This document shows positions 1 to 64,000 of a stretch of DNA of 64,000 nt, piece by piece. Numbering within the stretch: the stretch's first letter is position 1; every line of letters starts with the position of its first letter. The notes under the pieces were generated by a model. The model worked only from the letters and a program-made list of their open reading frames with translations. It had not been told where the DNA came from and searched no databases. The DNA is taken from positions 1 through 64,000 of the IMG/VR virus record IMGVR_UViG_3300036781_000418; one strand, written 5' to 3'. The position numbers were made by a program, and so were the translations under genes.

Positions 1-38
1 TGAAGATGCAACCGTCATTGGAGAAGTGAGAAGGAGTT

Positions 39-236
39 ATGGGCACACACGTCAACACACGCGACAAGACGCGCAAGCACAAGCGTCTGAACGAGGACGC
101 CGACGCGCGTCAACGTCGCATCAGCTTCAAGCAGTACCTACGCCAGGTGGAAGAAGAGCTTGAAGCCGACCTCGATGACACCAAGTCCAACGAGGAACTG
201 AACCAAGCTTTGGATCAAGACACCGACGACCTCTAA
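39..236 (+). CDS. hypothetical protein, possibly a small head-associated protein
   Basis: AGGAG RBS before ATG; acidic C-terminus; internal RLNE and SFKQYL motifs reminiscent of T4-type head-processed proteins. Confidence 0.6.
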   Translation: MGTHVNTRDKTRKHKRLNEDADARQRRISFKQYLRQVEEELEADLDDTKSNEELNQALDQDTDDL

Positions 237-239
237 ATA
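234..239 (+). promoter_or_regulatory. T4-like late promoter TAAATA
   Basis: CTAAATAC overlapping the stop codon, upstream of ORF 263; same motif recurs before most structural genes. Confidence 0.6.
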
Positions 240-262
240 CTGGATCTAAAAGAGGTTCAGTA

Positions 263-757
263 ATGTTCGTCGTCCCAGTTGCAGGTGACAAGATTCAGAC
301 GCATGAAGGCGATACCTTCACCGTTTCAAGCTACACCAACTACAAGACCGCCGGTCCGGCCGTCTACGCCAGCCTTGGCGACACTCCACCGGTGATCGTC
401 TACTACAGCGACATCGTGAAGATCAACGGCGTACCAGCGAAGCTCGGAGCCGGTAAGGTCTTCGTCGTCGCCGGTCGAATCAAGCGCACCTTCCACCTTC
501 CACAGCCTGGCGACGCGATCACCGTGCGTCAAGCTGACGCGCCAGTCGACTTGAAGGTTTCCGGGTACCGTCTCCACTCGAAGACAGACGGCTTGTCCAA
601 GGGTCTAGTTATCCTGGCCAAGAACGAAGAGGGTAAAGCCGTCCCGTTCCGACTCGACTCGATCGTCGACGTCAGTCGCGCGATTGGCAACGACCTCTTT
701 GATCGCACCAAGTTTCTTCGGTACTACCAAGACTACCGCGGCTACACTGGCAAGTAA
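263..757 (+). CDS. hypothetical protein
   Basis: GAGG RBS, typical codon usage, follows late promoter. Confidence 0.7.
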   Translation: MFVVPVAGDKIQTHEGDTFTVSSYTNYKTAGPAVYASLGDTPPVIVYYSDIVKINGVPAKLGAGKVFVVAGRIKRTFHLPQPGDAITVRQADAPVDLKVSGYRLHSKTDGLSKGLVILAKNEEGKAVPFRLDSIVDVSRAIGNDLFDRTKFLRYYQDYRGYTGK

Positions 758-774
758 CAACCAAAGACCACACG

Positions 775-993
775 ATGAGCATGCTAGCTGAAATTGAACA
801 AGGTCTTGGAAAAACTCCGTACCAAACCTACATCCTGGCCGTTGGCCTTGACCTCATTACGGTTGAGGTTCCACTGTCACAGACCGACAGCTTCGAACAA
901 GCCCTCAAGGAAGAGAACTCTCCGCGTGGCACGCGTCTTACCGTCGTGAAGCAGCTCATCGCCGCTCACAATGGCTTGATTCTGGAGGTCTAA
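775..993 (+). CDS. hypothetical protein
   Basis: Tightly packed in the + strand operon. Confidence 0.65.
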   Translation: MSMLAEIEQGLGKTPYQTYILAVGLDLITVEVPLSQTDSFEQALKEENSPRGTRLTVVKQLIAAHNGLILEV

Positions 994-994
994 C

Positions 995-1654
995 ATGCCA
1001 CAGATCATCGACGCCCAGTTGTTCACCAACAACGCGGTCTCGCTCCTTGCCGCGCCGATCACGTCGTCCGCCCTAACCTTCACGGTGATGGCCGGTCACG
1101 GTGCGAAGTTCCCACAGCCGGTAGGCGACGGTTCCGACTGGTTCTTGATTACCCTTGAGAGTCAAGACGCCCAGGACCGTGAGATCATCAACGTCATTGG
1201 TCGGACCGGTGACGTCTTCACCATCCACCCAATGGGTCGAGGCAATGAAGGCACCACCGCGCAGGCCTGGTCCGCGACCTCCGGCAACGACACGCTCGTG
1301 GACCTGCGCCTGACGGCCGAGTCGATTCGTCGACTGTCCAACGCGTACTCCACCGCAAGCTACCCAGACGTCGCCTCCACTGGAGATGCGCTGGACAAAC
1401 TTTTCAGTTTGTTTACGCTCTCAGGCACTTCACTTTACGATCAGCCGTACACGTTTGACGACTCGACGTGCAAGGTCACGTTGGAACAAGCCTACCAACC
1501 TGGGTCAGTTCGCATGTTCGTGGGTGGCCTGCGCCAGAAGAGTGGTGAGGACTACACCGAGTCAGGTGAGATGGAGCTGACCATGTCGTTTACGTTCTCG
1601 AACGCCATGATCGCTGAGGGCCAGACGCTGGTGATTGACTTCATTCCTGCTTGA
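995..1654 (+). CDS. virion structural/tail-associated protein
   Basis: GGAGG RBS; FTNNAVSLL..RG.EGTTAQAW N-terminal pattern typical of phage tail proteins; C-terminal MFVGGLRQ..DYT domain shared with the next gene. Confidence 0.65.
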   Translation: MPQIIDAQLFTNNAVSLLAAPITSSALTFTVMAGHGAKFPQPVGDGSDWFLITLESQDAQDREIINVIGRTGDVFTIHPMGRGNEGTTAQAWSATSGNDTLVDLRLTAESIRRLSNAYSTASYPDVASTGDALDKLFSLFTLSGTSLYDQPYTFDDSTCKVTLEQAYQPGSVRMFVGGLRQKSGEDYTESGEMELTMSFTFSNAMIAEGQTLVIDFIPA

Positions 1655-1672
1655 CGAAGGGCCAGTAACCTC

Positions 1673-1678
1673 TAAATA
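1673..1678 (+). promoter_or_regulatory. T4-like late promoter TAAATA
   Basis: CTAAATAG 36 nt upstream of tail-fibre ATG. Confidence 0.65.
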
Positions 1679-1714
1679 GGATGTTGGATTATTCCTAATG
1701 ATGAGAGGTTCCAA

Positions 1715-3232
1715 ATGGCACTAACTAAAATCCGTGGTAACAGTCAAATTCTTGACGGTACCATCTTCGATGCGCAGATTGCCGATGCAGCTGCGATCGC
1801 AACGACCAAGCTCGCCGACGGCGCGCTGTTCATCAAGTCAGACGGCTCAGTCGACTTCACCTCGGTCCAAGTTGGTGTCATGCCAACCGCGGACAACCAC
1901 CTGGCCACCAAGGAATACGTTGACAACGTCGCGACGGGCCTTGACGTCAAGCTTTCCGTGCGTGCCATGTCGGTCGCCGACGTCACCCTTAGCGGCGCTA
2001 CCGCGATGGACGGTGTTGCGATCACGACTGGTGATCGCGTTCTCCTGACCGGCCAAACTGACGCGACTCAGAACGGCATCTACGTCGTCAACGGCGACGG
2101 CGCTTGGGCTCGTTCAGCCGACGCCGACAACTCACCAGTTGGTGAAGTTACCTCGGGCATGTTCACCTTCGTCGAAGAAGGCGCCGTGTACGCTGGTACT
2201 GGCTGGGTCCTCACGACCGCCAACCCAATCGTGCTTGACACGACCGAGCTGGTCTTCGCCCAGTTCTCCCAAGCCGGTGTTATCAACCCTGGTGCAGGTC
2301 TCGTTAAGGTCGGTAACGTCCTCAACGTGGTCTCCTCTAACGGTGGTATCGTCGTCAACGCTGACGACATCGCCCTGACCGTCGATTCAAACGGCACCCT
2401 CGCCGTCGGCGCTGGTGGTATCAAGCTGGCCGACCTGGCCACTGGTAAGATCCTGGTCGGTAACGGCTCCAACGTCGCCACCGCAGTTGACGTCTCCGGT
2501 GACGCTACGATCTCCAGCGGTGGTGGTCTTACCATCTCCGACTCGGCCATCACGACCTCAAAGATTGCGGACGCCGCGGTCACTGAGGACAAGATCGCGG
2601 ACGGTGCAGTTCACCTGGCCAAGCTCGAAGCCCTTGACTCTACCGCGATCATCGTTGGTACGGGTTCCGGCAACGCACAGCGCCTGGTCTCCGGTGACGC
2701 TACGCTCGCTGAATCTGGCGCCCTGACGATCGCCAACGACGCGATCACCACGGTCAAGATCCTCGACGCTGCGGTTACCACTGACAAGCTCGCCTCGTCG
2801 GCCGTCACCGAAGACAAGATTGCGGACGCCGCAGTTACGTCCGACAAGATCGCCAACCAGGCCGTCGGCTTCAACCAGCTCCTGACCCTTGCTGACGCAC
2901 AGATCATCATCGGTACCTCGGGTGGTAACAACGCCGTCGTGTTGTCTGGTGACGTTACGATGGACGACACTGGGCTGGTCACGATCAACCCAGCTACGGT
3001 CGTTCGCGTCGCCGACGTGATCACCCGTGAAACTCCAGTCGGTACCGTCGACGGCGTGAACATGGTGTTCACCCTGGCGAACGTGCCGAAGGTTGGAACC
3101 GAGTCGGTGTTCTACAACGGCCTGCTCCAAGACGTGGGTGGTGCAAACGACTACACGATCTCGGGTGCCGTGGTTACGTTCACCTTCGCCCCAGAAGCTG
3201 GCACCAAGGTGCGAGTCAGCTACTTCAAATAA
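1715..3232 (+). CDS. tail fibre protein
   Basis: Repeated (D/N)xAVTxxKIA units; ATKEYVD and GDRVLL..Q...NGIY..GAW.R domain common in myovirus fibres; C-terminal FYNGLLQ..DYTISG domain. Confidence 0.8.
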   Translation: MALTKIRGNSQILDGTIFDAQIADAAAIATTKLADGALFIKSDGSVDFTSVQVGVMPTADNHLATKEYVDNVATGLDVKLSVRAMSVADVTLSGATAMDGVAITTGDRVLLTGQTDATQNGIYVVNGDGAWARSADADNSPVGEVTSGMFTFVEEGAVYAGTGWVLTTANPIVLDTTELVFAQFSQAGVINPGAGLVKVGNVLNVVSSNGGIVVNADDIALTVDSNGTLAVGAGGIKLADLATGKILVGNGSNVATAVDVSGDATISSGGGLTISDSAITTSKIADAAVTEDKIADGAVHLAKLEALDSTAIIVGTGSGNAQRLVSGDATLAESGALTIANDAITTVKILDAAVTTDKLASSAVTEDKIADAAVTSDKIANQAVGFNQLLTLADAQIIIGTSGGNNAVVLSGDVTMDDTGLVTINPATVVRVADVITRETPVGTVDGVNMVFTLANVPKVGTESVFYNGLLQDVGGANDYTISGAVVTFTFAPEAGTKVRVSYFK

Positions 3233-3247
3233 CAGAGGAGACCCGAG

Positions 3248-6049
3248 ATGCGCACGCGTATTCCCGGGCAACAGATCCTAGATGGCAGTGTCGGGGTTGA
3301 CGACATTGCCGACGGTGCGGTTACGGAGTCCAAACTCTCCGTAACCGGTGTTGCAGCCGGTACCTATCAATCCGTCACCGTCACGACCGCCGGTCGAGTT
3401 ACGGCCGGAACGAACCCAACCACCCTTGCCGGCTACGGCATCACTGACGGCGCGACCAACACCGCCTCCTACATCACGATCAGCGCTGAAGCTGGGCTGA
3501 CGTCGGAGCGTGTGCTCACTGGCACCGCGAACCGTCTCACAATTACGGACGGTGGAGTCAACTCGACCGTCACCCTAAACATTGCCCCGACCTACGTTGG
3601 TCAGAACACGATCACCACGCTCGGCACGGTAACCACCGGCACGTGGGCCGGTGTCACGATCGCGACGACGGTTGGTGGTACGGGCCTTACGTCAATAGGC
3701 TCTGCATCGCAGCTGCTCGGTGTGAACGTCGGCGCTTCAGGCCTCGAGTACAAGACGATCTCAGGTGGCACCGGTCTCGGTGTGACCCTGACGGCTGGCT
3801 CAATCGCGCTGTCGAACACCGGTGTCACGGCCATCGCCGGCACGGCGAACCAAGTGATCGCCTCCGGTTCGACTGGCAGCGTCACCCTCTCACTGCCACA
3901 GAGCATCAACACGGCGGCCACGCCGACCTTCGCCTCGATCACCGTCGCGGCGGACCCAACGTTGCCGTTGCAGCTCGCGACCAAGCAGTACGTGGACTTG
4001 ATCTCGCAGGGCATCGACCACAAGCAGTCGGTAAAGGCGGCTTCGACCGCCACCTTGACCCTGTCCGGTGCTCAGACGATCGATGGCATCGCCCTCGTAG
4101 CTGGTGACCGTGTTCTCGTCAAGGACCAGACGTCGGCCCCAGCGAACGGCATCTACGTCGTCGCGACTGGAGCTTGGACTCGTGCCACCGACATGGACGC
4201 TTGGTCGGAGGTTCCTGGAGCCTACACCTTCGTTGAGCAGGGTACCGTCAACGCCGACGTCGCCTTCCTCTGCACGTCTGACCAGGGCGGCACGCTTGGC
4301 ACGACCGCGATCACGTGGGTGCTGTACAGCTCCGCCACGTCGATTACGGCTGGCACTGGCCTGACACGTTCCGGCAACGCGCTCTCCATCACAAACACGG
4401 GCACGTCGACCGGCACCTTCGCTGGGTTGACGATCAACGCCCAAGGTCAAGTGACCGCGGCTTCCGCCCTGACGACCCTCGCTGGGTACGGCATCACGGA
4501 CGCGCAGCCAGTTGACTCTGACCTGACCGCTCTCGCGGCTACCGCGTCAACTGGACTTTACGCCATCACGGCGGTCGGCACGTCCGCAACTCGCACCATC
4601 ACCGCTGGCTCGACGAAGGTCGCGGTCACCAACGGTTCCGGTGTCGCGGGTAACCCAACGATCGACGTCACTGAAGCCAACCTTACGCTCAACAACATCG
4701 GCGGGACGCTGAGTGGTGCGAAGGGCGGTACAGGCTTGAACGCGCTTGGCACGGCCAACCAACTGCTTGGTATGCAGGGTGGTGGCTCCGCGTCCGAGTG
4801 GAAGACGATGGCCGCTGGAACTGGCATCAGCATTGGCAACACGCCGAACACGATGACGATTACCAACACTGGCGTGACGTCCATCTCGATCACCGCACCA
4901 ACTGCCGGTATCACGGTGGCCGGTAACCCAGTCACGACGACCGGCAACATTGCGCTGACCCTCGCCGACGATTTGGCCGCCGTTGAGAACATCTCCAGCG
5001 CTGGTATGGTCGTTCGTGTTGGCTCAAACACGTGGAACACGCGTACGTTCGCGGCTGGTTCGACGAAGATCGCCATCACCAACCCAGACGGTGTGTCAGG
5101 TGCGCCAACCTTCGACGCGGTTGAAGCCAACTTCACCCACAACAACATCGGCGGCGTGCTTAGTATCGCCAAGGGCGGCACGAACCTGACGGCACTCGGT
5201 ACGGCTAACCAAATCCCAGGTGTGAACGCTGGCGCGACCGCGCTGGAGTACAAGACCATTACGGCTGGCACTGGCATCACGGTTACGCAGGGTGTTGGCA
5301 CCGTCACGATCGCCAACAGCAGCACCGCCACGGTCTCCTCGGTCGCGCTCTCGCTGCCGTCCATGTTCACCGTCACCGGTTCGCCAGTGACGACGTCGGG
5401 CACGCTCACGGCGACCTTGGCCAACCAGGCCATCAACACCGTGCTGGCCGGCCCGTCAACTGGAAGTTCAGCCGCCCCAGCCTTCCGCACCCTTGGCCTC
5501 GCCGAAAACGACATCAACGACGTGACCATCACGTCCGCGACGTCTGGTCAGGCGCTGACGTACAACGGTTCACGTTGGGTTAACACGACGCTGACGGGCA
5601 ACAAGATCCTGCAAGTGGTCAGTGCCGCGATCGCCGTGTCAAGCTCAAACTCACAGGTGCCGTACGACAACACGACGCCGTTGAGCACCGAAGGTTTCCT
5701 GATGGTGACCCAAGCGTTCACGCCGCTGAGCGCCACCAGCACCATTATGATCACCATCAACGGCTTCGTCACGGTCAACTCAGCCAACGACGTGTTCGTG
5801 ACAGGTGCACTGTTCAACGGCACCACCTGTATCGGTGCCAAGTTGCTGACGTTCACCACCAATACCGGCGATGGAAATTCATTTGACTTCACGGTGACGT
5901 CGGCCGCCGCATCAACTACCGCTCGTACATACACCTTCAGAGCTGGACCAAACTCCAACGTCACCGTGTTCTACAACCAAGGTACTGGTGGTCAGGCTTT
6001 CGGTGGTGTTCAGACCGCAAACTACCAGATCATTGAGATCGCACCTTAA
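3248..6049 (+). CDS. long tail fibre protein
   Basis: Thr/Gly/Ala-rich; two [10 protein letters not shown] repeats; GGTG repeats; [14 protein letters not shown] domain; C-terminal putative receptor-binding tip. Confidence 0.85.
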
Positions 6050-6058
6050 GGAACATCA

Positions 6059-6715
6059 ATGGCCATCACCTACGCCGAAGCGATCGTAATTCTGTACCCT
6101 GACATCGTGTTCAGTTGCAGTGGCGACGGTTCCGTCTACGAGACGATCACGTGGATCTCAGGCTCTCAGCTGCCAAGCAAGGCGACGCTTGACACATGGA
6201 TGGCGGCGAACGCCGACGCCTCCCCGTCGATTCCAACCACGAACATCATCCAGATTAAGACGGGGACGTTCGGGGCGTTTAGTACGAACGCGACGATTCC
6301 GTACACCACCGCCACGCCATTGGTTACGCAAGGTGCCGAGGTCTTCAATACGACCTTCCGTCCACGCTTTGCCACCAGCAAGATCATCATTCGCGTGCAG
6401 CTCTTCGTGTCCCACTCGGCCACGACTCAGCGCTTCATCACGGGCGCGTTGTTCCGAGACGGTAGCTGTGTGCGGGCTTCAGTGCTCGGTAACGTGGCGG
6501 CAATTGCTGGACTGTTGGCTACCATTGTGGGCAATCAAGCTGGCAACGCCGCCCTTGAAGCGGTCGACGCCACGGGCGCGATCAACACGGTCACCTACTC
6601 GTTCCGTGTCGGCGCTGATGACAGCTCCGGCACGCTCTACGTCAACCAAGGCGCGGGTGGTCAAACCCTCGGCACCTTTGGTTCAGGCGTCTATACCATC
6701 ACGGAGGTCATGTGA
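6059..6715 (+). CDS. tail fibre-associated protein with tip-like domain
   Basis: C-terminal ~160 aa resemble the C-terminus of 3248..6049; N-terminal ~50 aa resemble the N-terminus of 6712..7230. Confidence 0.7.
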   Translation: MAITYAEAIVILYPDIVFSCSGDGSVYETITWISGSQLPSKATLDTWMAANADASPSIPTTNIIQIKTGTFGAFSTNATIPYTTATPLVTQGAEVFNTTFRPRFATSKIIIRVQLFVSHSATTQRFITGALFRDGSCVRASVLGNVAAIAGLLATIVGNQAGNAALEAVDATGAINTVTYSFRVGADDSSGTLYVNQGAGGQTLGTFGSGVYTITEVM

Positions 6716-7230
6716 CCGCCCTACCATCATACGTTGAGATCATCAGCCGCCAGTACCCAACAGTTCAGGTGACGGCGCTCGGTGACGGCTTTGACTACAA
6801 CTCGATCGTCTACCTTGGCGGAGATCCGATTCCTCCGCAGGCTGACCTTGACAGCGCTCGAACTGACGTCGTTCATGACGTTGTGTGGAGTGAAATCCAG
6901 GCAATTCGAGACTACCGTAAGGGACGTGGCGTGAAGGTTGGCGCCTACTGGTTCCACACCGACCCTGACTCCCGAATCCAGCACTTGGGACTAAATATGC
7001 TGGGCGCAAACATGCCACCAGGCATTATGTGGAAGACGATGACCGGCGCGTTCGTGGAGATGACCCAATCTCTTGCGGGCCAGATCTTTGTGGGAATCTC
7101 CATCAAGGACACCCAGACGTTTGGCGTGGCGGAAACGCACCGAGCAAACATGCTGGCAAGCGCCACTCCAGAAGACTATGACTACTCGACCAACTGGCCG
7201 CAAATCTTCGATGAGGACACATCAGCATGA
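6712..7230 (+). CDS. tail fibre assembly chaperone-like protein (DUF4376-like)
   Basis: IQAIRDYRK..GVKVG.YWFHTD.DSRIQ..WKTM.G.FVEMT..YDYSTNWP pattern; position after fibre genes. Confidence 0.7.
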   Translation: MTALPSYVEIISRQYPTVQVTALGDGFDYNSIVYLGGDPIPPQADLDSARTDVVHDVVWSEIQAIRDYRKGRGVKVGAYWFHTDPDSRIQHLGLNMLGANMPPGIMWKTMTGAFVEMTQSLAGQIFVGISIKDTQTFGVAETHRANMLASATPEDYDYSTNWPQIFDEDTSA

Positions 7231-7865
7231 ACATCTTTACCAGCATCTGGAACGGCATCAAGGCCGTTGAACAAGCCGTTATCTTGACCATTGGCAAGAT
7301 CCACTGGACTACCAAGGACACTATGACCGCCGACGAACAAGACAAGATCCGTAAGCTGCTTGAGGGCGGCTACTACATCATCCTGACCCGTCGCAAGAAC
7401 CACCTGTCCACGTTCTTCGTGAACTTGGCGACCTGGTTCCTCACCTTCAAGTGGGGCTACTGGTCGCACTCGCTGATGAACTTGGAAGACACTGTGGTCG
7501 GTGACGACGACTTCCGTCTGGTTGAGGCCATCGGTACGGGCGTCCAGTACACGCCGTTCGCCGACGAGTTCGACTGCACGTCCGTCGCGCTGCTCTCGCC
7601 AAAGGGCCTGACCACGCGTGACTGGACGCTCATGATGGAGAAGGCGAACTCGGAACTGGGTAAGCCGTACGACACCCTGTTTGACCTGAAGAACGACAAC
7701 GCCCTGAGCTGTGTCGAGCTGGTGCGTGACGCCCTGATGTCCGTTCCAGACTACGCGACTCGCTTCGCCGCCTTCGAGGCGATGATCGCCAAGGACGGTA
7801 ACCTCGACCCACAGACTTTCTACAACTGCCCAGACTTTGAGATCGTCTACGAGGCGCGTCACTAA
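7227..7865 (+). CDS. permuted papain-like NlpC/P60 amidase (YiiX/YaeF family)
   Basis: WSH (His before Cys), VEA..GV, LGKPYD..F, SCVELV motifs. Confidence 0.8.
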   Translation: MNIFTSIWNGIKAVEQAVILTIGKIHWTTKDTMTADEQDKIRKLLEGGYYIILTRRKNHLSTFFVNLATWFLTFKWGYWSHSLMNLEDTVVGDDDFRLVEAIGTGVQYTPFADEFDCTSVALLSPKGLTTRDWTLMMEKANSELGKPYDTLFDLKNDNALSCVELVRDALMSVPDYATRFAAFEAMIAKDGNLDPQTFYNCPDFEIVYEARH

Positions 7866-8212
7866 TGTCCTTGAACGCCTGCGCGCTTGACACCAACACC
7901 GTCGACCTGCTGTGCGGCTACCGCCGTTCACAGATCGTCAGCGGGCTGCTTCGCGAGAAGTACCCAGCGGTTGGTACGCGAGCGGGCGGTAGCGGCGGTC
8001 GTTCGCACTGGACTCCTCGAGCAAAGGTTGACGAGGAGTTCCAAGCACCAGGTGAACAGAGCGTCGTCACCATCTCGCTCAGCCTGGACGGTGTCACCTA
8101 CACGACCTCACAGGTGCGGACCAACGAGCACGCACTCGTCATGATCGGCAACATGGAGATCACGGAGGACCAGGTGATTAGCGTAAATATCTCAGGCCTC
8201 ACGTTGACGTAA
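7865..8212 (+). CDS. hypothetical protein
   Basis: TAATG overlap with the upstream gene. Confidence 0.6.
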   Translation: MSLNACALDTNTVDLLCGYRRSQIVSGLLREKYPAVGTRAGGSGGRSHWTPRAKVDEEFQAPGEQSVVTISLSLDGVTYTTSQVRTNEHALVMIGNMEITEDQVISVNISGLTLT

Positions 8213-8214
8213 CC

Positions 8215-8760
8215 ATGCTGCTAACCGAAGACAAACCAACCTCGATCTCCTTTGATCTTTCAATTGACGGTACCAAGTCAGTTCCATCTTCAGTGCGCCT
8301 CGTCATGGGTTCAAACCCTGGCATCGTCTATGAGGCCAGTAAGGAAGACGGCAAGTGGTCCTGCAGCTTTACCCCACCTAAGTCGCTTGGTTCATCCTTT
8401 CCAATTTTGATCGAAGTCGTCGTGAACGGCTCCGTGTTCGTTCCGTACAAGTCCACCGCCTCGTTTAAGCCACTTGAAACCGTTTCAGTTTCCAACGTTA
8501 CCGAAGCCAACAAGTTTGCCGACCTACGTGACCGCACCTTTACCGCTGAGCAGCAGACACGTGTGAAGGCTCGCACCACCGAGCTGCTCAAGACCCTTGA
8601 ACCCAAGCCAGTTCAACCCAAAAAATCTACGCCCAAGTCAACCCAAGTCAAACTACAATTGCCTGAAAGCAAGGTGAAGCTTGGAGCCGGTCTAAATGAG
8701 TCGACCTCCAGCACCACCGTAGGAATCAAGTTTACCAAGGGACCAGTCGTCTACAAATGA
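8215..8760 (+). CDS. hypothetical protein
   Basis: Follows TAAATA at 8184-8189; packed operon. Confidence 0.65.
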   Translation: MLLTEDKPTSISFDLSIDGTKSVPSSVRLVMGSNPGIVYEASKEDGKWSCSFTPPKSLGSSFPILIEVVVNGSVFVPYKSTASFKPLETVSVSNVTEANKFADLRDRTFTAEQQTRVKARTTELLKTLEPKPVQPKKSTPKSTQVKLQLPESKVKLGAGLNESTSSTTVGIKFTKGPVVYK

Positions 8761-8942
8761 AGAACCTTAACTCTGACCTCGTCTCCCGTAAGGAGTTCGA
8801 CCTCATCGCTACCACCTGTGCCGATCTTCGACGCGACCTGAAGTCGCTCACCGACAGCCACAACACCACCAAGAACGGTCTCATCCTTATTGGCGTGATC
8901 ACCGCAATCGCCATCGTCGCGTTTCTAGTCGTTTTGATCTAA
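8757..8942 (+). CDS. small membrane protein
   Basis: ATGA overlap; hydrophobic C-terminal ~20 aa. Confidence 0.6.
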   Translation: MKNLNSDLVSRKEFDLIATTCADLRRDLKSLTDSHNTTKNGLILIGVITAIAIVAFLVVLI

Positions 8943-8962
8943 CTCAACTCGCCAAAACTTTT

Positions 8963-8984
8963 AGGGACCGCAAGGTCCCTTTTT
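8963..8984 (+). terminator. rho-independent terminator
   Basis: AGGGACC-GCAA-GGTCCCT followed by T run. Confidence 0.85.
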
Positions 8985-9012
8985 GTTGCTCAGACCCTTC
9001 ACACCACTCGCT

Positions 9013-9047
9013 CGTAGAGGCATTAGCTGACAGATAGTGCGGGTTCA
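9013..9047 (+). repeat. 35-bp dispersed intergenic repeat, copy 1
   Basis: CGTAGAGGCATTAGCTGACAGATAGTGCGGGTTCA; 34/35 identical to 50499-50533. Confidence 0.9.
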
Positions 9048-9110
9048 CATTTAGGACGACGTCGGGGTACCACCATGCTATGATCGACGATCAACACGTG
9101 AGACCCAACC

Positions 9111-10268
9111 ATGTTCCCAGAGATCAAGACGTTCGCCGACCTGAAGCCAAAGCTGAACGAGAAGTTCAACATCCATGAGCGCGACAAGGGCTACGCCACC
9201 GTGGTCTACGGCATCCAAGACGACGAGGTGTTCGACGGTCCTGACGAGGCCTACCTGCGTGAGTGCCGTGGCATCATGTTCGACGGTGAGCGCGACGACT
9301 CCAAGCTGATCTGCCGTCCACTCCACAAGTTCTTCAACGTGGGCGAGCGCTCCGACACCCTGCCGTCGGCGATCGACTGGTCGCGTGTCAACAAGGTTGG
9401 CGTCAAGCGTGACGGCTCCATGATCACGCCGTTCATCGACCCGGCAACGTACGAACTGCGCTGCAAGACGAAGAAGTCCTCGGCGACGAAGGAGGCGGCG
9501 GCCGCCCTCAACCTGCTGCTCAACAACCAGCGCCAACACCAGTGGGTGGTGAACCTTATCGAGGTCGGCTACACGCCGATCTTCGAAATCACGTCCCCGC
9601 GCTTTCCAATCGTCGTGTTGTACGAACAGGAGGAGCTCACGCTGCTTCAAGTCCGCCACATGGAGCAGGGCGTCTATCTGACCGACGCAGAGATCGCCGC
9701 TCTCAACCCACCGTTCCCAGTCGTGCCCGACGTTGCAAGCCAGTTCCTTGACAGGGACGGTCACGTGAGCTGGCCGCTGATCCACAAGGCCTGCCAGGAA
9801 ACGCATGGCATGGAGGGCTGGATCATCCAGACGTCACGTGACATGTACAAGGCGAAGACGCAGTGGTACATGGACCTGCACCACTCGGTGACGTTCATCC
9901 GCTGGCGTGACGTCGCACGCTGCGTGCTGTCCAACAGTGCCGACGACCTGAAGGCGAACTTCCGGATGACGGGTCGGGACGTTGTTCCGATCGAGCTGGT
10001 TCAGGCCTACTTGAAGGAGGAGCTCGAGTACGTTCAAGGCAAGGTCAACTTCGAGGTCCAGTTCGCTCGTGACGCGGGTCTGTCCTTCAAGGACATGGCG
10101 GGTTCCCTGCGATCCCACCCGTACTTCAACCTGATTATGGCCACATCCCGCGGCCAAAACGTTGACTACAATGAATGGTACCAACGGCGTCGTCTCAGCG
10201 ACTGGTCCCTTGAAGTGATCACAACTGAGGTGAAGTTTATCGAACCCCTAGCACGCGAACGTCCATGA
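9111..10268 (+). CDS. rnlA: RNA ligase 1 (T4 RnlA-like)
   Basis: RECRGIMFD, CRPLHKFFN, motif I KRDGS, FE, EGW, KxKTQWY. Confidence 0.9.
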   Translation: MFPEIKTFADLKPKLNEKFNIHERDKGYATVVYGIQDDEVFDGPDEAYLRECRGIMFDGERDDSKLICRPLHKFFNVGERSDTLPSAIDWSRVNKVGVKRDGSMITPFIDPATYELRCKTKKSSATKEAAAALNLLLNNQRQHQWVVNLIEVGYTPIFEITSPRFPIVVLYEQEELTLLQVRHMEQGVYLTDAEIAALNPPFPVVPDVASQFLDRDGHVSWPLIHKACQETHGMEGWIIQTSRDMYKAKTQWYMDLHHSVTFIRWRDVARCVLSNSADDLKANFRMTGRDVVPIELVQAYLKEELEYVQGKVNFEVQFARDAGLSFKDMAGSLRSHPYFNLIMATSRGQNVDYNEWYQRRRLSDWSLEVITTEVKFIEPLARERP

Positions 10269-10675
10269 ACGTCAAGCTTCGGCACTACGCAGGTCCAAAG
10301 GACCTGATCACCGCGGTCGACCTGGCCATTGAACACGAGCTCTTCGTGCACGGCTGGTACTTCTCCAGGTACTATTACATCGTCCGACAGTGTGCCGAAG
10401 ACCTGTTCAGGTGGGACGCCGAGTACTGGCAGCGCGGGTACGAGATTGCCCTGGCCTTCGCCGACGGAAAACCAGTCGCGATCGCCGCCATGGAGCGAGC
10501 CAGGATCATGGCCTTCTGTAAGGAGAGCCATCGACGACAGGGGTTCGCCACGGCCTGCGTTCAGCGCCTCATGCCGATCGCCAGCCAATTTCCTGACCTG
10601 AACGCCGGCCTCGGGATTGACGGTTCCGAGCTGTTCTGGACGTCGAACGGGATCGTGATCAACACCGAATACTAG
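10265..10675 (+). CDS. GNAT-family acetyltransferase
   Basis: Acetyl-CoA-binding motif A HRRQGFAT; ATGA overlap with the ligase. Confidence 0.7.
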   Translation: MNVKLRHYAGPKDLITAVDLAIEHELFVHGWYFSRYYYIVRQCAEDLFRWDAEYWQRGYEIALAFADGKPVAIAAMERARIMAFCKESHRRQGFATACVQRLMPIASQFPDLNAGLGIDGSELFWTSNGIVINTEY

Positions 10676-10772
10676 GCGACACGAGAGGTCGCCGGTTGCA
10701 CTCGACCGGTTCGGTGCAGAGCTTCACAGACGAGGGACCCGAGTGGTCCCTCGGTTCGTCTCGTGTCGCCTA
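10673..10772. repeat. 100-bp element bounded by 14-bp perfect inverted repeats, with internal hairpins (probable bidirectional terminator)
   Basis: TAGGCGACACGAGA (10673-10686) and TCTCGTGTCGCCTA (10759-10772); internal GAGGGACC..GGTCCCTC. Confidence 0.85.
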
Positions 10773-10988
10773 AACGACCTTCGCCTCAATCATCGACTGC
10801 ACACGGTCGATCGCCCGTTGAATCGGCTTCCGGTAGGCTTCAACCCGCTTTGACGCGTCAAACTTCGCGTACAGCTTCGACCTGACGTCGAGCAGCTGAT
10901 CGAAGGACATGTCGCCCCATGTTTCAGGGTGTGGGATTGAGACGCGCTCTTCGTCGACGAACATTGGCTTGTTTTCTTCGGTTGTCAT
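10770..10988 (-). CDS. hypothetical protein
   Basis: AGGAGG RBS and TAAATA at 11014-11019 on the minus strand. Confidence 0.75.
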   Translation of the reverse strand: MTTEENKPMFVDEERVSIPHPETWGDMSFDQLLDVRSKLYAKFDASKRVEAYRKPIQRAIDRVQSMIEAKVV

Positions 10989-11013
10989 GGTGACCTCCTA
11001 AGTTAGTCCTTTC

Positions 11014-11032
11014 TATTTAGAGGGGCTAAATA
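11014..11032. promoter_or_regulatory. back-to-back divergent late promoters
   Basis: TATTTA at 11014-11019 (minus) and TAAATA at 11027-11032 (plus). Confidence 0.7.
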
Positions 11033-11059
11033 CGCTTGAAGTCAACGGAACCTGGACAC

Positions 11060-11443
11060 ATGAAGCTCCTACAAGACCTGATCGGCGAAGGCCGTCACCC
11101 AATCACCCCAGCCGCACCAATGCTGGTTAACCTGACTCTTCAAGAGATCGTTTCGGGCGGTGGTATCTCCAACCCGTACCAGCTCTTCGTCCTCGGCAAG
11201 ATGGCCCGCTTCTTCAAGGACGGCCTGAAGTCGGCTGACCTAGAGCTTGAGACGCCGGTGAACTACGGATCCGGTGAGACTGACTCAGCCCTGAAGGTCG
11301 AGATGCAGAAGCTCACGAACGAGGAGTGCGTCCACTTGGCCGCCTACCTGCTGGACTGCATCGACGCTGGTGAAGCCGCCCTCTACTGCGAAGGCATGGA
11401 CACCGTGGCGTGGATCAACTTTGTCCTCCAACGTCAGAAGTAA
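11060..11443 (+). CDS. putative internal head protein
   Basis: ATG start gives MKLLQDLIGE, a capsid-targeting-like leader; late promoter upstream. Confidence 0.6.
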   Translation: MKLLQDLIGEGRHPITPAAPMLVNLTLQEIVSGGGISNPYQLFVLGKMARFFKDGLKSADLELETPVNYGSGETDSALKVEMQKLTNEECVHLAAYLLDCIDAGEAALYCEGMDTVAWINFVLQRQK

Positions 11444-11857
11444 ATGAGGGTCGTTCACCTCTTTGAGGAGAACCTCGACCGTGAAGACGCACTGCATGCA
11501 ATGCAGCTCATGGCTAAATTCCTCACTAAGAAGCTTGGTGAGGAATACAAGGTATTTGACCGCGACCAAGGTAGTGGCAAGCCTCTTCCAGTCATGCTCA
11601 TTGAGGTAAAACCTGCGGTAAATTACATGGCCGCCAGTACGGATAGCAGCGCTGGTCGCTCCGCCCACATTTCACGTGGGGCTGATAAATGGGAAGTTGT
11701 CATCTATGAGGGGCGTAGGCGATCACAGACTTTGCTACACAAATTTAAGGTCGACACGGACAAAGAGGCGGTAGACACAGCCGTTGAATACGTGAAGAAG
11801 TTCGATGTTAATAAGCCGTACGTTGGCTCATTTAGAGCTGAAGATGCCGATGAGTGA
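11444..11857 (+). CDS. putative internal head protein, paralog family A
   Basis: MRVVHLFEE leader; weak similarity to downstream paralogs (..AVEYVKKF). Confidence 0.6.
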   Translation: MRVVHLFEENLDREDALHAMQLMAKFLTKKLGEEYKVFDRDQGSGKPLPVMLIEVKPAVNYMAASTDSSAGRSAHISRGADKWEVVIYEGRRRSQTLLHKFKVDTDKEAVDTAVEYVKKFDVNKPYVGSFRAEDADE

Positions 11858-11875
11858 TCTTAGGTATAACAAACT

Positions 11876-12247
11876 ATGAAACTTAATCACCTCTTTGAAG
11901 ATGATCTTGACGATCAGTTGGACGGGGCCGAAGAAGACTTCGCCATCTTGGCGCGCTCAGCCACTAAGACGCTGGGCCACAAGTTCAACTTCATCAAGGG
12001 CTATGGCTCAGTCACGCTTGAGATGAACGCCGACGACCTGTCGTTCTTTGAAGCTGACGGCATTGAAATCCCGTACCTTATCTTTACACCTTTCACGCCT
12101 AAGGGTGAACACGATGATCAATATCAGTACAAGGTGTCCTTGTACAACGGTGTTCAGATGGACGGTACCTTGTACGCGAAGCTTGGTGCCGCGTACACCG
12201 CGTTCATTGAACTTGCCAAGACCCAAATCGCAAAGAAGAAGCCATGA
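11876..12247 (+). CDS. putative internal head protein, paralog family A
   Basis: MKLNHLFED leader; LDGAEEDF..IEIPYL domain. Confidence 0.65.
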   Translation: MKLNHLFEDDLDDQLDGAEEDFAILARSATKTLGHKFNFIKGYGSVTLEMNADDLSFFEADGIEIPYLIFTPFTPKGEHDDQYQYKVSLYNGVQMDGTLYAKLGAAYTAFIELAKTQIAKKKP

Positions 12248-12669
12248 AGCTCAACAGCATTCTTGAACATTTTGACGATGAAGATGACGGGGACGACGGT
12301 GCTGGCGACGCCGCCATCCTTAAGGCGGAGTTTGAAGAAGCCGTTGACGACCTCGAACTGCTGGCTAAGATTGAATCCAAGCGATTTGACCTAGATCTGT
12401 TCGTGCGTGTGAACAATGGAGTGGGTGTAGCTACGATTGAATGCGAAAGCGCCCTTGATCAAGGCCTCAGAGCCAAGTACGACATCGAGTTGCCGAAGTT
12501 GGAGTTTAGTCAAACCAACCGTATCCTGAAGAATGAACCGTACACCATCACCATGTGGCACAAGGCACCTCGGCGACTTTCAACGTCACGCTACCGTGAC
12601 CTCAAGACCGCGCACGCTGAGTACGTCAAGCTCATAAAATATCAGCTGGAGAAGAGGACTGAGCCATGA
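12244..12669 (+). CDS. putative internal head protein, paralog family A
   Basis: MKLNSILE leader; DDLELLAK..KRF..IELP domain. Confidence 0.65.
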   Translation: MKLNSILEHFDDEDDGDDGAGDAAILKAEFEEAVDDLELLAKIESKRFDLDLFVRVNNGVGVATIECESALDQGLRAKYDIELPKLEFSQTNRILKNEPYTITMWHKAPRRLSTSRYRDLKTAHAEYVKLIKYQLEKRTEP

Positions 12670-13658
12670 AGCTTGACCACCTTCTCGAAGACTCCAACAA
12701 GGAAACTTTGGACGGGGTTAAAGAAGACTTTGAACTCTTCGCGCTCGCGGACACCAAGCGCTTTGGGCTTGGGTTTGACGTGCGCGAAACGGCCACCTCC
12801 GTGATACTGGGTCTGACCTACGAGATCTCAGATAAGATTGAGGCGGACAACAGAAACAGAGTTGAACTGCCGTATCTAATGTTCAGCAATGACAGTGAAT
12901 TCCCGGAACCGTTTAGAGTGGCTTCGTGGAACCATCAGAGTAAGATTGTCCCGCCACGATACTTCAAGAGCGCCAGTCAAGCACATGCCGCAATGGTCTT
13001 TATCATGCGTCAACAGTTGAAGGTGGCGGGGATTATTAAAGAAGAGTCGTCAGGTGAGCTCACGTCCGCCGGTACGTGGAAGCACGCGCTGCGCGTGTTG
13101 GGCCAACACGATGAGCTCAACGTCATTGACTGCGTGACAAGTGCAACCGTCACAATTGCGCTTGCTGCGTTCTTCAATGAACACATGCGTGCGGACATTA
13201 AGGACGCTCATTCTGGCAACTATGAGGAGCTCTTTGACAAGGTCAATAAGGACCGCAAGCTGCTTGACTTGTTCGTCGAACACATGGGCAACAAGCTGGT
13301 CAAGCTGCAGCCGCTGATCTCCGTCAAAGTTCGTAAGGCGTTTGACATGTGCATTGCGAAGTACGTTGATTTGGCGGACGTGAAGGAGGACCTTGAACTG
13401 CTTGGCGCCGCCCTTGCAAAGATCTACGACACTGACTACAAAATCGTAGTTAAAGATGGACACGTGGATCTCCGTGTTGACGTTGAGACGGATAAAGACG
13501 GTGTCGAACCTTACATCACCTACAGCCTGAACACGTTCCGACTTGAGTTCATTACGGACCTTAGACGAACTCAAGTGCTGCCGCGCTACTTCCTCACCGC
13601 GGGTCAGCTGTCAAAGGTGGCCGTCGAATATGCCAAGCGCTTTAAAGACGCTAAATAA
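12666..13658 (+). CDS. putative internal head protein, paralog family A (two domain copies)
   Basis: MKLDHLLED leader; VKEDFEL..PRYF and VKEDLEL..PRYF repeats. Confidence 0.65.
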   Translation: MKLDHLLEDSNKETLDGVKEDFELFALADTKRFGLGFDVRETATSVILGLTYEISDKIEADNRNRVELPYLMFSNDSEFPEPFRVASWNHQSKIVPPRYFKSASQAHAAMVFIMRQQLKVAGIIKEESSGELTSAGTWKHALRVLGQHDELNVIDCVTSATVTIALAAFFNEHMRADIKDAHSGNYEELFDKVNKDRKLLDLFVEHMGNKLVKLQPLISVKVRKAFDMCIAKYVDLADVKEDLELLGAALAKIYDTDYKIVVKDGHVDLRVDVETDKDGVEPYITYSLNTFRLEFITDLRRTQVLPRYFLTAGQLSKVAVEYAKRFKDAK

Positions 13659-13862
13659 GCCATGATTATCTCGAACGCCTTGGACTAGCTCCCTGATCGA
13701 ATTCAAGGCACGGCAATGAGCACACTCCTACCTTAAGGTGATTCGCATCTTGACGATCACAGCTATCTACCAACTGCTCCTCTTGCTTCAACTGACCCCA
13801 TCGGAGGTGCGTTGAAGCACACTGATGGCCTCACCACTCGTTCCCTCACCGTAGGAGGTACC
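13652..13862 (+). promoter_or_regulatory. late promoter plus ~200-nt structured leader of phoH
   Basis: TAAATA at 13652-13657; three hairpins; CTCCTAC (13725-13731) complementary to the RBS region GTAGGAG (13851-13857). Confidence 0.5.
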
Positions 13863-14615
13863 ATGGGACGTAGAACGCCAAAGTTGGAAATCATTTCTTC
13901 AGATGATGACTTCGCTCTGCCACGCAAGGCAGCCAAGCAGAAGTACCCTCAGCCAGAGAAGACGGCAAGTCAAATCTGGTTCAAGCACAAGCTCACGCCG
14001 CGAACCGGCAACCAAGAATACTACCTGCAGAACCTACGCGAGAATCAACTCACCATGTGTGGTGGTCCAGCTGGTACTGGCAAGACGATGTTCGTCACAC
14101 GAGTCGCCCTCGAGATGTTGCAAGCCAACGCCGTGGGAAAGATCGTCGTGACGAAGCCGATCATTGAAGCGGGTGATGAAGAGCTGGGGTTCCTACCAGG
14201 TGATCAGACCGACAAGATCATGCCGCACTTCCAATCGATCCTCGACCAGTTCGAAGAGCACGTTGGACCGACCATCCTCAAGCGACTGCTTGACAGCGGC
14301 AAGATCACGTTCCTCCCAACGGCGTTTGCACGCGGCCGTGACATCAAGCACGCCTTCATCTTGATCGATGAAGCACAGAACCTCTCGAAGAAGGGCATCA
14401 AGACCATGATGACTCGCATCTCCGAAGGCTCGGTGATGGCGCTGAACGGTGACTCAGACCAGTGCGACTTGAAGGACCCACGCATGAGCGGGTTCGAATG
14501 GGCGATTGAGCGCCTCACTGGCCGTGACGGCAACATCGGTGTGGTGCGCATGACTGAGGATGACATCCAACGCCACCCACTCGTGGCGGTCATCTGCAAG
14601 GCGCTGCGCGATTAA
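13863..14615 (+). CDS. phoH: PhoH-like ATPase
   Basis: GPAGTGKT, LGFLPG, ARGR, IDEAQN, NGDSDQCD, IQRHPLV motifs; AGGAGG RBS before ATG 13863. Confidence 0.95.
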   Translation: MGRRTPKLEIISSDDDFALPRKAAKQKYPQPEKTASQIWFKHKLTPRTGNQEYYLQNLRENQLTMCGGPAGTGKTMFVTRVALEMLQANAVGKIVVTKPIIEAGDEELGFLPGDQTDKIMPHFQSILDQFEEHVGPTILKRLLDSGKITFLPTAFARGRDIKHAFILIDEAQNLSKKGIKTMMTRISEGSVMALNGDSDQCDLKDPRMSGFEWAIERLTGRDGNIGVVRMTEDDIQRHPLVAVICKALRD

Positions 14616-14634
14616 GCGACCAGCCACGCAGCGA

Positions 14635-14656
14635 AAAGGGACCGTAAGGTCCCTTT
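14635..14656. terminator. bidirectional terminator
   Basis: AAAGGGACC-GTAA-GGTCCCTTT between convergent genes. Confidence 0.85.
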
Positions 14657-14658
14657 GT

Positions 14659-14958
14659 TCATTCCGCGTTACGGTACTTGAAGAACAGCGTCAGCCATGT
14701 TATCTGCGTTAGCATGTAGATGAAGTTGATGACGTTGGCCAAGTAGAACGACGCGCTTGGGTAGACCACGAAGGTCGACCAGACGTTCCACCCAAGGAAC
14801 AGGCACATGTTCTTCCAGTCAAACCCCTTCACCTCTTTGTCCTTTATCAGCTTGCGTAGGTTCTCGATACCGGCACAGACGAAGATGGTGTCAAAGATCG
14901 CGGTGATCAGGTCAGTTCGACTAGGATGCAGCATGTGCTGCACCCACTCGGCGATCAT
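14659..14958 (-). CDS. small 3-TM membrane protein, PQ-loop/SemiSWEET-like
   Basis: Three hydrophobic segments; KLIKDKEVKG loop; GGAGG RBS; overlaps the Thg1 stop codon. Confidence 0.55.
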   Translation of the reverse strand: MIAEWVQHMLHPSRTDLITAIFDTIFVCAGIENLRKLIKDKEVKGFDWKNMCLFLGWNVWSTFVVYPSASFYLANVINFIYMLTQITWLTLFFKYRNAE

Positions 14959-15812
14959 GGTGCCTCCACGATCGGACCACCAAACAGCAAGGTGGCCACT
15001 GGATCTTCCTGCTTTGACAGCCAAATGTCGCGCAGCACGACTTCACTGCGTTCAATCGGCCCAGTGGGTCGGTGTTCAGGCTTCAGCTTCGCGACGATCA
15101 ACGGGTCCAACTCCTTGAACACCTTCTCACGACGGGCAAACGTACCGCGCTTGAAGCTCCAGTCGTAGTCGTTGAAGTTTACGCCAGCGTCGTTGAACAT
15201 CTTCTCTTGACGTTCCTTGGAGTTCATACCAAGCACCGCCTTGTGGCCGCAGTGAAACACGGCCGCTGATGAGATGGCGTTCTTCACCGCGTCTTGCTGA
15301 CGCCAGAGGACTGCGTTGTAGGCCTCAACGAGGGTCGGCACGACGAAGGCGCGGGCGTCGAAGCAGGCTTCAGCCTTTGACTTCTCTTGAAGGTGCTTGT
15401 CGATCAGCTTGGCGAAGCGGGCGGCGGCCCATGACGGCAGCTGGGACTCAAGCTTCTGGAAGCGGCCGGCGAAGGGGTAGTCACCACTGGAGTCAGGGGT
15501 CTCGTACCAGACGAGCGTGATCTCGTCGGACTGTACATAGCCAACCGTCGCTTGGTAGCGTTCGACCAACCCAACCATCAGCTCCTGCATGCAGGTGGTG
15601 AAGCGGTAGTCGAAGGGCTTGGCGAGTCCCTTGGTGAAGGTGCTGAAGTTGTCGCCGTCAAGACGGACGATCAGTGGTTGGCCTTTGTAGGCGCGGCGGG
15701 CGGTGGACGGCTCTTCATAGAGCTTCATCCGGTCCCCAAGTGACATGGAAGGTTTCATGGTCTCGAACTCCGAGTTAATGGTTGGTCTGGCCTCATCGGC
15801 CAGTGCGTTCAT
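14955..15812 (-). CDS. thg1: tRNA(His) guanylyltransferase Thg1-like 3'-5' polymerase
   Basis: GDRMK.YE, IVRLDG..F..FT, QSDEI, GRFQKL, FDAR, WRQQD..KN motifs; exact start uncertain. Confidence 0.92.
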   Translation of the reverse strand: MNALADEARPTINSEFETMKPSMSLGDRMKLYEEPSTARRAYKGQPLIVRLDGDNFSTFTKGLAKPFDYRFTTCMQELMVGLVERYQATVGYVQSDEITLVWYETPDSSGDYPFAGRFQKLESQLPSWAAARFAKLIDKHLQEKSKAEACFDARAFVVPTLVEAYNAVLWRQQDAVKNAISSAAVFHCGHKAVLGMNSKERQEKMFNDAGVNFNDYDWSFKRGTFARREKVFKELDPLIVAKLKPEHRPTGPIERSEVVLRDIWLSKQEDPVATLLFGGPIVEAP

Positions 15813-15854
15813 ACTATCAAGGTGGTTGGGTTGTGCCTACTCCTCTCTGGTTGC

Positions 15855-15860
15855 TAAATA
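15855..15860 (+). promoter_or_regulatory. late promoter TAAATA
   Basis: CTAAATAC upstream of a structural gene. Confidence 0.65.
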
Positions 15861-15935
15861 CCCAGCTGCGAACGATCGACTAGGTAGCCAGCCATGATCA
15901 ACTCGCGTCTTCTTTAGCTGGCAAAGGAACATTAG

Positions 15936-18851
15936 ATGTCATACAACCTCTTCTGGCGCTCGCCAGGCGTGCACACCTACGGCACGAAGAACACGATCAC
16001 CGTCCCAGTTGGACAGGTCGTCTCTGACCAAGCCTCCCTCCGTTTCACGGGTAAGGGCGCTGCAAACACCGGTAAGATTCAGCAGGAAAACTTGATGCGG
16101 CTCCTCGAGAGCTTCGCTGGTCCAACCCCGCCTGACTACCCAACCGTCGGCCAGTTCTGGTACGACACGACCTTCTCACAGCTTAAGATCTGCGTTGCCG
16201 CCGCGCCGCTCCCAGTCGAATGGCGTGAGATTCGCTCGAGCATCTCGATCACCGACGTCGGTGAACCACCACCAGACGGCGCCGTGCTGGGTGACAGCTG
16301 GTTCCAGCGTACCGGCTCGATGTCAGGTTTCCTGTACATCTACACTGGCCTTGGACGCTACCCTGAAGTCAACGGCGTGATCGGTGGTTGGGACCAAGTA
16401 TGGCCCGAGTCCGACCGCGCCGCTGCCCGTGAAGAGTACGAGATCATGTTCGGTCTCATCGACCAGTTCATCGGCCCAACGAGCTCACGCGGTTCTGGTG
16501 CCACCAACCGTGCGATCCGCAACTTCGCCCCGCTCGGCGACCTTGACTCCTCGATGCGCAACGCATGGCGCGCCCACACGCCGCTCGACGGCAACGTGCT
16601 CGCCTTCCAACCAGCCGACCCGAACTACCCACAGCAGGCCTTCGCCTCCAAGAAGTACGTGATCACGGTCAACACCCTTGGCCTGCAGTCCGTCGCGGCT
16701 GGCAACGCCTACGTCTCCGGTTTTAGCCCAACCACTGGCGCGCCAGCCGACGTTGACGGCAAGATCTGGGTGAACGGTGTACTGACAACCCTGCCACGCG
16801 CCTCCCTCTGGTACCATCAGATCGTCTCCGACGCGTGGATCATGTGGGACACCACCTCCACGCTCACCTCGTCCTCTGGCCCAGCCAAGTACTTCGTCGT
16901 GCAGAAGGTCGGAAACCAGTGGCAGTACGACACCGACCTCGTGACGATCACGCCGTCCGCTGGCTGGCAGAACTTCACCCCAGTCGCGGGCATGTACCTG
17001 ATCGGCTTGATCACCACCACGCTGAACGGCTCGACCTCAAACGATCCGAACACGTCGTACATCCAGCCTTGGGACAACACCGTTGAGATCATCCAGCCTG
17101 ACAACGACCTGTTGAAGGTTGAACCGAACTCGACCGACTGGGACGCGCTCCTGGCCGCTGGTCGCTACGCGTTGAACCGTCTTGACGTGCCTTCAGCCGC
17201 GTTGGCTGACTTCCGCCAGACGCCGTTCGTCACCGATGGTCGCCAACCAGACCCATCGTTGCTCGCGCTCGCGTCGACCGACGTTCGCTATCCACCAGCC
17301 GCCCGTCGTGCTTCACGTCGCTTCGGCTCGGTCACGCTGGCCCGTTACTTCAACGAAGCGAACAACGTGATCTCGCTGGCGATGCCGAATCGTTACGTCC
17401 TCAAGGGCCTGCTTGGTACCTCCGGTGTTAGCGCCGCCTTCAACTCCAACGTGACGGTCGACACGCAAGCCACGTTCTCCGCGGACGCTGGCGCGTCTGG
17501 TGGCTCGTTTGGTACGTCCGCAAAGCCGTTGACCGTGGGAATCCACTTCAACTCACGTGACGAGTACGAGCGCTTCTTCTTCAGCGGTCAAGCTATCGAG
17601 GTTCGCATGGCCCACACGCCAAGCACGAACACCGCGGCTGACTTGAACTTGAAGACGATCACGGACACGCAAGGCCGCATTCGCATCACAGCCAACCGCA
17701 CGTACGTCATGACCCCAGCCGCGACTCCAGCGCTGAGTGGCACGACGGGTACGAACGGTGGTGTGAACATCGTCAACACCCCAACCTTGATGACGAACCT
17801 TGCCTCTGGCGGTGCTACCATCTCACTGAACGCGCAGGCTGACTCCACCCACTTCAGCCTCACGCTGTCGGTGGCGGCTGGTGGCGCAACCTCCGGTACC
17901 TTCGCCATCACGATCGCGACGATCAACGACAACGAACTCTGGGCCGGTGGCCGTGTGTACCCATCGGTCCTGCCGTTCGTGGTTGGCACCGACGCCGTCC
18001 TTGGTGTCTACACCAACACAACGCCTGGTGTCCCACTCGCAATCGTGGCGGCCCCACAGAACGTGTCCGCCAACATCAACCAACCAGCCTTGTTCTCGGT
18101 CGTGGCGAAAGCTACGCCTGGTCCAATCTCGTACCAGTGGAACCGCAACGGAGTCCCAATCTCCGGCGCTACTAGCTCCACGTACGTCCGCACCGCGATT
18201 ATCTCCGACTCTGGCTCGTCCTACAGCTGCGCGGTGACCGCGAACGCGACGACGATCACGTCCTCGGCTGGTACGCTGACGGTGAGCTCCACCACGGCGC
18301 CAACGATTACGGTTGCCGGCTTCACGGCGCTGGCTGGTACGTCGATGCTCGTCATCGGCACGTTCACCGGCGATGGCGTCACGCTGTCGGCGAAGCGCAA
18401 CGGTGCGTCGGTTACGATCAACCAGCTGGGTTCACCGCTCTACACGATCGGCTCGAACATCTTCGTGAACGTTGACTTCACCCTGTTGTCGAACAACAGT
18501 GACATCTACTCGATCACGGCGACGAACACCGGTGGTTCAGCGAACGGCAGTGGTACGGTGGTGATCAACTCACGCACCTTCACCTTGGCCGCGAACAACG
18601 CCACGATCGCCAGCGCGACACCCGCCTCCCTGCGGATCGCCAGTGAGCTCAGCAGCGACGCGCCGATCGCGACCACCGCGATCTCAGCCGGTGTGCTGCC
18701 ACCTGGCTTGTCGTTGGACGGTACCCTTGGGTTCGTTTCTGGGACTCCAACGTCCCCTGGAACCTACACCTTCACCGCCCACTTCACCCCAGCGGCGAAC
18801 TACACCTCGATCGTCGAGACCTTCGTGAACGTCACCCTGACGGTGACCTAA
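15936..18851 (+). CDS. large virion structural protein with C-terminal Ig-like domains
   Basis: ENLMRLLESFA..P..P.VGQFWYD N-terminus typical of large-phage baseplate/fibre proteins; YQW.RNG..I.GAT and LPPGLSLD..G..SGTP Ig motifs. Confidence 0.75.
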   Translation: MSYNLFWRSPGVHTYGTKNTITVPVGQVVSDQASLRFTGKGAANTGKIQQENLMRLLESFAGPTPPDYPTVGQFWYDTTFSQLKICVAAAPLPVEWREIRSSISITDVGEPPPDGAVLGDSWFQRTGSMSGFLYIYTGLGRYPEVNGVIGGWDQVWPESDRAAAREEYEIMFGLIDQFIGPTSSRGSGATNRAIRNFAPLGDLDSSMRNAWRAHTPLDGNVLAFQPADPNYPQQAFASKKYVITVNTLGLQSVAAGNAYVSGFSPTTGAPADVDGKIWVNGVLTTLPRASLWYHQIVSDAWIMWDTTSTLTSSSGPAKYFVVQKVGNQWQYDTDLVTITPSAGWQNFTPVAGMYLIGLITTTLNGSTSNDPNTSYIQPWDNTVEIIQPDNDLLKVEPNSTDWDALLAAGRYALNRLDVPSAALADFRQTPFVTDGRQPDPSLLALASTDVRYPPAARRASRRFGSVTLARYFNEANNVISLAMPNRYVLKGLLGTSGVSAAFNSNVTVDTQATFSADAGASGGSFGTSAKPLTVGIHFNSRDEYERFFFSGQAIEVRMAHTPSTNTAADLNLKTITDTQGRIRITANRTYVMTPAATPALSGTTGTNGGVNIVNTPTLMTNLASGGATISLNAQADSTHFSLTLSVAAGGATSGTFAITIATINDNELWAGGRVYPSVLPFVVGTDAVLGVYTNTTPGVPLAIVAAPQNVSANINQPALFSVVAKATPGPISYQWNRNGVPISGATSSTYVRTAIISDSGSSYSCAVTANATTITSSAGTLTVSSTTAPTITVAGFTALAGTSMLVIGTFTGDGVTLSAKRNGASVTINQLGSPLYTIGSNIFVNVDFTLLSNNSDIYSITATNTGGSANGSGTVVINSRTFTLAANNATIASATPASLRIASELSSDAPIATTAISAGVLPPGLSLDGTLGFVSGTPTSPGTYTFTAHFTPAANYTSIVETFVNVTLTVT

Positions 18852-18896
18852 ATCGAGTTGGGTCTCAACCTTCAACGAGGTTGCAGTTGAGCGAGC

Positions 18897-18932
18897 AGCT
18901 CGTTACAATTGACTTAACAGTTGTAACGAGCT
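18897..18932. promoter_or_regulatory. 12-bp perfect inverted repeat (terminator or operator)
   Basis: AGCTCGTTACAA-N12-TTGTAACGAGCT followed by CTTCTTTT. Confidence 0.6.
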
Positions 18933-18952
18933 CTTCTTTTCTAAATTTCAAT

Positions 18953-19249
18953 ATGCAGCCAATCATCCTTCAAGGTCAAGTCTACCTCCACGAAACTCTG
19001 AACGAGTACGTCGTCGTCAAGTCCTGTCTCAAGGGCCTGGTGACCTACGCGGGTCATGGTCTCGGCGGTATGATGGACTACGAGCGCTTCATGGAGATCT
19101 ACGGTCCCGTAAACCCAGACGACCTGACGCCAGTCGAAGCTGCACAGCTGTGCATCCACCTGCCTGAGACGGTCAAGCTGTCTACTGGCTGGGTGGCGAC
19201 GCTGGAAGACGGTCTCGAGTTCGAACTTGATGACGATTGTGACAGCTAA
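18953..19249 (+). CDS. hypothetical protein
   Basis: ATG at 18953; typical codon usage. Confidence 0.65.
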   Translation: MQPIILQGQVYLHETLNEYVVVKSCLKGLVTYAGHGLGGMMDYERFMEIYGPVNPDDLTPVEAAQLCIHLPETVKLSTGWVATLEDGLEFELDDDCDS

Positions 19250-19275
19250 ATAGCTCCATACAAGGAGATCACATA

Positions 19276-19761
19276 ATGTACATCTTGAGTGACCCAATCT
19301 CCGAGAAGTTCTCGGAGAAGGATCGTAAGGCGCTAGTCGACGGCCTTGAGCACATGAACACGCTGTCGAACCCTTCAATTCGAATTGAAGGCATCGAGCG
19401 GATCGATGACGTGTCCAACTTGTCCGTCATCAACACGGTCCTGCGTGTGGCCAACACCCTCCACAGCGTGGTGGGTTCGTCGAACGACGAGATTCGCAAG
19501 CTCGAGCAGAAGCTGCTTGACACGCTTGAGGAGACCATCTCCTTGAACCTGCAGGTGCGTGACCTCACGGACGACCTGCGCTTCATGAAGCAGGACCCAA
19601 ACATCAACTCGGACGCGCTCAACGCCGTGATCAACGTGGCGTTGGCCTACGGTACTGAGGGCACCACCGACGGCGACGATGACACGGTCATCATCTTCTC
19701 CAAGGCGAGCCTGAAGGCGGCGGTCTCGGACGCGATCTTCTCGTACAACAACTACGAGTAA
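19276..19761 (+). CDS. hypothetical protein (coiled coil)
   Basis: AGGAG RBS; TAAATA at 19247-19252. Confidence 0.75.
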   Translation: MYILSDPISEKFSEKDRKALVDGLEHMNTLSNPSIRIEGIERIDDVSNLSVINTVLRVANTLHSVVGSSNDEIRKLEQKLLDTLEETISLNLQVRDLTDDLRFMKQDPNINSDALNAVINVALAYGTEGTTDGDDDTVIIFSKASLKAAVSDAIFSYNNYE

Positions 19762-19773
19762 GGCCTGGAGGCC

Positions 19774-19835
19774 GTTACAATTCTCTTGGACGGTTACAAT
19801 TCTCTTCAACCTTTTTCTCGAGAATGAGCTAGAAT
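19774..19835 (+). promoter_or_regulatory. 14-bp direct repeat plus sigma70-like -10
   Basis: GTTACAATTCTCTT at 19774 and 19793; TAGAAT at 19830. Confidence 0.55.
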
Positions 19836-19859
19836 TCACTCATGCCAACCAAACCATGA

Positions 19860-20984
19860 GTGAACATCATGCCGAAAGTTTCGAAGAAGCCAGCCGCTCC
19901 CGCAGTCGAAGAAGTTGAGGTTACCGCCGCTCCGAACGTCCTGACGCCGCCCTTGGCCGACGACGAAGCCGCCGTGATCTGGAACGAAGGTGCGCAGCGC
20001 TTTCAAGCTGTGACGAGTCGCGGTGCTATCGTGGCTGAAGGCCGCGAGAAGCAGTACATCTGGGCCGTGATCCCCGCCACGAGCAAGAAGGCCCAGCGCC
20101 TCGGCATCACGAAGCTTCGTGACTGCACCGGCATGACGGCTGACGGCACACAGATCAACCCCCTCTTGAACGCCTCGCCGATCACGATGGCCGCTGGTCA
20201 AGTCGTCGGCTACCGCATCGAAGATGAGTTCGCGATCAACGAGCGCTTCGAGATCCTCACCGACTACGTCGACATGGTCGCTCGCAAGAAGCAAGTCGGC
20301 TGCGTCGTTACGGGTTCCGGTGGTCTTGGTAAGACCCACACGGTCCTCGCCACCCTCCGCCACGCTGGTGTGAAGGACGTCACCGACGTCGAACTCGAAA
20401 AGCGGATCGCGATGGAGAACGCCTTCATCGTCGTCAAGGGTTACTCCACGCCCAAGGCGTTGTACCGCACCCTCTTCGAGAACAAGAACAAGATCGTGGT
20501 CTTCGACGACTGCGACTCCATCCTCCGCGACCCCACCGCGATCAACGTGCTCAAGGCCGCCTTGGACTCCTACGAAGTGCGCCGGGTCTCGTGGAACACC
20601 GAAGGCTTCGGCTCCGCCGACGACCTCCCCTCGACCTTCGTCTTTGAAGGTGGTGTGATCTTCATCACCAACTACGCGATCACCAAGGTGCCGCAGCCCA
20701 TCCGCTCGCGCGCTCCCTGCGCCGACGTGACGATGACCCACGACGAGGTGATCGAACGGATGCGCACCATCGTGGCGTCGGAGGAGTTCCTCCCCGAGTT
20801 CCCGATGGACCTCAAGCTCGAGGCCCTCGAGTTCGTCGCCGGGCACGCTCACCACCCCTTGGTCAAGGTGCTCAACCTCCGCTCGCTCATCAACACCACC
20901 CGCACCGCCGCCGCGAAGCCCGATTCCTGGAAGCGTGTCGCGCTGTACGACCTCGCCAGCAACTCGGTTGGCTACACGCAGTAA
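19860..20984 (+). CDS. AAA-family ATPase
   Basis: Walker A GSGGLGKT, Walker B IVVFDDCD, IFITN sensor, RSR arginine finger; start may be 19869. Confidence 0.85.
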   Translation: MNIMPKVSKKPAAPAVEEVEVTAAPNVLTPPLADDEAAVIWNEGAQRFQAVTSRGAIVAEGREKQYIWAVIPATSKKAQRLGITKLRDCTGMTADGTQINPLLNASPITMAAGQVVGYRIEDEFAINERFEILTDYVDMVARKKQVGCVVTGSGGLGKTHTVLATLRHAGVKDVTDVELEKRIAMENAFIVVKGYSTPKALYRTLFENKNKIVVFDDCDSILRDPTAINVLKAALDSYEVRRVSWNTEGFGSADDLPSTFVFEGGVIFITNYAITKVPQPIRSRAPCADVTMTHDEVIERMRTIVASEEFLPEFPMDLKLEALEFVAGHAHHPLVKVLNLRSLINTTRTAAAKPDSWKRVALYDLASNSVGYTQ

Positions 20985-20993
20985 GCACCATAC

Positions 20994-21016
20994 GGCGACA
21001 CGAGAGGTCGCCGGTT
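20994..21016 (+). repeat. GGCGACACGAG-family intergenic repeat
   Basis: GGCGACACGAGAGGTCGCCGGTT identical to 10675-10697. Confidence 0.85.
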
Positions 21017-21038
21017 CCCTCAACTTAGGAGCCTCAAC

Positions 21039-21575
21039 ATGCTATTCATCGGTTCACCTGACCACCCTGGCAAGGTCCTGGGACGAGTCAAACTTGGCAT
21101 CTTCGAGTTCATCTACCCGAGCATGATCATGGCGGGTCTCCACCGCGAGGTCTACCAGTGCCCGCAAAGTCTCGACGAGGCGTTCGTCGAAATGGAGTAC
21201 CTGAAACTCAAGCTGCAGAACCCCTTCAAGCAGCTCCACATCCTCCGCTACGGCATCGTCGGTGAGCCCATCACCGAGAGCCTGGTGGGTGCGTGGACGC
21301 ACTTGACCGAGGACCAGTTCGCCGCGAAGCTCCTCGGTGGAGAGGACATGGACTACAACCCCGTCACGCGTGAGGCCGCTCGGCGCCGTCTGAAAGAAGA
21401 GCAGGACGCCGAGCTGCGCCTGTACCCCGTCGCCGTCGCGGCACGGCTCACACCCCCAGTTCCCGAACCGAAGCCTGAAGTTGGAGTCTTCGGCGAGAAG
21501 CTGCCGTTCTGGCAGGAAGTTGGCTTGGCCATCGGCGCCATCATCGGCCTGAAGGCCATTACCAGGAAAGACTGA
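21039..21575 (+). CDS. hypothetical protein with C-terminal membrane anchor
   Basis: AGGAG RBS; hydrophobic tail. Confidence 0.7.
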   Translation: MLFIGSPDHPGKVLGRVKLGIFEFIYPSMIMAGLHREVYQCPQSLDEAFVEMEYLKLKLQNPFKQLHILRYGIVGEPITESLVGAWTHLTEDQFAAKLLGGEDMDYNPVTREAARRRLKEEQDAELRLYPVAVAARLTPPVPEPKPEVGVFGEKLPFWQEVGLAIGAIIGLKAITRKD

Positions 21576-21587
21576 AAGGAGCACACC

Positions 21588-21962
21588 GTGCAATATCAAC
21601 TCATGGGAAGTTCAAGTTACTTCGTTGGCGATCCCACCAACGTCATGACGGGTGAGGCGGTGACGCACCTCCTGCGGGCCGCGAAAGCGAGCCTCGTCGA
21701 GTACCAAGACGGCGTCATCCCCGTCGGCGGGCTGAACCTCTGGCTGGTTCGACTGCCCGAACACGACACGGCCTTCGAAGACCAGAACGGTGTGGGCTAC
21801 TCCACCGACTCCGGCCTCTTCGCCGTCGTGCCGATGGAGATGATCGACGAGCCGTCGGGCGAGGAGTTCGGCACGATGCTGCAGTCCCGCGTCATCAACA
21901 TCTCGTACATGAACGGAAACCTGCTGGTGAACGACATCAGCATCGTGTTCAAGGACTCCTGA
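21588..21962 (+). CDS. hypothetical protein, paralog of 22034
   Basis: YFVGDP..DSGLFAVVP; AGGAG RBS before GTG. Confidence 0.7.
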   Translation: MQYQLMGSSSYFVGDPTNVMTGEAVTHLLRAAKASLVEYQDGVIPVGGLNLWLVRLPEHDTAFEDQNGVGYSTDSGLFAVVPMEMIDEPSGEEFGTMLQSRVINISYMNGNLLVNDISIVFKDS

Positions 21963-22033
21963 TCCCAAGATTGAGTTCACACGGCTGGCAGGCTGTCTAG
22001 AATAGGGAGCAAGTTAACTACTTGCTCCCTTTC

Positions 22034-22459
22034 ATGCGCTCCACCATGCTCCCACCGGACACCTACTTCATCGGTGATCCAATCTTCGCGCTCTCCAACG
22101 AGCACCTCACGGAACTCTCCAGTCAGCTTGGTCGTCGGTCGTCGGCCGAGTTTGAGATCGATGGCCACCAAGGCTGGTGTGCCGTCACGCCGACCGAGGA
22201 GATGACCGCCACCTCCACAGGCGTCCTCTATGAGATCCAGTCGGGACGACTGGCCGTGATCCCGTCCGCCCTCGTCAAGGAAGACGACGAGCTCGAAGTC
22301 GAGCTTGACGACGTTGGCGACATCAAGATGTACAAGCGTGTCTTCACGTGCGAGGAGACGCCCACCACGTTGATGGTTGGCCGCACATCCATCTCGCTCG
22401 AGGCGACGGGCGACGATGACGAGCTCGACGAAGAGCTCGATTATGTCGACTTCGACTAA
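22034..22459 (+). CDS. hypothetical protein, paralog of 21588
   Basis: YFIGDP..QSGRLAVIP; GTTCAC-N17-TAGAAT upstream. Confidence 0.7.
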   Translation: MRSTMLPPDTYFIGDPIFALSNEHLTELSSQLGRRSSAEFEIDGHQGWCAVTPTEEMTATSTGVLYEIQSGRLAVIPSALVKEDDELEVELDDVGDIKMYKRVFTCEETPTTLMVGRTSISLEATGDDDELDEELDYVDFD

Positions 22460-22486
22460 ATACGAAAAGTCGTTAAGAGAGTCCAC

Positions 22487-22924
22487 ATGTCCTCACTCGA
22501 ACAGCAGTACCGTACGACCCTCCATGAGGTGGACGACGCCTTGGGTATTCTAGTGAGGAATCAAAACGCGCTGCTCGACGCGGTGGACCTCTATCAAGCT
22601 CGCATCGGAACCCGCTGCAGCTCCGAGCGGTTCGTGACACGCGAGCTGATCCGTACGATCAACATCATCGCGTCCCTCCCACATCAGCTCGCTGGTCAGG
22701 TCTACGAGTGGAAGCTTGGCATGATCCCCACCATCTCCTCAACGGGCTTCAAGCAGACCGTGTTGGATGAACTCCTAATCAACTTTTCGATCGTTGACGG
22801 GTTCATGAAGCGGGAGAAGGTGCCGATGCCGGAATTCAGCCTGGTCGCCGTTCAGCACGCCTTTACCGTGATCGTGAAGGCGAACGCCCTGTTCGGTAAG
22901 TTTGCCGGAGAACCGATCCCGTAA
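22487..22924 (+). CDS. hypothetical protein
   Basis: TAAATA at 22457-22462 upstream. Confidence 0.7.
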   Translation: MSSLEQQYRTTLHEVDDALGILVRNQNALLDAVDLYQARIGTRCSSERFVTRELIRTINIIASLPHQLAGQVYEWKLGMIPTISSTGFKQTVLDELLINFSIVDGFMKREKVPMPEFSLVAVQHAFTVIVKANALFGKFAGEPIP

Positions 22925-22940
22925 CTGTCGTTACACTTTA

Positions 22941-22971
22941 GTTTACCTGGAAAATCCGGTTTGGCTATAAT
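22941..22971 (+). promoter_or_regulatory. sigma70-type early promoter
   Basis: GTTTACC..TATAAT, preceded by GTAAC-TGTC-GTTAC. Confidence 0.65.
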
Positions 22972-23003
22972 GCACCTACGCCAACCAACCTGAGGTGAAC
23001 ACC

Positions 23004-23093
23004 ATGTTCGAAGTTCTGAAAGCCGGATATGAAGTCGCCAAGCTCGACGTCAAGCTGGCCATCAACGCCCTGCAAATCTTCTGGTACTCCTGA
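23004..23093 (+). CDS. 29-aa small protein (not in ORF track)
   Basis: GAGGTG RBS; MFEVLKAGYEVAKLDVKLAINALQIFWYS; directly after the promoter. Confidence 0.6.
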   Translation: MFEVLKAGYEVAKLDVKLAINALQIFWYS

Positions 23094-23095
23094 TC

Positions 23096-23329
23096 ATGGC
23101 TACCAACACCATGAACTTCCAGCAGATCCTGCGTGCTGAAGGCGCCGGTCTGGTGCTGACCAATGCCACACCGGAAGTCGTCGAGTCGCTCAAGCCTCAC
23201 CTGGAAGCTTCGGCTGAACCAAAGGCCATGGAGTTGTACGAGAAGCTGAAGGCGAACGCCGAGGCAAGTCGCGCTCTCAGTGCACTGATCATCGAGCTGG
23301 CTGCAAAGTACGACGCCAAACTGTACTGA
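23096..23329 (+). CDS. hypothetical protein
   Basis: Packed early operon. Confidence 0.7.
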   Translation: MATNTMNFQQILRAEGAGLVLTNATPEVVESLKPHLEASAEPKAMELYEKLKANAEASRALSALIIELAAKYDAKLY

Positions 23330-23331
23330 TC

Positions 23332-23508
23332 ATGCACATACGAGTAAAGTTCGTCCTGCACATGATCATCAACTTGATCAAGGTGAACATGGAGTTCAAG
23401 GACGACGATGAAGCGATTCAGGTCGCCAAGGCCCTACGCGAAGCCGGATTTCCGGTGAAGCTGATGCGGGTTACCGAGGACGTGAAGAGCGAAGACGTCA
23501 AGTTCTAA
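23332..23508 (+). CDS. 58-aa hypothetical protein (not in ORF track)
   Basis: Same TGATCATG junction as the preceding gene pair. Confidence 0.6.
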   Translation: MHIRVKFVLHMIINLIKVNMEFKDDDEAIQVAKALREAGFPVKLMRVTEDVKSEDVKF

Positions 23509-23523
23509 AATCCGAACGAAAGC

Positions 23524-23622
23524 ATTCGAGGACCGCAAGGTCCTCGAATCGTTTGCGGCGACGATAGGCGACGCCGGTTGAACCTGAGCTTGCATACCAA
23601 AAGAGGGACCGCAAGGTCCCTC
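23524..23622. terminator. two GGACC-GCAA-GGTCC hairpins between convergent genes
   Basis: 23524-23549 and 23603-23622, with a degenerate TAGGCGAC..GCCGGTTG repeat between them. Confidence 0.7.
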
Positions 23623-23652
23623 AGTCGCATCCGGTGGCCCGGTCAGGCGTGC

Positions 23653-24690
23653 TTAAGTTGAAGCGCGCGTGAACATGTTGAACATCTGCTTGGTCACGCC
23701 GATCTTGCGCATGGCCTGCTGAATCTGCTCATAGGACTCGTAGTCCTCGCGGAAACCGTCGAGCTTGTTCAGGAAGTTCATGAACTTCGTCATACCAGCT
23801 CCACCGCCACCACCAAGGAAAAAGTCCTCAACAGCGCGCTGGCCGACGTTGGCACCGAGTTCGGCCAGCTTTGGCATGACGACGTCGCGGATCTTCTCAC
23901 GTGCGAGCTGATGGACGTCCTTCTTCATCTCTTCCAGCTCAAAGCTTTCAGCCATCGTGCTGTCCGACTTTTCAGCTGGAGCTGACGAAGCGCCGATCTC
24001 ACCAGCACCAACGAACACGGTGTTCAAGTCGGCTTGATCTTCATCGTTGGCGACCATCACCAAGACGTCGTCCTTCTTCATGAAGGTAAAGCCCTTGTAC
24101 GAACGGACCTTCTCAAAGTCGGCTTCCTTGAAGTCCTTCATCTCTGGCGCGCTTGGGTTGCGAACGCCGAGCTTACGCATGATGCGGGTGTATTCAGGCT
24201 TGAAGCTGTTGACCGCGTAGGTGTAGACCTTGTCCTGTGGAACCTTCCAGCCCATGATGCGGAGCGCGGAACGGAACAGGTTAACGACTTCAGGGAAATC
24301 GTTGATCGAGCTGGCTTCTTCGATGTCCGTTAGCAGGGCGCGACGAGCGTGGCGGAAGCCTTCGTTCAGCTTACCTTCGTCCATGTTGCCAACCCAATCG
24401 CGTTCAGCACTGCGGCCGGACGCGGCTTGCGAACGCATCGTCATGGAACCACGTTCCATTGGATCGAAGCCACCGTTCTTCTCGTCCTGTTCGGCCTTCT
24501 TGGCGGCGCTCCACTTCTTGTCGAGCTTTTTCTTCGCGTCTTCGCGCTTCTTCTTCAACGCTTCTCGTTCAGCACGAAGCTTCTCGATCTTGTCGTTGTT
24601 CTTGAACATACCGAAGATCTCATTGAGCTCCTCTTCGGTCGTTGCCTCAGCCATGATGCGGTTGTAGGTCTTGAATGACAGTTTTGACAT
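23653..24690 (-). CDS. putative internal head protein
   Basis: MSKLSFKTYNRIMAE leader; several L/MxE sites (LNE, MAE, LEE); TAAATA at 24717-24722 on minus. Confidence 0.65.
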   Translation of the reverse strand: MSKLSFKTYNRIMAEATTEEELNEIFGMFKNNDKIEKLRAEREALKKKREDAKKKLDKKWSAAKKAEQDEKNGGFDPMERGSMTMRSQAASGRSAERDWVGNMDEGKLNEGFRHARRALLTDIEEASSINDFPEVVNLFRSALRIMGWKVPQDKVYTYAVNSFKPEYTRIMRKLGVRNPSAPEMKDFKEADFEKVRSYKGFTFMKKDDVLVMVANDEDQADLNTVFVGAGEIGASSAPAEKSDSTMAESFELEEMKKDVHQLAREKIRDVVMPKLAELGANVGQRAVEDFFLGGGGGAGMTKFMNFLNKLDGFREDYESYEQIQQAMRKIGVTKQMFNMFTRAST

Positions 24691-24750
24691 GGTGCAAGGT
24701 TGCAGATGTGATTGCTTATTTAGCATGACTCGCAGCTGAACCAGCATTTT

Positions 24751-24780
24751 GGATGCCAAGACCAGCCCGGCAGCTACAAT
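24751..24780 (+). promoter_or_regulatory. putative middle promoter GGATGC-N18-TACAAT
   Basis: Same motif and spacing at 29157, 32511 and 38077. Confidence 0.65.
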
Positions 24781-24808
24781 CAACGTTGAAATACACATAA
24801 GGTCGTCT

Positions 24809-25408
24809 ATGATCATTGGAATTAGTGGCCCGCAGGGCAGTGGCAAGACCACCGTCCTCGCCGCCCTGGAACAACGAGGTTGGAAGCTGGATCCCTACAA
24901 GGCGTCCCGCCAGGTTCAAGCTCAGCTCGAGGTGTTGAACTTGCTCGACGCCATCAAGACCCCCGAGGGCATGAAGATGTTCCAAGGGCTGGTGTTGGAG
25001 CAAAAGTGCCGGAACCTTGAGCTCATGCAACGCCAGCTGCAGGACGGTGAGCACCTCCTGACCGAACGCAGCTTCGCCGACATCGCGGCCTACGCCCAGC
25101 TCTGGTCGTTTGAGCTGGTGGACCAGCGGCGCTGGTCGTTCAGCGAGGCCATGGCGTTCAACATCGAGTTCTCGATGCGGTGCTACACGATGCAGGAAAA
25201 GTGGTTCGACCGCGTGATTCACCTGCCACGCATGCCGCACATCGTCGAGGAGAACGATCCACACCGGGCGCCAGCCAAGATGGTGGACTTCATCGACGAG
25301 CAGCTCCAGTCCTTCTACAAGCTGCAGGACCGCACCGCCACGCGCGTCATCTCGGCCCTCACGGTGGAAGACCGTGCCGACCAAATCGAATACTTCATCA
25401 ACCTCTGA
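24809..25408 (+). CDS. P-loop nucleoside/nucleotide kinase-like protein
   Basis: MIIGISGPQGSGKTT; ERS..D motif of dNMP kinase/AAA_28-type proteins. Confidence 0.75.
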   Translation: MIIGISGPQGSGKTTVLAALEQRGWKLDPYKASRQVQAQLEVLNLLDAIKTPEGMKMFQGLVLEQKCRNLELMQRQLQDGEHLLTERSFADIAAYAQLWSFELVDQRRWSFSEAMAFNIEFSMRCYTMQEKWFDRVIHLPRMPHIVEENDPHRAPAKMVDFIDEQLQSFYKLQDRTATRVISALTVEDRADQIEYFINL

Positions 25409-25410
25409 TC

Positions 25411-26031
25411 ATGGCCTACACCAAAACCTACTCCAAGTTCCATCCCGGTAAGTACGGACTGCTGATCGACTGGGAGACGACCGGCGCTGAGTTTGGCACA
25501 GACAGCTCCAAGCGTTTCCAAGGCATCGCCTTCGGGGCGATCATCTTCAACACCTCGACCTTCGAGGAAGTCGAGTCCATCTACCGTGAGGTCCAATACG
25601 ACGCCACGAAGTACGAGTGGACCGAGACCGCGGAGAAGATCCACGGCCTGTCGCGTGAGCACTTGGCCGCGAACGGCGTCACCCGTGAACAGGCCTGCGT
25701 CGACCTCTTCACGCTGATCCTCAAGTACATCGGGGCTGGCAACAAGGTGCTGTTGGCCGGCCACAACTGCGGCTTTGACGCGGACTTCACCAACCAGCTC
25801 GCGACGGACCATGGCATCGACCTGGTGCTTCACCACGTGATGCTGGACTCGTCGAGCCTCGCGTTCGCCCTTATCACGGAGTACAAGTCGGACGTCGTGT
25901 TCGAGCTGCTGGGCGGCATCGACAAGCGTGGCTTGCACAACGCCCTTGAGGACGCTCGTGCCTCGCTCGCCGTCTTCCGCAACGCGCGCCAGATCTTCGA
26001 GAAGGGCCTGTTCGCCGAGGTGAAGTCATGA
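25411..26031 (+). CDS. DEDDh 3'-5' exonuclease (DnaQ-like)
   Basis: DWETTG, HN..FD, HNALEDA. Confidence 0.9.
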   Translation: MAYTKTYSKFHPGKYGLLIDWETTGAEFGTDSSKRFQGIAFGAIIFNTSTFEEVESIYREVQYDATKYEWTETAEKIHGLSREHLAANGVTREQACVDLFTLILKYIGAGNKVLLAGHNCGFDADFTNQLATDHGIDLVLHHVMLDSSSLAFALITEYKSDVVFELLGGIDKRGLHNALEDARASLAVFRNARQIFEKGLFAEVKS

Positions 26032-26348
26032 TCGAGATTATGCAGGTCAGCAAGTGGGTTACCCTACGGCCAGGTGAGTGCTGGTACGCCAAGCTGCCAG
26101 GCAAGACTCAGGTGAGCCGCGTTATTGTGCGCGAGCTCACCAAGGTCACCGTGCTGGTCGAGGTTCTCTATGAGGAACACGGCGACATGTCGCAGTTTGG
26201 ATTCCAGCTGCCAGTCCAGCTTAACCGCTACATAGCAGATGCCGTGGGCTGGCTTGAACAGCTTGATCCACCACCTCCAAGACCTGATCCTGATCCACAA
26301 CCTTGGTGTACCGACCAGGAACAGTCACCGACCACCGCAGTAGAATGA
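26028..26348 (+). CDS. hypothetical protein
   Basis: ATGA overlap; GAGGTG RBS. Confidence 0.6.
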   Translation: MIEIMQVSKWVTLRPGECWYAKLPGKTQVSRVIVRELTKVTVLVEVLYEEHGDMSQFGFQLPVQLNRYIADAVGWLEQLDPPPPRPDPDPQPWCTDQEQSPTTAVE

Positions 26349-26354
26349 GCTTAC

Positions 26355-26567
26355 GTGACCGACACAACGTACATCCTTGAAGATATTGAAGTGAAGCGCA
26401 CGGGGCGCATTGCCAAAAAGCAACGCCGCCAAATTGTCGGTCGACCTGCCATTCCAGATGAGGTCCTCGTTGAGGTGACGCCAGTCGCGATCAACGAAGG
26501 CAACTGGAAGAAATGGGTTCCTGAAGCCAGTCTATTTGAGGTGATCAACGATGATTCTGTCAAGTGA
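26355..26567 (+). CDS. hypothetical protein
   Basis: Packed operon. Confidence 0.6.
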   Translation: MTDTTYILEDIEVKRTGRIAKKQRRQIVGRPAIPDEVLVEVTPVAINEGNWKKWVPEASLFEVINDDSVK

Positions 26568-26838
26568 AGATCCGAAGCCACGCGTGTCCTGGAACGCCAA
26601 GCAGTTAATCGACATGAAGCCGCTCAAGGCAATAACCTACTGGGCGCCGTCAACATTGCCCAAGACCGGCACCGTGTCCTTCGTGCAGTCAAAGCAACGC
26701 GCTAATCGTGGCACGACGGAAGTCGTCGTCTTAGACCTTGAAAACTTGAGCTTCGCCAAGCGGTACAAGGGGCCACGGGAGAATTCAGCCCATACCTGCC
26801 CTATCTGTGAGCGGGAGAAGTTCCACGGTCGAGGTTGA
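26551..26838 (+). CDS. hypothetical protein
   Basis: GAGGTG RBS; C-terminal CxxC. Confidence 0.5.
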   Translation: MILSSEDPKPRVSWNAKQLIDMKPLKAITYWAPSTLPKTGTVSFVQSKQRANRGTTEVVVLDLENLSFAKRYKGPRENSAHTCPICEREKFHGRG

Positions 26839-26840
26839 AG

Positions 26841-27140
26841 ATGCGCTACACCGTCATCTCCAACGTCCAGCTGTTTCTCCTTGCCATCCTGATTGGCCTG
26901 TTTTCGGCGTCCGCGGTCGTGCTAAATAGCATGTACCTCAGCTATAAGCTGCTGCCGCAGGTCATCACCGACAAATCGGGCCAGTGTGTAAAGGTCGTGA
27001 ACTTCGAAAACGGTCACGCCTTCACCTGTCAAGACGTTGATGTTGTCCTGCGACAATATCGGAAACGTTTGGACAATGACAAAGAGATACACGCGCCTGA
27101 AGTGCACGGTCTGCAGCCGAGTGAAGGATCAGCTCAATGA
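26841..27140 (+). CDS. membrane-anchored hypothetical protein
   Basis: N-terminal TM segment; two Cys in the exported part. Confidence 0.6.
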   Translation: MRYTVISNVQLFLLAILIGLFSASAVVLNSMYLSYKLLPQVITDKSGQCVKVVNFENGHAFTCQDVDVVLRQYRKRLDNDKEIHAPEVHGLQPSEGSAQ

Positions 27141-28263
27141 TCTGGGTCACTACGTTCCTGACCAGTGCACCATCACGTACCAGTGCGAGGGCCGACTCTT
27201 CCCGATCGACTACGTCTCCAACGGATCGCCGATCCTAGACGTACCACCAGTTGGCGTGTCCAACTGGTACCCTCGCGGTTCCACCTTCTCGACCACGACG
27301 GCCGCACCAGCGCCCACGCTGGTCGACACGTCAACAGGCTCTACACAGCAGGTCATCGTGGCCCTGCCGTTCACCGGCACGGCATCACCGTACCCTGACG
27401 ACGCGATCCTACGCGTCACGCTCGGCTACCAAAGCCAGTCGTCACAGGCCTTCCTGCAGTACACGTACAAGCGGTCCAGCCCGTTCACCATCATCAACGG
27501 GGTTGAGGACGGCACCGGCAAGAAGGTGCTGCGCTACAACGTCACGGGTGGTGCTCCGGACTCCGTGGTCGTGTACATCAACGGCGTCAAACGCAACCAA
27601 GGCACGGCGTCGGATCAGTACCAACTCTACGACGGCACAGTTGGATCTCCTTGCCCACCAAACTCCGTCTACTTCAACTCCACCGTAACTGGCACGTCGA
27701 CGCAGGTGGACGTGGTCGTGACCAAGGCACCTGAAGCCTCCGAGGTCGTGTTCAACTTTACCAAGATGATCGACGACGAGTCGCGGGCCGGGACCGGTGC
27801 TTGGGAAGGTGTTGAGCATGTCCGCACGTTCAACGGCAACTGGATTCTCTCTGACCTGTTCTACCTGGACTTCAGCGAGTTCGTGCCACCAACTGACCAA
27901 CCACTACCACGTGACACCCCGTTGAACGTGGCGAAGGTCGAGCTGATCACCAACGTGACGACGCCCATCTCGTCGTCCACGGTGTCCATGCTGTTGAGCC
28001 GTGAGAAGCTCCACCTCACGCTTGACCGAATTAAGTCCAGCAACGTTGCGCTGTCCGTCTTTGACGGCCTCAGCAACTGGTTGGTCTGCAAGTTTATCGA
28101 TGATGTTCGAGTGCTGCTGTTTACCGAGGCGGCTGCTACCTCCGTGTTTCCACCGATGGAGGTGTTGAGGTTCTCACCAGAGGCCTTGGCAACTACCGGC
28201 TTGGGTGGTGACACGGACGCGACGCAGCTTGATAGTGACCTGATTGTAGGACCAGACTCATGA
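27076..28263 (+). CDS. putative virion structural (baseplate-type) protein
   Basis: N-terminal CxxC..C..C; beta-rich; VYINGV motif. Confidence 0.55.
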   Translation: MTKRYTRLKCTVCSRVKDQLNDLGHYVPDQCTITYQCEGRLFPIDYVSNGSPILDVPPVGVSNWYPRGSTFSTTTAAPAPTLVDTSTGSTQQVIVALPFTGTASPYPDDAILRVTLGYQSQSSQAFLQYTYKRSSPFTIINGVEDGTGKKVLRYNVTGGAPDSVVVYINGVKRNQGTASDQYQLYDGTVGSPCPPNSVYFNSTVTGTSTQVDVVVTKAPEASEVVFNFTKMIDDESRAGTGAWEGVEHVRTFNGNWILSDLFYLDFSEFVPPTDQPLPRDTPLNVAKVELITNVTTPISSSTVSMLLSREKLHLTLDRIKSSNVALSVFDGLSNWLVCKFIDDVRVLLFTEAAATSVFPPMEVLRFSPEALATTGLGGDTDATQLDSDLIVGPDS

Positions 28264-28715
28264 TTGAAGTTCCACCAAACACCACCTGCTACTACACCGT
28301 TAAGCTTCAGGGCGAGGCGATGTTGAGCACCCTACACGATCTGTTTCCCGTAAAGTCGGGCACCTTTGACCATGCGGTCGTGGTGTCCGTCGACATGGAC
28401 TCGGACATTGAGGCGACCAACGCGGTTGAACACGCAGGCGCCAACCTCATCGGCAGCAAGTGGAAGGACTCTCGGTCCTTCAACCCACTCTACCTGCCGA
28501 TGGAACGTGACAAGCTCGTCGAACAAGTCGAGACTGACACCGACGGCAACCTCGTCGCCGTCGGTCGCTTTGAAGATCCGTTCGAGACGTACTTCCTTGA
28601 ACGCGCCGAGCCAGAGTCGGTCAACGCCTTCACTGGCAAGGTTGTCTACCATGAGTTCAAGATTCCACACCCAATGGACGTCTCACAACCATGGCCACAG
28701 AGGTACTTGGCTTGA
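28260..28715 (+). CDS. hypothetical protein
   Basis: ATGA overlap. Confidence 0.65.
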   Translation: MIEVPPNTTCYYTVKLQGEAMLSTLHDLFPVKSGTFDHAVVVSVDMDSDIEATNAVEHAGANLIGSKWKDSRSFNPLYLPMERDKLVEQVETDTDGNLVAVGRFEDPFETYFLERAEPESVNAFTGKVVYHEFKIPHPMDVSQPWPQRYLA

Positions 28716-29146
28716 ACCTCGTACCTTCTTTCAAGTTCGCGATCAACCTGAAGTTCAGGGAGATCGAGTCCATGCACGCCACGTTGCCGTCCTTCGCCCG
28801 TGCTGAGGAGCTGGTAGTGATGTCAAAGCCGTACGACACGCTCGAGGAGATCAGCGACGACGCTGGTGACGTGCTTGAGGGGCTCATTGAGTCGCTTGAG
28901 CGCAAGAACCTCGGCACGTTCAAGATCGACGTTGAGCGCAACCTCACCCTGTTCGATGTCTCGGCCGAGCCTGAGACCGAGCAGCTGGCCGCGGAGATTG
29001 AGGACTTCGACGCTGAAGAGTGGGCCGAAGGCGAGCTCACCAAGATGTGGATCTACGAGGTTGAGTCCAACCCTGACATGATCATCCCAGTTGCGCTGAT
29101 TCAGATCTACAAGGAGCTGGTCAGCGCACCGCGTCTCTACTCTTGA
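28691..29146 (+). CDS. hypothetical acidic protein
   Basis: Typical codon usage. Confidence 0.65.
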   Translation: MATEVLGLNLVPSFKFAINLKFREIESMHATLPSFARAEELVVMSKPYDTLEEISDDAGDVLEGLIESLERKNLGTFKIDVERNLTLFDVSAEPETEQLAAEIEDFDAEEWAEGELTKMWIYEVESNPDMIIPVALIQIYKELVSAPRLYS

Positions 29147-29156
29147 CCAAGTGTTG

Positions 29157-29186
29157 GGATGCATAACACGGCCACAAGCCTACAAT
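29157..29186 (+). promoter_or_regulatory. putative middle promoter GGATGC-N18-TACAAT
   Basis: Recurrent motif. Confidence 0.65.
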
Positions 29187-29212
29187 AACATACTCATCTC
29201 ATAGGAGCATAA

Positions 29213-29560
29213 ATGCAAGAGCTAGTAAAGTCACCGAAGTTCCAGCCCATCGCCTCGATCATGAAGGATCCGTTGCTGGCTAGTCGGTTGGCCACGTTCA
29301 TCGACAACGCCGTTGAGGCCAAGGGCGAGATTGCGAAGCAGAACCAACTAATCAAGGACACCGTGAAGTTGGCCTGTGATGAACTCAAGGTTGATCCAAA
29401 GCTGTTCCGCATCTACGTGGCGGCCGCGTTCAACAACGACTACGGCCTGCGTCTCCAGTCGCTGAACACGCAAGTCGACCTGCTTGAACGCATCATCATG
29501 ACCCTGCCAGGCGGCCTTGACGCCTACATGCCGCAGCTCACGAACGACGACGGCGAGTAA
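29213..29560 (+). CDS. dsbA: T4 DsbA-like double-stranded DNA-binding protein
   Basis: LATFI..A...K..I...NQLIKD....A.DEL.VD.KLF resembles T4 DsbA as recalled. Confidence 0.7.
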   Translation: MQELVKSPKFQPIASIMKDPLLASRLATFIDNAVEAKGEIAKQNQLIKDTVKLACDELKVDPKLFRIYVAAAFNNDYGLRLQSLNTQVDLLERIIMTLPGGLDAYMPQLTNDDGE

Positions 29561-29579
29561 GCAACGTCACACAACACCC

Positions 29580-29599
29580 AAGGCGCGCAAGCGCCTTTT
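29580..29599 (+). terminator. terminator
   Basis: AAGGCGC-GCAA-GCGCCTTTT. Confidence 0.75.
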
Positions 29600-29613
29600 C
29601 TGGGCAATACACT

Positions 29614-32502
29614 ATGCAAAAATCCTACATTGGCATCGCCAATGACTACCGCAGCGACCAGCTGATGGTGTGGGAACGGCCAGTTGCCGGTGGTCCACGC
29701 ACCTTGCGGTACGTCAAGCCACCCCGCTACTTCTACGTTCCAGACGAAGACGGACAGTACACCTCGATCTTCCGTCAGAAGTTGTCACGCCTTGACTTCG
29801 ACTCCAAGGACGAGTTCGACTACGCCAAGCGTCGCTACTCCCAGCGCTACGAGTCTGACATTCAGCCGCTCTACAAGTGCTTGATGAACGAGTACTACGG
29901 AGTGCCAACTCCGCAGATCAACTTCGCGCTGTTCGACATTGAAGTCGACTATGACTCGAAGCTGGGCTTTAGCTCCCACGACAACCCCTACGCACCGATC
30001 AACGCGATCACGATCTACCAGTCGTGGACGAAGGAGTACATCACCGTCGTCGTGCCACCAAAGGGCTGGGACCGTGACGTGCCAAAGCTGCTGGCTGAGA
30101 TCAAGAAGGTCGCTGACGACGCGGGCATGAAGGACCGTCCAGCACCGATCATCGCCTACAACGAGCGGGAGTTGATCGACGTCTTCCTCGACGCGATCGA
30201 AGAGGCGGACATCATCTCTGGTTGGAACTCGGACTTCTTCGACATCCCATACATCGTGCAGCGCTTGATGCGCCTGTTCGGTGATCAAGGCCACTCCAAA
30301 CTCTGCTTCCCAGGCGCCCCACGCCCACGCTCAAACGTGGTGCAGCGCTTTGGCTCGCCGTCCACCACCTACACGCTCTACGGTCGCACCCACCTCGACT
30401 ACCTGCAGCTCTTCCAGAAGTTTACCTTCGAAGGCCGCACGTCCTACGCGCTGGGCAACATCCTTCAAGAGGAAGTTGGACTCGGTAAGATCGACTACGA
30501 GGGTACCCTCGAGCAGCTGTACAACAACGACTTCGCCCGCTTTACGGTGTACAACTTCCGAGATGTCTCGGGCATGGTTGATCTCGACGCGAAGTTCAAG
30601 TTCATCCAACTGGTCAACCAGATGGCGCACGAGAACACGTGCCAGTTCATGAACATTCTGGGTACCGTTCGCTACGTCGAGACGGGCATCATGAACTTCG
30701 CCCACCACGTGCACCAGCTCATCTGCCCTGACAAGTTCATCTCCAGCGAGAAGAACCGCAAGGTGGAAGGTGCGGTTGTACTGTCGCCTCAGAAGGGCCT
30801 GCACAAGTGGCTTGGTTCAGTGGACATCAACTCACTGTACCCATCGGTCATTCGCGCCCTCAACATGTCGGTCGAGACGTTCGTTGGACAGTTCCAAGGT
30901 GAGGACCTTGACTGGATCGCGTTGTTCGACGACCGTGAACGCAAGCGCAACGTCACCAAGCACTTCAAGCAGTTTGGTACCCTGCACAACGTTCGCTACC
31001 GCTCACCTGAGGACATGCTGGAACGGCGTGCTAAGTCCTACTCGATGTACCACGCCGACGGCTCCACCACGACCAAGACATGGTTTGAATGGCGTGACTG
31101 GTTGAAGGACAACAAGTATTCGGTGTCGGCCTTCGGCACGGTGTTCAACCAAGAGCATGTTGGCATGGTCGCCGGGGTGCTGACCTTCTGGTACGGCGAA
31201 CGTAAGCGTCTCCAAGCCGAGAAGAAGAAGTGGGGCAAGATTGTCAAGGATCTTAGCGCTGAGTATTCCGAATATGTAGCCAAGCACAGTGGCGGATCAT
31301 ATGGTGATAGTGATGAGCTTCACGAGCGAATCAAAAACGCAACGGCTGAAGCGGAAAAGATCTATGGTTCAGATTTGAACCATGCCAAACGACAGGAGGA
31401 GCACTTCGACCTGCTTCAGCTGACGAAGAAGATCCAGTTGAACTCAACCTACGGCGCCCTCCTTAACGAGGCCTTCCTCTTCGGTCGTCGAGAGATTGGT
31501 GCGTCGGTTACCGCCACTGGCCGTGAAATCACGCTCTTCATGAACGAGCAGATCGGTACCGCCGCAACTGGAGAGGCGGCTGAGATCGAGAAGTACATGG
31601 CGATCGAGACCGACGATGAAGGCTACCCCGAAGTCGTCAACATCTACATCTCAGCGTGTGACGCCAACATCGCGGCCGACACGGACTCCGCGTACTTCAA
31701 GACCTACGCTGAGAACAAGGAGGACGCGGTTGCGATCGCCGATCACCTGGCCGACCACGTCAACGAGATGTTCCCTGGCTTCATGGAGAAGTTTTTCAAC
31801 ACCCAAGGTGATCGCTCCAAGCTGATCGTCGGCGGACGTGAGATCGTGGGTAAGAGTGGCCTCTTCATGGACGTCAAGAAGAAGTACACCATCAAGGTGG
31901 TGGACAAGGAAGGCAAGGCGGTTGATGAGTTGAAGTCCATGGGCTCTGAGCTCAAGAAGGCCGACACCCCGAAGGTCGTGCAGAACTTCCTCAAGGCGCT
32001 GATGGAGCTTGTGCTGGACAGTGAACCTTACCCAACCATCGAGAAGTTCGTCAACGACAACCGCATCGGCTTGATCAAGAAAAACTCCGAGATTCTGGCG
32101 CTGGGCACGGCCAAGCAGGTGAACAACCTCGACTCCAAGTACGCGGAGTGGGAACGAGTTGAGAAGCCAAAGAAGGGTAAGGTCAACTTGCCTGGCCACG
32201 TTCGAGCGGCCATCAACTACAACGAGCTCGTCAAGCAGTTCGAGGAAGGCGCGAAGCAGATCCAGACTGGTGACAAGGTCGTGATCTTCTACGTGAAGAT
32301 GAACCAGTTCAACATCAAGTCCATTGGGTTTCCGTCGGACAAGATGCACGTTCCAGAATGGTTCACTGAAAACTTCCAAGTGGACATGGCCTTGACCGAG
32401 GAAAAGCTGATCGACGCCAAGCTGGCCGGCATCTTCAACGCCCTCGACTGGGAGGTGCCGACCCTTCAGCGTTCGTACCTTTCAGCGTCCTTCGACTTCT
32501 AG
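29614..32502 (+). CDS. family B DNA polymerase (gp43-like)
   Basis: Exo FDIE, WN..FD, YN..D; motif A DINSLYPS; motif B KIQLNSTYG; motif C DTDS. Confidence 0.97.
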   Translation: MQKSYIGIANDYRSDQLMVWERPVAGGPRTLRYVKPPRYFYVPDEDGQYTSIFRQKLSRLDFDSKDEFDYAKRRYSQRYESDIQPLYKCLMNEYYGVPTPQINFALFDIEVDYDSKLGFSSHDNPYAPINAITIYQSWTKEYITVVVPPKGWDRDVPKLLAEIKKVADDAGMKDRPAPIIAYNERELIDVFLDAIEEADIISGWNSDFFDIPYIVQRLMRLFGDQGHSKLCFPGAPRPRSNVVQRFGSPSTTYTLYGRTHLDYLQLFQKFTFEGRTSYALGNILQEEVGLGKIDYEGTLEQLYNNDFARFTVYNFRDVSGMVDLDAKFKFIQLVNQMAHENTCQFMNILGTVRYVETGIMNFAHHVHQLICPDKFISSEKNRKVEGAVVLSPQKGLHKWLGSVDINSLYPSVIRALNMSVETFVGQFQGEDLDWIALFDDRERKRNVTKHFKQFGTLHNVRYRSPEDMLERRAKSYSMYHADGSTTTKTWFEWRDWLKDNKYSVSAFGTVFNQEHVGMVAGVLTFWYGERKRLQAEKKKWGKIVKDLSAEYSEYVAKHSGGSYGDSDELHERIKNATAEAEKIYGSDLNHAKRQEEHFDLLQLTKKIQLNSTYGALLNEAFLFGRREIGASVTATGREITLFMNEQIGTAATGEAAEIEKYMAIETDDEGYPEVVNIYISACDANIAADTDSAYFKTYAENKEDAVAIADHLADHVNEMFPGFMEKFFNTQGDRSKLIVGGREIVGKSGLFMDVKKKYTIKVVDKEGKAVDELKSMGSELKKADTPKVVQNFLKALMELVLDSEPYPTIEKFVNDNRIGLIKKNSEILALGTAKQVNNLDSKYAEWERVEKPKKGKVNLPGHVRAAINYNELVKQFEEGAKQIQTGDKVVIFYVKMNQFNIKSIGFPSDKMHVPEWFTENFQVDMALTEEKLIDAKLAGIFNALDWEVPTLQRSYLSASFDF

Positions 32503-32510
32503 CCACCGTA

Positions 32511-32540
32511 GGACGCCAAGCGCGCCCTACCCACTATAAT
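32511..32540 (+). promoter_or_regulatory. putative middle promoter GGACGC-N18-TATAAT
   Basis: Recurrent motif; ATG only 6 nt downstream. Confidence 0.65.
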
Positions 32541-32546
32541 TGACCT

Positions 32547-33329
32547 ATGAAGCTTACCTCAACACAGATTGGCCATCTTCGAACGGCCCTGACGGCGGCT
32601 AAGACGGCCAACGTCTCGCAAGTCGCGTTGTACGCCAACATGATCCGCGGCGTCTCGGACACGGAGAACTCGATCATCTTCTCCAAGCTCGACCTAGGGC
32701 TGGCTATGGATGTCCAAGTTGGCATCGGCAACGTCGACACCCTCGTCAAGCGGCTCATGATCTTCGGTGACGCTGGCCTGACGTTGGAGGGTGAAGTCGG
32801 CGCCGACAACCAGACCATCAAGCGTCTCTCGATCAAGGCGCCAAACGGCAAGACCGAGTTCCGTTGCAGCTCGATTAAGCACATCAAGCACCCCAAGAAC
32901 ACGCCAGATGACCTGGACAACATCACCCTTGCCCGTGACACGAAGGTCGCGACGCTCGTCTTGACGTTGGAGGAGCTCCAACAGCTTTCACGTGGGGCGA
33001 AGACCCTTGGCACCGAGGCGATCACCATCCAGCTCAAGGCAGACGGTGGCGTCAAGGCGGAGTGCTACGACACCGACAACAACGTCTTCACGATCACGCT
33101 AAAGAACCCATGCGTGTTCGAAGATGATGAGTTCTCGGTTGTACATAGCTATGCAGCGGGATCAAGTGGTGTACTCCTGACCCTCATGGAGAACATGGCG
33201 CGTGAGCGTCAAGGTGAGGAGCTGATCGAGTTCCCGCTGTATAGCAACGGCATGATTGGTTGCCGTGTAAACGGTCACTTCATCTTGGCGGCCAAACGAG
33301 CCGACCGTGACGAAGGCGACGACGAATAA
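32547..33329 (+). CDS. possible DNA sliding clamp
   Basis: 260 aa with two alpha/beta halves, immediately after the polymerase; function inferred from size and position only. Confidence 0.45.
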   Translation: MKLTSTQIGHLRTALTAAKTANVSQVALYANMIRGVSDTENSIIFSKLDLGLAMDVQVGIGNVDTLVKRLMIFGDAGLTLEGEVGADNQTIKRLSIKAPNGKTEFRCSSIKHIKHPKNTPDDLDNITLARDTKVATLVLTLEELQQLSRGAKTLGTEAITIQLKADGGVKAECYDTDNNVFTITLKNPCVFEDDEFSVVHSYAAGSSGVLLTLMENMARERQGEELIEFPLYSNGMIGCRVNGHFILAAKRADRDEGDDE

Positions 33330-33337
33330 GGATTGAT

Positions 33338-33706
33338 ATGCATAACGAAGACTTTGAAAAGAACCGCATCGAATACGTGATGCTGATTGAAAACCAGCTG
33401 CGCCACGCGAAGCATGAGCTCGCGATCGCCAAGGCCGCGGTCACCGCGTGGGAACCGAAGTTCTCCACCGAGATGAACATTGGCAGCGACTCCACCAAGG
33501 TGTCCCTTACCTTCGGTGGCAAGGTCGCCGCGTTCTCGGTGAACGACGCTTGGCTCAACGCAACCTCTGCCACCGACGCCTGCGTCGACGTCGTCGACAA
33601 GCTCGTTGAGGCGATCGTGGCCGAGAAGCTGCGTGAGCTGCTCCGCCCGCAGCTTGAACACGTCAAGGCCAACATTCAGGTGCGGGCCGCATCAGGGAAG
33701 TGGTAA
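33338..33706 (+). CDS. hypothetical protein
   Basis: AAGGA RBS. Confidence 0.7.
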   Translation: MHNEDFEKNRIEYVMLIENQLRHAKHELAIAKAAVTAWEPKFSTEMNIGSDSTKVSLTFGGKVAAFSVNDAWLNATSATDACVDVVDKLVEAIVAEKLRELLRPQLEHVKANIQVRAASGKW

Positions 33707-34017
33707 TGTTTGAGAAGCTCATCCGTAAGCTCTTCACCTCTCAGCAGGAGAAGTCCAAGGAACCTTGGGCCTCCTTTGAGATCAGCAACGTCGACAAGAG
33801 TGGACGAGCTCAAGTGTCCTTCGCCTGGAATCAGGCCTTCCTCACGTACATCCACGCACAGGGCGTGCAAGCTGAGACCGATGAGGAGAGCGTCCAGCTC
33901 TTCTTCATGATGGCCCGCATGTCTCCTGAGGAACAGGCCATGTTGGGTGGTGACGAGCCGGTCCAGTCGGCCGCGCACCCTAACTTGAGCCAGCCAGTTA
34001 ACCGTTTTTACTCGTAA
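33706..34017 (+). CDS. hypothetical protein
   Basis: TAATG overlap; FAWN..F..TDEE.V pattern. Confidence 0.7.
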   Translation: MFEKLIRKLFTSQQEKSKEPWASFEISNVDKSGRAQVSFAWNQAFLTYIHAQGVQAETDEESVQLFFMMARMSPEEQAMLGGDEPVQSAAHPNLSQPVNRFYS

Positions 34018-34023
34018 GATCAA

Positions 34024-35070
34024 ATGACCAAACGCCTTGTAGTTGATTGCGCAAACATGTTTTGGAGGGCAGTCGCCGCCCAACAGCGGTACGGCTCTCC
34101 AGACGCCAAGGAAAGCGCCGGTTTCGGTCTCCACATGTCGCTGATGTCGCTGCGCAAGCAGTGGAACGCCATCAAGCCTGACAAGATGGCCATCGTCTTC
34201 GAAGGCAAGGCTAACTGGCGGAAAGACTACACGCGCTCTGAGGCCTGCGTTTCCAAGCGCCTCTACAAGGGCAACCGAGTCGCTGATCCGTCCATGGCGA
34301 TTCTTGGTGAGGTGATCAGGTCGTTTGAGGAGCTGGCACGGCTGCACTCCAACATCACCTGCCTCTCACACATGAAGCTTGAAGGCGATGATCTGATTGC
34401 CGGCTACGCCCAACACTTCAGCAAGCTGGGTGATGAGGTCACCATCCTCTCAGGTGACAAGGACTTCGTCCAGCTGTTGGACAATCCACTCATTAGCTTG
34501 GTCAACCCAGAAGATGGCAAGAAGCGCACGCTCCTTGACGTCTGTGGTGTTGAGACCCCAGGGTACTTCATCTTTGAGAAGTGCTTCCGCGGCGACGCTG
34601 GTGACAACGTGCTGACGGCTTACCCACGCGCCGCCTCCAAGAAAATGAAGAAGGCGTTCGGGGTCGACAGTCCAGCCGACAGCTTCGAGCTCTCCAACCT
34701 CATGGCCCACACGTGGACGTTGCGTGACAAGGACACGGGCGACGACCGTGAAATGAAGACCAACGAGATGTTCGCCGAGAACAAGCTGCTGATGGACCTC
34801 ACAGCTCAGCCACCTGAGATTCGTGAGCTGATCACGCAGACGATCGTGGAGGAGAGCGAGAAGACGGGCAAGTTCAACTACTTCCACTTCTCCAAGTTCC
34901 TCGGCCAATACGACCTGAAGCAGATCAGCGAACGCAGTCAAGACTTCGTGGAGATGCTGTCAGGTCGTCACCCAGCCTCAGTTGAACGCAACCGTCAACC
35001 CGCCGCTCAAAGCGGCACGGTGGCCGCCGCTATCCAGAAGATCAACCAAAGCCGTGGGTTTGACCTGTGA
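34024..35070 (+). CDS. rnh: T4 RNase H-like 5'-3' exonuclease/flap endonuclease
   Basis: VD..N, WRK, YKGNR, EGDD, SGDKDF.QL, GD.GDN. Confidence 0.92.
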   Translation: MTKRLVVDCANMFWRAVAAQQRYGSPDAKESAGFGLHMSLMSLRKQWNAIKPDKMAIVFEGKANWRKDYTRSEACVSKRLYKGNRVADPSMAILGEVIRSFEELARLHSNITCLSHMKLEGDDLIAGYAQHFSKLGDEVTILSGDKDFVQLLDNPLISLVNPEDGKKRTLLDVCGVETPGYFIFEKCFRGDAGDNVLTAYPRAASKKMKKAFGVDSPADSFELSNLMAHTWTLRDKDTGDDREMKTNEMFAENKLLMDLTAQPPEIRELITQTIVEESEKTGKFNYFHFSKFLGQYDLKQISERSQDFVEMLSGRHPASVERNRQPAAQSGTVAAAIQKINQSRGFDL

Positions 35071-35306
35071 AGCTGCTGAAAGCTGAGACCATCTTCGACA
35101 ACGATACGTTTGAACCGCGCCACCGACTGACGGTGGAAGTTAGTCAGACGTTCATCGACGATGTGCAGTTGTACGAAGGACTGCGGACCGACATAGCCCA
35201 GGTGATTGGACTTCGGTTTATGGAGCTAATCGATCAGCTGATAACGGCCAACGCTGCGCTTTCTAAACTGAACCCTTCGGTGCAGCTTGGCGAAGCGCAG
35301 CCTTAG
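35067..35306 (+). CDS. hypothetical protein
   Basis: GTGA overlap. Confidence 0.5.
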   Translation: MKLLKAETIFDNDTFEPRHRLTVEVSQTFIDDVQLYEGLRTDIAQVIGLRFMELIDQLITANAALSKLNPSVQLGEAQP

Positions 35307-35793
35307 TCGCCCTAGCCTTCATCTCAGGCACCTTGTCGTCGAGGAACTTAGCGACCTCGACGGCGTCGATGATCCGAACCTTAGTTGGCTTGGAGACGCC
35401 GTTAGCGTAGAAGATGTTCCAACCACCCTGCCTAAACTCCATCTCAACGCTGACCCTTACGGCCTCCGCTTTTGGTACGTCCCAGAACGCGAAGATGTGG
35501 TGTGACGCATAGCTGGTCTTAAGGGCCTGGCCATTGTCCACGGTCAAGCCAAGCTTTTCCAGCTTCTTCATGAACAGGTGCTGGTCAACGTCCAGGTCTT
35601 CTGGCTCATGGGCGCCGGTAACTCGGCTTACGACGCCGTCAATCTGTGCGGCTGATAGAATGTCCGACAAGATATCGGCCAACTTGTCCTGTACTTGCTT
35701 AGGATCGTCCACCTGGGCGAAGGCGTCGTGTAGGGCCTTAAGCTTGTTAGTTTTGCTGTCGACTGAGGCCTCGAAAAGGTGCTGGATATGCAT
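35263..35793 (-). CDS. putative internal head protein
   Basis: MHIQHLFEA leader; TAAATA at 35817-35822 on minus. Confidence 0.65.
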   Translation of the reverse strand: MHIQHLFEASVDSKTNKLKALHDAFAQVDDPKQVQDKLADILSDILSAAQIDGVVSRVTGAHEPEDLDVDQHLFMKKLEKLGLTVDNGQALKTSYASHHIFAFWDVPKAEAVRVSVEMEFRQGGWNIFYANGVSKPTKVRIIDAVEVAKFLDDKVPEMKARATKAALRQAAPKGSV

Positions 35794-35816
35794 GGATCGG
35801 CGTCCGGTAGTTTCTC

Positions 35817-35841
35817 TATTTATGGCCGGCCTCGCTAAATA
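35817..35841. promoter_or_regulatory. divergent late promoters
   Basis: TATTTA at 35817-35822 and TAAATA at 35836-35841. Confidence 0.65.
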
Positions 35842-35930
35842 AGCCATGACCGCAAGGTCTAGCAAAGGGTTCGGCTCCATCTTCTTGGCGCTGGTAAATC
35901 GTTCACGATGTCCCGCTAAAGGAGAGAAAC

Positions 35931-36356
35931 ATGGCTACAATTGAAAAGCGCGCTACGTCCCTGAACCACGTGTTCCTGATCGACTGGCATGACGACGGCA
36001 TCCTACGCGAAATCATCGTCGTGATGGAGGATAAGGTCGGTGCAATCTACGGCATCGAAGTTAACCGCCTTCACCCAATCGACAAGGGTCGCCTCAAGAA
36101 GGTGATCACGTCCATCCACTCGGACAAGTACTCGCTGTGGCAGCTGCTCGCCGACTCACGTCTGCCTAACGGCATGAACGCCCTTGACTTCTTCCACGCT
36201 AACTACGTGAAGGTCAAGCGTCCTCGTGGCTCGATCGGTGCAATGTCCATGGGTGGCACGATGGCTGATATTCAGATCACCAACGAGTCCGACAAGGTTA
36301 TCGGCTCAGGCTTCACCTCAGGTGTGGCTACGGCGGCTGAACCTACGTCGATGTAA
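35931..36356 (+). CDS. hypothetical protein
   Basis: AGGAG RBS; strong codon bias. Confidence 0.8.
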   Translation: MATIEKRATSLNHVFLIDWHDDGILREIIVVMEDKVGAIYGIEVNRLHPIDKGRLKKVITSIHSDKYSLWQLLADSRLPNGMNALDFFHANYVKVKRPRGSIGAMSMGGTMADIQITNESDKVIGSGFTSGVATAAEPTSM

Positions 36357-36376
36357 CCTGCGACCTGGTAGTACGG

Positions 36377-36400
36377 AGAGGTTCTTCGGAACCTCTTTTT
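36377..36400 (+). terminator. terminator
   Basis: AGAGGTTC-TTCG-GAACCTCT plus T run. Confidence 0.85.
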
Positions 36401-36443
36401 GGCCTCTGCTGTGTTACTATTTTTGAACTGAGAGGAGCACAGC

Positions 36444-36746
36444 ATGGATGAAGAAGTTTACAAGGTCTCCATTGTCGGTGACCTGCCTGAGATCGTCAAG
36501 GGAGTTACCGTCGAGATTGACGACGAACTGCCACGACACACGACCACGTTTGCGTGCCTCTGTGGCGGCGACAACGTGATTGAAGCACCGAGCACGCCCG
36601 ACGAAATCAATGGTCAGCTCAACTGCAACCGCGACTACGCGTGCTGCTGCGTTGCCTTCACCTGTCCTAAGTGCGGGCTTCGTTATGCCGGCAGTCAGGC
36701 CGCTCCAGAGTACATCCCAGACTATGAGCTGGACTCTGAAGATTAA
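36444..36746 (+). CDS. Cys-rich putative zinc-ribbon protein
   Basis: CxC, C..CC, CPKC; AGGAG RBS. Confidence 0.65.
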   Translation: MDEEVYKVSIVGDLPEIVKGVTVEIDDELPRHTTTFACLCGGDNVIEAPSTPDEINGQLNCNRDYACCCVAFTCPKCGLRYAGSQAAPEYIPDYELDSED

Positions 36747-36816
36747 ACCAGTTGGCCGATGGTCAACGTCAGAGGTGCTCACGCACCCTTCATGATCAAC
36801 CACAAAAGGAGTCATC

Positions 36817-37449
36817 ATGCGGCGCATCCTACTTGCGTTGACGGTCGTTCTGTCCTCGTCAGCTTTCCTAATCAACTACGCCTTCTCGGAGATGCCTCAG
36901 GCCAAGGGCACGGTCGTCATCGGCGAGAAGCCCACCTACATCAAAGGCAACCAAGCGGTCACCCTCCTGCCGACCGACCTCAACATGAGCCAGGCCCAGC
37001 TCCTCAGCAAGGCCTATGAGATCGCGAAGGCCGACGGCCACAAGGATCCAGAGCTCGTGCAGGGCATTATCCTTCAGGAGTCTGAGGCGGGTCGGGCCAC
37101 GGCCTACCGCGTTGCAGGCTCGAAGTCGGAGCCGTACTACGGCGTCGGTCAAGTGAAGCTGGACGCGACGCGTGACGTCATGTCGGCCTACCCAGCCATG
37201 TGGACGAAGTACCGCTTCCAAACGAAGACGGACGATGAGCTCAAGGCCTACTTGATCTTGAACAACGTCTTCAACATGGAGGTGACGTCCAAGTACCTCC
37301 GCATCTTGGAAGTTCGCTACGGCCTCTCTGGTCGCGACCTGCTGAACGCCTACCAGAAGGGGCCAGGTGGCTACAAGGAAGTTGACCCTGATGAGTACCA
37401 CTACGCCCGTGGGGTTGAGGACAAGCTGGCAAGGATGAAGCGTCGATGA
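36817..37449 (+). CDS. lytic transglycosylase (SLT-like) with N-terminal signal/anchor
   Basis: QES catalytic motif, GVGQV, AYQKG, Y..V; hydrophobic N-terminus. Confidence 0.8.
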   Translation: MRRILLALTVVLSSSAFLINYAFSEMPQAKGTVVIGEKPTYIKGNQAVTLLPTDLNMSQAQLLSKAYEIAKADGHKDPELVQGIILQESEAGRATAYRVAGSKSEPYYGVGQVKLDATRDVMSAYPAMWTKYRFQTKTDDELKAYLILNNVFNMEVTSKYLRILEVRYGLSGRDLLNAYQKGPGGYKEVDPDEYHYARGVEDKLARMKRR

Positions 37450-37988
37450 TGAAGAATATCGTGCTACCGCAGATCAAACGCGTCGTGCCATCCACCGTGG
37501 TGATGACGAACGTTGGTGTGCAACCAATGTCGGCACCAAGTGGGATACTACCAATGCTTAGGTACAATTTCACTCCCAACGTTGTCACTGTTGACATTGC
37601 GCGACCAACTATCATGTTGATCACGCATGACCAGTATATGGAGTTAAGATGTAAGAATAGCGTCGTTGACACTTGCGTAGCTCGCTCATGGCCAGTTGAC
37701 GCAATTATGGCATGGCTCCAGTCAAACATCGATCCAGAAGGCTCAATCATCATCCATGTCAATCAGCTTAGCTTGATTGTCTCATCTGGTATTTGGTCTG
37801 GTATACTAAAAGGGCGGGCTTACTTGTATAGCCTAGGGCAAGATAAAGGATTGTCCTTTCACTTTAACGGCATGATCGCTTTGGTTGGGTTAGATGAACT
37901 TACGCCTGTTAAACAGCGGGCCGCATTCTCGCGACTTCGGTTGATCGCGCCCAAGACGCAAATCATCCCCGGCAAGTACAAGCTCTAA
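37446..37988 (+). CDS. hypothetical protein with N-terminal major-capsid (Gol-like) segment
   Basis: IKRVVP..VGVQPMSAPSG..LR matches the T4 gp23 RRAIP..GVQPMNSPTG..LR segment; remainder unrelated and more AT-rich. Confidence 0.65.
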   Translation: MMKNIVLPQIKRVVPSTVVMTNVGVQPMSAPSGILPMLRYNFTPNVVTVDIARPTIMLITHDQYMELRCKNSVVDTCVARSWPVDAIMAWLQSNIDPEGSIIIHVNQLSLIVSSGIWSGILKGRAYLYSLGQDKGLSFHFNGMIALVGLDELTPVKQRAAFSRLRLIAPKTQIIPGKYKL

Positions 37989-37998
37989 GCACCGCTAC

Positions 37999-38038
37999 GG
38001 CGACACGAGAGGCCACCGGCTCATACGGTGGCCTCTCT
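37999..38038 (+). repeat. GGCGACACGAG-family repeat fused to a terminator hairpin
   Basis: GGCGACACGAGAGG, then GAGAGGCCACCG..CGGTGGCCTCTC. Confidence 0.75.
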
Positions 38039-38076
38039 TCATTTAGCTCTACAACCTAAGCGGCCCACAGCAACTG

Positions 38077-38106
38077 GGACGCACGTCGTGGCTCGATCGT
38101 TACAAT
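38077..38106 (+). promoter_or_regulatory. putative middle promoter GGACGC-N18-TACAAT
   Basis: Recurrent motif upstream of the primase-helicase operon. Confidence 0.65.
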
Positions 38107-38140
38107 CTACCTATCAACTTTAACTTTGGTAGGTGCATTG

Positions 38141-38440
38141 ATGAGCTATGAACCGACTGGCTACCAGCCAGGCCGCCCACGATACGGCGAGGTTCGTCCT
38201 GACAGTGATCGTAAGTACGCGGCTCGCGAGCGAGCACGTGAACGTCGCGCCACTGACCCTGAGTACGCCGAGCGCTGTCGCGCCGCGTACCGTCGCTGGT
38301 ACTACAACAATCCAGCTCGGGCCATGGCCATGCAGAAGGCCTGCAAGCTGCGCATGAAGGGCTTCAAGGAGCTGCTTGAGCACCAGAATTACGTGGTCAC
38401 CGACCCTGCTCAGCTGATCATCACCGCGGGCTTTGAGTGA
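38141..38440 (+). CDS. basic hypothetical protein
   Basis: AGGTG RBS; Arg-rich helix. Confidence 0.6.
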   Translation: MSYEPTGYQPGRPRYGEVRPDSDRKYAARERARERRATDPEYAERCRAAYRRWYYNNPARAMAMQKACKLRMKGFKELLEHQNYVVTDPAQLIITAGFE

Positions 38441-39474
38441 TCAAGCAAGTACTTCTCTGGGACCTCATCACCACTCGGATCGGGCTTGGCGCTCGAAAGC
38501 CGAACGGCTGGTACCCATGCCGCTGTCTCATCTGCAACGACTACCAAGAACGCGGTGGTTTTAAGCAGGACGGTGATGAGGTCCGTTGGAAGTGCTTCAA
38601 CTGTGGCTCACGCTTCAAGTACACCGAACATTCTGGCAAGCTCTACTCCGACGCGAAGCAAGTTCTCTACTCCTTTGGAGTCACCAGCAACGAGCTGGAC
38701 GAGGTCCTTGGCTCCACGTTCTTCAACAAGGGCGAGGCCAAGGCGGAGATCAGCGAGGAAACGCTCAAGCCAAAGTTCTCACTGTTCACGCCTGAGATTG
38801 AGCTCCCACCAAGCTCCCACCTGCTAGGCGCGCCCATCAAGGACGAGCTGCAAAACCCGCTGATCGAGTACATGGTGCAGCGCAAGCTTGACCCAATCAA
38901 GCTCAACGCCCACTTCAGCTTGGATCCGAAGTTTCTCGGTCGCATCATCGTGCCATGCTACCGTGACACGAAGGTGATCTTCTGGCAGGCCCGCACGATC
39001 TTCAAGGACGTCAACCCACGGTACCTCTCACCGTCGGTCGTCAAGGAGGCCGTGCTCTGGGGCTACGACAACATCTGGCGTCGGTACGACACACCGCTCT
39101 TCATCACTGAGGGCATCTTCGACGCCCACCACCTAGACGGTGTCGCCCTGCTCGGCTCCGAGTTGACGGCCGCGAAGTTGGAGGTGTTGAACCGCACGAA
39201 GCGTCGGAAGGTGGTCGTGGTCGACCGCAACATGAACGGCAAGAAGCTGGCTGAGGTCGCGCTCACCAACGGTTGGGAGATCACCTTCCCACCTGAAGGC
39301 ACGAGTGACACCAACGACAGCGTGCAGAAGCACGGCCTCGCGTACACTATGTGGACCTTGATGCGGGACATTACGCAACCCACAGGGGTGAAGGACGTCG
39401 ACGGCCTGACGGTACAATCGAAGCTTCAACTCAACATGCAACTCGCACTGGCTAACATTGGCAGATCAAAGTGA
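38437..39474 (+). CDS. DNA primase (gp61-like)
   Basis: Zn finger C..C..CFNC; WQAR; TOPRIM ITEGIFDA and DxN. Confidence 0.92.
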   Translation: MIKQVLLWDLITTRIGLGARKPNGWYPCRCLICNDYQERGGFKQDGDEVRWKCFNCGSRFKYTEHSGKLYSDAKQVLYSFGVTSNELDEVLGSTFFNKGEAKAEISEETLKPKFSLFTPEIELPPSSHLLGAPIKDELQNPLIEYMVQRKLDPIKLNAHFSLDPKFLGRIIVPCYRDTKVIFWQARTIFKDVNPRYLSPSVVKEAVLWGYDNIWRRYDTPLFITEGIFDAHHLDGVALLGSELTAAKLEVLNRTKRRKVVVVDRNMNGKKLAEVALTNGWEITFPPEGTSDTNDSVQKHGLAYTMWTLMRDITQPTGVKDVDGLTVQSKLQLNMQLALANIGRSK

Positions 39475-39650
39475 AGACCTACTACTCAGCCACCATCACG
39501 ATCGAGCTGCCCACCAGCCTGCAAAGCTACGAGGAGGCACACCAGCTGGCCGTCCTCTGTAAGGAGGCGCTTGATCACGCCATCAACGGAGGTGGGGAGT
39601 TTGCCCTCAGCCTCGGTGAAATCACGGAGCACCATGACAACTCTAATTGA
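39471..39650 (+). CDS. 59-aa hypothetical protein (not in ORF track)
   Basis: GTGA overlap; fills the primase-helicase gap with typical codons. Confidence 0.55.
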   Translation: MKTYYSATITIELPTSLQSYEEAHQLAVLCKEALDHAINGGGEFALSLGEITEHHDNSN

Positions 39651-40962
39651 CGACGAGGCCCAGCGCCTCTTTATGACCACCATGCTGGGCAACCCCTCGT
39701 TGTTTGCCCGCGTCCAACACCTGATCAAGCCGTCGTACTTCGACTTGCAGTTCCAGCATGGTGTGAAGTTCATGCAGGACTTCTTCCAAGATCACCGTGG
39801 AGTTCCCTCCCAGCCGGTCTTTCAAGCGGCCACGAAGTTGCCGCTGCAACCAGCCCAGTTGCCGACGCAGGACGTCGCCTTCGTGGCCGAGCAGATCGCG
39901 AACTTCTGCCAGATCCGAGCGTCCATCGAGGCCGTGATGACGGCCCCGGCCCTGATCGAGAAGGGCGACTTCGGTTCGTTGGTGGCCAACATCAAGTCGG
40001 CGTCGGAGATCAAGCTTCACACGGACCTCGGCATCGACTACTTCGCCGACCCAGCCGCTCGCCTGACTGAGGACGAAGCGGAGGACATTCCCTTTCCACT
40101 TGGCTGGGACACGGTGGACGACCTCATCGGTGGCGGCATGGGTCGTGAGGAGCTGCTCCTGTTTCTCGCCAACTCAGGTGGTGGTAAGTCCGTCACGATG
40201 TTGAACGTTGCCTACAACCTCATCAAGCGTGGGTTGAACGGCGTCTACATCTCGTTGGAAATGAAGGACAAGAAGGTCGCCAAGCGGTTGGACAGCATCA
40301 TCTCGCGCATCGTCGGCAAGAAGATCTTCCTCAACAAGATGGAGGTCGTCCACCAGATCGAGCAGCTGCGGGAGCAGGGCGCCGGTCGGTTCTTCGTAAA
40401 GCGGATGCGGGAGAACACGACCACCTCCAACCACATCATCGCCTACCTCCGTGAGCTCGAGGCGGTCTACGCCTTCAAGCCTGACTTCGTAGTAGTGGAC
40501 TACCTTGACCTGCTGGGTTCCGTTCGCAAGATGACGAGCGACTCCCTGTTCACCAAGGACAAGTACGTCGCCGAGGAAGTTCGAGCCATCGGCTTCGACT
40601 TCAAGTGCCTGATGATCTCAGCTTCACAGCTTGGACGTGGTGCCATCACCGCGGTTCGTGAGGACAAGGACCTTGGCCAAGACCACATTCAAGGTGGTAT
40701 CTCGAAGATCAACACGGCCGACCTCGTGATCGGCTTGGTGAAGGACGAGGCGATGGACGCGGCGGGCGAGTACCGCTTCGAGTTCTTGAAGTCACGGAAC
40801 TCCAGCGCGGTCAACAAGAAGTTGATGATGAAGTGGGACTCGCTCTCACTGCGAATCAGCGACTGGCCGAAGCAGGACGGCTACAGTCGACCGATCAGCG
40901 CCACCACTCCAACTGGACCAAAGTTGATTCCAGGCCGAAAGCAGAACTTGTCGGACCTCTAA
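39634..40962 (+). CDS. replicative DNA helicase (gp41/DnaB-like)
   Basis: ANSGGGKS, ISLEM, VDYLD, SASQ, KSR. Confidence 0.95.
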   Translation: MTTLIDDEAQRLFMTTMLGNPSLFARVQHLIKPSYFDLQFQHGVKFMQDFFQDHRGVPSQPVFQAATKLPLQPAQLPTQDVAFVAEQIANFCQIRASIEAVMTAPALIEKGDFGSLVANIKSASEIKLHTDLGIDYFADPAARLTEDEAEDIPFPLGWDTVDDLIGGGMGREELLLFLANSGGGKSVTMLNVAYNLIKRGLNGVYISLEMKDKKVAKRLDSIISRIVGKKIFLNKMEVVHQIEQLREQGAGRFFVKRMRENTTTSNHIIAYLRELEAVYAFKPDFVVVDYLDLLGSVRKMTSDSLFTKDKYVAEEVRAIGFDFKCLMISASQLGRGAITAVREDKDLGQDHIQGGISKINTADLVIGLVKDEAMDAAGEYRFEFLKSRNSSAVNKKLMMKWDSLSLRISDWPKQDGYSRPISATTPTGPKLIPGRKQNLSDL

Positions 40963-40967
40963 ACGAA

Positions 40968-40991
40968 AAAGGGAACCTAAAGGTTCCCTTT
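40968..40991. terminator. bidirectional terminator
   Basis: AAAGGGAACCT-AA-AGGTTCCCTTT. Confidence 0.85.
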
Positions 40992-41008
40992 GTTGTATGC
41001 AGGTATGA

Positions 41009-41719
41009 TCAAGAGTTCGGGAACGGACCCGTTGCTGGGGTGAACGTGCCAGTGTAGCGAGCCACACCCTTGGTGACACGCACTTCGTCGATGTAGCCAG
41101 GGAAGAAGTGGGCGTCGGTAGAGCCACCAACCCGTGCTACTTGTGACGTCATGTTGATCGAGTTCGTCGCCGTACCAGCCGACACACCGTTGATCCACAC
41201 CGTCAGAGTCGTGCCAGAACGTGTCACGGCGACGTGTGACCAGGTGTTCACCACCACGGCCACAGTTGACGTCAGGTAGTTGGCCAAGTGGTTACCCAAG
41301 ACCACACGACCAGAACCGTTCACGTAGGCGTTGCAACCGTCTTGAGCTGAGGCGCTGGCCGAGCAGATGAACGTACCGACCGTCACGAAGGACGTTGGGA
41401 AGATCCAGCATTCCTGCGTGAAGTCACCAGTGCCGAAGGCGTAGGCCGCGATAGTCGGAAAGTCAAGATAGTCTGTTGAGCCGTTGAACTTGCCCGACGT
41501 TGCACCGTACTTGAACTGAGTCGTTGACGTGACTGGAGTACCCGTCCGAGTCGGCGTGGCTCCCTTCTGGTCGGTGAACACGGTGCCGTTGTTGGCACCT
41601 TCCATGTGCATGAGCAGCGAGACGTTGGCGAAGAACGGATCAACGGAGAGCGCGACTCCACGCTGGGCCCCGAAGGACCGAGCCGAAGCCGCGCCGAAAG
41701 TTGACATAAGAGGCATCAT
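41009..41719 (-). CDS. LamG/concanavalin A-like receptor-binding protein
   Basis: DPFF.NVSLL.H.EG, FGTGDFT.ECW, W.HVAV.R, GYIDEVR.TKGVARY. Confidence 0.85.
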   Translation of the reverse strand: MMPLMSTFGAASARSFGAQRGVALSVDPFFANVSLLMHMEGANNGTVFTDQKGATPTRTGTPVTSTTQFKYGATSGKFNGSTDYLDFPTIAAYAFGTGDFTQECWIFPTSFVTVGTFICSASASAQDGCNAYVNGSGRVVLGNHLANYLTSTVAVVVNTWSHVAVTRSGTTLTVWINGVSAGTATNSINMTSQVARVGGSTDAHFFPGYIDEVRVTKGVARYTGTFTPATGPFPNS

Positions 41720-41725
41720 GGATCC

Positions 41726-43783
41726 TTACTTGTACTGGGTTTGCGATGCGAGCACCGTGTAGGTGGCCGACGCGGTCTTGATAATCGTGAACGAATACGA
41801 GTCGATACCGCTTGCGTTACCAGCACTTGGCGCGACACCACCAATCCACTTTGGCGTCACGGCGGAACCGTCCACTTGGTAGGCTGAAGCGTAGAACGGC
41901 GAAGCACCGTTGGTGATCAACATAGCGACCGAGACTGACTCACCGACTGCGAGGGCCGTGTTCATCGACGTACCGCTGGACCATGCAAAGTTGACCGTGA
42001 AGTTGGCCGTTGCGTTGGACGTGTAGTACTGGACGGCACCTGACGCGGCGTAGAATGTCTGTGTCGTGGACGGTGCCGATCCAACGACCGACACGACTTC
42101 CGTAGCGTTGGTCAAGTGGGCGGCCGGAGCGGAGGTTGTACCAGCCAGCGTGGTGGAACCAAGGGTAGCCGTGCTGGTTGTCGTCAGCGTGCTGAAGCGA
42201 CCAGTCGAAGCCGTGGTAGCGCCGATTGGCGTGTTGTCGATCGACGTAGCGGATACGGCACCGGTGAGGGTGATGGTCGTGCCAGTCAAGGCGATCGTCG
42301 TACCAGCCAGCGTGATGGTCGTCGCTGTGTTACCAGTGCGAGCCACCGTGAGCCAGTCGGCGTTCGAGGAGATCGCGTCGTTCTGGAGCGTGAAGTGGAT
42401 CGTACCACCAGAGCCAACGTAGATTTCCGAGGTCTTCAGGTCAGTGCCAACGGCACTGTTGATGAGACGGACGATTGGGAAGGAGTTGGTGTCAATACCC
42501 GCGTAGGTACCCGTAGTTCCAGCGCTTGAGACCAAGCTCGTGCCGTTCAGCGACGTGACGGACAGGCTCTGCCAAGTAGCTGAGGTGCCGTCCGTGATCA
42601 GGGCCTTGGTGGCGTTGGTGGCTTGCGATGGGAGGATCGCGGTCAGGGCGGCGGCCGCGGAAGTCGCGCCAGTACCACCGTTGGCGAGGGCCAACGTGCC
42701 AGCCAGCGTGATCGTGCCGGAGGTCGTGATTGGAGAACCCGTAACCGTCAGACCAGTCGTACCACCGGAGAAGGCGACCGAAGTCACGCCACCACCAGCG
42801 GAGGAGACCTGCGAGAACGTCAGGCTGGTCGTGCCGACGGTGATCGCGCCAGAGGTGATGAGCACCCAGCCAGTTCCACCGTTCAAGGTACCAGATTGGA
42901 CGTACACGAAGTCACCGGATGAGACTTCGTTCGATGGGTTGCCGTCGAAGTCGGCGGCTCGTGCCCAAGCGCCAGCAGCCGAAACGTAAACGCCGTTCTG
43001 CGAGCCAGTCGATTGGTTCTTGACCAGCACGCGTGAGCCGCTGGTGAGAACACCGTCGATGGTTTGTTCACCTGACAGGGTCAGGTTGGCGGTCGATGCA
43101 ACGTTGACGGACGGCTTTGGGGTGAGACCAGCGGCGACCGCGTCAACGTACTGCTTGGTGGCGACTTGAAGGTTGCCAGTTGGGTCAGCGGAGACCGAGA
43201 CAGTACCAGCCAACGCAATGGCCGTGCCAGTCAGGGTAATAGTGGTAGCCGTCGTGCCGGTACGAGCGACCGAGAGCCAGTCGACGTTGGACGAGATGGC
43301 GTCGTCTTGCAGAGTCCAGTGAATCGTGCCGTTGTTACCGACGTAGACTTCAGACGTCTTAGCGTTTGAGCCGGCTGACGAGTTCAGGAACCGCGTGATT
43401 GGGAAACTGTTTGAGTCCAAACCAACGTAAACACCAGTCGTGCCTGAGCTGGAGACCAGCGCGGTGGCCGAGAGGCTAGTTGGGGTGCCAGCCACTGTGG
43501 ACCAGACACCGTCACCACGCCAATAGGTAGAGCTGGACGCGTTGGTGCCGCTGTTCAGGTGGGACACGTCCAAGTTGCCGGTGGCCGTTGAAAGGTCGAC
43601 TGAGCCACTACCACCAGACTGTGACCAGGTGGATCCGTTGTAGGAGTAGAGACCTTCAGGCGCTGCGTCGGTGCGGTAGAACAGTTCGCCGACGGATGGA
43701 TTCGATGGGAAAGCCGTACCGTTCGCCACGGTAAGGTTGGTTACGACAGACCCTTCGAGGAGGGTTAGACCGTCTGAATGCAT
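41726..43783 (-). CDS. tail fibre protein
   Basis: ATKQYVD, RVLVKNQ..NGVY domain; ~90-aa internal duplication; TAAATA at 43811-43816 on minus. Confidence 0.85.
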   Translation of the reverse strand: MHSDGLTLLEGSVVTNLTVANGTAFPSNPSVGELFYRTDAAPEGLYSYNGSTWSQSGGSGSVDLSTATGNLDVSHLNSGTNASSSTYWRGDGVWSTVAGTPTSLSATALVSSSGTTGVYVGLDSNSFPITRFLNSSAGSNAKTSEVYVGNNGTIHWTLQDDAISSNVDWLSVARTGTTATTITLTGTAIALAGTVSVSADPTGNLQVATKQYVDAVAAGLTPKPSVNVASTANLTLSGEQTIDGVLTSGSRVLVKNQSTGSQNGVYVSAAGAWARAADFDGNPSNEVSSGDFVYVQSGTLNGGTGWVLITSGAITVGTTSLTFSQVSSAGGGVTSVAFSGGTTGLTVTGSPITTSGTITLAGTLALANGGTGATSAAAALTAILPSQATNATKALITDGTSATWQSLSVTSLNGTSLVSSAGTTGTYAGIDTNSFPIVRLINSAVGTDLKTSEIYVGSGGTIHFTLQNDAISSNADWLTVARTGNTATTITLAGTTIALTGTTITLTGAVSATSIDNTPIGATTASTGRFSTLTTTSTATLGSTTLAGTTSAPAAHLTNATEVVSVVGSAPSTTQTFYAASGAVQYYTSNATANFTVNFAWSSGTSMNTALAVGESVSVAMLITNGASPFYASAYQVDGSAVTPKWIGGVAPSAGNASGIDSYSFTIIKTASATYTVLASQTQYK

Positions 43784-43899
43784 GAGTGAAGCTCCTTATG
43801 ATAGAGGAACTATTTAGACCTCTGACCTGGAAATGGATCGTTTGTTACCGCTTTGAGCTCGCTAAATATCAGCATCTTCCACTCATATTGAGATCACAC

Positions 43900-44142
43900 A
43901 TGACTACCCCACAAAGCATCACCGTTGACGGCATCGGCTACGACGTTGCCCAGTTCTCCGATGAAGTCAAGGGCGCCATCGGCCTGTACAACACGATCAA
44001 CTTGGACCTGCAGAAGGCCAACATTGAAGTCGTGAAGCATCAGGCCGCGCTGCAGACGATCGGTGCCCAAGTTTCGAACGCCGTGCGCAAGGAACTCGCC
44101 GCCATGCAGCCGCCAGCTGAACCAGCCAAGGCCGCTGAGTAA
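43900..44142 (+). CDS. small coiled-coil protein (DUF6447-like, possible fibre chaperone)
   Basis: ITVDG..YD...SDE.K pattern; TAAATA at 43863. Confidence 0.65.
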   Translation: MTTPQSITVDGIGYDVAQFSDEVKGAIGLYNTINLDLQKANIEVVKHQAALQTIGAQVSNAVRKELAAMQPPAEPAKAAE

Positions 44143-44169
44143 GTCATCGACGCTTAGGCGGTCGACATA

Positions 44170-44195
44170 AATAGGACACTTGCGTGTCCTATTTT
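44170..44195 (+). terminator. terminator, followed by late promoter at 44198-44203
   Basis: AATAGGACAC-TTGC-GTGTCCTATTTT. Confidence 0.7.
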
Positions 44196-44207
44196 GGTAA
44201 ATAGCGA

Positions 44208-46487
44208 ATGACTATCCTCCGCCGCCTTAACGAAGGCATCGATCACGTCGACGATCTCCCAGTCGACCAGTTCATCCAGATCATCTCGACCCTGAAGGAC
44301 ATGCGTCTTTCGGAGAAGCTGGACGGCTCAAACCTGTGGGCGGGCGTCGACGATCAAGGGAAGGTGTTCATCTCCCGTGAGGGTAAGCGGAACAACGCCA
44401 AGCGGATGTACGCGCCAGAAGACTGGGCGAAGGTCGGCAACAACAACCAGTTCATCGCCGCCACGGCCGCCATCATCAACCAGCAAGCTATCTTTACCCA
44501 GTGCCTGAAGCCTGGTCAAATGGTCGAGCTTGAAGTCCTGTACGGCAACCAACCGAACACCGTCGTCTACAACAACGCGTTCAACTTGATCGCCGTGTTG
44601 CGTGGCGTCGAGGACACACCGTTGGGCGTCGCCACCTCGCTGGCCGCGGCCCTGAAGGACAAGACGGCCGACGTTAGCGTCAACCTCGTCTCCAGCGACG
44701 ACGGTGAAAACCTGAAGATGGTCCTGACGGACGCGAAGTTCCAGTTCATCACCCCGAAGACGTTCGACGCCAAGAAGCTCGAGCACGGTAAGCTGAACGC
44801 CGAGGTCAAGAAGTTGCAGGACTTTGCCGCCAAGAAGTCCACCATTGCTGGGTACACGAACGCCGAGCTCGCCGCGGTCAACCTCAACAAGGTCCCGAAG
44901 GAAGAGCGCGACGCCGCCAAGTCGGCCCGTCAAGAGCTGCTTGACACCTTCCAGTCCGACTTCATCCAGCCAATCAAGGCCCTCCTGCTCGACACCTTCA
45001 TCGGTGGTAGCCGTGACGGCGCCGAAGGTGTCGTCATCTCCAACCCCAACGATGGCTCCCAGTTGAAGCTGGTGGACAAGGAGAAGTTCACCCAGCGTAA
45101 CGTGGAAGTCCAGCAGGAACGTGCGAACCTGCAAGGCGCCGTGATGACGACCGACCAGAACGCTGACCTAGCAGCCCGTGGCGGCCTGATGGGTGAGCTG
45201 AAGATTATGTTGGCCGAGCTGCTGGGCAACCGCAACATGGCCCGCGGCGCCGAGTTGAACAAGGTGCTGGCCTCGTTGAAGGCACAAGACGTCCCAGCCG
45301 CCGTCCAGAAGCTGGCGGACCAGCTCCAAGTCGACGACTACCTAGCGATCCGCAACAAGGCGATTGCCTTGACGTCCGCCACACAGGACAAAGTCGCGGC
45401 CGCCCTGAAGGAGTTCAAGGGTCAAGTCCAGGCTGACACGACTGGCAAGAAGCTTGGTCAGGACAACGTCAAGCGGACGTTGGTCACCTACGCTGAAGTC
45501 AACAACCGCCTGAAGTCGTTGGTCGCCAAGCTCAAGGGTGCGGAGGACATGCGTGGCATGGTCAACGCGATCTACGGCCCAGCGATCACCACGTACTTCG
45601 AGAAGCGGATTGAAGCACAGCAGGCGAACGAGGCGCTCACCGAGAACAAGGGTGAGCAGGACATGATCAACCTCAAGAACCTGACACCGTTCATCGTGAT
45701 CAACTGCTACCTTGCCACCCTGTTCATGACGATCATCTGCATCAAGGAACAGGACAAGCTGGCGATGCGCAAGATCGCGGACCGTTCGAACTTCAGGCTC
45801 AAGGACTTCTCCCACAACATGTCGCCGCTGAACTTCTGGGGCTACATCTTCTGGCGGGCCTCGAAGGCGGACGTCAAGAAGACGCTCGGCAAGGAGACCT
45901 CGGCGAAGCTGCACACGATCACGAAGAACATCCCAGTGATCTGGTGGCGGACCATGCACCAACAGCTGGCCCAACACAGCCAGCTGAAGTTGGACGTTCC
46001 AACCACCCAGCGAATGTTCAAGCTGATCCTTGAATACTCGGGAATGAGGACCGCCCGTGTAAATAGACTGATCAATGGGGTGCTGAGCTGGGATGATCAG
46101 GACTTCGATCAGAAGGTTGAGCTGCTCAACGACATGTACCTGTACGGTCAACAGTTCCTCCCAACCTCATACCTCTACAAGCGTGTTCGAATCATCCAGT
46201 CGAACATGCTGCTCAATGCAAACGGAGTAAACGACATGGTGGTCACCGAAGGACGGCTGTTGAAGCGCCTGATTGGACTGACTGAAGACGGTGAAGGCGA
46301 CGGCATGGCTGGGGCCGAACCCTCTGGTCAGCCAGCCGGCATGACGGCGACGACGGACATCGCGCCGCTCGCGATGCCACTCGGCACGACCGTCCACGTG
46401 GTCAAACGCAAGCGCAACCCTAACATCAAGCGCCTCAAGTTCAAGTACAAGGATCCAACCCAGAATGAAACTCCTAAAAACGATTAA
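44208..46487 (+). CDS. putative virion protein with an RNA-ligase-like nucleotidyltransferase domain
   Basis: EKLDGSN (motif I), SR, ELE, EGVVI (IV), LKLVDK..F (V); LNE/LTE sites; late promoter. Confidence 0.65.
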   Translation: MTILRRLNEGIDHVDDLPVDQFIQIISTLKDMRLSEKLDGSNLWAGVDDQGKVFISREGKRNNAKRMYAPEDWAKVGNNNQFIAATAAIINQQAIFTQCLKPGQMVELEVLYGNQPNTVVYNNAFNLIAVLRGVEDTPLGVATSLAAALKDKTADVSVNLVSSDDGENLKMVLTDAKFQFITPKTFDAKKLEHGKLNAEVKKLQDFAAKKSTIAGYTNAELAAVNLNKVPKEERDAAKSARQELLDTFQSDFIQPIKALLLDTFIGGSRDGAEGVVISNPNDGSQLKLVDKEKFTQRNVEVQQERANLQGAVMTTDQNADLAARGGLMGELKIMLAELLGNRNMARGAELNKVLASLKAQDVPAAVQKLADQLQVDDYLAIRNKAIALTSATQDKVAAALKEFKGQVQADTTGKKLGQDNVKRTLVTYAEVNNRLKSLVAKLKGAEDMRGMVNAIYGPAITTYFEKRIEAQQANEALTENKGEQDMINLKNLTPFIVINCYLATLFMTIICIKEQDKLAMRKIADRSNFRLKDFSHNMSPLNFWGYIFWRASKADVKKTLGKETSAKLHTITKNIPVIWWRTMHQQLAQHSQLKLDVPTTQRMFKLILEYSGMRTARVNRLINGVLSWDDQDFDQKVELLNDMYLYGQQFLPTSYLYKRVRIIQSNMLLNANGVNDMVVTEGRLLKRLIGLTEDGEGDGMAGAEPSGQPAGMTATTDIAPLAMPLGTTVHVVKRKRNPNIKRLKFKYKDPTQNETPKND

Positions 46488-47901
46488 CGAGTTTGTAGGC
46501 GACGCTCAGTCCAACCTGAAGACTAGCGACGGTAACGACGCCGGGCAGACCGACGTCAAGAGCTACAACGTCTCGTTCAACATGCTCCGCAACACCATCA
46601 ACCAAGGTGACGGTGAGAACGTCCAAGCTTCAGACGTGAACAACTACCTTGAGCGTGCCCATGAGATCAACAACGAAGTTGACACCGTGGAGTATGGTCT
46701 CGAGACGGACGACGGCCGCATCATCAAGATTTGGGTGAACGCGGCGGACGCCACGGCCTTCCAAGACGAGATGCAGCACCTGCTCGGCGTGGAGAATGAC
46801 ATTGAGGAGGCGATCAACACGCTGGCCTCGAAGTTCGACATCGTCGACGTGGTCTGGCCAGACGCCAACCAAGCGACCGCCGACGTGCCGGACGCTGAAG
46901 CAACCGACGACCTTGGAGTCACGGACGACCTAGACGCCGTCGGCGACGACGACCGAGACGGTGCGACCCTGGCTAAGGCCGCCCTTGATAAGATCAACGG
47001 CAAGTCCAGTGACGACAAAGACGATGACGACGAACCAACCAACGAAACAAAGGCCCCAATGAGCATCGGTAGCGACTTCTTCAAACGCGTCATGCAGGAG
47101 GCCGATGAGGCTGACGTTGACGGCATCAACGACGGCTTGAACATCAAGCTCGACCCACGTCAACGTTCGATCATGCTGCGCCTACGTCGTGCGATCGACC
47201 GCAAGATCCTCGCCTTGTTCGCCATGATTGGTGTTCCAGGCCGCTACATGGACGTCGAGGGTATCGACGGCCTGATCAAGGAAGCGGGCCTGAAGCTGCG
47301 TGCCTCACCAACCCAGCAGGCCGCGTTCAACTCCTTCTACACGGCCTTGGGCAACGCCCGCGGCTTTGGAACTGCGCCTGACGCCGAGACGGTCGCCGAA
47401 GCCGGTGAAGAGAACCTGAAGGGTGCCTACATCCAGAAGATGCTTGAGGGCATCGCGGTCCACCTTGGTCTGCCAGAGTCGCTCGTCGTCTCGGGCGGTC
47501 CACAGCAAGTCTCCCTCGCCTTCTACAACTGCGCCAAGCTGATTGAAGACGACGGCGCGTTGGAAGCCGCGATGCGCAAGTTGGCCCAACGGTTGAAGGT
47601 CTCCTCGTCCGCTGAAAAGCCGGCCGAGAAGGTCGCTGAAGACGTGAACACCGGTGGTGACCCGTTCCTGGCGGCCGTGGTTACGTTGGTGGAGGCCCTT
47701 GGTATCCCAGAAGCCAACCTCAACTACCAGCGCTCGAACGTGCTCAACAGCCTGCGCGCCCTTAAGCTCAGCTTGAACAACCGCTCGATGATCCAGCAAC
47801 GGATGGCGGCCCTCAGCACGCTGATCGCGGCCAACGTCAAGCAAACCGCTGGACAGCCAGCGGATACGACCGACACCGCTGGAACTGCTGGCACCGCCTA
47901 A
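46465..47901 (+). CDS. putative internal head protein
   Basis: MKLLKTINE leader; acidic linkers with TNE, MQE and VAE sites. Confidence 0.65.
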   Translation: MKLLKTINEFVGDAQSNLKTSDGNDAGQTDVKSYNVSFNMLRNTINQGDGENVQASDVNNYLERAHEINNEVDTVEYGLETDDGRIIKIWVNAADATAFQDEMQHLLGVENDIEEAINTLASKFDIVDVVWPDANQATADVPDAEATDDLGVTDDLDAVGDDDRDGATLAKAALDKINGKSSDDKDDDDEPTNETKAPMSIGSDFFKRVMQEADEADVDGINDGLNIKLDPRQRSIMLRLRRAIDRKILALFAMIGVPGRYMDVEGIDGLIKEAGLKLRASPTQQAAFNSFYTALGNARGFGTAPDAETVAEAGEENLKGAYIQKMLEGIAVHLGLPESLVVSGGPQQVSLAFYNCAKLIEDDGALEAAMRKLAQRLKVSSSAEKPAEKVAEDVNTGGDPFLAAVVTLVEALGIPEANLNYQRSNVLNSLRALKLSLNNRSMIQQRMAALSTLIAANVKQTAGQPADTTDTAGTAGTA

Positions 47902-47918
47902 CACGTCGTGCTCACACG

Positions 47919-47940
47919 CAAGGGACCTACGGGTCCCTTG
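47919..47940 (+). terminator. terminator
   Basis: CAAGGGACC-TACG-GGTCCCTTG plus TTT. Confidence 0.8.
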
Positions 47941-47979
47941 TTTCGTTTGCGCAGCCGGCATGGCTACATACAATCAACC

Positions 47980-48660
47980 ATGTCACAGTTCAACTACCAA
48001 CCGATCGAGGCCGTCACCCACCCCACCTCGGGAGTTCGGCTCTACAAGACCCCAGACGGCGACTTTCCCAGCATCACCACGATGCTCGGTCAGACTATGC
48101 CACCCGACAAGGCGGCGGTGCTGCAACGTTGGCGCGACTCCATTGGGCATGAGGAGGCGGACGCCCACTCGAAGCGAGCCACGGACCATGGCACGATGGT
48201 GCACACGTGTGTCGAACGGTTCCTACTTGGTACGCCTATTGACGCCCCAGTCGACGGTGAGCCGGTGCCACCTCGTGCCCTCGAGTCGGTACAGAGCCTC
48301 AAGCTGAAGCTCAAGAAGATCAGCCTCATCTACGGTCAGGAGCAGGCGGTCTGGTCGAAGACCCTCAAGCTGGCCGGTCGGTTTGACTGCATGGGCGTCT
48401 ACGACGGTGTTCCGTCAATCATCGACTTCAAGACGTCGGGTCGCATGAAGACACGTGAGGACATTGCGGACTACGAACTGCAGCTCGCCTTCTACGCGAT
48501 CGCCCACAACGAGCTGTTCGGCACCGACGTTCGAAACGGCGTCATCCTCATGTCGGTGGACGGTGGCTTCCCGCTTGAGTTCAGGGTGGCGCTTTTTGAG
48601 GGCGACATCATCAACCGCCTCCTGGCGCGCACCCTTCAGCACCATGCTTTGTTCCGGTAG
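47980..48660 (+). CDS. PD-(D/E)xK exonuclease (Cas4/RecB-like phage exonuclease)
   Basis: PSITT.L, GT.VH...E, AGRFD, IIDFKTS, QL..Y. Confidence 0.9.
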   Translation: MSQFNYQPIEAVTHPTSGVRLYKTPDGDFPSITTMLGQTMPPDKAAVLQRWRDSIGHEEADAHSKRATDHGTMVHTCVERFLLGTPIDAPVDGEPVPPRALESVQSLKLKLKKISLIYGQEQAVWSKTLKLAGRFDCMGVYDGVPSIIDFKTSGRMKTREDIADYELQLAFYAIAHNELFGTDVRNGVILMSVDGGFPLEFRVALFEGDIINRLLARTLQHHALFR

Positions 48661-48692
48661 GCTAAATAAGCGGTAAGTCTCTGGAGTCTTTA

Positions 48693-49127
48693 ATGGACCA
48701 ACTGAACGAATTTAACAGCGTGCTCTCCGTGATGTCCGCACCGGCGATGGCCCTTGGCAGTGCCGTGGCAGATTTGCAGGGTAGGCTGGCTACGGCTGAC
48801 GCGTCGACCCCGTACGTCGCACCGGTCCAACAGGACGCGCCACCAGCCCCGCCACAACCGAAGTACAAGAACATCTACGTGTCCCCAGCGTGCTTTGAGC
48901 AGGCCTCCAACACGCCTGACGGCATGACGGTGTTCAACCTCGTCTTCGACGTGTCCTACACCGACGAGAACGACAGCTACAAGCGCTTCAAGGTCGCCAA
49001 GCAGATCTCCATCTGCCCTGACAAGCTGGCCTGCGAAGCCTCACAAACCCAACCTATCCAGGTCATTGAAAACAAGAGCGAGATCGACGCCATGACGGCG
49101 CGCCTGGTCTTCCTCGGAGGAAAGTAA
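48693..49127 (+). CDS. hypothetical late protein
   Basis: TAAATA at 48663; GGAG RBS; QLNE leader. Confidence 0.7.
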   Translation: MDQLNEFNSVLSVMSAPAMALGSAVADLQGRLATADASTPYVAPVQQDAPPAPPQPKYKNIYVSPACFEQASNTPDGMTVFNLVFDVSYTDENDSYKRFKVAKQISICPDKLACEASQTQPIQVIENKSEIDAMTARLVFLGGK

Positions 49128-49129
49128 AC

Positions 49130-49774
49130 ATGGAACCGATCGTTATCCTGACACACGGCAAAGCAAGCGACCTCGATGAGTTCACGCAAGCCCTCGCCGA
49201 CAAGGACATGCAGGCCACGGTGCTCAACACCGCCACCGCAACCTTGACCGACATCTTGGCCGCACTTGCCGGTGAAGACGACGGTGGCGACAAGAAAGAT
49301 AAGAAGGACGACAAAGATAAGGACAAGGACGATAAGGAACCGAAGGACGACGACCTTGGTGACGACAAGGCGCCCAAGAAGCCGAAGAAGGACAAGGACG
49401 CGGTTGACGACGACACCACGCCACCTGACACTGGCGCTCCAGCGGACGACTCCGCCCCGGCCGACGAGACCTTCGAAGAAGGCTTCAAGCTGGCGAGCGT
49501 GCCGATCAAGGCGGTCGTCAGCGAACGCTACAAGCACGCCCAGCTCCACGCCAACTTCATCGGCGTGTTGTCCGAAGGTGGTGGTTCCTCGCGCAACACG
49601 GTCCAACTCGACCAGTTCTCCGAGATGGTAATCTACGAGGACAACGGTGCGATCCACGCGCCACTGGCCTACGGCGAGACCTACCACGCGCTGTCCGTCA
49701 AGCTCGTCAAGTCGACTTCCCCGACCGCCGTGCTCAAGCTTTCACCCGCCGCCTTCAAGCGCTTTACCAAGTAA
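49130..49774 (+). CDS. hypothetical late protein with D/K-rich linker
   Basis: GGAGG RBS; low-complexity DK tract. Confidence 0.7.
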   Translation: MEPIVILTHGKASDLDEFTQALADKDMQATVLNTATATLTDILAALAGEDDGGDKKDKKDDKDKDKDDKEPKDDDLGDDKAPKKPKKDKDAVDDDTTPPDTGAPADDSAPADETFEEGFKLASVPIKAVVSERYKHAQLHANFIGVLSEGGGSSRNTVQLDQFSEMVIYEDNGAIHAPLAYGETYHALSVKLVKSTSPTAVLKLSPAAFKRFTK

Positions 49775-49777
49775 TCA

Positions 49778-50422
49778 ATGACGACGCCATACGGACCCTT
49801 CATCGTCGCGGAGGATTTTCTATCTCCGCTGCGTTGTGAAAACATCGTCAAGCAGTATGGCATTCGGCGTCCGAGCTTCGATGAGCGCGGACTGCCAATC
49901 AACCAGAAACGAGACCTAGAGTCTGACGTCACCTTCCCGCTGACGTCAGACCTGCTGTCTGACTTTACGTCCGAGATCGAACAACGCTACAACGCGAAGC
50001 TTCGCTCGGACCAGCCGATCTACAAGTTCATCCAGTACTTCGAGAACTCGAAGGAAAAGCCGGAAGGCATGGGCTGTGCGAACTCCGTGTACCAACGGAA
50101 GAAGTGGACCCGCTCCCGAGACGTCGACCTGGTCGGCTACATCTGGCTGAAGTCCTACTGCGGCACCGTGCCACTTGACCCTCGTGAAGAGGTGTACGGT
50201 GGCAAGCTCGAATTTCCGAGGTGGAACTGCTCCCTCACGCCGAACCGTGGCACGATGGTGATCTTTCCAGCGGGCCCTCAGTTCCTGACGAGCGTCTCAC
50301 ACGTCCTGGTCGGCAGTCTCGAGCTGATCAAGTTCGGTATAAAGCTGCAGGCGCCAGACGGCGAGCCATGGAGCTTTGAAGGTGAGCGATACTCCGGTGA
50401 ATTTCCGGAGTGGTTCGTCTAA
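49778..50422 (+). CDS. 2OG-Fe(II) oxygenase-fold protein, apparently degenerate
   Basis: DFLS...C, YGGKLEFP, P..GTMVIFP; no recognisable HxD..H triad. Confidence 0.6.
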   Translation: MTTPYGPFIVAEDFLSPLRCENIVKQYGIRRPSFDERGLPINQKRDLESDVTFPLTSDLLSDFTSEIEQRYNAKLRSDQPIYKFIQYFENSKEKPEGMGCANSVYQRKKWTRSRDVDLVGYIWLKSYCGTVPLDPREEVYGGKLEFPRWNCSLTPNRGTMVIFPAGPQFLTSVSHVLVGSLELIKFGIKLQAPDGEPWSFEGERYSGEFPEWFV

Positions 50423-50442
50423 GTCGACCGCACGCTACTAAT

Positions 50443-50468
50443 AAGAGGACCTCACTGAGGTCCTCTTT
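50443..50468 (+). terminator. terminator
   Basis: AAGAGGACCTC-ACT-GAGGTCCTCTTT. Confidence 0.85.
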
Positions 50469-50498
50469 CGTTTTCGGCTCTGCTCACGCAGTGCGACG

Positions 50499-50533
50499 CG
50501 TAGAGGCATTAGCTGGCAGATAGTGCGGGTTCA
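50499..50533 (+). repeat. 35-bp dispersed intergenic repeat, copy 2
   Basis: One mismatch to 9013-9047. Confidence 0.9.
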
Positions 50534-50710
50534 TGATCCTGATCCTGAGGATGTAACGACGGAGGGTCAGGGAAGTAAAGTGTAACCAGCTATGTACAAA
50601 GTCAAACGAGGGATTAGAATTCACCTAACTGCTAAACCTTGCAGCCCGAAGCTGAAGCGAATCTTCAGCGTTATTTGAGGAGTAATCCTCGCAAATTTCT
50701 GGAGAACATC

Positions 50711-51040
50711 ATGACCGCATCCACCAAGAAGACCGCCCGTGCCGCCAAGGCCAAGCCCGAAGTCCGTGAACGTCCGAAGGCTGCCGACGCAATGGCCGGC
50801 CGCGGTCGCATGACTTTCGGCGAAGCCTACATCCGTGACGTGATCGCCGGTGTCCAGCGTGACTTCAGCAAGCAGCTGTCCCACGCCGTCGCCCTCGGCA
50901 TCGACTCGAAGGCGAAGCTGGCCAAGCTGGAAGGCACCGAACTGCGTGACAAGCTCGCGGCCAAGCTGAAGAAGCTGCCGAAGGCTCAGCAAGTCTGGTC
51001 CGCCACGCCCGAAGGTGAAGTCATCGCGATGGTCGGCTGA
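50711..51040 (+). CDS. basic Lys/Ala-rich early protein
   Basis: GGAG RBS; TAGAAT at 50615; strongly biased codons. Confidence 0.75.
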   Translation: MTASTKKTARAAKAKPEVRERPKAADAMAGRGRMTFGEAYIRDVIAGVQRDFSKQLSHAVALGIDSKAKLAKLEGTELRDKLAAKLKKLPKAQQVWSATPEGEVIAMVG

Positions 51041-51095
51041 TCAAGAAGTTCGTTCCCCTGGTCCGCTTTTCCTCCCTGAGTGGACCAGGTCCTTC

Positions 51096-51130
51096 GCCCC
51101 CTATGACTAACCCTCATAGGGGGCTCTTTT
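51096..51130 (+). terminator. terminator
   Basis: GCCCCTATGA..TCATAGGGGGC plus T run; a second hairpin lies just upstream. Confidence 0.75.
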
Positions 51131-51143
51131 ATGCGGAGCCCAC

Positions 51144-51449
51144 ATGAACACCCCAGAACTCCCGAAGGACTACCACTACTTCTGCCACGCTCGTGCGAAG
51201 CGCGGATTTAGCCTTGAACGTCGCGACCTCCTGGCCAGGGTGCGGGCTGAGCTGAACGACCTTGTCCATGCGATCATCGCCATCCAAGCCTCCGGGCAGC
51301 ACGTCACGCAGGATCAACTTGATCGGCGCAAGGCGCACGAGGACCAGATCGAGTCCTTCCTCAAGCAGCTGGACACCATGTGCTGGCCCGCCAAGTTCGG
51401 GCCGAAGGTCCGACACCAGGTCCGGCCAAGTCGCAGTCGCCAGACCTGA
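51144..51449 (+). CDS. hypothetical protein
   Basis: GGAG RBS. Confidence 0.65.
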   Translation: MNTPELPKDYHYFCHARAKRGFSLERRDLLARVRAELNDLVHAIIAIQASGQHVTQDQLDRRKAHEDQIESFLKQLDTMCWPAKFGPKVRHQVRPSRSRQT

Positions 51450-51462
51450 CCAACCGCTGAAA

Positions 51463-51546
51463 CGACACGAGGGCCCCTAGGGGCCCTCGACTGTTTAGCT
51501 CATCACCAACACCGACCGAAGTGAGCCGTCGTCGCCTCGTGTCGCC
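51463..51546. repeat. GGCGACACGAG-family inverted pair with internal hairpin
   Basis: CGACACGAGG (51463-51472) and CCTCGTGTCG (51535-51544) between convergent genes. Confidence 0.75.
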
Positions 51547-51551
51547 GAGCC

Positions 51552-51848
51552 TTAGGCCTCAGCTGATACGTTCGACGACGAGCTCGAAGCCGTGCCGTCG
51601 TGGCAGGATGACTTCTTGCAGTGCACCTTAATCTTCGTGGAACCCTTGATCGCGACGGGCTGGTTCTCCACGAACACGGTGGACGTGAAGTTGCTGATGA
51701 AGACCGTCGGCGGGTAACCGTCATGTCCCGTCGTCGTGGGGTGTCCCTTGGTCGTGATGGCGATGTTGTTGGCGAAGACCGTGCTGGCCCCGTCCGCTGA
51801 GAAGTCCCCACAACTGACCTTGTCGCCGATTCGAACTACGTTGCCCAT
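51552..51848 (-). CDS. PAAR-domain spike tip protein
   Basis: RIGD..SCG, STVF.N, GH, STVFVE..PVA, H..H, S.NV. Confidence 0.85.
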   Translation of the reverse strand: MGNVVRIGDKVSCGDFSADGASTVFANNIAITTKGHPTTTGHDGYPPTVFISNFTSTVFVENQPVAIKGSTKIKVHCKKSSCHDGTASSSSSNVSAEA

Positions 51849-53452
51849 TAGAGTGCCTTGATTGCCGCGGTGATGGAGGTGACACGGTTGCTCCAGCCCT
51901 TGGCGAAGCGCGCCTGAGCTGGGTTGGCCGCGACGATGGAGTCGTACGTCTTCTGACGGGCGGCGGCGTACTGGTCCACCTGCTGGTCGTCCGTGCCTGA
52001 GAGGTTGGCCGACGCCTTGATGGAGTTTGCACGTGAGACGCCGTGGTTGACACACGTGTCGAAGTGCATGGCCGCCACCTTCAAGGAGAACGCGTCACAG
52101 CCACCAGCCGTCCAGTAGCGGTTGTAGTAGACGGACTTGGCGTCGGTCAGGGCGATGGACTTCACGTCCGTCTGACGGTTCGCGTTCTGCGAGACGCCGT
52201 ACTTGGTGAGACCGCCGGAGTCGACTGGGTCGTTCACGTAGCCGACCTTCTTTTGCTGGGCCGCCGTCGTGATGTTTCCGGCGATGACGTCACTGTCCGC
52301 CTCGTTCCAGAAGCCGCCAACCTCGTAGTGCATGGACAGCGTGAAGGACGTGTCAAAGTCGGCTGGTGCGGTGGACGGGTCCTGTGGTGGTTGCGGTCCC
52401 TGTGTCGGATCAGGGTTGGCCACTGGGTCGTTCGGGTAGTCGCCACCGAAGGTCTTGCAGCTTTCCGCCTGACGAGCCGCCACCTCGTCCTGCGTCAGTG
52501 TCGCGGTGGACGTGCGTGGCGTAGGGTTAGGGTCAGTCGGCGTTCCGTCTGGGTTCGTACCTGGCGAAATCTTCAAGGAACCGTTGATGTACGGCTCAGG
52601 GTCGACGAAGGTGCCGTTCGGCAGCTTGCACTCGAAGTGAAGGTGCGGGCCAGTGACGGCGCCCGTGGCCCCTTCCTTACCGATCACCTGCCCAGCCATG
52701 ACCTTCTGCCCAGTGCCAGCGTAGCAGGCGGCCAGGTGGTTGTACGTCGTGGTGCAGAGCACGGTGCCGTTCGGCAGCGAGTGCTGGACGTGAACGCGCA
52801 GGCCGTAGCCCGTCGCTGGGTCGCCACCTGACAAGATGACCTGACCGTCGGCTGCGGCCACCACGTCCACGATCTTGTTTCCAGGCAGGACCATGTCAAT
52901 GCCGGTGTGGGCCTTCATGACGTGCGTGATTGGGTGCAGGCGTGGGCCGTACTTCGAGTTGACGATGCCACCAGGTAGCGGGGAGATGAAGCTGATGCTC
53001 GAGTTCTCGGAGGTGGAGGACCGTGGCACCATGACGAAGGTGCGTGAGTCGACCAAGTCGGTGCCGTTCATCGCCTTGATCTTCACGTTGATTGTCTCAC
53101 CGAAGCGCGAGTCAAAGGTGCCGCTCAAATGTCCAGCCGTCGTGTCGAAGGTCAGGCCCGCGATCGTCGTGGTGGCGGTGCCGTTCTCACTCAGCTCCCA
53201 AACCGTGGCTGAACCACTGGTCAGCGTGAACGTCACGTCCACCTGCCCAGTGCCACTCACCGGAATCGTGGTGTTCTCAATCTTGCCAGTCGGCGTGTCG
53301 GTAGCATCGTCGTGCAGGCCCGTCATGTTCCCACCACGCCGTGCGTAGCAGTCTACGTTCTCACCTGGGAGAATCGAGTTCTCCTCACCTTGAGCCTCAG
53401 TAGAGCTGCCAGATAGGTTGGTGGGCTGCGGTGCTGGTGGGCAGCATGACAT
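51848..53452 (-). CDS. M23 peptidase + GH108 muramidase fusion
   Basis: HTGID, GYG, YNHL, TGPHLHFE (M23); GYVNDP.D.GG.TKYGV, YW, FD..VN.G, F.KGW.NR (GH108/PG-binding). Confidence 0.9.
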   Translation of the reverse strand: MSCCPPAPQPTNLSGSSTEAQGEENSILPGENVDCYARRGGNMTGLHDDATDTPTGKIENTTIPVSGTGQVDVTFTLTSGSATVWELSENGTATTTIAGLTFDTTAGHLSGTFDSRFGETINVKIKAMNGTDLVDSRTFVMVPRSSTSENSSISFISPLPGGIVNSKYGPRLHPITHVMKAHTGIDMVLPGNKIVDVVAAADGQVILSGGDPATGYGLRVHVQHSLPNGTVLCTTTYNHLAACYAGTGQKVMAGQVIGKEGATGAVTGPHLHFECKLPNGTFVDPEPYINGSLKISPGTNPDGTPTDPNPTPRTSTATLTQDEVAARQAESCKTFGGDYPNDPVANPDPTQGPQPPQDPSTAPADFDTSFTLSMHYEVGGFWNEADSDVIAGNITTAAQQKKVGYVNDPVDSGGLTKYGVSQNANRQTDVKSIALTDAKSVYYNRYWTAGGCDAFSLKVAAMHFDTCVNHGVSRANSIKASANLSGTDDQQVDQYAAARQKTYDSIVAANPAQARFAKGWSNRVTSITAAIKAL

Positions 53453-53760
53453 TACTTCGAGGCTCCTTGGGCCGGCGCTGAGGCCGCTTCAGGCGGGGCG
53501 ACGGGCGCTTCGTAGAACTTGACGAGCTCAAGCGTGATCCGCTCAAGCTGACGCTGACGATCTTCGGACGCGGCGATCCACGTGGCCAACTGCGATTGGT
53601 CGGCCGTCTTCACGTCGATCGGGTCTGGGTACGGTGGTAGCTTCTTCTGGTCGGCACTGGCGGTACGCACCACGTAGTTGGTCTCCACCACGACTTCCTT
53701 CTCAGGGACGGTGGCGCAGGCGGACAGGGCGATGGCGAGGATTAGGATGAGGCGCTTCAT
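53452..53760 (-). CDS. o-spanin (outer-membrane lipoprotein)
   Basis: Lipobox LSAC; Pro-rich; adjacent to i-spanin. Confidence 0.8.
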   Translation of the reverse strand: MKRLILILAIALSACATVPEKEVVVETNYVVRTASADQKKLPPYPDPIDVKTADQSQLATWIAASEDRQRQLERITLELVKFYEAPVAPPEAASAPAQGASK

Positions 53761-54197
53761 TGCTTGGCTCCGTCGAGCTCAGCTTGACGCTGGCTACGTG
53801 CTTGTTGGATGGCGTCAACCGTCAGCTGCAGGACTGGAGAGAGCTCCACCTTGTTCAGCGGGTTGTTCTTTTGGATGTTGATGGCCGACTTGAGTGTGTT
53901 GATCGTCACGGCGTCCTTGGCCTTCAGGGACTCGAGCGTCTTGACCGCGTCGGCCGAACGCTCTTGGTCCGCCTGCATCTGACGAATCGTCTCTTGGTTG
54001 GTCTTGTTGGCTTGGACGGCGGTGTCCAGCTGCGCGCTGATCGTAGTTACCTGCGCCTCAGCCGTCACGCGAGCCTCATGTTCCATGGTCAGCTTGAACC
54101 ACTGCCAGGTAAAGGCGCCGCCGATGGCGAGCACAATCAGCCCAATGCCGATCAACTTGGCGTTACCGCCGGTGAAAAGGGAAAGAAGAAAGCCCAT
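53757..54197 (-). CDS. i-spanin
   Basis: N-terminal TM then coiled coil; AGGAG RBS; TAAATA upstream. Confidence 0.8.
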   Translation of the reverse strand: MGFLLSLFTGGNAKLIGIGLIVLAIGGAFTWQWFKLTMEHEARVTAEAQVTTISAQLDTAVQANKTNQETIRQMQADQERSADAVKTLESLKAKDAVTINTLKSAINIQKNNPLNKVELSPVLQLTVDAIQQARSQRQAELDGAKQ

Positions 54198-54254
54198 ATC
54201 AGATCTCCTATGATATGGGCTTATTTACGTCTATTCCTTAGAATGTATTTAGAC

Positions 54255-54476
54255 TCACGTGACCAACGCCGACCCCGTCTGTGGAGAGCTCCACGTGATG
54301 GTGATTTCGTTCAGTCCAGGATCAGCGACTACCTTGAGTGGTAGCACCTTGAAAACGACCCCATCTAGTTCCAGCCGTGTGTCGACGTTTACGAGTCGGC
54401 CGAAGTTGTGCGTGATAATCCAGGTGTCGCTTGGCGACTCTGGTGTGAAGGTAAAGTTCTGCAGTCCAGCCATCAT
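54255..54476 (-). CDS. small structural protein (W.I.HN domain)
   Basis: SDTWIITHNFG..G.A. Confidence 0.7.
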   Translation of the reverse strand: MMAGLQNFTFTPESPSDTWIITHNFGRLVNVDTRLELDGVVFKVLPLKVVADPGLNEITITWSSPQTGSALVT

Positions 54477-54691
54477 GAGCACCTTGCGAAGCCGCTCTGG
54501 GCGTTCGTGAACGTGACCGTAGCCGTGTTCACGTCGACGAAGGTGATGGTTGGCAGCACCTTGACGAGCTCAGAGTTTAGGTTGATGTAGACGTCCATGA
54601 TCGGGTAGCCACCGATGTTGTGAACTACCGTCCACGTCGTGTCCGCAACGTCCTGGGTATGGGTAAACTGAGTTGCGACGCGGTAGGTCAT
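54473..54691 (-). CDS. small structural protein (W.I.HN domain)
   Basis: TTWTVVHNIGGYP..VTF..SG.A. Confidence 0.75.
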   Translation of the reverse strand: MTYRVATQFTHTQDVADTTWTVVHNIGGYPIMDVYINLNSELVKVLPTITFVDVNTATVTFTNAQSGFARCS

Positions 54692-55293
54692 TAGATCAAC
54701 CTCGCTACACCCACGTAGGCCTGATCAAAGGTGACCGTGACCTGGTTGATGCTGTTGAACGTGATGGACTCAGGCTGCACTTCCTGGTTGCCGATGAAGA
54801 TCCGCACGATCGGCTCGTAGCCGAGGTTGTGGTTGATGACCCATGTGTCGGACAACGACGTCTGCGTGAACTCGAAGGCGTACGTCGGCTTGGTGTTGCC
54901 GTCGATTGAACCAGAAAGCAGCACCGCGCGACCAGTCGTTGTGCCGGCAAACGTGACCACCACTTGGGAGTTTGACAGGATGGTGATCGTGTCTGGAATG
55001 ATCACTTCGTTCGAGTCGTTGAAGATCTGAACGATGAGTCCAGTCGTGTTCAAGTTGTGGTTGATCGTCCAGGAAGATGACGACGTCGTCTGCGAGTACG
55101 AGAACATGTCAATCTCGCGCGTCATCGGCACCCAGACTGGCAGGTTGTTTGACGTGCTGACGCAGATGTACAGGATGCTGTTGACGAACGCGACTTCACC
55201 GGCCTTTGGGCCTGCGGGGAACGCCGTGTTGACTGGAATGACCGCACGCTGCAGCTCGTTCTGCTGGAGGTTGGCGTGGCCGTAGAATTTCAT
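54691..55293 (-). CDS. structural protein with two W.I.HN domains
   Basis: WTINHNL and WVINHNLG; TAAATA at 55319-55324. Confidence 0.75.
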   Translation of the reverse strand: MKFYGHANLQQNELQRAVIPVNTAFPAGPKAGEVAFVNSILYICVSTSNNLPVWVPMTREIDMFSYSQTTSSSSWTINHNLNTTGLIVQIFNDSNEVIIPDTITILSNSQVVVTFAGTTTGRAVLLSGSIDGNTKPTYAFEFTQTSLSDTWVINHNLGYEPIVRIFIGNQEVQPESITFNSINQVTVTFDQAYVGVARLI

Positions 55294-55347
55294 GGTGGTG
55301 GCTTCCTCTGTAAATGGCTATTTAGAACCTGAAGGTAGATTTTGGGC

Positions 55348-55379
55348 AAAAGAAAAGGCGGCCGAAGCCGCCTTCTTTT
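55348..55379 (-). terminator. terminator
   Basis: AAGGCGGC-CGAA-GCCGCCTT flanked by A and T runs. Confidence 0.8.
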
Positions 55380-55393
55380 CGATCAAACTATGA

Positions 55394-57766
55394 TCAGACG
55401 CCGCCGGCGTTAACACCCATCACAACCACAGTTGCTTGGAGTGGCGAGTTGAACGTCACCGTCAGTGTGTTAGCATCAACGTAGGTGATGCTCTGTGGGA
55501 TGACCACTTCGTCAGTGTCGTCCACGACCGTCACGTTGCAGTACTTCTGGCCCAGGTTGTGGCCGACCGAGTGGGACGTCGATGCCGAAACGGCTTGGTA
55601 CAGGAAGTAGATCTGCTGGTTGACGAACTCGGAACCGTTGAAGATCACCGCGTCACCACCAGTGGCGGACGTGATGGTCACATCGGAGAGGTCGTCCAGT
55701 GCGAGGTCGTTAGCCGTAACCACACCAGCGGTAACCGTGAAGTCACCGGAGTCGAAGGATGCAACACCCTTGACGGAGTCAGTAGCGTCGATACCTGAGA
55801 AGGTTACTACATTGCCATCAGAAACTGCAACCGCAAGGCCAGTACCGGAGGTGACTTCAAAGTTGAGGTCTTGACCCAGTTCCATTGGCTCAACTTGGGC
55901 GGCTGAGTTCGACTGCAGCGTGATCACGCCACCGGTCGAGAGCTTCGTGTTGGTGATGCCAGCGTCCTTGACTTGCACGACGTTCGTGGCAACTTCAATG
56001 GTCGAGTCATCAACGTTGACGGCGAGAGCCGAACCAGCGCCACCAGTCAGGCCGGAACCAGCCACCGAAGCTGCAAGCTCAGTTGCCGTAACACCGGAAG
56101 CCACGATGAAGAGGCCGCCGACGCCTTGGTCGAGCTGTGCGGTGTTGGTCAAGAGCTGCAGTTGAGCAGCCGTGTCGGTCGTGCGGTCCGTACCTGAGGA
56201 AGTCAGGATCAGGGCGCCGGTCGTTGGGTTGAACAGGTCGATACCGACTTCGTCAGTTGGGAGCTGAGCGATACCAGCACCAAGGTTGACGTTGAAGGTG
56301 TTACCAGCCAGCGAGAGACCCGTACCAGCGGAGTACGTACCAGCACCAGTGAACTGGGTGAATGAGACTGGGTCAGTGCCAACCGTCGTGACGGCGTTGA
56401 CTTGGGTCCAACCGGAACCTGCGTTCAGGGTACCTTCACCAACGAAGATTGCGGAACCTTCGAACTCAACGGCGTCGTCCATGTCCGTCGAACGGGTCAG
56501 GGCGGCGGCTGCTGCGGTGAAAACGTAGATACCGTTTTCAGCTGGAGCGGTTTGGTCCTTGATCAGCACGCGATCGTTGGCGGCCAGGGTCACACCGTCG
56601 AGGGCGGCTGGAGCCGAAGCGAGGTCAACGTTGGCGGTCGAGGCGGCGCGAGCGGCGGTCTTCCAAGAGAGGCCAGCAACGGCAGCGTCGAGCTGGTTCT
56701 TGTTGACAGCGTCTGTGCCGCCTTCAGCTGGAGCAATACCCGTAACCTTATTGCCGTTAAATCCAATGTCAGCGCTAACCACCGATGAACCATCAACGGC
56801 GATGAAATCGCCAGCGGCGTGCGTAGCTGCAGTGCCAAGTCCAAGGGCAGTGCGAGCTGCAGACCCATTCAACAGCGAGTAGCGAGCACCTTCAGCGCCA
56901 CCGTTGCCAACGATGAAATCGCCGCTAGCTGGGGTGAAGGCGGCGAGCTGGGCCAGGTCAACGTCATACGCTTGGACGTTGGTACCAGGAACGAGCGACA
57001 GGGTCGTTTGAACTTGGGAAGGCGTCTGCGATTCGTAACCACTGGCGGTGCCAACGATGAAGTTGCCAGCAGCTGGAGTCAGGGCGGCGATAGCCGAGAG
57101 GTCTGGGTCAAACGCTTGGACGTCGGTACCGATTACAACACCGAGGGTGGTGCGGGCGGTAGCGGAGTCAGCGTCGTCGAGCAGGGTGCGGGCGTAGGCC
57201 GTCAGGGACGCGGTTGCGTACGTGTCACCAGCGGTGGTGTACAGCATCTGGTTGGCCGCGGTCGTGAGACTAGCGATCGAGTCCAGTGCAGGGTCATTCG
57301 CTTGAACACCAGAGGTCGCGCCAGTAGCAGCCGCGGTCCAAGTGCCAGCGTTGTTGTAGATCACCTGACCGTTGGTGCCTGGAAGGATCTCGTCAAGGGT
57401 GTCCTTGCCGGAGATGGCCGAGTCAAGCTGGGCCAACGCGTTGGTGACGCTGGTTGGCGTGTGGACGTTGGCGAAGGCTGAGAAGGCGGCGGCGTTGAAC
57501 GTGCCGTCGGTGTTGATAGACGCACCAAGTGCGGCTTCAAGCGCGTCAAGTTCGACCTGGATGCCAGCAGCGTCGCCGCCAGTAGCAAATGGAACCCAAC
57601 CGGCACCGTCGTAGAACTTGAATTCTGCGGTGGTCGTGTTGAAGTAGATGCGGCCCTTGTTAGCGCTGGTTTGGCTAGCTGGGTCGGCGGACAGTCGCTC
57701 TACGTACAGGTTCTGAATTTCGCCTGAGGCGTCGGTATTCAGTACAAGATTGCCATTGAGTTTCAT
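55394..57766 (-). CDS. tail fibre protein
   Basis: ARTTLG/VQA.D repeats; DRVLIKDQT..NGIY domain; C-terminal HNLG domain. Confidence 0.85.
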   Translation of the reverse strand: MKLNGNLVLNTDASGEIQNLYVERLSADPASQTSANKGRIYFNTTTAEFKFYDGAGWVPFATGGDAAGIQVELDALEAALGASINTDGTFNAAAFSAFANVHTPTSVTNALAQLDSAISGKDTLDEILPGTNGQVIYNNAGTWTAAATGATSGVQANDPALDSIASLTTAANQMLYTTAGDTYATASLTAYARTLLDDADSATARTTLGVVIGTDVQAFDPDLSAIAALTPAAGNFIVGTASGYESQTPSQVQTTLSLVPGTNVQAYDVDLAQLAAFTPASGDFIVGNGGAEGARYSLLNGSAARTALGLGTAATHAAGDFIAVDGSSVVSADIGFNGNKVTGIAPAEGGTDAVNKNQLDAAVAGLSWKTAARAASTANVDLASAPAALDGVTLAANDRVLIKDQTAPAENGIYVFTAAAAALTRSTDMDDAVEFEGSAIFVGEGTLNAGSGWTQVNAVTTVGTDPVSFTQFTGAGTYSAGTGLSLAGNTFNVNLGAGIAQLPTDEVGIDLFNPTTGALILTSSGTDRTTDTAAQLQLLTNTAQLDQGVGGLFIVASGVTATELAASVAGSGLTGGAGSALAVNVDDSTIEVATNVVQVKDAGITNTKLSTGGVITLQSNSAAQVEPMELGQDLNFEVTSGTGLAVAVSDGNVVTFSGIDATDSVKGVASFDSGDFTVTAGVVTANDLALDDLSDVTITSATGGDAVIFNGSEFVNQQIYFLYQAVSASTSHSVGHNLGQKYCNVTVVDDTDEVVIPQSITYVDANTLTVTFNSPLQATVVVMGVNAGGV

Positions 57767-57794
57767 CGAGAAGTTCTCCTAATTTACGATTGGG

Positions 57795-58049
57795 TCAGAG
57801 GATCCGCTTGGCAGCAGTGGTCAGGGTTCGAACAGCATTATTGAACGCAACTGGCTCGACCATAGTTTGACCCAGGTTGAATTCAGTCACAACGCTCACT
57901 TCAACATTCGAAAACATGAAGATACCCTTACGACCATCTTTTTCGATGGAGTCGAGACGGTATCCCTTAACCTTTAGAACCGCGGCGAAGACGATGTCAT
58001 TCGTCTCCACATTTTGCAGGCTGCTCATGATCTTGCTCTGGGTATTCAT
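57795..58049 (-). CDS. small protein (DUF5659-like)
   Basis: T.DI.FAA.L...GY.L..I...G...F.F pattern; TAAATA at 58058-58063. Confidence 0.6.
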   Translation of the reverse strand: MNTQSKIMSSLQNVETNDIVFAAVLKVKGYRLDSIEKDGRKGIFMFSNVEVSVVTEFNLGQTMVEPVAFNNAVRTLTTAAKRIL

Positions 58050-58077
58050 TCACAGGGTATTTAGACCAAGGGCCCGG

Positions 58078-59013
58078 TCAGAACAAGAAAATCACCGCAC
58101 GACCGGCCTGTGAGCTGGTAAAGTGCACAGTGAGGTTGTCCGCGTCAATAATCTCCACACCGTCTGGCCACACTTGGAAGCCTGAATGGTCGTAGATGGT
58201 GACTTGGGCGTTGATTGAGTTCTGGCCGTGGTTGATCGCCCAGGTGACGGCACCGCTGGCTTCGAAGTAGGCGTAGGTTCGGATCGTGGCACCGGCTGAA
58301 CCGATGGCCGAGTCGATCGACTCCAGCGCTTCTTGGACGTTGGCACCTGAAATGTGGGTGAACGGGCCTTGCACGCTGACCTGTTCGGCGGTGTGCTTGA
58401 CTAGACTGTCCGACGCCAAGTGGAGCGTTAGCGCGGCGTGGTCGGCCGAGATGTCGACACCGTTGATCGTCGTCGCGACCTGCAGCTGGTAGACCGAGGT
58501 CAACCCAGCGCTGTCGATCTTGAAGACGTCCTGTCCACCGTGGGCGAGACGGAACCTGACAAGGTCCGTCAGCATCGTGACACCAACAACCGGCTCAATT
58601 AGGAGGGCCGAGGTGTTGCCGTCAGGTGGGTTGATGTTGACCTGATCCAGGTTCGAGATCGTACCGTCGATGACCGTCGAGGAGCCTTGCACCTCGAAGT
58701 CGCCGGTGATGGTGACCTTACCCGTGACCGCGTCGACCTTAAGAACCTTCGAGCTCGTTGAGCTGAAGATCAGGTCCTTGGACGGTGATAGGTTGATGAC
58801 GCCGTTCGAGTTGTCGTAGACACCCTGCAGCGTGGACGTGACGATGTTCGTCCCACTGCCGTCGGTGGACGTACCGTCGGCGAAGATCAGCGGCTTACCG
58901 TCAACGAAGAAGGTTGGGCCGATGACCCCACCCGCGTTGATCGTATCGCCGTTGGCTAGTCGGTGCAGCTCACCAGTTGATGAGACATAGGCAACGTATT
59001 TTCCTACAGTCAT
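58078..59013 (-). CDS. virion structural protein
   Basis: TLQGVYD, NVQEALESID; C-terminal W.I.H domain. Confidence 0.75.
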   Translation of the reverse strand: MTVGKYVAYVSSTGELHRLANGDTINAGGVIGPTFFVDGKPLIFADGTSTDGSGTNIVTSTLQGVYDNSNGVINLSPSKDLIFSSTSSKVLKVDAVTGKVTITGDFEVQGSSTVIDGTISNLDQVNINPPDGNTSALLIEPVVGVTMLTDLVRFRLAHGGQDVFKIDSAGLTSVYQLQVATTINGVDISADHAALTLHLASDSLVKHTAEQVSVQGPFTHISGANVQEALESIDSAIGSAGATIRTYAYFEASGAVTWAINHGQNSINAQVTIYDHSGFQVWPDGVEIIDADNLTVHFTSSQAGRAVIFLF

Positions 59014-60656
59014 GGACGGACTCCAATGGTAAGGCTGAGGGTGTTATCATCGGTGGTCGAATCATGCTCTGGGCTCGTAACATCGCCGTAAAGCTGGACG
59101 GCGACCGCGGTCGAAGCCACGGTGAGGTCGAACGTCGAGGAGGTGAAGCCACCTGAAGCAAGGGCCGTCACGGCTGGTAGGGTGATCGTACGGTAGACGC
59201 CGTCGTCGGTAATGATCGTGCCCATCGGCGCGTTCGTCACGGAGACCAAGGATCCGTCTGAGCTACGCAGCTTGACGGAACGTGCCACGTTGGTCGCGTC
59301 GCCCAAGCCGTCGTTCGAGACGTTGACTTGGAGGGTGAACGCTTGACCAGCGGTTGCTTGGAACGGGGCGTTGAACGAGATGCCGAGGTTCGTGTTGCCA
59401 GCGCCTGAACCAGGAGCCAGCACCGTGACGTAGTTTGCGCGGATCTTTTCAGAGGAACCGAAGGTGTTCGAGGCAACTTCACGGACCGTGTAGGTACCTG
59501 GCGTGGAGTACACGTAGACTGGGTTGACCACCGTCGTGTCGATGAAACCGTCGTTGTTGAAGTCCCACTGGATCGTGTCTGGGGCGCCGGTCGAGGCGTC
59601 CATAAACTGGACCGTAAGTGGTGCTACACCAGTAACTGGATCACCTGAGAAGTCCGCCACTGGCGTACCAGACGGCGGCGATGGAGGTGGCGCTGGGGTC
59701 GAGCCAGGCTCGTCGATCACGATGGCTTGCTTGATCTCAACGTAGATGGAGTCCACGTCTTGGATGAAGCCGAACTGTTGGATGACGCCGCTTGATGGGG
59801 CCGTCGTGGTGACCTCACCCGTTGGACCGCAGAAGACTGGACGACCGATCTGATCGTCCGTCCAAGTCCACGCTTGGTTTTGGACGATGCCGTCGGAGAT
59901 GATGATGCCGACTTCACCTTCGTAGAGGTCCTCAACCACGATACCGGCGAGGCGTGTACTCTGGTCAGATGAGCGACCAAGCACCATGCGACGTCCACGG
60001 TGGAACTGCACGATGCTGAAGGTTGGGATGTACTCGTTGGCCATGCCGCTGATGACCGTGCTCTCAACTCGAACCGTGGCGGTGCCGTAGTTCGTGATGT
60101 TCAGCCAGTCAGTCGACGTGACGAAGCTACCGTCGCTCTGGCGCAGTGGGTGGCCAAAGCTGTCGAGCATGATGTGTCCAGCGTCGAAGCTGCCGTTCAA
60201 TCCAGCTTGCGAGCCGATCGGCGCTGGAATCAAGACGGCGGACGATGAGTACGTACCAGCGAAGAGTCGAACCTTGTCCAACCACTTCGTGCCGTTCCAG
60301 ACGCGCATGACGTACTGGAGGGTGTCGAACCAGTGTTGGTCTACGCTCGGCGACGTTGGAGCGTCGGACGTGTAGATCGGCGGGAACGAGGTGTAGCTAC
60401 GGGTAAGTTCGCCAGTGAGCAGGTTGACGTCCCAGTACAAGTACTGGGTGGTTGTGCCGGAAAATGGACCCCAAGCGTGCTGAACCGTGCGCAGCTCTTC
60501 AACCAGGTACGTGGCCTGCTTGTGCGCAAAGATGAGAATTGTTGGGTCGGGGGAGACAATCAGATCGACGAAAGCACCGTTCCGCTGTAGGAAGATTGGA
60601 TTCCCATACAGATCGGTCTGGTGCCGTGCGATACCTTGTCTGAAGGTCACGAGCAT
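59010..60656 (-). CDS. virion structural protein with PKD and C-terminal Ig-like domain
   Basis: PVADF..G.APLTVQF.D.S..WDF.NDG..Y..PGTYTV; TAAATA at 60687-60692. Confidence 0.8.
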   Translation of the reverse strand: MLVTFRQGIARHQTDLYGNPIFLQRNGAFVDLIVSPDPTILIFAHKQATYLVEELRTVQHAWGPFSGTTTQYLYWDVNLLTGELTRSYTSFPPIYTSDAPTSPSVDQHWFDTLQYVMRVWNGTKWLDKVRLFAGTYSSSAVLIPAPIGSQAGLNGSFDAGHIMLDSFGHPLRQSDGSFVTSTDWLNITNYGTATVRVESTVISGMANEYIPTFSIVQFHRGRRMVLGRSSDQSTRLAGIVVEDLYEGEVGIIISDGIVQNQAWTWTDDQIGRPVFCGPTGEVTTTAPSSGVIQQFGFIQDVDSIYVEIKQAIVIDEPGSTPAPPPSPPSGTPVADFSGDPVTGVAPLTVQFMDASTGAPDTIQWDFNNDGFIDTTVVNPVYVYSTPGTYTVREVASNTFGSSEKIRANYVTVLAPGSGAGNTNLGISFNAPFQATAGQAFTLQVNVSNDGLGDATNVARSVKLRSSDGSLVSVTNAPMGTIITDDGVYRTITLPAVTALASGGFTSSTFDLTVASTAVAVQLYGDVTSPEHDSTTDDNTLSLTIGVRP

Positions 60657-60724
60657 GTTGAGCGCCTCAGCGGTTTAGATCAGACCTATTTAGAAGGCTG
60701 ACCTAAACCGGCTGGTCCTGGCGA

Positions 60725-61369
60725 TCAGGTCACCGTGATGATCAGGCTGTACGTCAGCGTGAGTTCACGGGAGCCCGTGTGCTCGATCGGGGAGAAGATC
60801 AGGTGGGAGAGCATCAGCTCGTCCGCTTCGTCGGCGAGGTACGGACCCGAGAAGGTGCCGTCGCCCTGGGTAAAGAGCCCCAGTTCGTCGAAGAAGTACT
60901 GACCATCAGGGTCCAACGTAGCGTCGGTGCTTGGGTCCGGAGTTGGCGTGGCGCTCGAGGCGTCGTCGCTTGGGCGGTTCACGGCTTGGTTGGCCGAGAT
61001 GACGCACGTGACGATCACACGTTGGGAGATGGTCGCTGGAACCGGTCCGTACACGACCGAGTTGCCGGCGTCCGCGCCCGCCGAACCAGCGTCAACGATC
61101 TCGTAGTACGTCGCTTGGTAGAGGTCGGCCGTCGTGCCAGTGGTGTTTGGTGGACGGAAGACGATCTGTTGCGAGGAGTCGATGTACGTGCCCTGGTTAC
61201 CAAGCTTCAGCTTGTAGATCTGCGCGTGGGCGGAGTTCGAAAGTCCACGGGCGATGGCGATGGCCATGTTGCCTGGGTGGATGGCGTTCTTCTGATCCAG
61301 CAAAACCTTGCCGGTATCGTCCGTGATACGCACGTGACCTTCGACATGGGTCTTGAATTGTTCCTTCAT
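60725..61369 (-). CDS. virion structural (baseplate-type) protein
   Basis: EGHV.I.D, KNAIH..N, FDELGL, H.IFSP..Y pattern; TAAATA at 61396-61401. Confidence 0.7.
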   Translation of the reverse strand: MKEQFKTHVEGHVRITDDTGKVLLDQKNAIHPGNMAIAIARGLSNSAHAQIYKLKLGNQGTYIDSSQQIVFRPPNTTGTTADLYQATYYEIVDAGSAGADAGNSVVYGPVPATISQRVIVTCVISANQAVNRPSDDASSATPTPDPSTDATLDPDGQYFFDELGLFTQGDGTFSGPYLADEADELMLSHLIFSPIEHTGSRELTLTYSLIITVT

Positions 61370-61398
61370 TGGGGCCTCTTGGGTTAGCGATGCTCTAT

Positions 61399-64000
61399 TT
61401 AGGTGATCGCAAGTTTGAAGTTGTTGGCTTGTCCGACACCAAACCTAAAGAGTCGGGTGTTGATTCGTTCAAGGTACGCGACTGGGGTTGGGGACGGTTC
61501 GGTCTCAAACCAGATGTACACGGTTGGCGGCACTGGAATATCAGTGGCGAACGACAGCTCGATGACTTGACCCGTGCCGGTCAAGTCCGTTTCGTAGTCG
61601 ACCCAGGCGCCAGTTGGGACTGATGGCAGTGGCACGTAGCTGGACACCATGAAGGTGGCCTGCACGTAGGCGATCTTGTCGTAGCCGCCAACTCCCCAAC
61701 CCATCATGTCGTAGGTCGTGCCGTACTCGTTGAGGTTGAGGTACATGGCGTCGACGATCTGGGCGCCGGTGACGTCACCTTCCACTTGGTCCGTGTCCAC
61801 CGCCAGGCCGCTGGTTGGGAAGCCGAATGACTCAGGCTGCAGGGTGGCGAGGTTCGTCAGGAACTCGGCCTTGAGCGGTGCGGTGTCTGTGGCGATGGTA
61901 GTGGCGGTCGCGGCGTTGATCGCGTCGACCTGGACGTTGTAGTCGGCGATGGTTGAGTTAATCTCAGCCGTGATCTGCAGTCGACGTGCTGGAGTAGTCG
62001 CTGGGTTGTTCATCTCCGCGGTCAGCGCGTCGACTTGGGTGGACGTCGTGGTCGCCAGCGTCGTGATCTGGGTGGCGTCGGCTTGCAGGTCAGTGGACCA
62101 CACGTCGGCCGGTGTCAGGTCAACGTACGGCGTCAGCAGCGTCGTGAGGTTCGTCAGCTCAGCCTGGTCTGGGCCAGACAAGGTCGCACGTGCCTTCAGC
62201 TCGACGGCACGCATGAACATGTCGTAGACTGAGCGGTTGACGAGGTCGTCCGCCTCGATGGCGGCTTGGAACTCAATGAAGGTCGTGTCGTCCAAGTTAG
62301 CGTCGACGAGGTAGGCCTGCACCAAGCTCGTGTAAAGTTCAAGGTTGGCCGTCTCGGTGTCCGACAGACCAACGTCCAGTTGCTTCGCACGCAGCACCTT
62401 GGCCAACGAGAAGAACGTCGAGAACGGGTAGCCGATGTCGTAGTAGCCGTCGACTTGATCTTCGAAGTCGTAGCCACCGGTGTCGTACCCTTGCAGGAAG
62501 CCGGTGAACGTGTCGTCAAGGTTGACGGCTGCGGTCTCTTCATGGACCTGGGAGATGGCCCACTGTGGATCTTCAACGACCTGAATGTTGATCGTGTCGT
62601 TGAAGAGGAAGCCCTCGTCGACGCCACCACCACTGATCAGGATGTTCAGCGTCTCGCTGAAGTTGACGTTGAAGTGTTCGTTCAGCCCTGAACCGACGGT
62701 CAAGAAGACGGACTCGGCGTTCAGCGGCATGTAGGAGCTGAAGAAGCCGGTGTCCCACGTCACGCCCCAACCAGCGGCGTCGTTCTGCAGCGTGCCGACG
62801 GCCTCGCCAGTGGACGCGGCCGTGATGTCCACCGCGACCTGTGGGTCAGTGAAGATCGCCTCGGAGGTTGCACCGTCACGGCGGTTGAACAGGATTGGAA
62901 TCCAGTCGGAGAGGACGTCGATCTCAGGCGAGGTCGTGTCGACCTGCGTCAAGCCAGCCGAGTAGTTGACGAAGCGTGGGTCGATTGAGACGGGCTCCAG
63001 CACCTCAAGCGTCGTCGCGTGGGCCATGTTGACTGGACGGATCGCGAAGCGGATGTTGTTCGCCTTGGTGCGTTCGAACAGGAGGTAGTCGTCGGCGGAC
63101 GGCAGGCGAGCTGGGGTGGCCTTCAAGATGGCGAGGTCGCGACCGATGGACAGCGAGCGATCGTCACCCAGCAGCGACATCGTGAAGAGCTTACCGACGG
63201 TCGCCGAACCAGCGGTTGGCAGGCTGATCGTGACGTACAGGTCCTTGACTTGGTCGGTGCCGGCTCCAACGAGTTCACCGTTGCGGTACAGCATCCACTG
63301 TTCGCCCTTGGAGCCCTTGATCGTGTAGTTGAACGATGGGCAGTCTGGACGGACGTAGTCAAGGGTCAGGTCACCGGCGCTGGTCGTCCACACGTTCTCG
63401 GCCGATTCAGGGAGGAGGCCGTTGTAGAAGCCCTCCGAGACGGCGTCGTCGAAGAACTCACGCACCTCGTAGACTTGGGCTTCAGGTGGTTCGATGTAGA
63501 AGCCGACCATGCCGTTGAAGTACCACTGACCCACCTGGGCGGACGGCATCCAACCGTTGGCGGACGAGTGGACGAGGTACGACGGGCTGAACCCGTACGT
63601 TTCAAAGGTGAAGACGTCACCAGCGTCCAGGCCACCAAGTCCTGGTACCACGGTGAAGTGAATGCCAAGGTCGTCGTCCTTGTAGGACAGGCCGTCCGTA
63701 AAGCTGATTACCTTGAGCGGATCGTAGAGCTGCGCGCCAGCGTTGGCGGTCGCCGTCGAGATTCCTGAGATCGTGTAGGTGTTCGTGTCCAGCCACGTCA
63801 GCGCCCACTGGGCTTGCGTGTCCTTCTGGAACGTGTCACCGTGCATGATCAGGCGCGGGGTGTGCGAGGAGACCAGCCCGTCGGTGTCAGCCACTGGCGG
63901 CTTGTTGATGATCGTCCAGTTGAACACGTCACCACCGTCCGTGTTCTCTTGGGAGAACGTCGAGGCGGTCGTCGAGGCGTACCAGCTTGAGCTCAGGCGC
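61399..64000 (-). CDS. large virion structural protein, 5' end outside the window
   Basis: Frame stays open to the window edge; acidic, beta-rich, with GYD repeats; lies in the structural cluster. Confidence 0.75.
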   Translation of the reverse strand, partial: RLSSSWYASTTASTFSQENTDGGDVFNWTIINKPPVADTDGLVSSHTPRLIMHGDTFQKDTQAQWALTWLDTNTYTISGISTATANAGAQLYDPLKVISFTDGLSYKDDDLGIHFTVVPGLGGLDAGDVFTFETYGFSPSYLVHSSANGWMPSAQVGQWYFNGMVGFYIEPPEAQVYEVREFFDDAVSEGFYNGLLPESAENVWTTSAGDLTLDYVRPDCPSFNYTIKGSKGEQWMLYRNGELVGAGTDQVKDLYVTISLPTAGSATVGKLFTMSLLGDDRSLSIGRDLAILKATPARLPSADDYLLFERTKANNIRFAIRPVNMAHATTLEVLEPVSIDPRFVNYSAGLTQVDTTSPEIDVLSDWIPILFNRRDGATSEAIFTDPQVAVDITAASTGEAVGTLQNDAAGWGVTWDTGFFSSYMPLNAESVFLTVGSGLNEHFNVNFSETLNILISGGGVDEGFLFNDTINIQVVEDPQWAISQVHEETAAVNLDDTFTGFLQGYDTGGYDFEDQVDGYYDIGYPFSTFFSLAKVLRAKQLDVGLSDTETANLELYTSLVQAYLVDANLDDTTFIEFQAAIEADDLVNRSVYDMFMRAVELKARATLSGPDQAELTNLTTLLTPYVDLTPADVWSTDLQADATQITTLATTTSTQVDALTAEMNNPATTPARRLQITAEINSTIADYNVQVDAINAATATTIATDTAPLKAEFLTNLATLQPESFGFPTSGLAVDTDQVEGDVTGAQIVDAMYLNLNEYGTTYDMMGWGVGGYDKIAYVQATFMVSSYVPLPSVPTGAWVDYETDLTGTGQVIELSFATDIPVPPTVYIWFETEPSPTPVAYLERINTRLFRFGVGQANNFKLAIT

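Follow-up and report, generated by a model that had tools for sequence, protein, structure and literature searches.

What do five consecutive small genes, each opening with a similar short leader and lying beside phoH in an uncultured jumbo phage, encode, and are their products carried into the host with the phage DNA? The locus lies in a window that represents the first 64 kb of a 342,591 bp T4-like viral genome recovered from a soil metagenome. Among isolates, this virus is closest to Ralstonia phage RsoM2USA and Xanthomonas phage XacN1; of its cultured relatives RsoM2USA is the nearest (52% identity in the capsid protein). The locus itself was present in one sequencing run only, from a single soil metagenome that is its probable source. 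An earlier note, made from the letters alone, had read the genes as an expanded family of packaged and injected anti-defence or host-takeover proteins. Here we examine the operon, its proteins and the leader in turn.

The five open reading frames (A to E) with the leaders quoted in that note are indeed consecutive, and all lie on the plus strand (Table 1). They had also been described as five late-promoter genes, which proved incorrect: the sole T4-type late box of the five, CTAAATAC, precedes A and would drive the whole operon, while B–E have no late box of their own. Genome-wide, TAAATA occurs in 111 copies, compared with 6–31 for words of the same composition, and 74 of these copies lie ≤60 nt upstream of gene starts, including those of the prohead protease and other late operons. 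The stop of A abuts the start of B (TAA-ATG), B and C are separated by an 18-nt gap, and at both the C/D and D/E junctions start and stop overlap as ATGA. Given the single box and the tight linkage of the genes, 11026–13658 reads as one late operon of five translationally coupled genes, its late expression being judged from the promoter motif only. Scans of the locus for consensus terminators and sigma-70 promoters gave matches at chance level only.

Table 1. Features of the five-gene operon; positions are those of the 64-kb window.
Feature	Position	Strand	Description
Late promoter box CTAAATAC	11026..11033	+	T4-type; TAAATA at 11027-11032, 28 nt 5' of the ORF A ATG
ORF A	11060..11443	+	127 aa; leader MKLLQDLIGE
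ORF B	11444..11857	+	137 aa; N-terminus MRVVHLFEE, leader MRVVHLFE
ORF C	11876..12247	+	123 aa; N-terminus MKLNHLFED, leader MKLNHLFE
ORF D	12244..12669	+	141 aa; N-terminus MKLNSILEH, leader MKLNSILE
ORF E	12666..13658	+	330 aa; N-terminus MKLDHLLED, leader MKLDHLLE
Leader-like stretch in E	13017..13043	+	residues 118-126, L-KVAGIIKE, starts at TTG; matched by regex as a start candidate
Second domain copy in E	13368..13637	+	residues ~235-324; HMM and hhalign

ORF A is a conserved protein and not a paralogue of B–E. It is kept next to phoH in related viruses and aligns with four relatives at 33–50% identity (N-terminus MKLHQxIIxE); it is acidic and predicted to be all-helical, and its AlphaFold2 (AF2) model (pLDDT 60) was too poor for a fold search. 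Five of the 10 residues of its leader, which ends I-G-E, are identical to the T4 capsid-targeting sequence (CTS). B–E, on the other hand, form an insertion between A and phoH. Comparison across related phages bears out a variable slot for B–E, which are absent from all relatives, and not for A, which is conserved there. The AT-rich character of the DNA from 11444 onward, remarked on previously, is also real: GC content is 0.46–0.53 over ~11.45–13.7 kb, compared with 0.55–0.63 in the flanks and 0.57 in the genome as a whole, and B–E rank within the lowest 4–9% of genes.

The array had been proposed to be paralogous, with one domain common to its last four ORFs and present twice in the last, and this stands in part. 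ORF A shares the leader only, its body being unrelated, whereas C, D and E are paralogous: mutual blastp among C, D and residues 1–125 of E gave E-values of 5e-13, 1e-8 and 7e-5, and the relationship survives leader removal in HMM comparisons. The second copy in E was confirmed against a leader-trimmed profile of C, D and the N-terminal part of E (hhalign probability 90.5%, E 1.4e-6, 90 columns), with an HMM domain match (i-E 1.3e-3) at residues 236–278. The domain is thus found in C, in D and at both ends of E, but B cannot be shown to belong to the family once its leader is trimmed (HMM E 0.32; hhalign probability 1.6%). The blastp match of B to C (4e-4) is limited to the N-terminal 46 aa, and a weak match to residues 226–330 of E (E 0.02) is its sole link to the domain family; in all-versus-all alignment and HMM comparison, similarity beyond the leader was significant for C, D and both ends of E, and not for B or A. 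B may be a very diverged, perhaps older, copy. A larger family of 15 proteins, gathered by iterative HMM searches that included the leader, was rejected as leader-driven, since it was gone after the first 10 residues were trimmed.

In C, the leader is followed by an acidic linker and then an alpha+beta domain made up of a long N-terminal helix, five strands and a C-terminal helix (AF2 pLDDT 79, pTM 0.75, in a model that rests on five sequences); in this model the leader forms the start of the long helix that runs into the domain, not a free peptide. D has the same domain behind its leader and a long acidic linker, DDEDDGDDGAGD, and in E the leader is followed by domain copy 1 (ending near residue 117), a middle region and domain copy 2. 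Residues 9–30 of C, D and E carry a net charge of −5 to −8. We interpret the domains in C, in D and at either end of E, on these alignments, as recent, fast-diverging duplicates of an orphan alpha+beta domain of ~105–110 aa. The leader-like stretch at residues 118–126 of E may be the vestigial leader of a formerly separate gene or a fusion scar.

The note had not recognized this domain, and neither did our searches. Pfam and PHROG scans of A–E returned nothing meaningful (for A, no match), and 50,697 phage records held no match to the locus by blastn or to A and E by tblastn; A had no match in isolated phages. C retrieved only itself when 5.8 billion proteins were searched by word index, and an exhaustive profile search of 1.84 billion cluster representatives with the B–E domain recovered the four query proteins plus one false match, P0006, a VCBS/cadherin-like repeat protein in which a repeated ‘DDADLEFLAANE’ segment sums by chance. 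E had no feature matches in the ESM Atlas, where structural TM scores were ≤0.32. With the C model as query, Foldseek retrieved nothing from PDB, BFVD or AFDB clusters at E ≤ 1e-3; frataxin, HPF, p32 and DUF4304-like folds show a generic helix-sheet-helix similarity to C that we did not treat as homology. Resemblance to the fold of a known inhibitor, whether IPI-like and directed at GmrSD or of another anti-defence kind, was likewise not found at that threshold, and the proposed anti-defence or host-takeover role is unsupported.

While the bodies of B–E are confined to this slot, the leader is not. It had been presented as a property of the array, yet ~40 genes, about 10% of the genome, carry the same leader, M-K-[LI]-x-x-L-x-E: 34–43 of ~423 genes, compared with 0.4–0.6 expected by chance. 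The strict pattern is found at 34 of 423 gene starts and at 3 of 2277 internal methionines, with the [LI]-x-E feature partly built into these counts as the regex itself demands it; the corresponding DNA pattern gave 31 matches and a reversed control one. Looking instead for [LI]-x-E anywhere in the first 12 residues, we found it in 45 of 61 proteins starting MK[LIVF] (most of these 45 already in the strict set) and in 44 of 362 with other starts, and spacing-shifted variants of the leader retain the motif. The strict DNA pattern was not found in 80 loci around rnlA homologues. As BLAST sorts the tagged bodies into ~32 unrelated groups, the leader is best described, from these comparisons, as a modular tag on unrelated proteins. 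Late operons hold 31 of the 43 leader genes and 133 of the 380 others (p 4e-6), a match in RsoM2USA exists for 5/43 and 128/380, respectively, and GC content is 51.5% in leader genes versus 57.3% (p 3e-18). Such low conservation and low GC fit a fast-turnover accessory class like that of the T4 internal-protein loci.

Where the leader ends may connect it to head maturation. The cleavage motif of T4 gp21 is [LI]-x-Glu, and all five leaders end in this way (I-G-E10 in A, L-F-E8 in B and C, I-L-E8 in D, L-L-E8 in E); the eight-residue leaders of B–E fit M-K/R-L/V-x-x-L/I-x-E. A prohead protease of the S77 (gp21) type is encoded in the genome (PF03420, E 5e-26; G000 129812-130219), with the genes for a gp22-like 308-aa scaffold and the gp23 capsid protein (E 2e-86) directly downstream. 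[LI]-x-E sites number 14 in the scaffold and four in the capsid protein, where all four fall within the first 44 residues and the other 384 have none; the last of the four, ILKE|TAGG, lies at what we take to be the position where T4 gp23 is cut. Leader proteins are depleted in internal sites (observed/expected 0.78 vs 1.16, p ~0.001); as the mature capsid protein has 0 sites where ~1.6 would be expected, the capsid and motif-avoidance arguments are individually weak. In C and D the sole site is at residue 8, E has sites only at residues 8 and 126, and B has four. I-K-E126 of E, at the end of the leader-like stretch, is a predicted second cleavage site.

Likeness to the T4 capsid-targeting sequence, suspected previously, is real and is reinforced by the S77 protease with its gp22-like and gp23 neighbours, the late promoter, the [LI]-x-Glu ends and the variable slot. 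The T4 sequence, MKTYQEFIAE, undergoes a single cleavage by the protease (PMC8442874), six residues are removed from T4 Alt at I-T-E, and all prohead proteases compared cut after Glu (PMC5694885). As in T4 IPI, IPII, IPIII and Alt, the leaders here (MKLLQDLIGE, MKLxxLxE) start with MK and end hydrophobic-x-Glu; a gp21-family protease, a gp22-like scaffold and gp23 are common to the two genomes, and in both the tagged proteins are late gene products with non-conserved bodies encoded in a variable locus. This resemblance to a head-loading tag suggests that the five products are probably packaged and injected. Through the leader, the newly made protein would attach to the scaffolding core during prohead assembly, the gp21-type protease would cut after Glu8 (Glu10 in A) and probably also after Glu126 in E, and what is left of the protein would remain inside the head until it exits with the DNA at infection. 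On balance we regard capsid targeting with proteolytic removal of the leader as the best explanation, and infer with slightly more confidence than doubt that leader proteins are targeted, cleaved, packaged and ejected. There are also clear differences from T4: the B–E leader has eight residues and not 10, ~40 genes are tagged and not a handful, and B–E show no sequence or fold similarity to T4 internal proteins. The mature B–E proteins are, moreover, acidic (pI 4.6–6.0), whereas T4 internal proteins are highly basic (PMC8442874).

Several of these features count against packaging and would suit other roles for the leader. It could be a docking or recognition tag for another late process, such as a phage chaperone, delivery to tail, baseplate or fibre, or timed degradation, with B–E never packaged. 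An amphipathic helix continuous with the domain, as predicted for the leader, would be consistent with this, as would the ~40 cargo species, an unusually high number far above that of T4, the 12 of 43 leader genes outside assigned late operons and the several leader clusters among tail- or fibre-like late genes; a complex prediction for the protease with residues 1–30 of C lent no support to binding (score 0.00), although this is not evidence either way. A tag of this kind would leave unexplained why Glu8 after L/I6 fits the specificity of the encoded protease family and why [LI]-x-E is concentrated in the scaffold and the capsid propeptide. One of the many tandem clusters of leader genes lies directly downstream of the capsid gene, and its homologous family includes an assigned virion protein (PMC8504454), and we consider the alternative unlikely. 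Alternatively, B–E may enter the prohead through the leader as accessory proteins of the scaffold or core, comparable to T4 gp67 and gp68, and be degraded or expelled at maturation instead of being injected. In favour, the genome has a T4-type core and the genes are late, strongly acidic stretches behind the leader are odd for proteins kept beside DNA, and B has four [LI]-x-E sites. Against this, internal sites are lacking in C and D and number one in E, compared with the 14 of the scaffold, the motif is under-represented across the leader proteins, and essential assembly factors are expected to be conserved, while B–E are absent from all relatives; such a role seems to us quite improbable.

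It is also conceivable that the shared N-terminus has no function as a peptide, having arisen incidentally through duplication or gene conversion or serving at the nucleotide level as a translation-initiation signal. Proteins of bacteria and phages commonly start with MK, many of the leader genes form tandem clusters, and short remnants of duplication persist at the DNA level between B, C and E. Such a process is hard to reconcile with 32 unrelated body groups, or with leader codons that vary synonymously (AAA/AAG; CTT/CTC/CTA/CTG/TTG; GAA/GAG) while position 6 is L/I in 42/42 leaders and Glu8 is nearly invariant (37/42), which places conservation at the amino-acid level. Homologous LRR-like bodies differ in their leaders between RsoM2USA and this phage, so that leader and body evolve separately, and we give this explanation very little credence.

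Returning to capsid targeting, we tentatively suggest, as a possibility somewhat short of probable, that the leader is an address label for a packaged and ejected proteome of >40 proteins (10% of genes) in a T4-lineage jumbo phage, tuned to the scaffold and protease of each phage (MKLxxLxE here; MKLxEI or MKTFKQFLSE in RsoM2USA), and that B–E are a newborn, rapidly duplicating family of acidic injected proteins with no relatives, which might act as DNA mimics or as effectors of another kind directed at the host. Were the leader indeed a propeptide for capsid targeting, sequence would directly reveal which proteins an uncultured jumbo phage packages and injects, and these would greatly exceed those of T4 in number and diversity. 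This would yield a list of candidate early-acting effectors (the orphan acidic family, LRR-like proteins and an amidoligase-domain protein), and the short tag might serve to load foreign proteins into large capsids. The hypervariable internal-protein locus would then extend from the T-even phages to the XacN1/RsoM2USA branch, which is not described in the literature cited here. Should the leader not be a head signal, an N-terminal tag on 10% of genes still requires explanation.

Comparable systems occur in other large phages. The phiKZ-like giants (phiKZ, 201phi2-1, SPN3US) also have many head proteins, including diverged paralogue families, and a gp21-related protease that cuts after Glu; in SPN3US gp53 and gp54, the N-terminal propeptides stay similar while the bodies diverge (PMC5694885). 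They belong, however, to a different lineage with an S80 and not an S77 protease, and their propeptides are mostly longer, with the motif S/A-x-E in place of [LI]-x-E. Closer to hand, RsoM2USA ORF88–90 are homologues of the LRR-like leader family encoded next to the capsid gene (G000 133888-135356, 119290, 83975). Five related metagenomic genomes yielded no homologue of this family. RsoM2USA ORF89 (MKTFKQFLSE) is among ten ORFs assigned to virion gel bands (PMC8504454). RsoM2USA lacks a B–E homologue, its leader consensus is MKLxEI or MKTFKQFLSE, and its tag occurs mostly within one expanded family, ~41 LRR-like MKLxEI proteins homologous to the leader-tagged LRR-like proteins of this phage; in all, 51 of its 447 genes have a conserved N-terminal tag containing L-x-E.

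The short N-terminal leader of the five ORFs A-E (M-K-[LI]-x-x-L-x-E, eight residues long in B-E and ten in A, ending in [LI]-x-E) recurs throughout the genome. Among 423 crude gene calls in the whole record (G000), 34 begin with the strict form M-[KR]-[LIVF]-x-x-[LI]-x-E, versus three of 2277 internal methionines, from which about 0.6 genes would be expected by chance. A position-weight matrix recovered 41 genes at ≥ 8 bits (0.4 expected), and a back-translated DNA pattern found 31 matches versus one in the reversed control. The earlier note had likened the leaders of the array to the capsid-targeting sequence (CTS) of T4 internal head proteins; such leaders are indeed there, but they belong to the genome at large rather than to the array. 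Across 42 proteins the consensus is M, K (33), L (32), any residue, Q/H/T, L (37) or I (5), L/F/H and E (37). As for register-shifted variants, [LI]-x-E falls within the first 12 residues in 45 of 61 MK[LIVF] starts versus 44 of 362 others, most of the 45 being strict-leader genes. The roughly 40 leader genes often form tandem clusters with unrelated bodies (see table): without their leaders, the proteins sort into 32 groups unrelated by BLAST, and the leader codons differ synonymously. The scale and modularity of this tag are a more interesting finding than the array alone.

Location of features in the window, in the whole record (G000) and in the Ralstonia phage RsoM2USA
Feature	Sequence	Position	Strand	Remark
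ORFs A, B, C, D, E	window	11060-11443, 11444-11857, 11876-12247, 12244-12669, 12666-13658	+	
T4 RnlA-type RNA ligase	window	9111-10268		array flank
PhoH-like ATPase	window	13812-14615		array flank
Thg1-like tRNA-His guanylyltransferase	window	14955-15812	-	array flank
Late box of A	window	TAAATA at 11027-11032		CTAAATAC; 28 nt before ATG at 11060
Late-box examples	window	234, 1673, 8184, 11019(-), 11027, 19247, 22457		
Leader genes, examples	G000	75611-78537, 83025-89910, 95164-98007, 119290-120911, 133888-136277, 208729-215183, 219300, 254768-258358, 269493-275223, 286279, 335055-337865		
Prohead protease	G000			S77; PF03420, E 5e-26
Scaffold	G000			gp22-like; 308 aa
Major capsid protein	G000			gp23; PF07068, E 2e-86
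LRR-like family	RsoM2USA (MG752970.1)	about 175-214 kb		long tandem arrays
ORF88-90	RsoM2USA (MG752970.1)	65163-67654		

Leader genes are enriched in late operons (31 of 43 versus 133 of 380 others, p 4e-6), lower in GC (51.5% versus 57.3%, p 3e-18; GC3 65.5% versus 74.8% in the rest of the genome) and less often conserved in RsoM2USA (5 of 43 versus 128 of 380). Recent origin, relaxed codon selection and foreign origin are all candidate causes of the low GC. One leader-bearing protein of 394 aa (MKLDVLFE; G000 95164-96348, minus strand) has an Amidoligase_2 domain (PF12224, E 2e-7), which makes it a candidate packaged enzyme; this is at most a hint that enzymes are among the tagged proteins. 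A less common second leader type, similar to SFKxYLxE, occurs at G000 90725-92440 and 137269-137601. A further leader-type start in the window (35263-35793, minus strand; MHIQHLFEAS) opens a protein of 176 aa counted from that Met, the longest ORF starting further upstream, so that the true start is uncertain.

The IMG/VR record (342,591 bp, 57% GC, direct terminal repeats), of which the window covers bases 1-64000, encodes a T4-type head module of portal, prohead protease, scaffold and major capsid protein. By capsid protein, the nearest isolate is RsoM2USA (52% identity, 343.8 kb), followed by Stenotrophomonas phages CM1 and RAS14 and Xanthomonas phages XacN1 and Xoo-sp13, and then by Rak2-like phages. 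The locus was found in a single sequencing run, a soil metagenome that is probably its source.

In T4, the CTS (MKTYQEFIAE) carries fused proteins into the head and is removed by a single cut (PMC8442874); every internal head protein of T4 relies on a CTS, Alt is shortened by six residues at I-T-E, and these prohead proteases all cut after Glu (PMC5694885). The scaffold and capsid protein, the presumed protease substrates here, show the same [LI]-x-E grammar as the leaders: the scaffold has 14 such sites, and the capsid protein has four, which all fall within residues 1-44, the remaining 384 being free of them. The last of these, ILKE/TAGG, sits some 25 residues ahead of the conserved PMIRR motif, at the position where T4 gp23 is cut. 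Internal [LI]-x-E sites are depleted in leader proteins (observed/expected 0.78 versus 1.16 in others, p about 0.001). By analogy with T4, the best reading, at moderate confidence, is that the tag works genome-wide as a capsid-targeting propeptide. Unlike the basic internal proteins of T4, mature B-E have acidic pI values (4.6-6.0), and the linkers that follow their leaders are very acidic; the evidence gathered lends no support to the anti-defence role once proposed for the array.

Leader proteins at G000 83975, 119290, 133888 and 134625 are LRR-like homologues of RsoM2USA ORF88-90, and two of the four genes lie immediately downstream of the capsid gene, behind a late box. ORF89 is one of ten ORFs assigned to virion gel bands (PMC8504454); its N-terminus is MKTFKQFLSE. 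In RsoM2USA, MKLxEI-like starts (M[KR][LIVF]x[ED][LIV]) mark 51 of 447 genes versus one of 2362 internal Met, and 41 of the 51 belong to a single family of LRR-like proteins about 200 aa long, which includes ORF88 and is related to ORF89; the terms paralog, duplicat, N-terminal and gene family are all absent from the RsoM2USA paper. Homologous bodies bear different, phage-specific leaders, the pattern expected of a tag that is recognised by the assembly machinery of the individual phage.

The array itself consists, as described, of five consecutive ORFs with an AT-rich dip (GC 0.46-0.53 over about 11.45-13.7 kb versus 0.55-0.63 in the flanks); in a GC ranking of all genes B-E fall in the bottom 4-9%, and A is normal (58%). 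The T4-type late box TAAATA occurs 111 times genome-wide (6-31 for same-composition words); 74 copies lie ≤ 60 nt from where a gene starts, usually 22-30 nt upstream of it and in the form N-TAAATA-[GC], and one precedes the prohead protease gene. Rather than each ORF having a late promoter, as had been claimed, a single one lies upstream of A. B-E are boxless: B begins directly at the stop of A (TAA-ATG), C follows after 18 nt, and D and E each overlap the preceding gene by ATGA, so that A-E is one coupled late operon. Given the position of the box, the TTG at 11036 cannot be where A starts. A second box, on the opposite strand, serves a divergent small gene (10770-10988). A perfect 14-nt inverted repeat (10673-10686/10759-10772), enclosing further hairpins and probably a bidirectional terminator, separates this minus-strand gene from a convergent GNAT-like gene (10265-10675).

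All-vs-all blastp related C and D to the first domain copy of E, E(1-125) (5e-13 and 1e-8), C to D (7e-5), and B to C (4e-4, confined to the first 46 residues); the region with the second copy, E(226-330), scored 0.004-0.008 against D and E(1-125) and 0.02 against B. Because leaders inflate such scores, similarity was retested with the first 10 residues trimmed from every protein. The trimmed profile of C, D and E(1-125) matched nothing but residues 236-278 of E (i-E 1.3e-3), B reaching E 0.32, and hhalign put the probability at 90.5% for E(226-330) (E 1.4e-6, 90 columns) and at 1.6% for B. The domain attributed to the last four ORFs, twice in E, is thus, on these comparisons, common to C, D and both ends of E (about 105-110 aa); B would at most be a highly diverged copy, and A is not related to them. 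C and E still share 75% identity over a stretch of 51 nt. The motif [LI]-x-E occurs only in the leader of C and D, and at residues 8 and 126 of E; the latter is the last residue of a leader-like stretch (L118-KVAGIIKE) located at the junction that follows domain 1. This points to E having arisen from two separate tagged genes that became fused, and its product may be cleaved into two parts. AF2 modelled C (pLDDT 79, pTM 0.75; alignment of five sequences) as a five-stranded sheet preceded by a long N-terminal helix (residues 2-33) and followed by a C-terminal one, with no fold-library match at E ≤ 1e-3. Neither a word search of 5.8 billion proteins with C nor an exhaustive search of 1.84 billion cluster representatives yielded homologues, the sole extra match in the latter being a repeat-protein artefact. 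The paralogues of the array form a genuine orphan family located within a late operon.

Related metagenomic viruses share the order rnlA, a few variable small ORFs, phoH and a large structural gene, with an orthologue of A (128 aa, 33-50% identical, N-terminus MKLHQxIIxE) beside phoH. B-E were not found in them, so that the array is a lineage-specific insertion between two conserved genes. No tRNA genes were found in the window; the relative XacN1 has 56 in its terminal repeats. Elsewhere in the window, a 180-aa protein (37446-37988, plus strand) has an N-terminal stretch (PQIKRVVPSTV..VGVQPMSAPSG) that matches both the N-terminal portion of the Gp23 model in Pfam and the PMIRRIVPGT..VGMQPMSGP motif of the capsid protein. 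Together with a second small ORF with a Gp23-like N-terminal feature (G000 230120-230386), it is a candidate capsid-associated or decoy protein.

What the first reader, a model, noticed from the sequence alone, without database searches (positions are those of the whole stretch)
23653..49127. The same Glu-terminated leader marks dispersed stand-alone late genes
Seen: 23653..24690(-) starts MSKLSFKTYNRIMAE, 35263..35793(-) MHIQHLFE, 44208 MTILRRLNE, 46465 MKLLKTINE and 48693 MDQLNE. All except 46465 have their own upstream TAAATA; 46465 is coupled to 44208. The two minus-strand genes sit singly, against the orientation of the surrounding early/replication genes. The longer ones contain further LNE/LTE/MAE/VAE sites in acidic linkers. 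Inference: a portable 'late promoter + targeting leader' cassette recruits unrelated cargo into the head, and the long ones are processed as polyproteins.
Basis: partly seen in the sequence, partly recalled or inferred. Interest (0 to 1): 0.6.

Follow-up and report, generated by a model that had tools for sequence, protein, structure and literature searches.

The report
Head-targeting leader peptides in a jumbo phage
The five genes belong to a much larger set of late genes in this 343-kb soil phage. Their proteins start with a short tag ending in Leu/Ile-x-Glu, the cut site of the T4-type head protease, so they are very probably loaded into the capsid like T4's internal proteins, on about ten times T4's scale.

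Summary
TAAATA occurs 26 times in the window against 2.8 expected, and it peaks about 30 nt upstream of start codons.

Genome-wide (342,591 bp, uncultivated jumbo myophage), 37 of 455 genes start M-[KR]-[LIFV]-x(1-3)-[LIFM]-x-E, against 0.56 expected. Of these, 29 lie in TAAATA-led units, against 118 of 418 other genes. They fall into about 26 unrelated families.

The phage encodes a T4 gp21-type prohead protease, whose known specificity is L/I-x-E. In 39 of 53 relatives of the 44208 protein, which has an RNA-ligase-like fold, L/I-x-E sits immediately before the conserved mature N-terminus. Eight relatives lack the leader and start exactly at that point.

The modules of 44208 and 46465 are fused or split differently in relatives, and the h-x-E junction is always kept. 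In the cultured relative RsoM2USA, the 44208 homologue and three other leader proteins are among ten reported virion bands.

This is a T4-like capsid-targeting and processing system, greatly expanded. The "promoter + leader cassette" idea is not supported at the DNA level. Cleavage and packaging are inferred for this phage, not shown.

The parts
24717..24722 (-). TAAATA late-promoter box of the 23653-24690 gene, 32 nt before the ATG
23653..24690 (-). Stand-alone late gene, 345 aa. It carries the long 'class B' leader MSKLSFKTYNRIMAE (codons 24646-24690), followed by acid-rich ...ELNE. Internal KLNE (res 108-110) and TMAE (res 246-248) are kept in its only homologue. Cargo function is unknown.
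23603..23622 (-). Terminator-like hairpin plus T-run, 30 nt after the stop of the 23653 gene. It closes a one-gene transcription unit.
35817..35822 (-). TAAATA box 29 nt before ATG 35793
35263..35793 (-). Stand-alone late gene, 176 aa, with leader MHIQHLFE (codons 35770-35793). It has the same HLFE ending as the array genes at 11444 and 11876. No homologue was found.
44168..44203 (+). Two TAAATA boxes (44168-44173 and 44198-44203) before 44208. The first forms part of a hairpin (TAAATAGGACAC...GTGTCCTATTTT) that looks like the terminator of the gene upstream.
44208..46487 (+). 759-aa multi-module late protein.
- Leader: residues 1-9 (44208-44234).
- Module A: residues 10-479, RNA/DNA-ligase-like nucleotidyltransferase with invariant K37-x-D39-G40.
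- Conserved site ALTE: residues 476-479 (L-T-E codons, residues 477-479, at nt 45636-45644).
- Module B: residues 480-693.
- Conserved site GLTE: residues 690-693 (L-T-E codons, residues 691-693, at nt 46278-46286).
- Basic C-terminal tail.
46465..47901 (+). 478-aa acidic late protein that overlaps 44208 by 23 nt. Leader is MKLLKTINE (46465-46491). It contains an internal leader-like peptide, MSIGSDFFKRVMQE, at residues 199-212 (47059-47100). That peptide is the N-terminus of a separate gene in 7 related contigs. In 20 relatives the N-module is fused to the ligase module with the h-x-E junction kept.
48663..48668 (+). TAAATA box 30 nt before ATG 48693
48693..49127 (+). 144-aa late protein with short leader MDQLNE (48693-48710). 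Nine homologues keep x-[N/D]-E followed by F/M, but P3 is often Thr. This is the weakest member.
11027..13658 (+). Not in the finding's range but the same system. TAAATA at 11027-11032 is followed by a five-gene late operon. The leaders are MKLLQDLIGE (11060), MRVVHLFE (11444), MKLNHLFE (11876), MKLNSILE (12244) and MKLDHLLE (12666).

Best explanation
The five genes are scattered members of a genome-wide class of late genes. There are 37 strict members and about 55 by excess count, roughly a tenth of all genes.

Their products carry a short N-terminal propeptide. The common form is M-K-L-x-x-L-[L/F]-E. A longer T4-like form is M..SFK.Y...[LIM]-x-E. Both end in the L/I-x-Glu site of the phage's own T4 gp21-type prohead protease.

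Proposed mechanism, by analogy with T4 internal proteins and Alt:
1. Late transcription from TAAATA promoters makes the proteins together with the head proteins.
2. The leader binds them into the scaffold core of the assembling prohead.
3. The protease then cuts after the Glu and, in the long proteins, at conserved h-x-E linkers between modules.
4. The mature cargo stays in the head with the DNA and is probably ejected into the next host.

Cargo includes an RNA/DNA-ligase-like enzyme (44208), an amidoligase, a P-loop ATPase and many small proteins of unknown function.

Shown: the motif and its statistics, the link to the promoter, the protease gene, the exact leader/mature boundary in homologues, module fusion and fission at these sites, and virion presence of homologues in RsoM2USA.

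Inferred: targeting, cleavage and ejection in this phage.
For: (1) Strict leader in 37/455 genes against 0.56 expected. The Glu peaks at residue 8.

(2) TAAATA is 9-fold over-represented and centred 30 nt before starts, including those of portal, protease, scaffold, tail-fibre and baseplate genes. Leader genes lie in TAAATA units 29/37 against 118/418, p 2e-9.

(3) A Peptidase_S77 (gp21) protease is at 129743-130354, E 5e-26. A Gp23 capsid protein is at 131661-132947. The putative scaffold gene (PHROG family of unknown function; role assigned from its position between protease and capsid genes and its site density) has 5 [LIM]-x-E per 100 aa against 1.15 genome-wide. Leader genes follow directly after the capsid gene. 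T4 gp21 cuts after L/I-x-E, and a 10-residue CTS suffices for packaging (PMC9026906; PMC3012670).

(4) The signal acts at the peptide level. All Leu codons are used, and third-position identity is 45% against 77% at second positions.

(5) The leader sits on 26 BLAST-unrelated families.

(6) In 53 non-redundant homologues of 44208, 39 have L (31) or I (8)-x-E immediately before the conserved G/S-I-x-H. Eight start with Met exactly at that boundary. In the AlphaFold2 model the leader residues 1-9 are disordered, while the rest has mean pLDDT 89.

(7) Modules are fused or split in relatives, with h-x-E kept at each junction.

(8) RsoM2USA virion bands include ORF438 (the 44208 homologue), ORF89, ORF132 and ORF257. 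All four have such leaders.

(9) The same leader is enriched at first-Met positions in 74 related contigs, odds ratio 11, p 1e-14.
Against: - There is no direct evidence in this phage. It is a metagenome assembly, only one soil DNA run holds it, and there is no RNA.
- The RsoM2USA assignments come from ten gel bands and are worded 'most likely correspond'.
- In the more distant PA5oct, a loose leader pattern is no more frequent among 53 MS-detected virion proteins than among 52 others (11 against 12). Its 44208 homologue is not flagged as a virion protein.
- The mature parts are not basic like T4 IPs. Median pI is 5.7, and the 20 residues after the leader are acid-rich.
- Packing some 40-60 different proteins would be a heavy load.
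- The loose motif alone is expected in about 9% of genes, so MDQLNE and MTILRRLNE are not convincing by themselves.
- The protease-leader co-fold gave no answer.
Confidence: 0.72

Rival explanations
1. The shared N-terminus is only inherited. On this view the genes are diverged paralogues of one large family, and MKLxxLxE is the first helix of their common fold, with no signal function.
For: Many carriers are small proteins (median 157 aa) in tandem arrays. BLAST joins some of them into groups of 6, 4, 3, 2 and 2. Several share an acidic stretch followed by a hydrophobic helix after the leader.
Against: - The leader also heads an RNA-ligase-like enzyme, an amidoligase and a P-loop ATPase.
- There are 26 BLAST clusters.
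- In the AlphaFold2 model of 44208 the leader is disordered and lies outside the fold.
- Eight homologues lack it and start exactly at the boundary.
- The same peptide occurs internally at module junctions in fused homologues.
Confidence: 0.08
2. The motif serves translation or mRNA function (a favourable Lys second codon, a downstream box, coupling in operons) and not the fate of the protein.
For: Lys is the commonest second residue genome-wide (89/455). Many leader genes have no Shine-Dalgarno match and overlap the gene before them.
Against: - Synonymous codons vary freely at the conserved Leu and Glu positions.
- The conserved feature is Leu/Ile at -3 and Glu at -1 of a protein boundary (39/39).
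- The motif is kept inside long ORFs, where no initiation is needed.
Confidence: 0.04
3. The leader is a protease-removed propeptide, but its role is to keep the cargo inactive or to time its activation. Entry into the head would then be directed by other parts of each protein, or the site is cut by another Glu-specific protease outside the head.
For: - The L/I-x-E site by itself needs only three positions.
- In T4, targeting and processing determinants are separable (residues 4 and 7 against 8 and 10; PMC9026906).
- Some relatives carry ...YLDD... in place of ...YL.E before the ligase module. In T4 an Asp at that place blocks cutting but not targeting.
Against: - K2, L3 and the hydrophobic residue at position 7 are conserved beyond what the cut site needs.
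- T4 gp21 is a component of the prohead core and carries out its cleavages during prohead maturation (PMC9026906; that it acts only there is an inference), so a conserved site implies presence there.
- Leader proteins are found in RsoM2USA virions.
Confidence: 0.14

Closest known systems
T4 capsid targeting sequence (CTS) of internal proteins IPI/IPII/IPIII and Alt, removed by prohead protease gp21
   Same: - A short N-terminal propeptide (T4: 10-19 residues; CTS MKTYQEFIAE is printed in PMC8442874).
- It ends in L/I-x-E and is shared by otherwise unrelated late proteins.
- A gp21-family protease is encoded next to the scaffold and capsid genes.
- The late promoter is of the (TA)TAAATA type.
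- Alt is also cut at both ends (PMC9026906).
- The long-form leader here (M..SFK.Y..[LIM]-x-E) and RsoM2USA's MKTFKQFL.E resemble the T4 CTS in sequence.
   Different: - Scale: 37 to about 55 genes against four or five in T4.
- The commonest leader is an 8-mer, MKLxxL[LF]E.
- Cargo is mostly neutral or acidic with an acid-rich stretch after the leader, not small and basic.
- Cargo includes multi-module proteins with internal leader-like junctions that are separate genes in relatives.
- Nothing has been tested experimentally here.
Head and ejection proteins of phiKZ, 201phi2-1 and SPN3US, processed by gp175/gp245 (diverged gp21 homologues)
   Same: These are giant phages with more than 50 head proteins. 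Many are cut after Glu in a short motif. Propeptides carry redundant sites. Much of the cargo is ejected into the host (PMC9026906, PMC7411985, PMC10052503).
   Different: - The motif there is S/A/G-x-E, and propeptides are long and varied, not a uniform 8-residue N-terminal tag.
- Those phages are a different lineage from this T4-core, XacN1/RsoM2USA-like lineage.
ATP-dependent RNA ligases (T4 Rnl1/Rnl2, Naegleria RNA ligase, Trl1 ligase domain)
   Same: - Module A of 44208 has an invariant K-x-D-G and further invariant E-G and K-x-x-D positions across 33 homologues.
- Its model aligns with these ligases over 170-200 residues at Z about 9, rmsd 3.4-4.0.
- Two homologues carry a PF09414 hit.
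   Different: - The protein itself has no Pfam hit, and identity to the ligases is 12-14%.
- It has a long helical C-terminal half, a head-targeting leader and a basic tail.
- No substrate is known.
- T4 Rnl1 is made early and is not known as a head protein (from my own knowledge).
Ralstonia phage RsoM2USA ORF438, ORF437 and ORF88-90
   Same: - Direct homologues in the same order: ligase-like ORF438, then acidic ORF437.
- The leaders are MLTFKQYAQPILTE|GISH and MTKFLQSLLE.
- ORF438 and ORF89 are reported virion proteins.
   Different: - Identity is 30%, and ORF438 lacks module B.
- That genome is 42% GC against 57% here.
- Its commonest N-terminal form is a 5-mer, MKLxE (37 of 298 genes).
- The authors did not describe leaders or processing.

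Membership tests
T4-type CTS / gp21-processed head cargo | Phage encodes a gp21-family (Peptidase_S77) prohead protease in a T4-like head module | tested here: met
   PF03420 hit at 129743-130354, E 5.3e-26, above the cut-off. The order is portal, protease, putative scaffold, Gp23 capsid protein.
T4-type CTS / gp21-processed head cargo | N-terminal propeptide of about 7-19 residues ending in L/I-x-E | tested here: met
   The five leaders are 6-15 residues long and end in L/I/M-x-E. Genome-wide, the Glu peaks at residue 8. P3 is L or I in 39/39 homologues of 44208.
T4-type CTS / gp21-processed head cargo | The same leader on proteins otherwise unrelated in sequence | tested here: met
   38 leader genes fall into 26 BLAST clusters. 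Cargo includes ligase-like, amidoligase and P-loop proteins.
T4-type CTS / gp21-processed head cargo | Late expression together with head genes | tested here: inconclusive
   Promoter motif only. TAAATA lies 30 nt upstream, and 29/37 leader genes are in such units. No RNA data exist.
T4-type CTS / gp21-processed head cargo | Cargo physically present in the mature head | not testable with these tools
   Indirect only. The RsoM2USA homologue ORF438 and leader proteins ORF89, ORF132 and ORF257 are reported virion bands.
T4-type CTS / gp21-processed head cargo | Cleavage after the leader Glu by the prohead protease | not testable with these tools
   Comparative support only. The co-fold of protease with a leader gave no answer.
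T4-type CTS / gp21-processed head cargo | Leader sufficient to carry a foreign protein into the head | not testable with these tools
   Needs a fusion experiment in a cultured relative.
T4 internal proteins (IPI-III) in the narrow sense | Small, basic, DNA-associated mature proteins | tested here: not met
   Median mature pI is 5.7. There are 4.1 acidic residues in the 20 after the leader, against 2.4 in the background. No sequence similarity to IPs was found in the PHROG scans.
ATP-dependent RNA/DNA ligase superfamily (module A of 44208) | Motif I K-x-D-G with invariant lysine, plus downstream nucleotidyltransferase motifs | tested here: met
   K37, D39, G40, E273, G274, K287 and D290 are invariant in 33 homologues.
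ATP-dependent RNA/DNA ligase superfamily (module A of 44208) | Adenylyltransferase fold | tested here: met
   Foldseek top hits are all RNA/DNA ligases (prob up to 0.99, E 0.007-0.05). VIA-align gives Z 9.0-9.5 over 170-190 residues. This is moderate strength.
ATP-dependent RNA/DNA ligase superfamily (module A of 44208) | Match to a curated family model | tested here: not met
   No Pfam or PHROG hit for the protein itself. Only two homologues carry PF09414.
Protease-processed polyprotein | Conserved cleavage motifs at module borders, with modules able to exist as separate genes | tested here: met
   Sites 477-479 and 691-693 are kept in 26-28 of 31 homologues. Eleven architectures were seen in 80 loci, with h-x-E at the junctions.

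The most novel reading that the evidence does not exclude
About a tenth of this phage's genes encode a capsid-delivered 'ejectome'. This would be dozens of unrelated proteins and enzymes, including a ready-made RNA-ligase-like repair enzyme, an amidoligase and an ATPase. An 8-residue tag loads them into the head. Some are built as cut-apart multi-module proteins whose modules are freely fused, split and exchanged between related phages, because the head protease separates them anyway. That would be a polyprotein-plus-address-tag strategy in a dsDNA phage, and a way to read a phage's injected protein arsenal directly from sequence.
Probability: 0.4. Interest if true: 0.75.

Novelty: new variant of a known kind. 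Interest (0 to 1): 0.6.

Why it matters
- **Predicting injected proteins.** If the tag works as in T4, one can list from sequence alone the proteins that a whole clade of uncultivated soil jumbo phages carries into the host. More than 80 related contigs were found.
- **Counter-defence candidates.** Injected proteins are the first phage products to meet host defences, so this set is a rich source of candidate counter-defence factors.
- **Module fusion and fission.** The shuffling of modules at protease sites suggests how such arsenals diversify.
- **Packaging tag.** A short defined tag for a large-capsid phage could serve as a protein-packaging tool, as the T4 CTS does.

Tried and rejected
- **Near-identical DNA in the phage collection:** none.
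- **PHROG and Pfam scans of the five proteins:** no family. PDB sequence search of 44208: nothing.
- **Homologue searches:** 24690 has one relative and 35793 has none. Atlas look-ups gave no lead.
- **PA5oct as an independent test.** I transcribed 53 MS-detected and 52 undetected genes from the first 155 kb. A loose leader pattern was equally common in both (11 against 12), so PA5oct neither supports nor refutes. A few head-module proteins there do start MK..h-x-E. I did not fetch the rest of that genome.
- **Co-fold of the prohead protease with the first 45 residues of the 11876 protein:** no answer. This is not evidence either way.
- **Sequencing runs:** one soil metagenome DNA run, probably the source, and no RNA.
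- **RsoM2USA ORF438 band size.** The paper lists 51.69 kDa against 62.4 kDa predicted full length and about 54 kDa for a product cut at both ends. The paper does not make clear how its figure was derived, so I do not count this as evidence.
- **Cassette idea.** I looked for DNA-level conservation from promoter to leader and found none beyond TAAATA itself.
- **Own gene caller.** It mis-set a few starts (24852 for 24690; 11036 for 11060). These were corrected by hand or by rule.

Full report
**What the window is.** The window is the first 64 kb of a single 342,591-bp contig with 57% G+C. It is listed as an IMG/VR virus record with direct terminal repeats and 100% estimated completeness. It is a jumbo myophage. 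It has a family-B DNA polymerase (29614-32502) that is 44% identical to that of Ralstonia phage RsoM2USA and about 32% identical to those of XacN1 and relatives. It also has a DnaB helicase and many tail-fibre-like proteins. No near-identical DNA is in the phage collection. Only one soil metagenome run holds it.

**Checking the observation.**
- My own gene caller first chose GTG 24852 for the first gene. However, the DNA shows TAAATA at 24717-24722(-), 32 nt before ATG 24690, and the upstream part overlaps a plus-strand gene.
- The other boxes are at 35817(-), at 44168 and 44198(+), and at 48663(+).
- Gene 46465 overlaps the end of 44208 by 23 nt.
- Both minus-strand genes are lone minus genes in a plus-strand block that holds replication genes.
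- The 23653 gene ends with a terminator-like hairpin at 23622-23603.
- Further LNE, LTE, MAE and VAE sites in acid-rich stretches are present.

**Is it more than chance?**
- TAAATA occurs 26 times in the window against 2.8 expected from dinucleotide-preserving shuffles.
- Genome-wide, 59 of 111 copies lie 15-45 nt before a called start, with a sharp mode at 30. These starts include those of portal, protease, scaffold, tail-fibre and baseplate-region genes. This behaves as a T4-type late promoter.
- In 455 called genes, the first [LIFM]-x-E ends at residue 8 in 37 genes. Neighbouring and later positions hold about 1-10.
- The strict pattern M-[KR]-[LIFV]-x(1-3)-[LIFM]-x-E occurs at 37 N-termini against 0.56 expected from its internal frequency.
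- A looser pattern gives 93 against 39, an excess of about 54 genes. It also shows that a loose match alone is weak evidence.
- After correcting five starts, 29 of 37 strict-leader genes lie in units headed by TAAATA, against 118 of 418 other genes (odds ratio 9.2, p 2e-9). With a laxer gap rule the counts are 34 of 37.

**The finding is the edge of something larger.** Most leader genes lie in tandem arrays.
- One array is in the window. TAAATA at 11027 is followed by five genes starting MKLLQDLIGE, MRVVHLFE, MKLNHLFE, MKLNSILE and MKLDHLLE.
- Others lie at about 75-78, 84-90, 118-121, 134-137, 209-215, 257-258, 272-275 and 335-338 kb.
- The five genes of the finding are the scattered members.

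**Peptide signal or DNA element?** At the conserved Leu positions all synonymous codons are used. Pairwise identity is 77% at second codon positions and 45% at third positions. The spacers between TAAATA and ATG share nothing beyond an occasional GGAG. In addition, 27 of 37 strict-leader genes have no box of their own. The leader is therefore selected as a peptide, and promoter and leader are independent signals. I find no portable DNA cassette.

**Unrelated cargo.**
- The 38 leader genes (37 of the common form plus the long form of 24690) fall into 26 BLAST clusters. The largest has six members.
- Carriers include an amidoligase (95164-96348) and a P-loop ATPase (90725-92440).
- They also include the 44208 protein. 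Its residues 10-479 have an invariant K-x-D-G and other invariant nucleotidyltransferase positions. The AlphaFold2 model is confident, with mean pLDDT 89. The best structural matches are RNA and DNA ligases.
- In that model the nine leader residues, and the residues just after the ALTE site, are the only disordered parts.

**The protease.**
- The genome encodes a Peptidase_S77 (T4 gp21) prohead protease, flanked by the portal, a putative scaffold gene (a PHROG family of unknown function, assigned here from its position and its site density) and a Gp23-family capsid protein.
- T4 gp21 cuts after L/I-x-E. T4 internal proteins carry 10-19-residue propeptides, and the first ten residues of IPIII suffice to carry foreign proteins into the head. 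The review states that the CTS may be the way T4-like phages load varied proteins (PMC9026906; PMC3012670). The T4 CTS sequence MKTYQEFIAE is printed in PMC8442874.
- Here the putative scaffold gene has 5.0 [LIM]-x-E sites per 100 residues against 1.15 genome-wide. The capsid protein has four such sites in its first 44 residues. Leader genes follow directly after the capsid gene.

**Comparative evidence for the boundary.**
- The 44208 protein has many relatives in metagenomes. Eighty related loci were fetched from IMG/VR, many from contigs of 230-370 kb.
- In 53 non-redundant copies, 39 have Leu (31) or Ile (8), then any residue, then Glu, immediately before the conserved mature start G/S-I-x-H-[IL]-E-D-L. 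The leaders are 5-12 residues long and vary in sequence.
- Eight copies have no leader, and their initiator Met sits directly on the boundary.
- This is what a removable address tag predicts, and it matches the T4 protease rule in 39 of 39 cases.

**Comparative evidence for processing of the long proteins.**
- In 31 full-length homologues of 44208, only the leader site and the sites at 477-479 (ALTE), 679-681 and 691-693 (GLTE) are conserved as hydrophobic-x-E, apart from catalytic residues.
- I split 44208 and 46465 into modules A (ligase-like), B, C (tail), D and E. The 80 loci show eleven arrangements:

| Arrangement | Loci |
|---|---|
| A fused to D | 20 |
| AB / DE, as here | 17 |
| A / D | 11 |
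| ABC / DE | 8 |
| AB / D / E | 6 |
| A / B / D | 5 |
| Five further arrangements | 13 in all |

- At the A-D fusion the junction reads ...SLIKSMNE|DW..., which is the counterpart of the N-terminal MKLLKTINE|F of 46465.
- Module B, when it is a separate gene, starts MNFLATLEE. When fused, it is preceded by ...LL.E|K.
- Module E starts with M-[ST]-I-G-x-x-F-L-x-R-V-L-x-E. This holds both where it is a gene of its own (seven loci) and where it is internal, as in 46465 at residues 199-212.
- Gene borders and internal linkers are therefore interchangeable, and both keep the cut site.

**Evidence from a cultured relative.**
- The RsoM2USA paper reports ten virion gel bands identified by mass spectrometry (PMC8504454).
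- Besides capsid, sheath and two structural proteins, these are ORFs 38, 86, 89, 132, 257 and 438.
- ORF438 is the homologue of 44208 and begins ...MLTFKQYAQPILTE|GISH.
- ORF89 begins MKTFKQFLSE, ORF132 begins MKTFKQFLNTLME and ORF257 begins ...APITE.
- Four of the six non-canonical virion proteins thus carry such leaders. Three carry the T4-like F-K-x-F/Y form, which about ten of 298 genes in the first 200 kb have. This count was made after seeing the data.
- The authors do not mention leaders or processing.
- RsoM2USA ORF88-90 share the C-terminal ...ELIDAGY... ending with the six-member family here.

**Limits.**
- Nothing shows packaging or cleavage in this phage.
- In PA5oct, a distant relative with a 93-protein virion list, my partial test found no enrichment. 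Its 44208 homologue is not flagged as structural.
- The mature parts are not basic, unlike T4 internal proteins.
- The 48693 leader is weak, since its homologues keep the Glu but often have Thr at P3.
- 35793 has no homologue.
- The protease-leader co-fold gave no answer.

**Verdict.**
- The best explanation is a T4-type capsid-targeting and processing system that has expanded to roughly a tenth of the gene set in a clade of soil jumbo phages. It includes multi-module proteins that are cut apart.
- The principle is known from T4. The scale, the leader form and the fusion and fission of modules at protease sites appear undescribed in the papers I could search.
- I rate it a new variant of a known kind.

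Noticed in passing
window 44168-44195; also genome 118102, 160812, 239702, 252885 (+) and 104912 (-): At several sites the TAAATA box is the 5' arm of a G+C-rich hairpin that ends ...CCTATTT(T). An example is TAAATAGGACAC-ttgcg-GTGTCCTATTTT. The late promoter and an apparent terminator of the upstream gene therefore share the same bases.
   Followed up: partly
window 11014-11032, 35817-35841, 43811-43868: Back-to-back TAAATA boxes on opposite strands lie 13-50 nt apart. This suggests divergent late promoters in short intergenic gaps.
   Followed up: no
window 37446-37988 (+): A 180-aa protein has a weak match to the first ~40 positions of the Gp23 capsid model (E 1.7e-4). It also has a BLAST link to the N-terminal part of the real capsid protein at 131661-132947. 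A third such fragment is at 230129. These may be decoys or scaffold-binding pieces copied from the capsid propeptide.
   Followed up: no
window 47980-48660 (+): A PD-(D/E)XK nuclease-family protein (Pfam E 2e-7) without a leader sits between the leader genes 46465 and 48693. It is syntenic in 65 of 80 related loci.
   Followed up: partly
window 51848-53452 (-): A 534-aa protein combines Peptidase_M23 and Glyco_hydro_108 domains. It is a likely virion-associated or lysis peptidoglycan hydrolase. XacN1 virions contain an M23 peptidase (PMC5852040).
   Followed up: no
window 1715-6049, 41726-43783, 55394-57766; genome 278230-284791: This is a family of large tail-fibre-like paralogues. Three of them share a conserved N-terminus (M....L.EG..V.N...A) that mimics the loose leader pattern but is part of the fibre protein.
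   Followed up: no
RsoM2USA, loci L007-L010 (record 1-200000): In RsoM2USA the first hydrophobic-x-E ends at residue 5 in 37 of 298 genes (MKLSE, MKLNE, MKLDE...). These include the long arrays of ~200-aa paralogues at 175-200 kb. This is a still shorter form of the leader, or a different signal.
   Followed up: partly
loci L086, L094, L095 (IMG/VR relatives): Three relatives carry a longer extension before the ligase module, M.SK.FK.YLDDNDYKPT.KS..K. It has Asp where other leaders have the cut-site Glu. In T4, Asp at that position allows targeting but blocks cleavage (PMC9026906).
   Followed up: no
genome 95164-96348 (-) and 90725-92440 (-): An Amidoligase_2-domain protein starts MKLDVLFE and a P-loop ATPase starts MKINFASYLVE. 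Both are candidate packaged enzymes.
   Followed up: partly
window 23603-23622, 23524-23549, 44174-44190: The hairpins in this region repeatedly use the same loop and closing pairs (..CC-TTGC-GG..). This may be a shared terminator design.
   Followed up: no

What the first reader, a model, noticed from the sequence alone, without database searches (positions are those of the whole stretch)
24751..38106. Putative middle-promoter class GGAYGC-N18-TAYAAT in front of replication genes
Seen: four sites at gene junctions with identical 18-nt spacing. They are GGATGC 24751/TACAAT 24775 (kinase-exonuclease), GGATGC 29157/TACAAT 29181 (dsbA-polymerase), GGACGC 32511/TATAAT 32535 (putative clamp) and GGACGC 38077/TACAAT 38101 (primase-helicase). 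A near match, GGACGA-N19-TATGAT, precedes the RNA ligase (9054-9084). None has TTGACA. Known: T4 middle promoters pair a sigma70 -10 with a phage-activator (MotA) box, whose sequence differs from this one. Inference: an unrecognised phage activator or sigma-remodelling factor defines a middle transcription class.
Basis: partly seen in the sequence, partly recalled or inferred. Interest (0 to 1): 0.68.

Follow-up and report, generated by a model that had tools for sequence, protein, structure and literature searches.

The report
Non-canonical promoter class before replication genes
Four look-alike promoter sites in front of the DNA-replication genes of an uncultured 343-kb soil phage are real, and they belong to a wider set of about 24 promoters that carry a GG-box where the normal -35 element should be, which suggests, without proving it, a phage-specific "middle" switch unlike the one known from phage T4.

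Summary
GGAYGC-N18-TAYAAT occurs four times in the window, at the stated coordinates. It occurs nowhere else in the 342,591-bp genome and at no other spacing. All four sites are intergenic and point at replication genes.

The genome is a jumbo phage with direct terminal repeats and 57% GC. Its nearest isolate is Ralstonia phage RsoM2USA (44% DNA polymerase identity). It has no RNA polymerase of its own but has a T4 gp55-type late sigma.

Three promoter-like classes stand out:
- Late: sTAAATAg.
- Early-like class B: GTTACA-N8-9-tGTACA-N16-17-TAGAAT.
- Class A, about 24 sites: R-GG-W-Y-G 19-21 nt before TAYAAT, TAGAAT or TATGAT, often with (A/T)CC 8-9 nt further upstream.

The four sites lack a usable -35 and lack TGn. 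MotA, AsiA and Mor homologues are absent. Dependence on an unknown factor is therefore plausible but untested: there are no RNA data and no close relatives.

The parts
24737..24742 (+). Upstream element TGAACC of site 1; its CC lies 8 nt before the GG of the box
   Evidence: Sequence. CC 8-9 nt upstream of GG occurs in 16/24 class A sites versus 4/19 coding controls, p=0.005.
24751..24780 (+). Site 1: GGATGC box (24751-24756), 18-nt spacer, -10 TACAAT (24775-24780). It lies before the kinase-like gene 24809-25408 and the RNase_T exonuclease gene 25405-26031.
   Evidence: It sits in a divergent 118-nt intergenic region. The opposite gene 23653-24690(-) has a late-type TAAATA at 24722.
29144..29148 (+). 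Upstream element TGACC of site 2; its TGA is the stop codon of the preceding gene 28691-29146
29157..29186 (+). Site 2: GGATGC box, 18-nt spacer, -10 TACAAT (29181-29186). It lies before the DsbA-like gene 29213-29560 and the family-B DNA polymerase gene 29614-32502.
32511..32549 (+). Site 3: GGACGC box (32511-32516), -10 TATAAT (32535-32540), then 6 nt and the ATG (32547) of the sliding-clamp gene. This predicts a leaderless mRNA.
   Evidence: phrog_223. No Shine-Dalgarno sequence is present. Eleven genes in the genome have the same hexamer-N6-ATG geometry.
38007..38037 (+). Strong intrinsic terminator hairpin just upstream of site 4, which makes site 4 the start of its own transcription unit
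   Evidence: 12-bp stem, 9 GC pairs, T-rich tail.
38077..38106 (+). Site 4: GGACGC box, 18-nt spacer, -10 TACAAT (38101-38106). It lies before the 99-aa ORF 38141-38440, the primase gene 38437-39474 and the DnaB-like helicase gene 39571-40962.
9054..9084 (+). Relaxed member: GGACGA-N19-TATGAT (with TGc before the hexamer) before the T4-type RNA ligase 1 gene 9111-10268
18867..18909 (+). GGTT-type member of the same class in the window: AACC-N8-GGTTG-N20-TACAAT before ORF 18953-19249

Best explanation
The four sites are promoters read by the host's sigma-70-type RNA polymerase; the phage has no polymerase of its own. Sigma region 2 would recognise the TAYAAT -10 hexamer, and transcription would start about 7 nt downstream. 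At the clamp gene that start point is the A of the ATG, giving a leaderless mRNA.

Where a -35 hexamer should be (about -36 to -31), the sites carry GGAYGC. This is the tight subtype of a genome-wide class of about 24 promoters. The class has R-GG-W-Y-G at that position and, in two thirds of cases, (A/T)CC 8-9 nt further upstream. It serves replication, recombination, nucleotide-metabolism, DNA-modification and tRNA genes.

Two other classes are separate from it: an early-like class (GTTACA...tGTACA...TAGAAT, before orphan small ORFs) and T4-type late promoters (sTAAATAg, used with a gp55-like sigma).

The GGAYGC subtype has neither a usable -35 nor TGn. I therefore infer that full activity needs an extra protein that contacts the GG-box and replaces the sigma region 4/-35 contact. 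That protein is most likely phage-coded and unrelated to MotA/AsiA. This would make the class the functional counterpart of T4 middle promoters.

Shown: the motif, its statistics, its gene context, the three classes, and the absence of MotA, AsiA and Mor. Inferred: the start sites, the timing, and the existence and origin of the factor.
For: Motif and uniqueness. Family-wise p of about 0.013.

Relaxed pattern: GGAYG-N19/20-TAnRAT gives 14 sites, 11 of them noncoding. The 19 permuted control boxes give 0-2 noncoding sites, except for four boxes: YGGGA (5) and GGGAY (6), which are shifted readings of the same sites, and GGYGA (4).

Evidence that the -10 hexamers function:
- Noncoding share: TACAAT 33/46, TAGAAT 24/39, TATAAT 10/16, against 10.5% noncoding DNA.
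- A at +7 after the hexamer in 44/79 sites.
- A sharp spike of 11 genes with ATG exactly 6 nt after the hexamer.

The GG-box as a class feature:
- GG[AT][CT] lies 19-22 nt upstream in 32/140 noncoding versus 19/202 coding hexamers.
- GG precedes the -35 triplet in 7/12 TTG, 4/7 TTA, 4/8 TTC, 7/10 ACG and 3/10 ATG cases.
- The left CC element is present in 16/24 versus 4/19 sites, p=0.005.

Subtype differences:
- GGA-type sites have G at the fifth position in 10/10 and C at the sixth in 7/10; GGT-type sites have 7/13 and 4/13 (alignment).
- GGA-type sites cluster in the replication arc, 6/10 versus 2/14, p=0.03.

Gene functions downstream of class A.

Late system: gp55 homologue with phrog_234 at E=9e-30; 81 of 111 TAAATA copies are noncoding; structural genes lie behind them.

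Absent families: MotA N- and C-terminal domains, AsiA and Mor. No second sigma was found.

Relative: RsoM2USA keeps class B and the late motif, but has a different box (yTTAGGA, 11-13 nt from TAYAAT) in its third class. That pattern is what co-evolution with a phage factor would produce.

T4 facts are taken from PMC2988021.
Against: - No transcript data exist. Only the source soil DNA run holds the sequence.
- No relative is closer than about 44% polymerase identity, so no base of the box is shown to be under selection.
- The pattern is absent from RsoM2USA and four IMG/VR relatives.
- The corrected significance is modest (p of about 0.013).
- GGAYGC alone is not enriched in noncoding DNA.
- Some relaxed members sit in terminator stems, for example 159713.
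- GGTT-type members have TTG at 16-18 nt spacing and could work with sigma-70 alone, so the 'class' may be two things.
- Site 1 has a 4/6 match to the -35 consensus.
- No candidate DNA-binding or anti-sigma protein was found among 20 early-like ORFs or in the 99-aa ORF behind site 4.
- The host and its own promoter consensus are unknown.
Confidence: 0.45

Rival explanations
1. These are ordinary host sigma-70 promoters that need no phage factor. The GG-box is only a weak or host-specific -35 region, and class A is simply the phage's medium-to-weak constitutive (early or delayed-early) promoter set. The GGAYGC sites are its weakest members.
For: GGTT-type members carry TTG at 16-18 nt from the -10 hexamer. 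Site 1 has ATGCCA, a 4/6 match, at 16 nt and passes the generic sigma-70 scan. All -10 hexamers are 5-6/6 matches to TATAAT. The host consensus is unknown. No activator gene was found.
Against: Sites 2-4 match TTGACA at only 1-3 of 6 positions and lack TGn. In well-studied systems such promoters are weak without help. GG, and in the GGA subtype also G and C at positions 5 and 6, are conserved just where sigma region 4 would not need them. A separate, better-matching class B exists for early-like genes.
Confidence: 0.3
2. The -10 hexamers are real promoters, but the recurrence of GGAYGC at N18 is a coincidence among about 40-80 promoters, helped by GC-rich spacers.
For: The family-wise test gives only p of about 0.013. 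The box alone is not enriched in noncoding DNA. There is no conservation in relatives.
Against: A second, independent test with relaxed -10 hexamers gives 11 noncoding sites, while nearly all permuted control boxes give 0-2. GG at this position is shared with the GGTT members. The four sites cluster in one functional module.
Confidence: 0.1
3. The (A/T)CC-N8-9-GG(W) arrangement is a dyad operator centred near -41/-42 for a dimeric regulator. This would be either a class II activator of the CRP/FNR or Mu Mor type, or a repressor that shuts these genes off later.
For: Perfect AACC-N8-10-GGTT dyads overlap the -35 position at 18867, 224836, 315632, 299410 and 277797; the last is shared by two divergent genes. 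The left CC element is enriched.
Against: The symmetry does not extend beyond 3-4 bp, and position +4 is G where a palindrome needs C. The spacer varies from 7 to 10 nt. Most of the genome-wide AACC-N10-GGTT excess comes from an unrelated repeat between tRNA genes and from hairpins. No Mor homologue is present.
Confidence: 0.1
4. An alternative sigma factor (ECF-like, whose -35 is GGAAC/GGAAT with a 17-18 nt spacer), from the host or the phage, reads GGAYGC directly.
For: The box sits where a -35 element sits, with an 18-nt spacer. It resembles the GGAAY -35 elements of ECF sigmas (from my own knowledge, not tested here).
Against: The -10 hexamer is a classical TAYAAT, not the GTT/CGTC type of ECF promoters. 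The only sigma-like gene in the phage is the gp55 homologue. Sigma70_r2 and r4_2 searches gave nothing else above noise.
Confidence: 0.05

Closest known systems
Bacteriophage T4 middle promoters (MotA box plus sigma-70 -10; sigma appropriation by MotA/AsiA)
   Same: Both have a host-type -10 hexamer and a phage-specific box in place of the -35 element. Both sit before replication, recombination, nucleotide-metabolism and tRNA genes. Both coexist with a stronger early class and with gp55-type late promoters (PMC2988021).
   Different: The box sequence is GGAYGC / R-GG-W-Y-G rather than (a/t)(a/t)(a/t)TGCTTtA. The box lies 18 nt from the -10 hexamer (about -36 to -31) rather than 12 +/- 1 (centred at -30). 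There is often a second element about 14 nt upstream. No MotA or AsiA homologue is present. Activation has not been demonstrated.
Class II activator-dependent promoters (CRP/FNR at -41.5; phage Mu Mor and C at -43.5)
   Same: The -35 element is weak or absent. A partly symmetric element overlaps the -35 region, centred near -41/-42 in the best members.
   Different: The symmetry covers only 3-4 bp. The spacer is variable. No Mor homologue is present.
Promoter set of Ralstonia phage RsoM2USA (nearest isolate; promoters not described in PMC8504454)
   Same: It shares the GTTACA...tGTACA...TATAAT class, TAAATA late motifs, TAYAAT-type third-class promoters in the syntenic replication module, and some leaderless genes.
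   Different: Its third-class box is yTTAGGA, 11-13 nt from the -10 hexamer. GGAYG-N19-TAYAAT is absent. Its GC content is 41% versus 57%.
Canonical sigma-70 -35/-10 promoters
   Same: The -10 hexamer is TAYAAT, and a purine lies about 7 nt downstream.
   Different: The four sites match TTGACA at only 1-4 of 6 positions and have no TGn.

Membership tests
T4-type middle promoter (MotA/AsiA dependent) | Sigma-70-type -10 element | tested here: met
   TACAAT or TATAAT at all four sites.
T4-type middle promoter (MotA/AsiA dependent) | MotA box (a/t)(a/t)(a/t)TGCTTtA 12 +/- 1 bp upstream of the -10 element | tested here: not met
   The sequences show no TGCTT. The conserved box is GGAYGC at 18 bp. 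The T4 definition is from PMC2988021.
T4-type middle promoter (MotA/AsiA dependent) | motA and asiA genes in the phage genome | tested here: not met
   PF09114, PF09158 and PF09010 gave no match at E<=1 in six-frame searches of the complete genome.
T4-type middle promoter (MotA/AsiA dependent) | Activity that depends on early phage proteins and appears after early transcription | not testable with these tools
   No RNA run holds the sequence. The phage is known only from a soil metagenome.
Canonical sigma-70 -35/-10 promoter | -35 hexamer close to TTGACA, 16-18 nt from the -10 hexamer, or a TGn extended -10 | tested here: not met
   The best matches are 4/6, 2/6, 3/6 and 1/6 by my reading. There is no TGn. 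Only site 1 passes the generic scan.
T4-type late promoter (gp55) | TATAAATA-like element at -10 with no -35 element | tested here: not met
   The four sites have no TAAATA. The genome's late motif sTAAATAg lies elsewhere, for example at 24722(-) and 35822(-).
Class II dimeric-activator promoter (CRP/FNR, Mu Mor type) | Inverted repeat at fixed spacing, centred near -41.5/-43.5 | tested here: inconclusive
   The left CC element is present in 16/24 class members, but the symmetry covers only 3-4 bp, the spacer is 7-10 nt, and sites 3 and 4 lack it.
ECF-sigma promoter | GGAAC-like -35, a GTT/CGTC-type -10, and a cognate ECF sigma gene | tested here: not met
   The -10 hexamer is TAYAAT. No Sigma70_r2 or r4_2 gene is found beyond the gp55 homologue.

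The most novel reading that the evidence does not exclude
A jumbo-phage lineage that shares T4's late machinery has evolved its own way of redirecting host RNA polymerase to replication genes, unrelated to MotA/AsiA. In this reading an unknown early protein reads R-GG-W-Y-G(C) at -36 to -31, sometimes with (A/T)CC near -46, and stands in for the sigma region 4/-35 contact. The box would co-evolve with the factor: it is GGAYGC here and yTTAGGA in RsoM2USA.
Probability: 0.3. Interest if true: 0.7.

Novelty: new variant of a known kind. Interest (0 to 1): 0.5.

Why it matters
Sigma appropriation by MotA/AsiA is the textbook case of a phage re-aiming host polymerase. It is known only from close T4 relatives. 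How the many distant T4-like and jumbo phages that lack these genes time their replication genes is unknown.

This genome offers a clean sequence-level handle on that question. It has three separable promoter classes, one of which has a defined non-canonical box. That box could be used as bait to fish out the factor. It could also help annotate transcription units in uncultured jumbo phages. The recurrent leaderless start geometry is a second, independently testable feature.

Tried and rejected
- Transcript evidence. The run search found only the source soil-metagenome DNA, so read laying was not used and no start site could be checked.
- Phylogenetic footprinting. Scans of viral contigs and metagenome contigs with the polymerase found nothing above about 40% identity. 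The nearest isolate has 44% identity and 41% GC. Two IMG/VR relatives turned out very AT-rich (27% GC for G001) and uninformative. The XacN1 replication region shows late motifs but no GG-box.
- Exact pattern in relatives. There were no matches in RsoM2USA or in four IMG/VR genomes.
- Strong-palindrome idea. Most of the AACC-N10-GGTT excess comes from a repeat between tRNA genes and from hairpins, so I downgraded this to a rival.
- Factor hunt. MotA, AsiA and Mor are absent. A weak Sigma70_r4_2 hit at 275963-276067 lies in a 303-aa ORF with no Pfam or PHROG support. The 99-aa ORF behind site 4 has only a sub-threshold DUF4880 hit and uninformative Atlas neighbours. Twenty ORFs behind class B promoters gave no DNA-binding family.
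- Human-gut contig. One locus returned by the metagenome scan (L092) comes from a human-gut metagenome. It is a viral polymerase fragment and was not used further.
- Complex prediction. No complex-prediction job was sent, because there was no candidate pair.

Full report
**1. What the window is.** The window is bases 1-64000 of a 342,591-bp virus record. The record has direct terminal repeats, is rated complete and has 57% GC. My crude gene caller gave 472 genes covering 89.5% of the genome, 377 of them on the + strand. The family-B DNA polymerase (29614-32502) is most similar to that of Ralstonia phage RsoM2USA (343.8 kb, 44% identity). Next come the Stenotrophomonas and Xanthomonas jumbo phages (CM1, RAS14, XacN1, Xoo-sp13) and other T4-like jumbo phages at about 30%. 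Viral and metagenome contig scans found nothing closer. The only sequencing run that holds the stretch is a soil metagenome, probably the source. The RsoM2USA paper reports no phage RNA polymerase and contains no promoter analysis (PMC8504454).

**2. The observation.** GGAYGC-N18-TAYAAT matches at 24751, 29157, 32511 and 38077. Shuffles of the window give a mean of 0.02 matches. These four are the only matches in the genome, and no other spacing from 12 to 25 gives any match.
- 24809-25408 is an AAA_28 kinase-like gene, and 25405-26031 is an RNase_T exonuclease.
- 29213-29560 is DsbA-like (phrog_639), followed by the polymerase.
- 32547-33329 is a processivity factor (phrog_223).
- 38437-39474 has a Toprim domain (primase), and 39571-40962 is a DnaB-type helicase.
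- 9111-10268 is a T4 RNA ligase 1.

The pattern was chosen after looking, so I ran a family-wise test. Over the 43 noncoding TAYAAT hexamers I counted every 6-mer with one two-fold degenerate position at every fixed offset. The best count was 4, reached by GGA[CT]GC at -24 and by CTGA[CT]C at -39. Nulls reached 4 in 5-6 of 400 trials, so p is about 0.013. The signal is real but not overwhelming.

**3. Are the hexamers functional -10 elements?** The internal evidence is good.
- Noncoding DNA is 10.5% of the genome, yet it holds 33 of 46 TACAAT, 24 of 39 TAGAAT, 10 of 16 TATAAT and 21 of 46 TATGAT copies.
- TAYAAT is strongly biased towards the coding strand, 52 copies versus 10.
- A is enriched 7 nt after the hexamer, in 44 of 79 sites.
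- The distance from the hexamer to the start codon is bimodal. There is a broad peak at 29-42 nt (leader with a Shine-Dalgarno sequence) and a sharp spike of 11 genes at exactly 12 nt, all starting with ATG.

The clamp gene (site 3) belongs to that spike. It has TATAAT, then tgacct, then ATG, and no Shine-Dalgarno sequence. The PHROG alignment places the protein's N-terminus at this ATG. These genes are therefore best read as leaderless mRNAs, which in turn fixes the start point 7 nt after the hexamer.

**4. Promoter classes in the genome.** Reading all intergenic upstream regions and counting k-mers against coding-region controls separates three classes.

Late class:
- The motif is sTAAATAg. 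It has 111 copies, 81 of them noncoding.
- 68 copies have a same-strand start codon within 80 nt, at a median of 32 nt.
- A gp55-type late sigma is encoded at 113344-113826 (phrog_234, E=9e-30).
- Virion and tail-fibre-like genes lie behind several of these motifs.

Class B:
- The motif is cGTTACAc-N8-9-tGTACA-N16-17-TAGAAT or TATAAT. There are 5 full copies, all noncoding. 9 of the 11 GTTAC-N28-34-TAnAAT matches are noncoding.
- It mostly lies before small ORFs with no known family, which is an early-like profile.
- The same architecture occurs in RsoM2USA.

Class A:
- The motif is R-GG-W-Y-G, 19-21 nt before the hexamer.
- GG[AT][CT] at 19-22 nt occurs at 32 of 140 noncoding hexamers versus 19 of 202 coding ones.
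- GG precedes whatever triplet occupies the first three -35 positions: 7/12 for TTG, 4/7 for TTA, 4/8 for TTC, 7/10 for ACG and 3/10 for ATG.
- 16 of 24 curated members also have CC 8-9 nt upstream of the GG, typically as tGA(a/t)CC. Only 4 of 19 coding controls do (p=0.005).

They are the GGA subtype of class A. There are 10 GGA-type members: 9079, 24775, 29181, 32535, 38101, 159738, 253832, 287292, 312451 and 324911. There are 14 GGT-type members.

With the -10 hexamer relaxed to TAnRAT and the spacing to 19-20 nt, GGAYG gives 14 sites, 11 of them noncoding. The 19 permuted control boxes give 0-2 noncoding sites, except for four boxes: YGGGA (5) and GGGAY (6), which are shifted readings of the same sites, and GGYGA (4).

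The subtype is tighter than GGTT. G follows in 10 of 10 GGA-type sites and C in 7 of 10, against 7 of 13 and 4 of 13 in GGT-type sites. It uses TATGAT in 4 of 10 cases versus 0 in the GGT-type. It is concentrated in the arc from 320 kb across the genome ends to 45 kb, which holds the replication module: 6 of 10 versus 2 of 14, p=0.03.

GGTT-type members have TTG at a normal 16-18 nt spacing, so they could be read by sigma-70 directly. The four GGAYGC sites match TTGACA at only 4, 2, 3 and 1 of 6 positions and have no TGn (my reading). A strong terminator at 38007-38037 isolates site 4 as the head of its own transcription unit.

**6. Function of the genes served.** Class A promoters precede the following genes:
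- RNA ligase, kinase-like gene and exonuclease.
- DsbA-like gene and polymerase; clamp; primase and helicase.
- SbcD-like nuclease (114413) and a nucleotidyltransferase (169290).
- A polymerase-exonuclease-like gene (277135, minus strand).
- A thymidylate-synthase-family gene (308452) and a beta-glucosyltransferase (315703).
- Guanylate kinase (318045), a NUDIX hydrolase (324945) and an ATPase or helicase-like gene (312515).
- With 215590, the head of a tRNA cluster.

None precedes a recognisable structural gene. This gene set is the kind T4 expresses from middle promoters (PMC2988021).

**7. Mechanism.** The phage must use host polymerase. The late switch is T4-like. For class A the simplest reading is a sigma-70 holoenzyme bound through the -10 hexamer. 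In the GGAYGC subtype the -35 contact would be replaced by a protein that reads the GG-box. MotA (both domains), AsiA and Mor are absent, and no second sigma is present. Any such factor would therefore be new.

A hint that it is phage-coded comes from RsoM2USA. That phage keeps class B and the late motif, but its third class of TAYAAT promoters, several of them in the syntenic replication module, carries a different box. The box is yTTAGGA, with TTAG at a fixed -17 in 13 of 92 noncoding TAYAAT sites. The box pattern occurs at 23 of 92 noncoding versus 18 of 316 coding sites. GGAYG-N19-TAYAAT is absent there.

This reasoning rests on analogy and remains unproven. I put about 0.8 on the sites being promoters, about 0.6 on the GG-box being a functional element, and about 0.35-0.45 on factor dependence.

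**8. Rivals.**
- Host sigma-70 alone (0.3).
- Coincidence of the box (0.1).
- A dyad operator for a dimeric activator or repressor (0.1). Only 3-4 bp are symmetric, the spacer varies, and much of the apparent dyad excess comes from a repeat between tRNA genes.
- An ECF-like sigma (0.05). The -10 type is wrong and no such gene is present.

**9. Limits.**
- My gene calls are crude.
- Class membership was curated by eye from regex hits.
- The subtype statistics rest on 10 versus 14 sites.
- No relative is close enough for footprinting.
- There are no RNA data.
- The host is unknown.

**10. Verdict.** In kind it is a new variant of the known theme of phage middle promoters that pair a host -10 element with a phage-specific upstream box, in a lineage without MotA/AsiA. 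I score interest at about 0.5.

Noticed in passing
Genome G000: -10 hexamers at 32535 (window), 133027, 142035, 144271, 156235, 159738, 234809, 249564, 253832, 287292, 320776: Eleven genes have a -10-like hexamer exactly 6 nt before their ATG and no Shine-Dalgarno sequence. This appears as a sharp spike at distance 12 against a broad 29-42 nt peak, and it predicts leaderless mRNAs. Three similar cases occur in RsoM2USA.
   Followed up: partly
Window 19793-19835, 22930-22971, 50575-50620; genome 170876, 268266, 270577, 275246, 320739: A second promoter class, cGTTACAc-N8-9-tGTACA-N16-17-TAGAAT or TATAAT, lies before orphan small ORFs. Three copies (19830, 270614, 275283) also share the start region TAGAATTCA(A)CTCATGC. 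The same architecture is present in Ralstonia phage RsoM2USA at 186184(+) and 103169(-) despite its 41% GC.
   Followed up: partly
Window TAAATA at 1673, 11027, 43863, 44168, 44198, 48663 (+) and 11019, 24722, 35822, 43816, 54227, 54251, 55324, 58063, 60692 (-); sigma gene at G000 113344-113826: These are T4-type late promoters with consensus sTAAATAg. There are 111 in the genome, 81 of them noncoding. They occur with a gp55-like late sigma (phrog_234) and lie before virion or tail-fibre-like genes.
   Followed up: partly
RsoM2USA MG752970 (loci L050-L067), e.g. 334279(-), 263794(+), 340659(-), 215102(-), 43531(-): RsoM2USA has its own undescribed box, yTTAGGA, 11-13 nt upstream of TAYAAT. TTAG sits at a fixed -17 in 13 of 92 noncoding sites. 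This is the same distance as the T4 MotA box but a different sequence.
   Followed up: partly
G000 216779-221880 (loci L109-L110): Seven copies of AACCG-N9-GGTTATC lie between tRNA genes. ARAGORN finds 40 tRNA genes between 199.8 and 259.4 kb. These copies may be processing or hairpin elements.
   Followed up: no
Window 23603-23622(-), 47920-47945; many other intergenic sites: A terminator hairpin with a conserved sequence, AGGGACC-N4-GGTCCCT followed by T-rich tails, recurs. It is the strongest dyad signal in the intergenic DNA.
   Followed up: no
G000 315703-316863 and 308452-309453 (locus L114): A beta-glucosyltransferase (phrog_7922) and a thymidylate-synthase-family enzyme both sit behind class A promoters. 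The phage DNA may carry a glucosylated hydroxymethyl base, which would affect how proteins read C-containing boxes such as GGAYGC.
   Followed up: no
Window 24786-24813: A second sigma-70-like match, TTGAAA-N16-TATGAT, overlaps the kinase gene's start codon just downstream of site 1. It is probably chance, but it would confuse 5'-end mapping.
   Followed up: no
G000 232606-233439 and 233588-234475 (locus L110): A protein with a PEP-CTERM sorting motif and a papain-family protease lie behind a class B promoter. PEP-CTERM points to a host that has an exosortase.
   Followed up: no
G000 277775(-) / 277797-277815 / 277862(+): One AACC-N10-GGTT dyad lies between two divergent genes. It has a TATAAT on one side and a TACGAT/GATAAT on the other, which suggests a shared bidirectional control region.
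   Followed up: no
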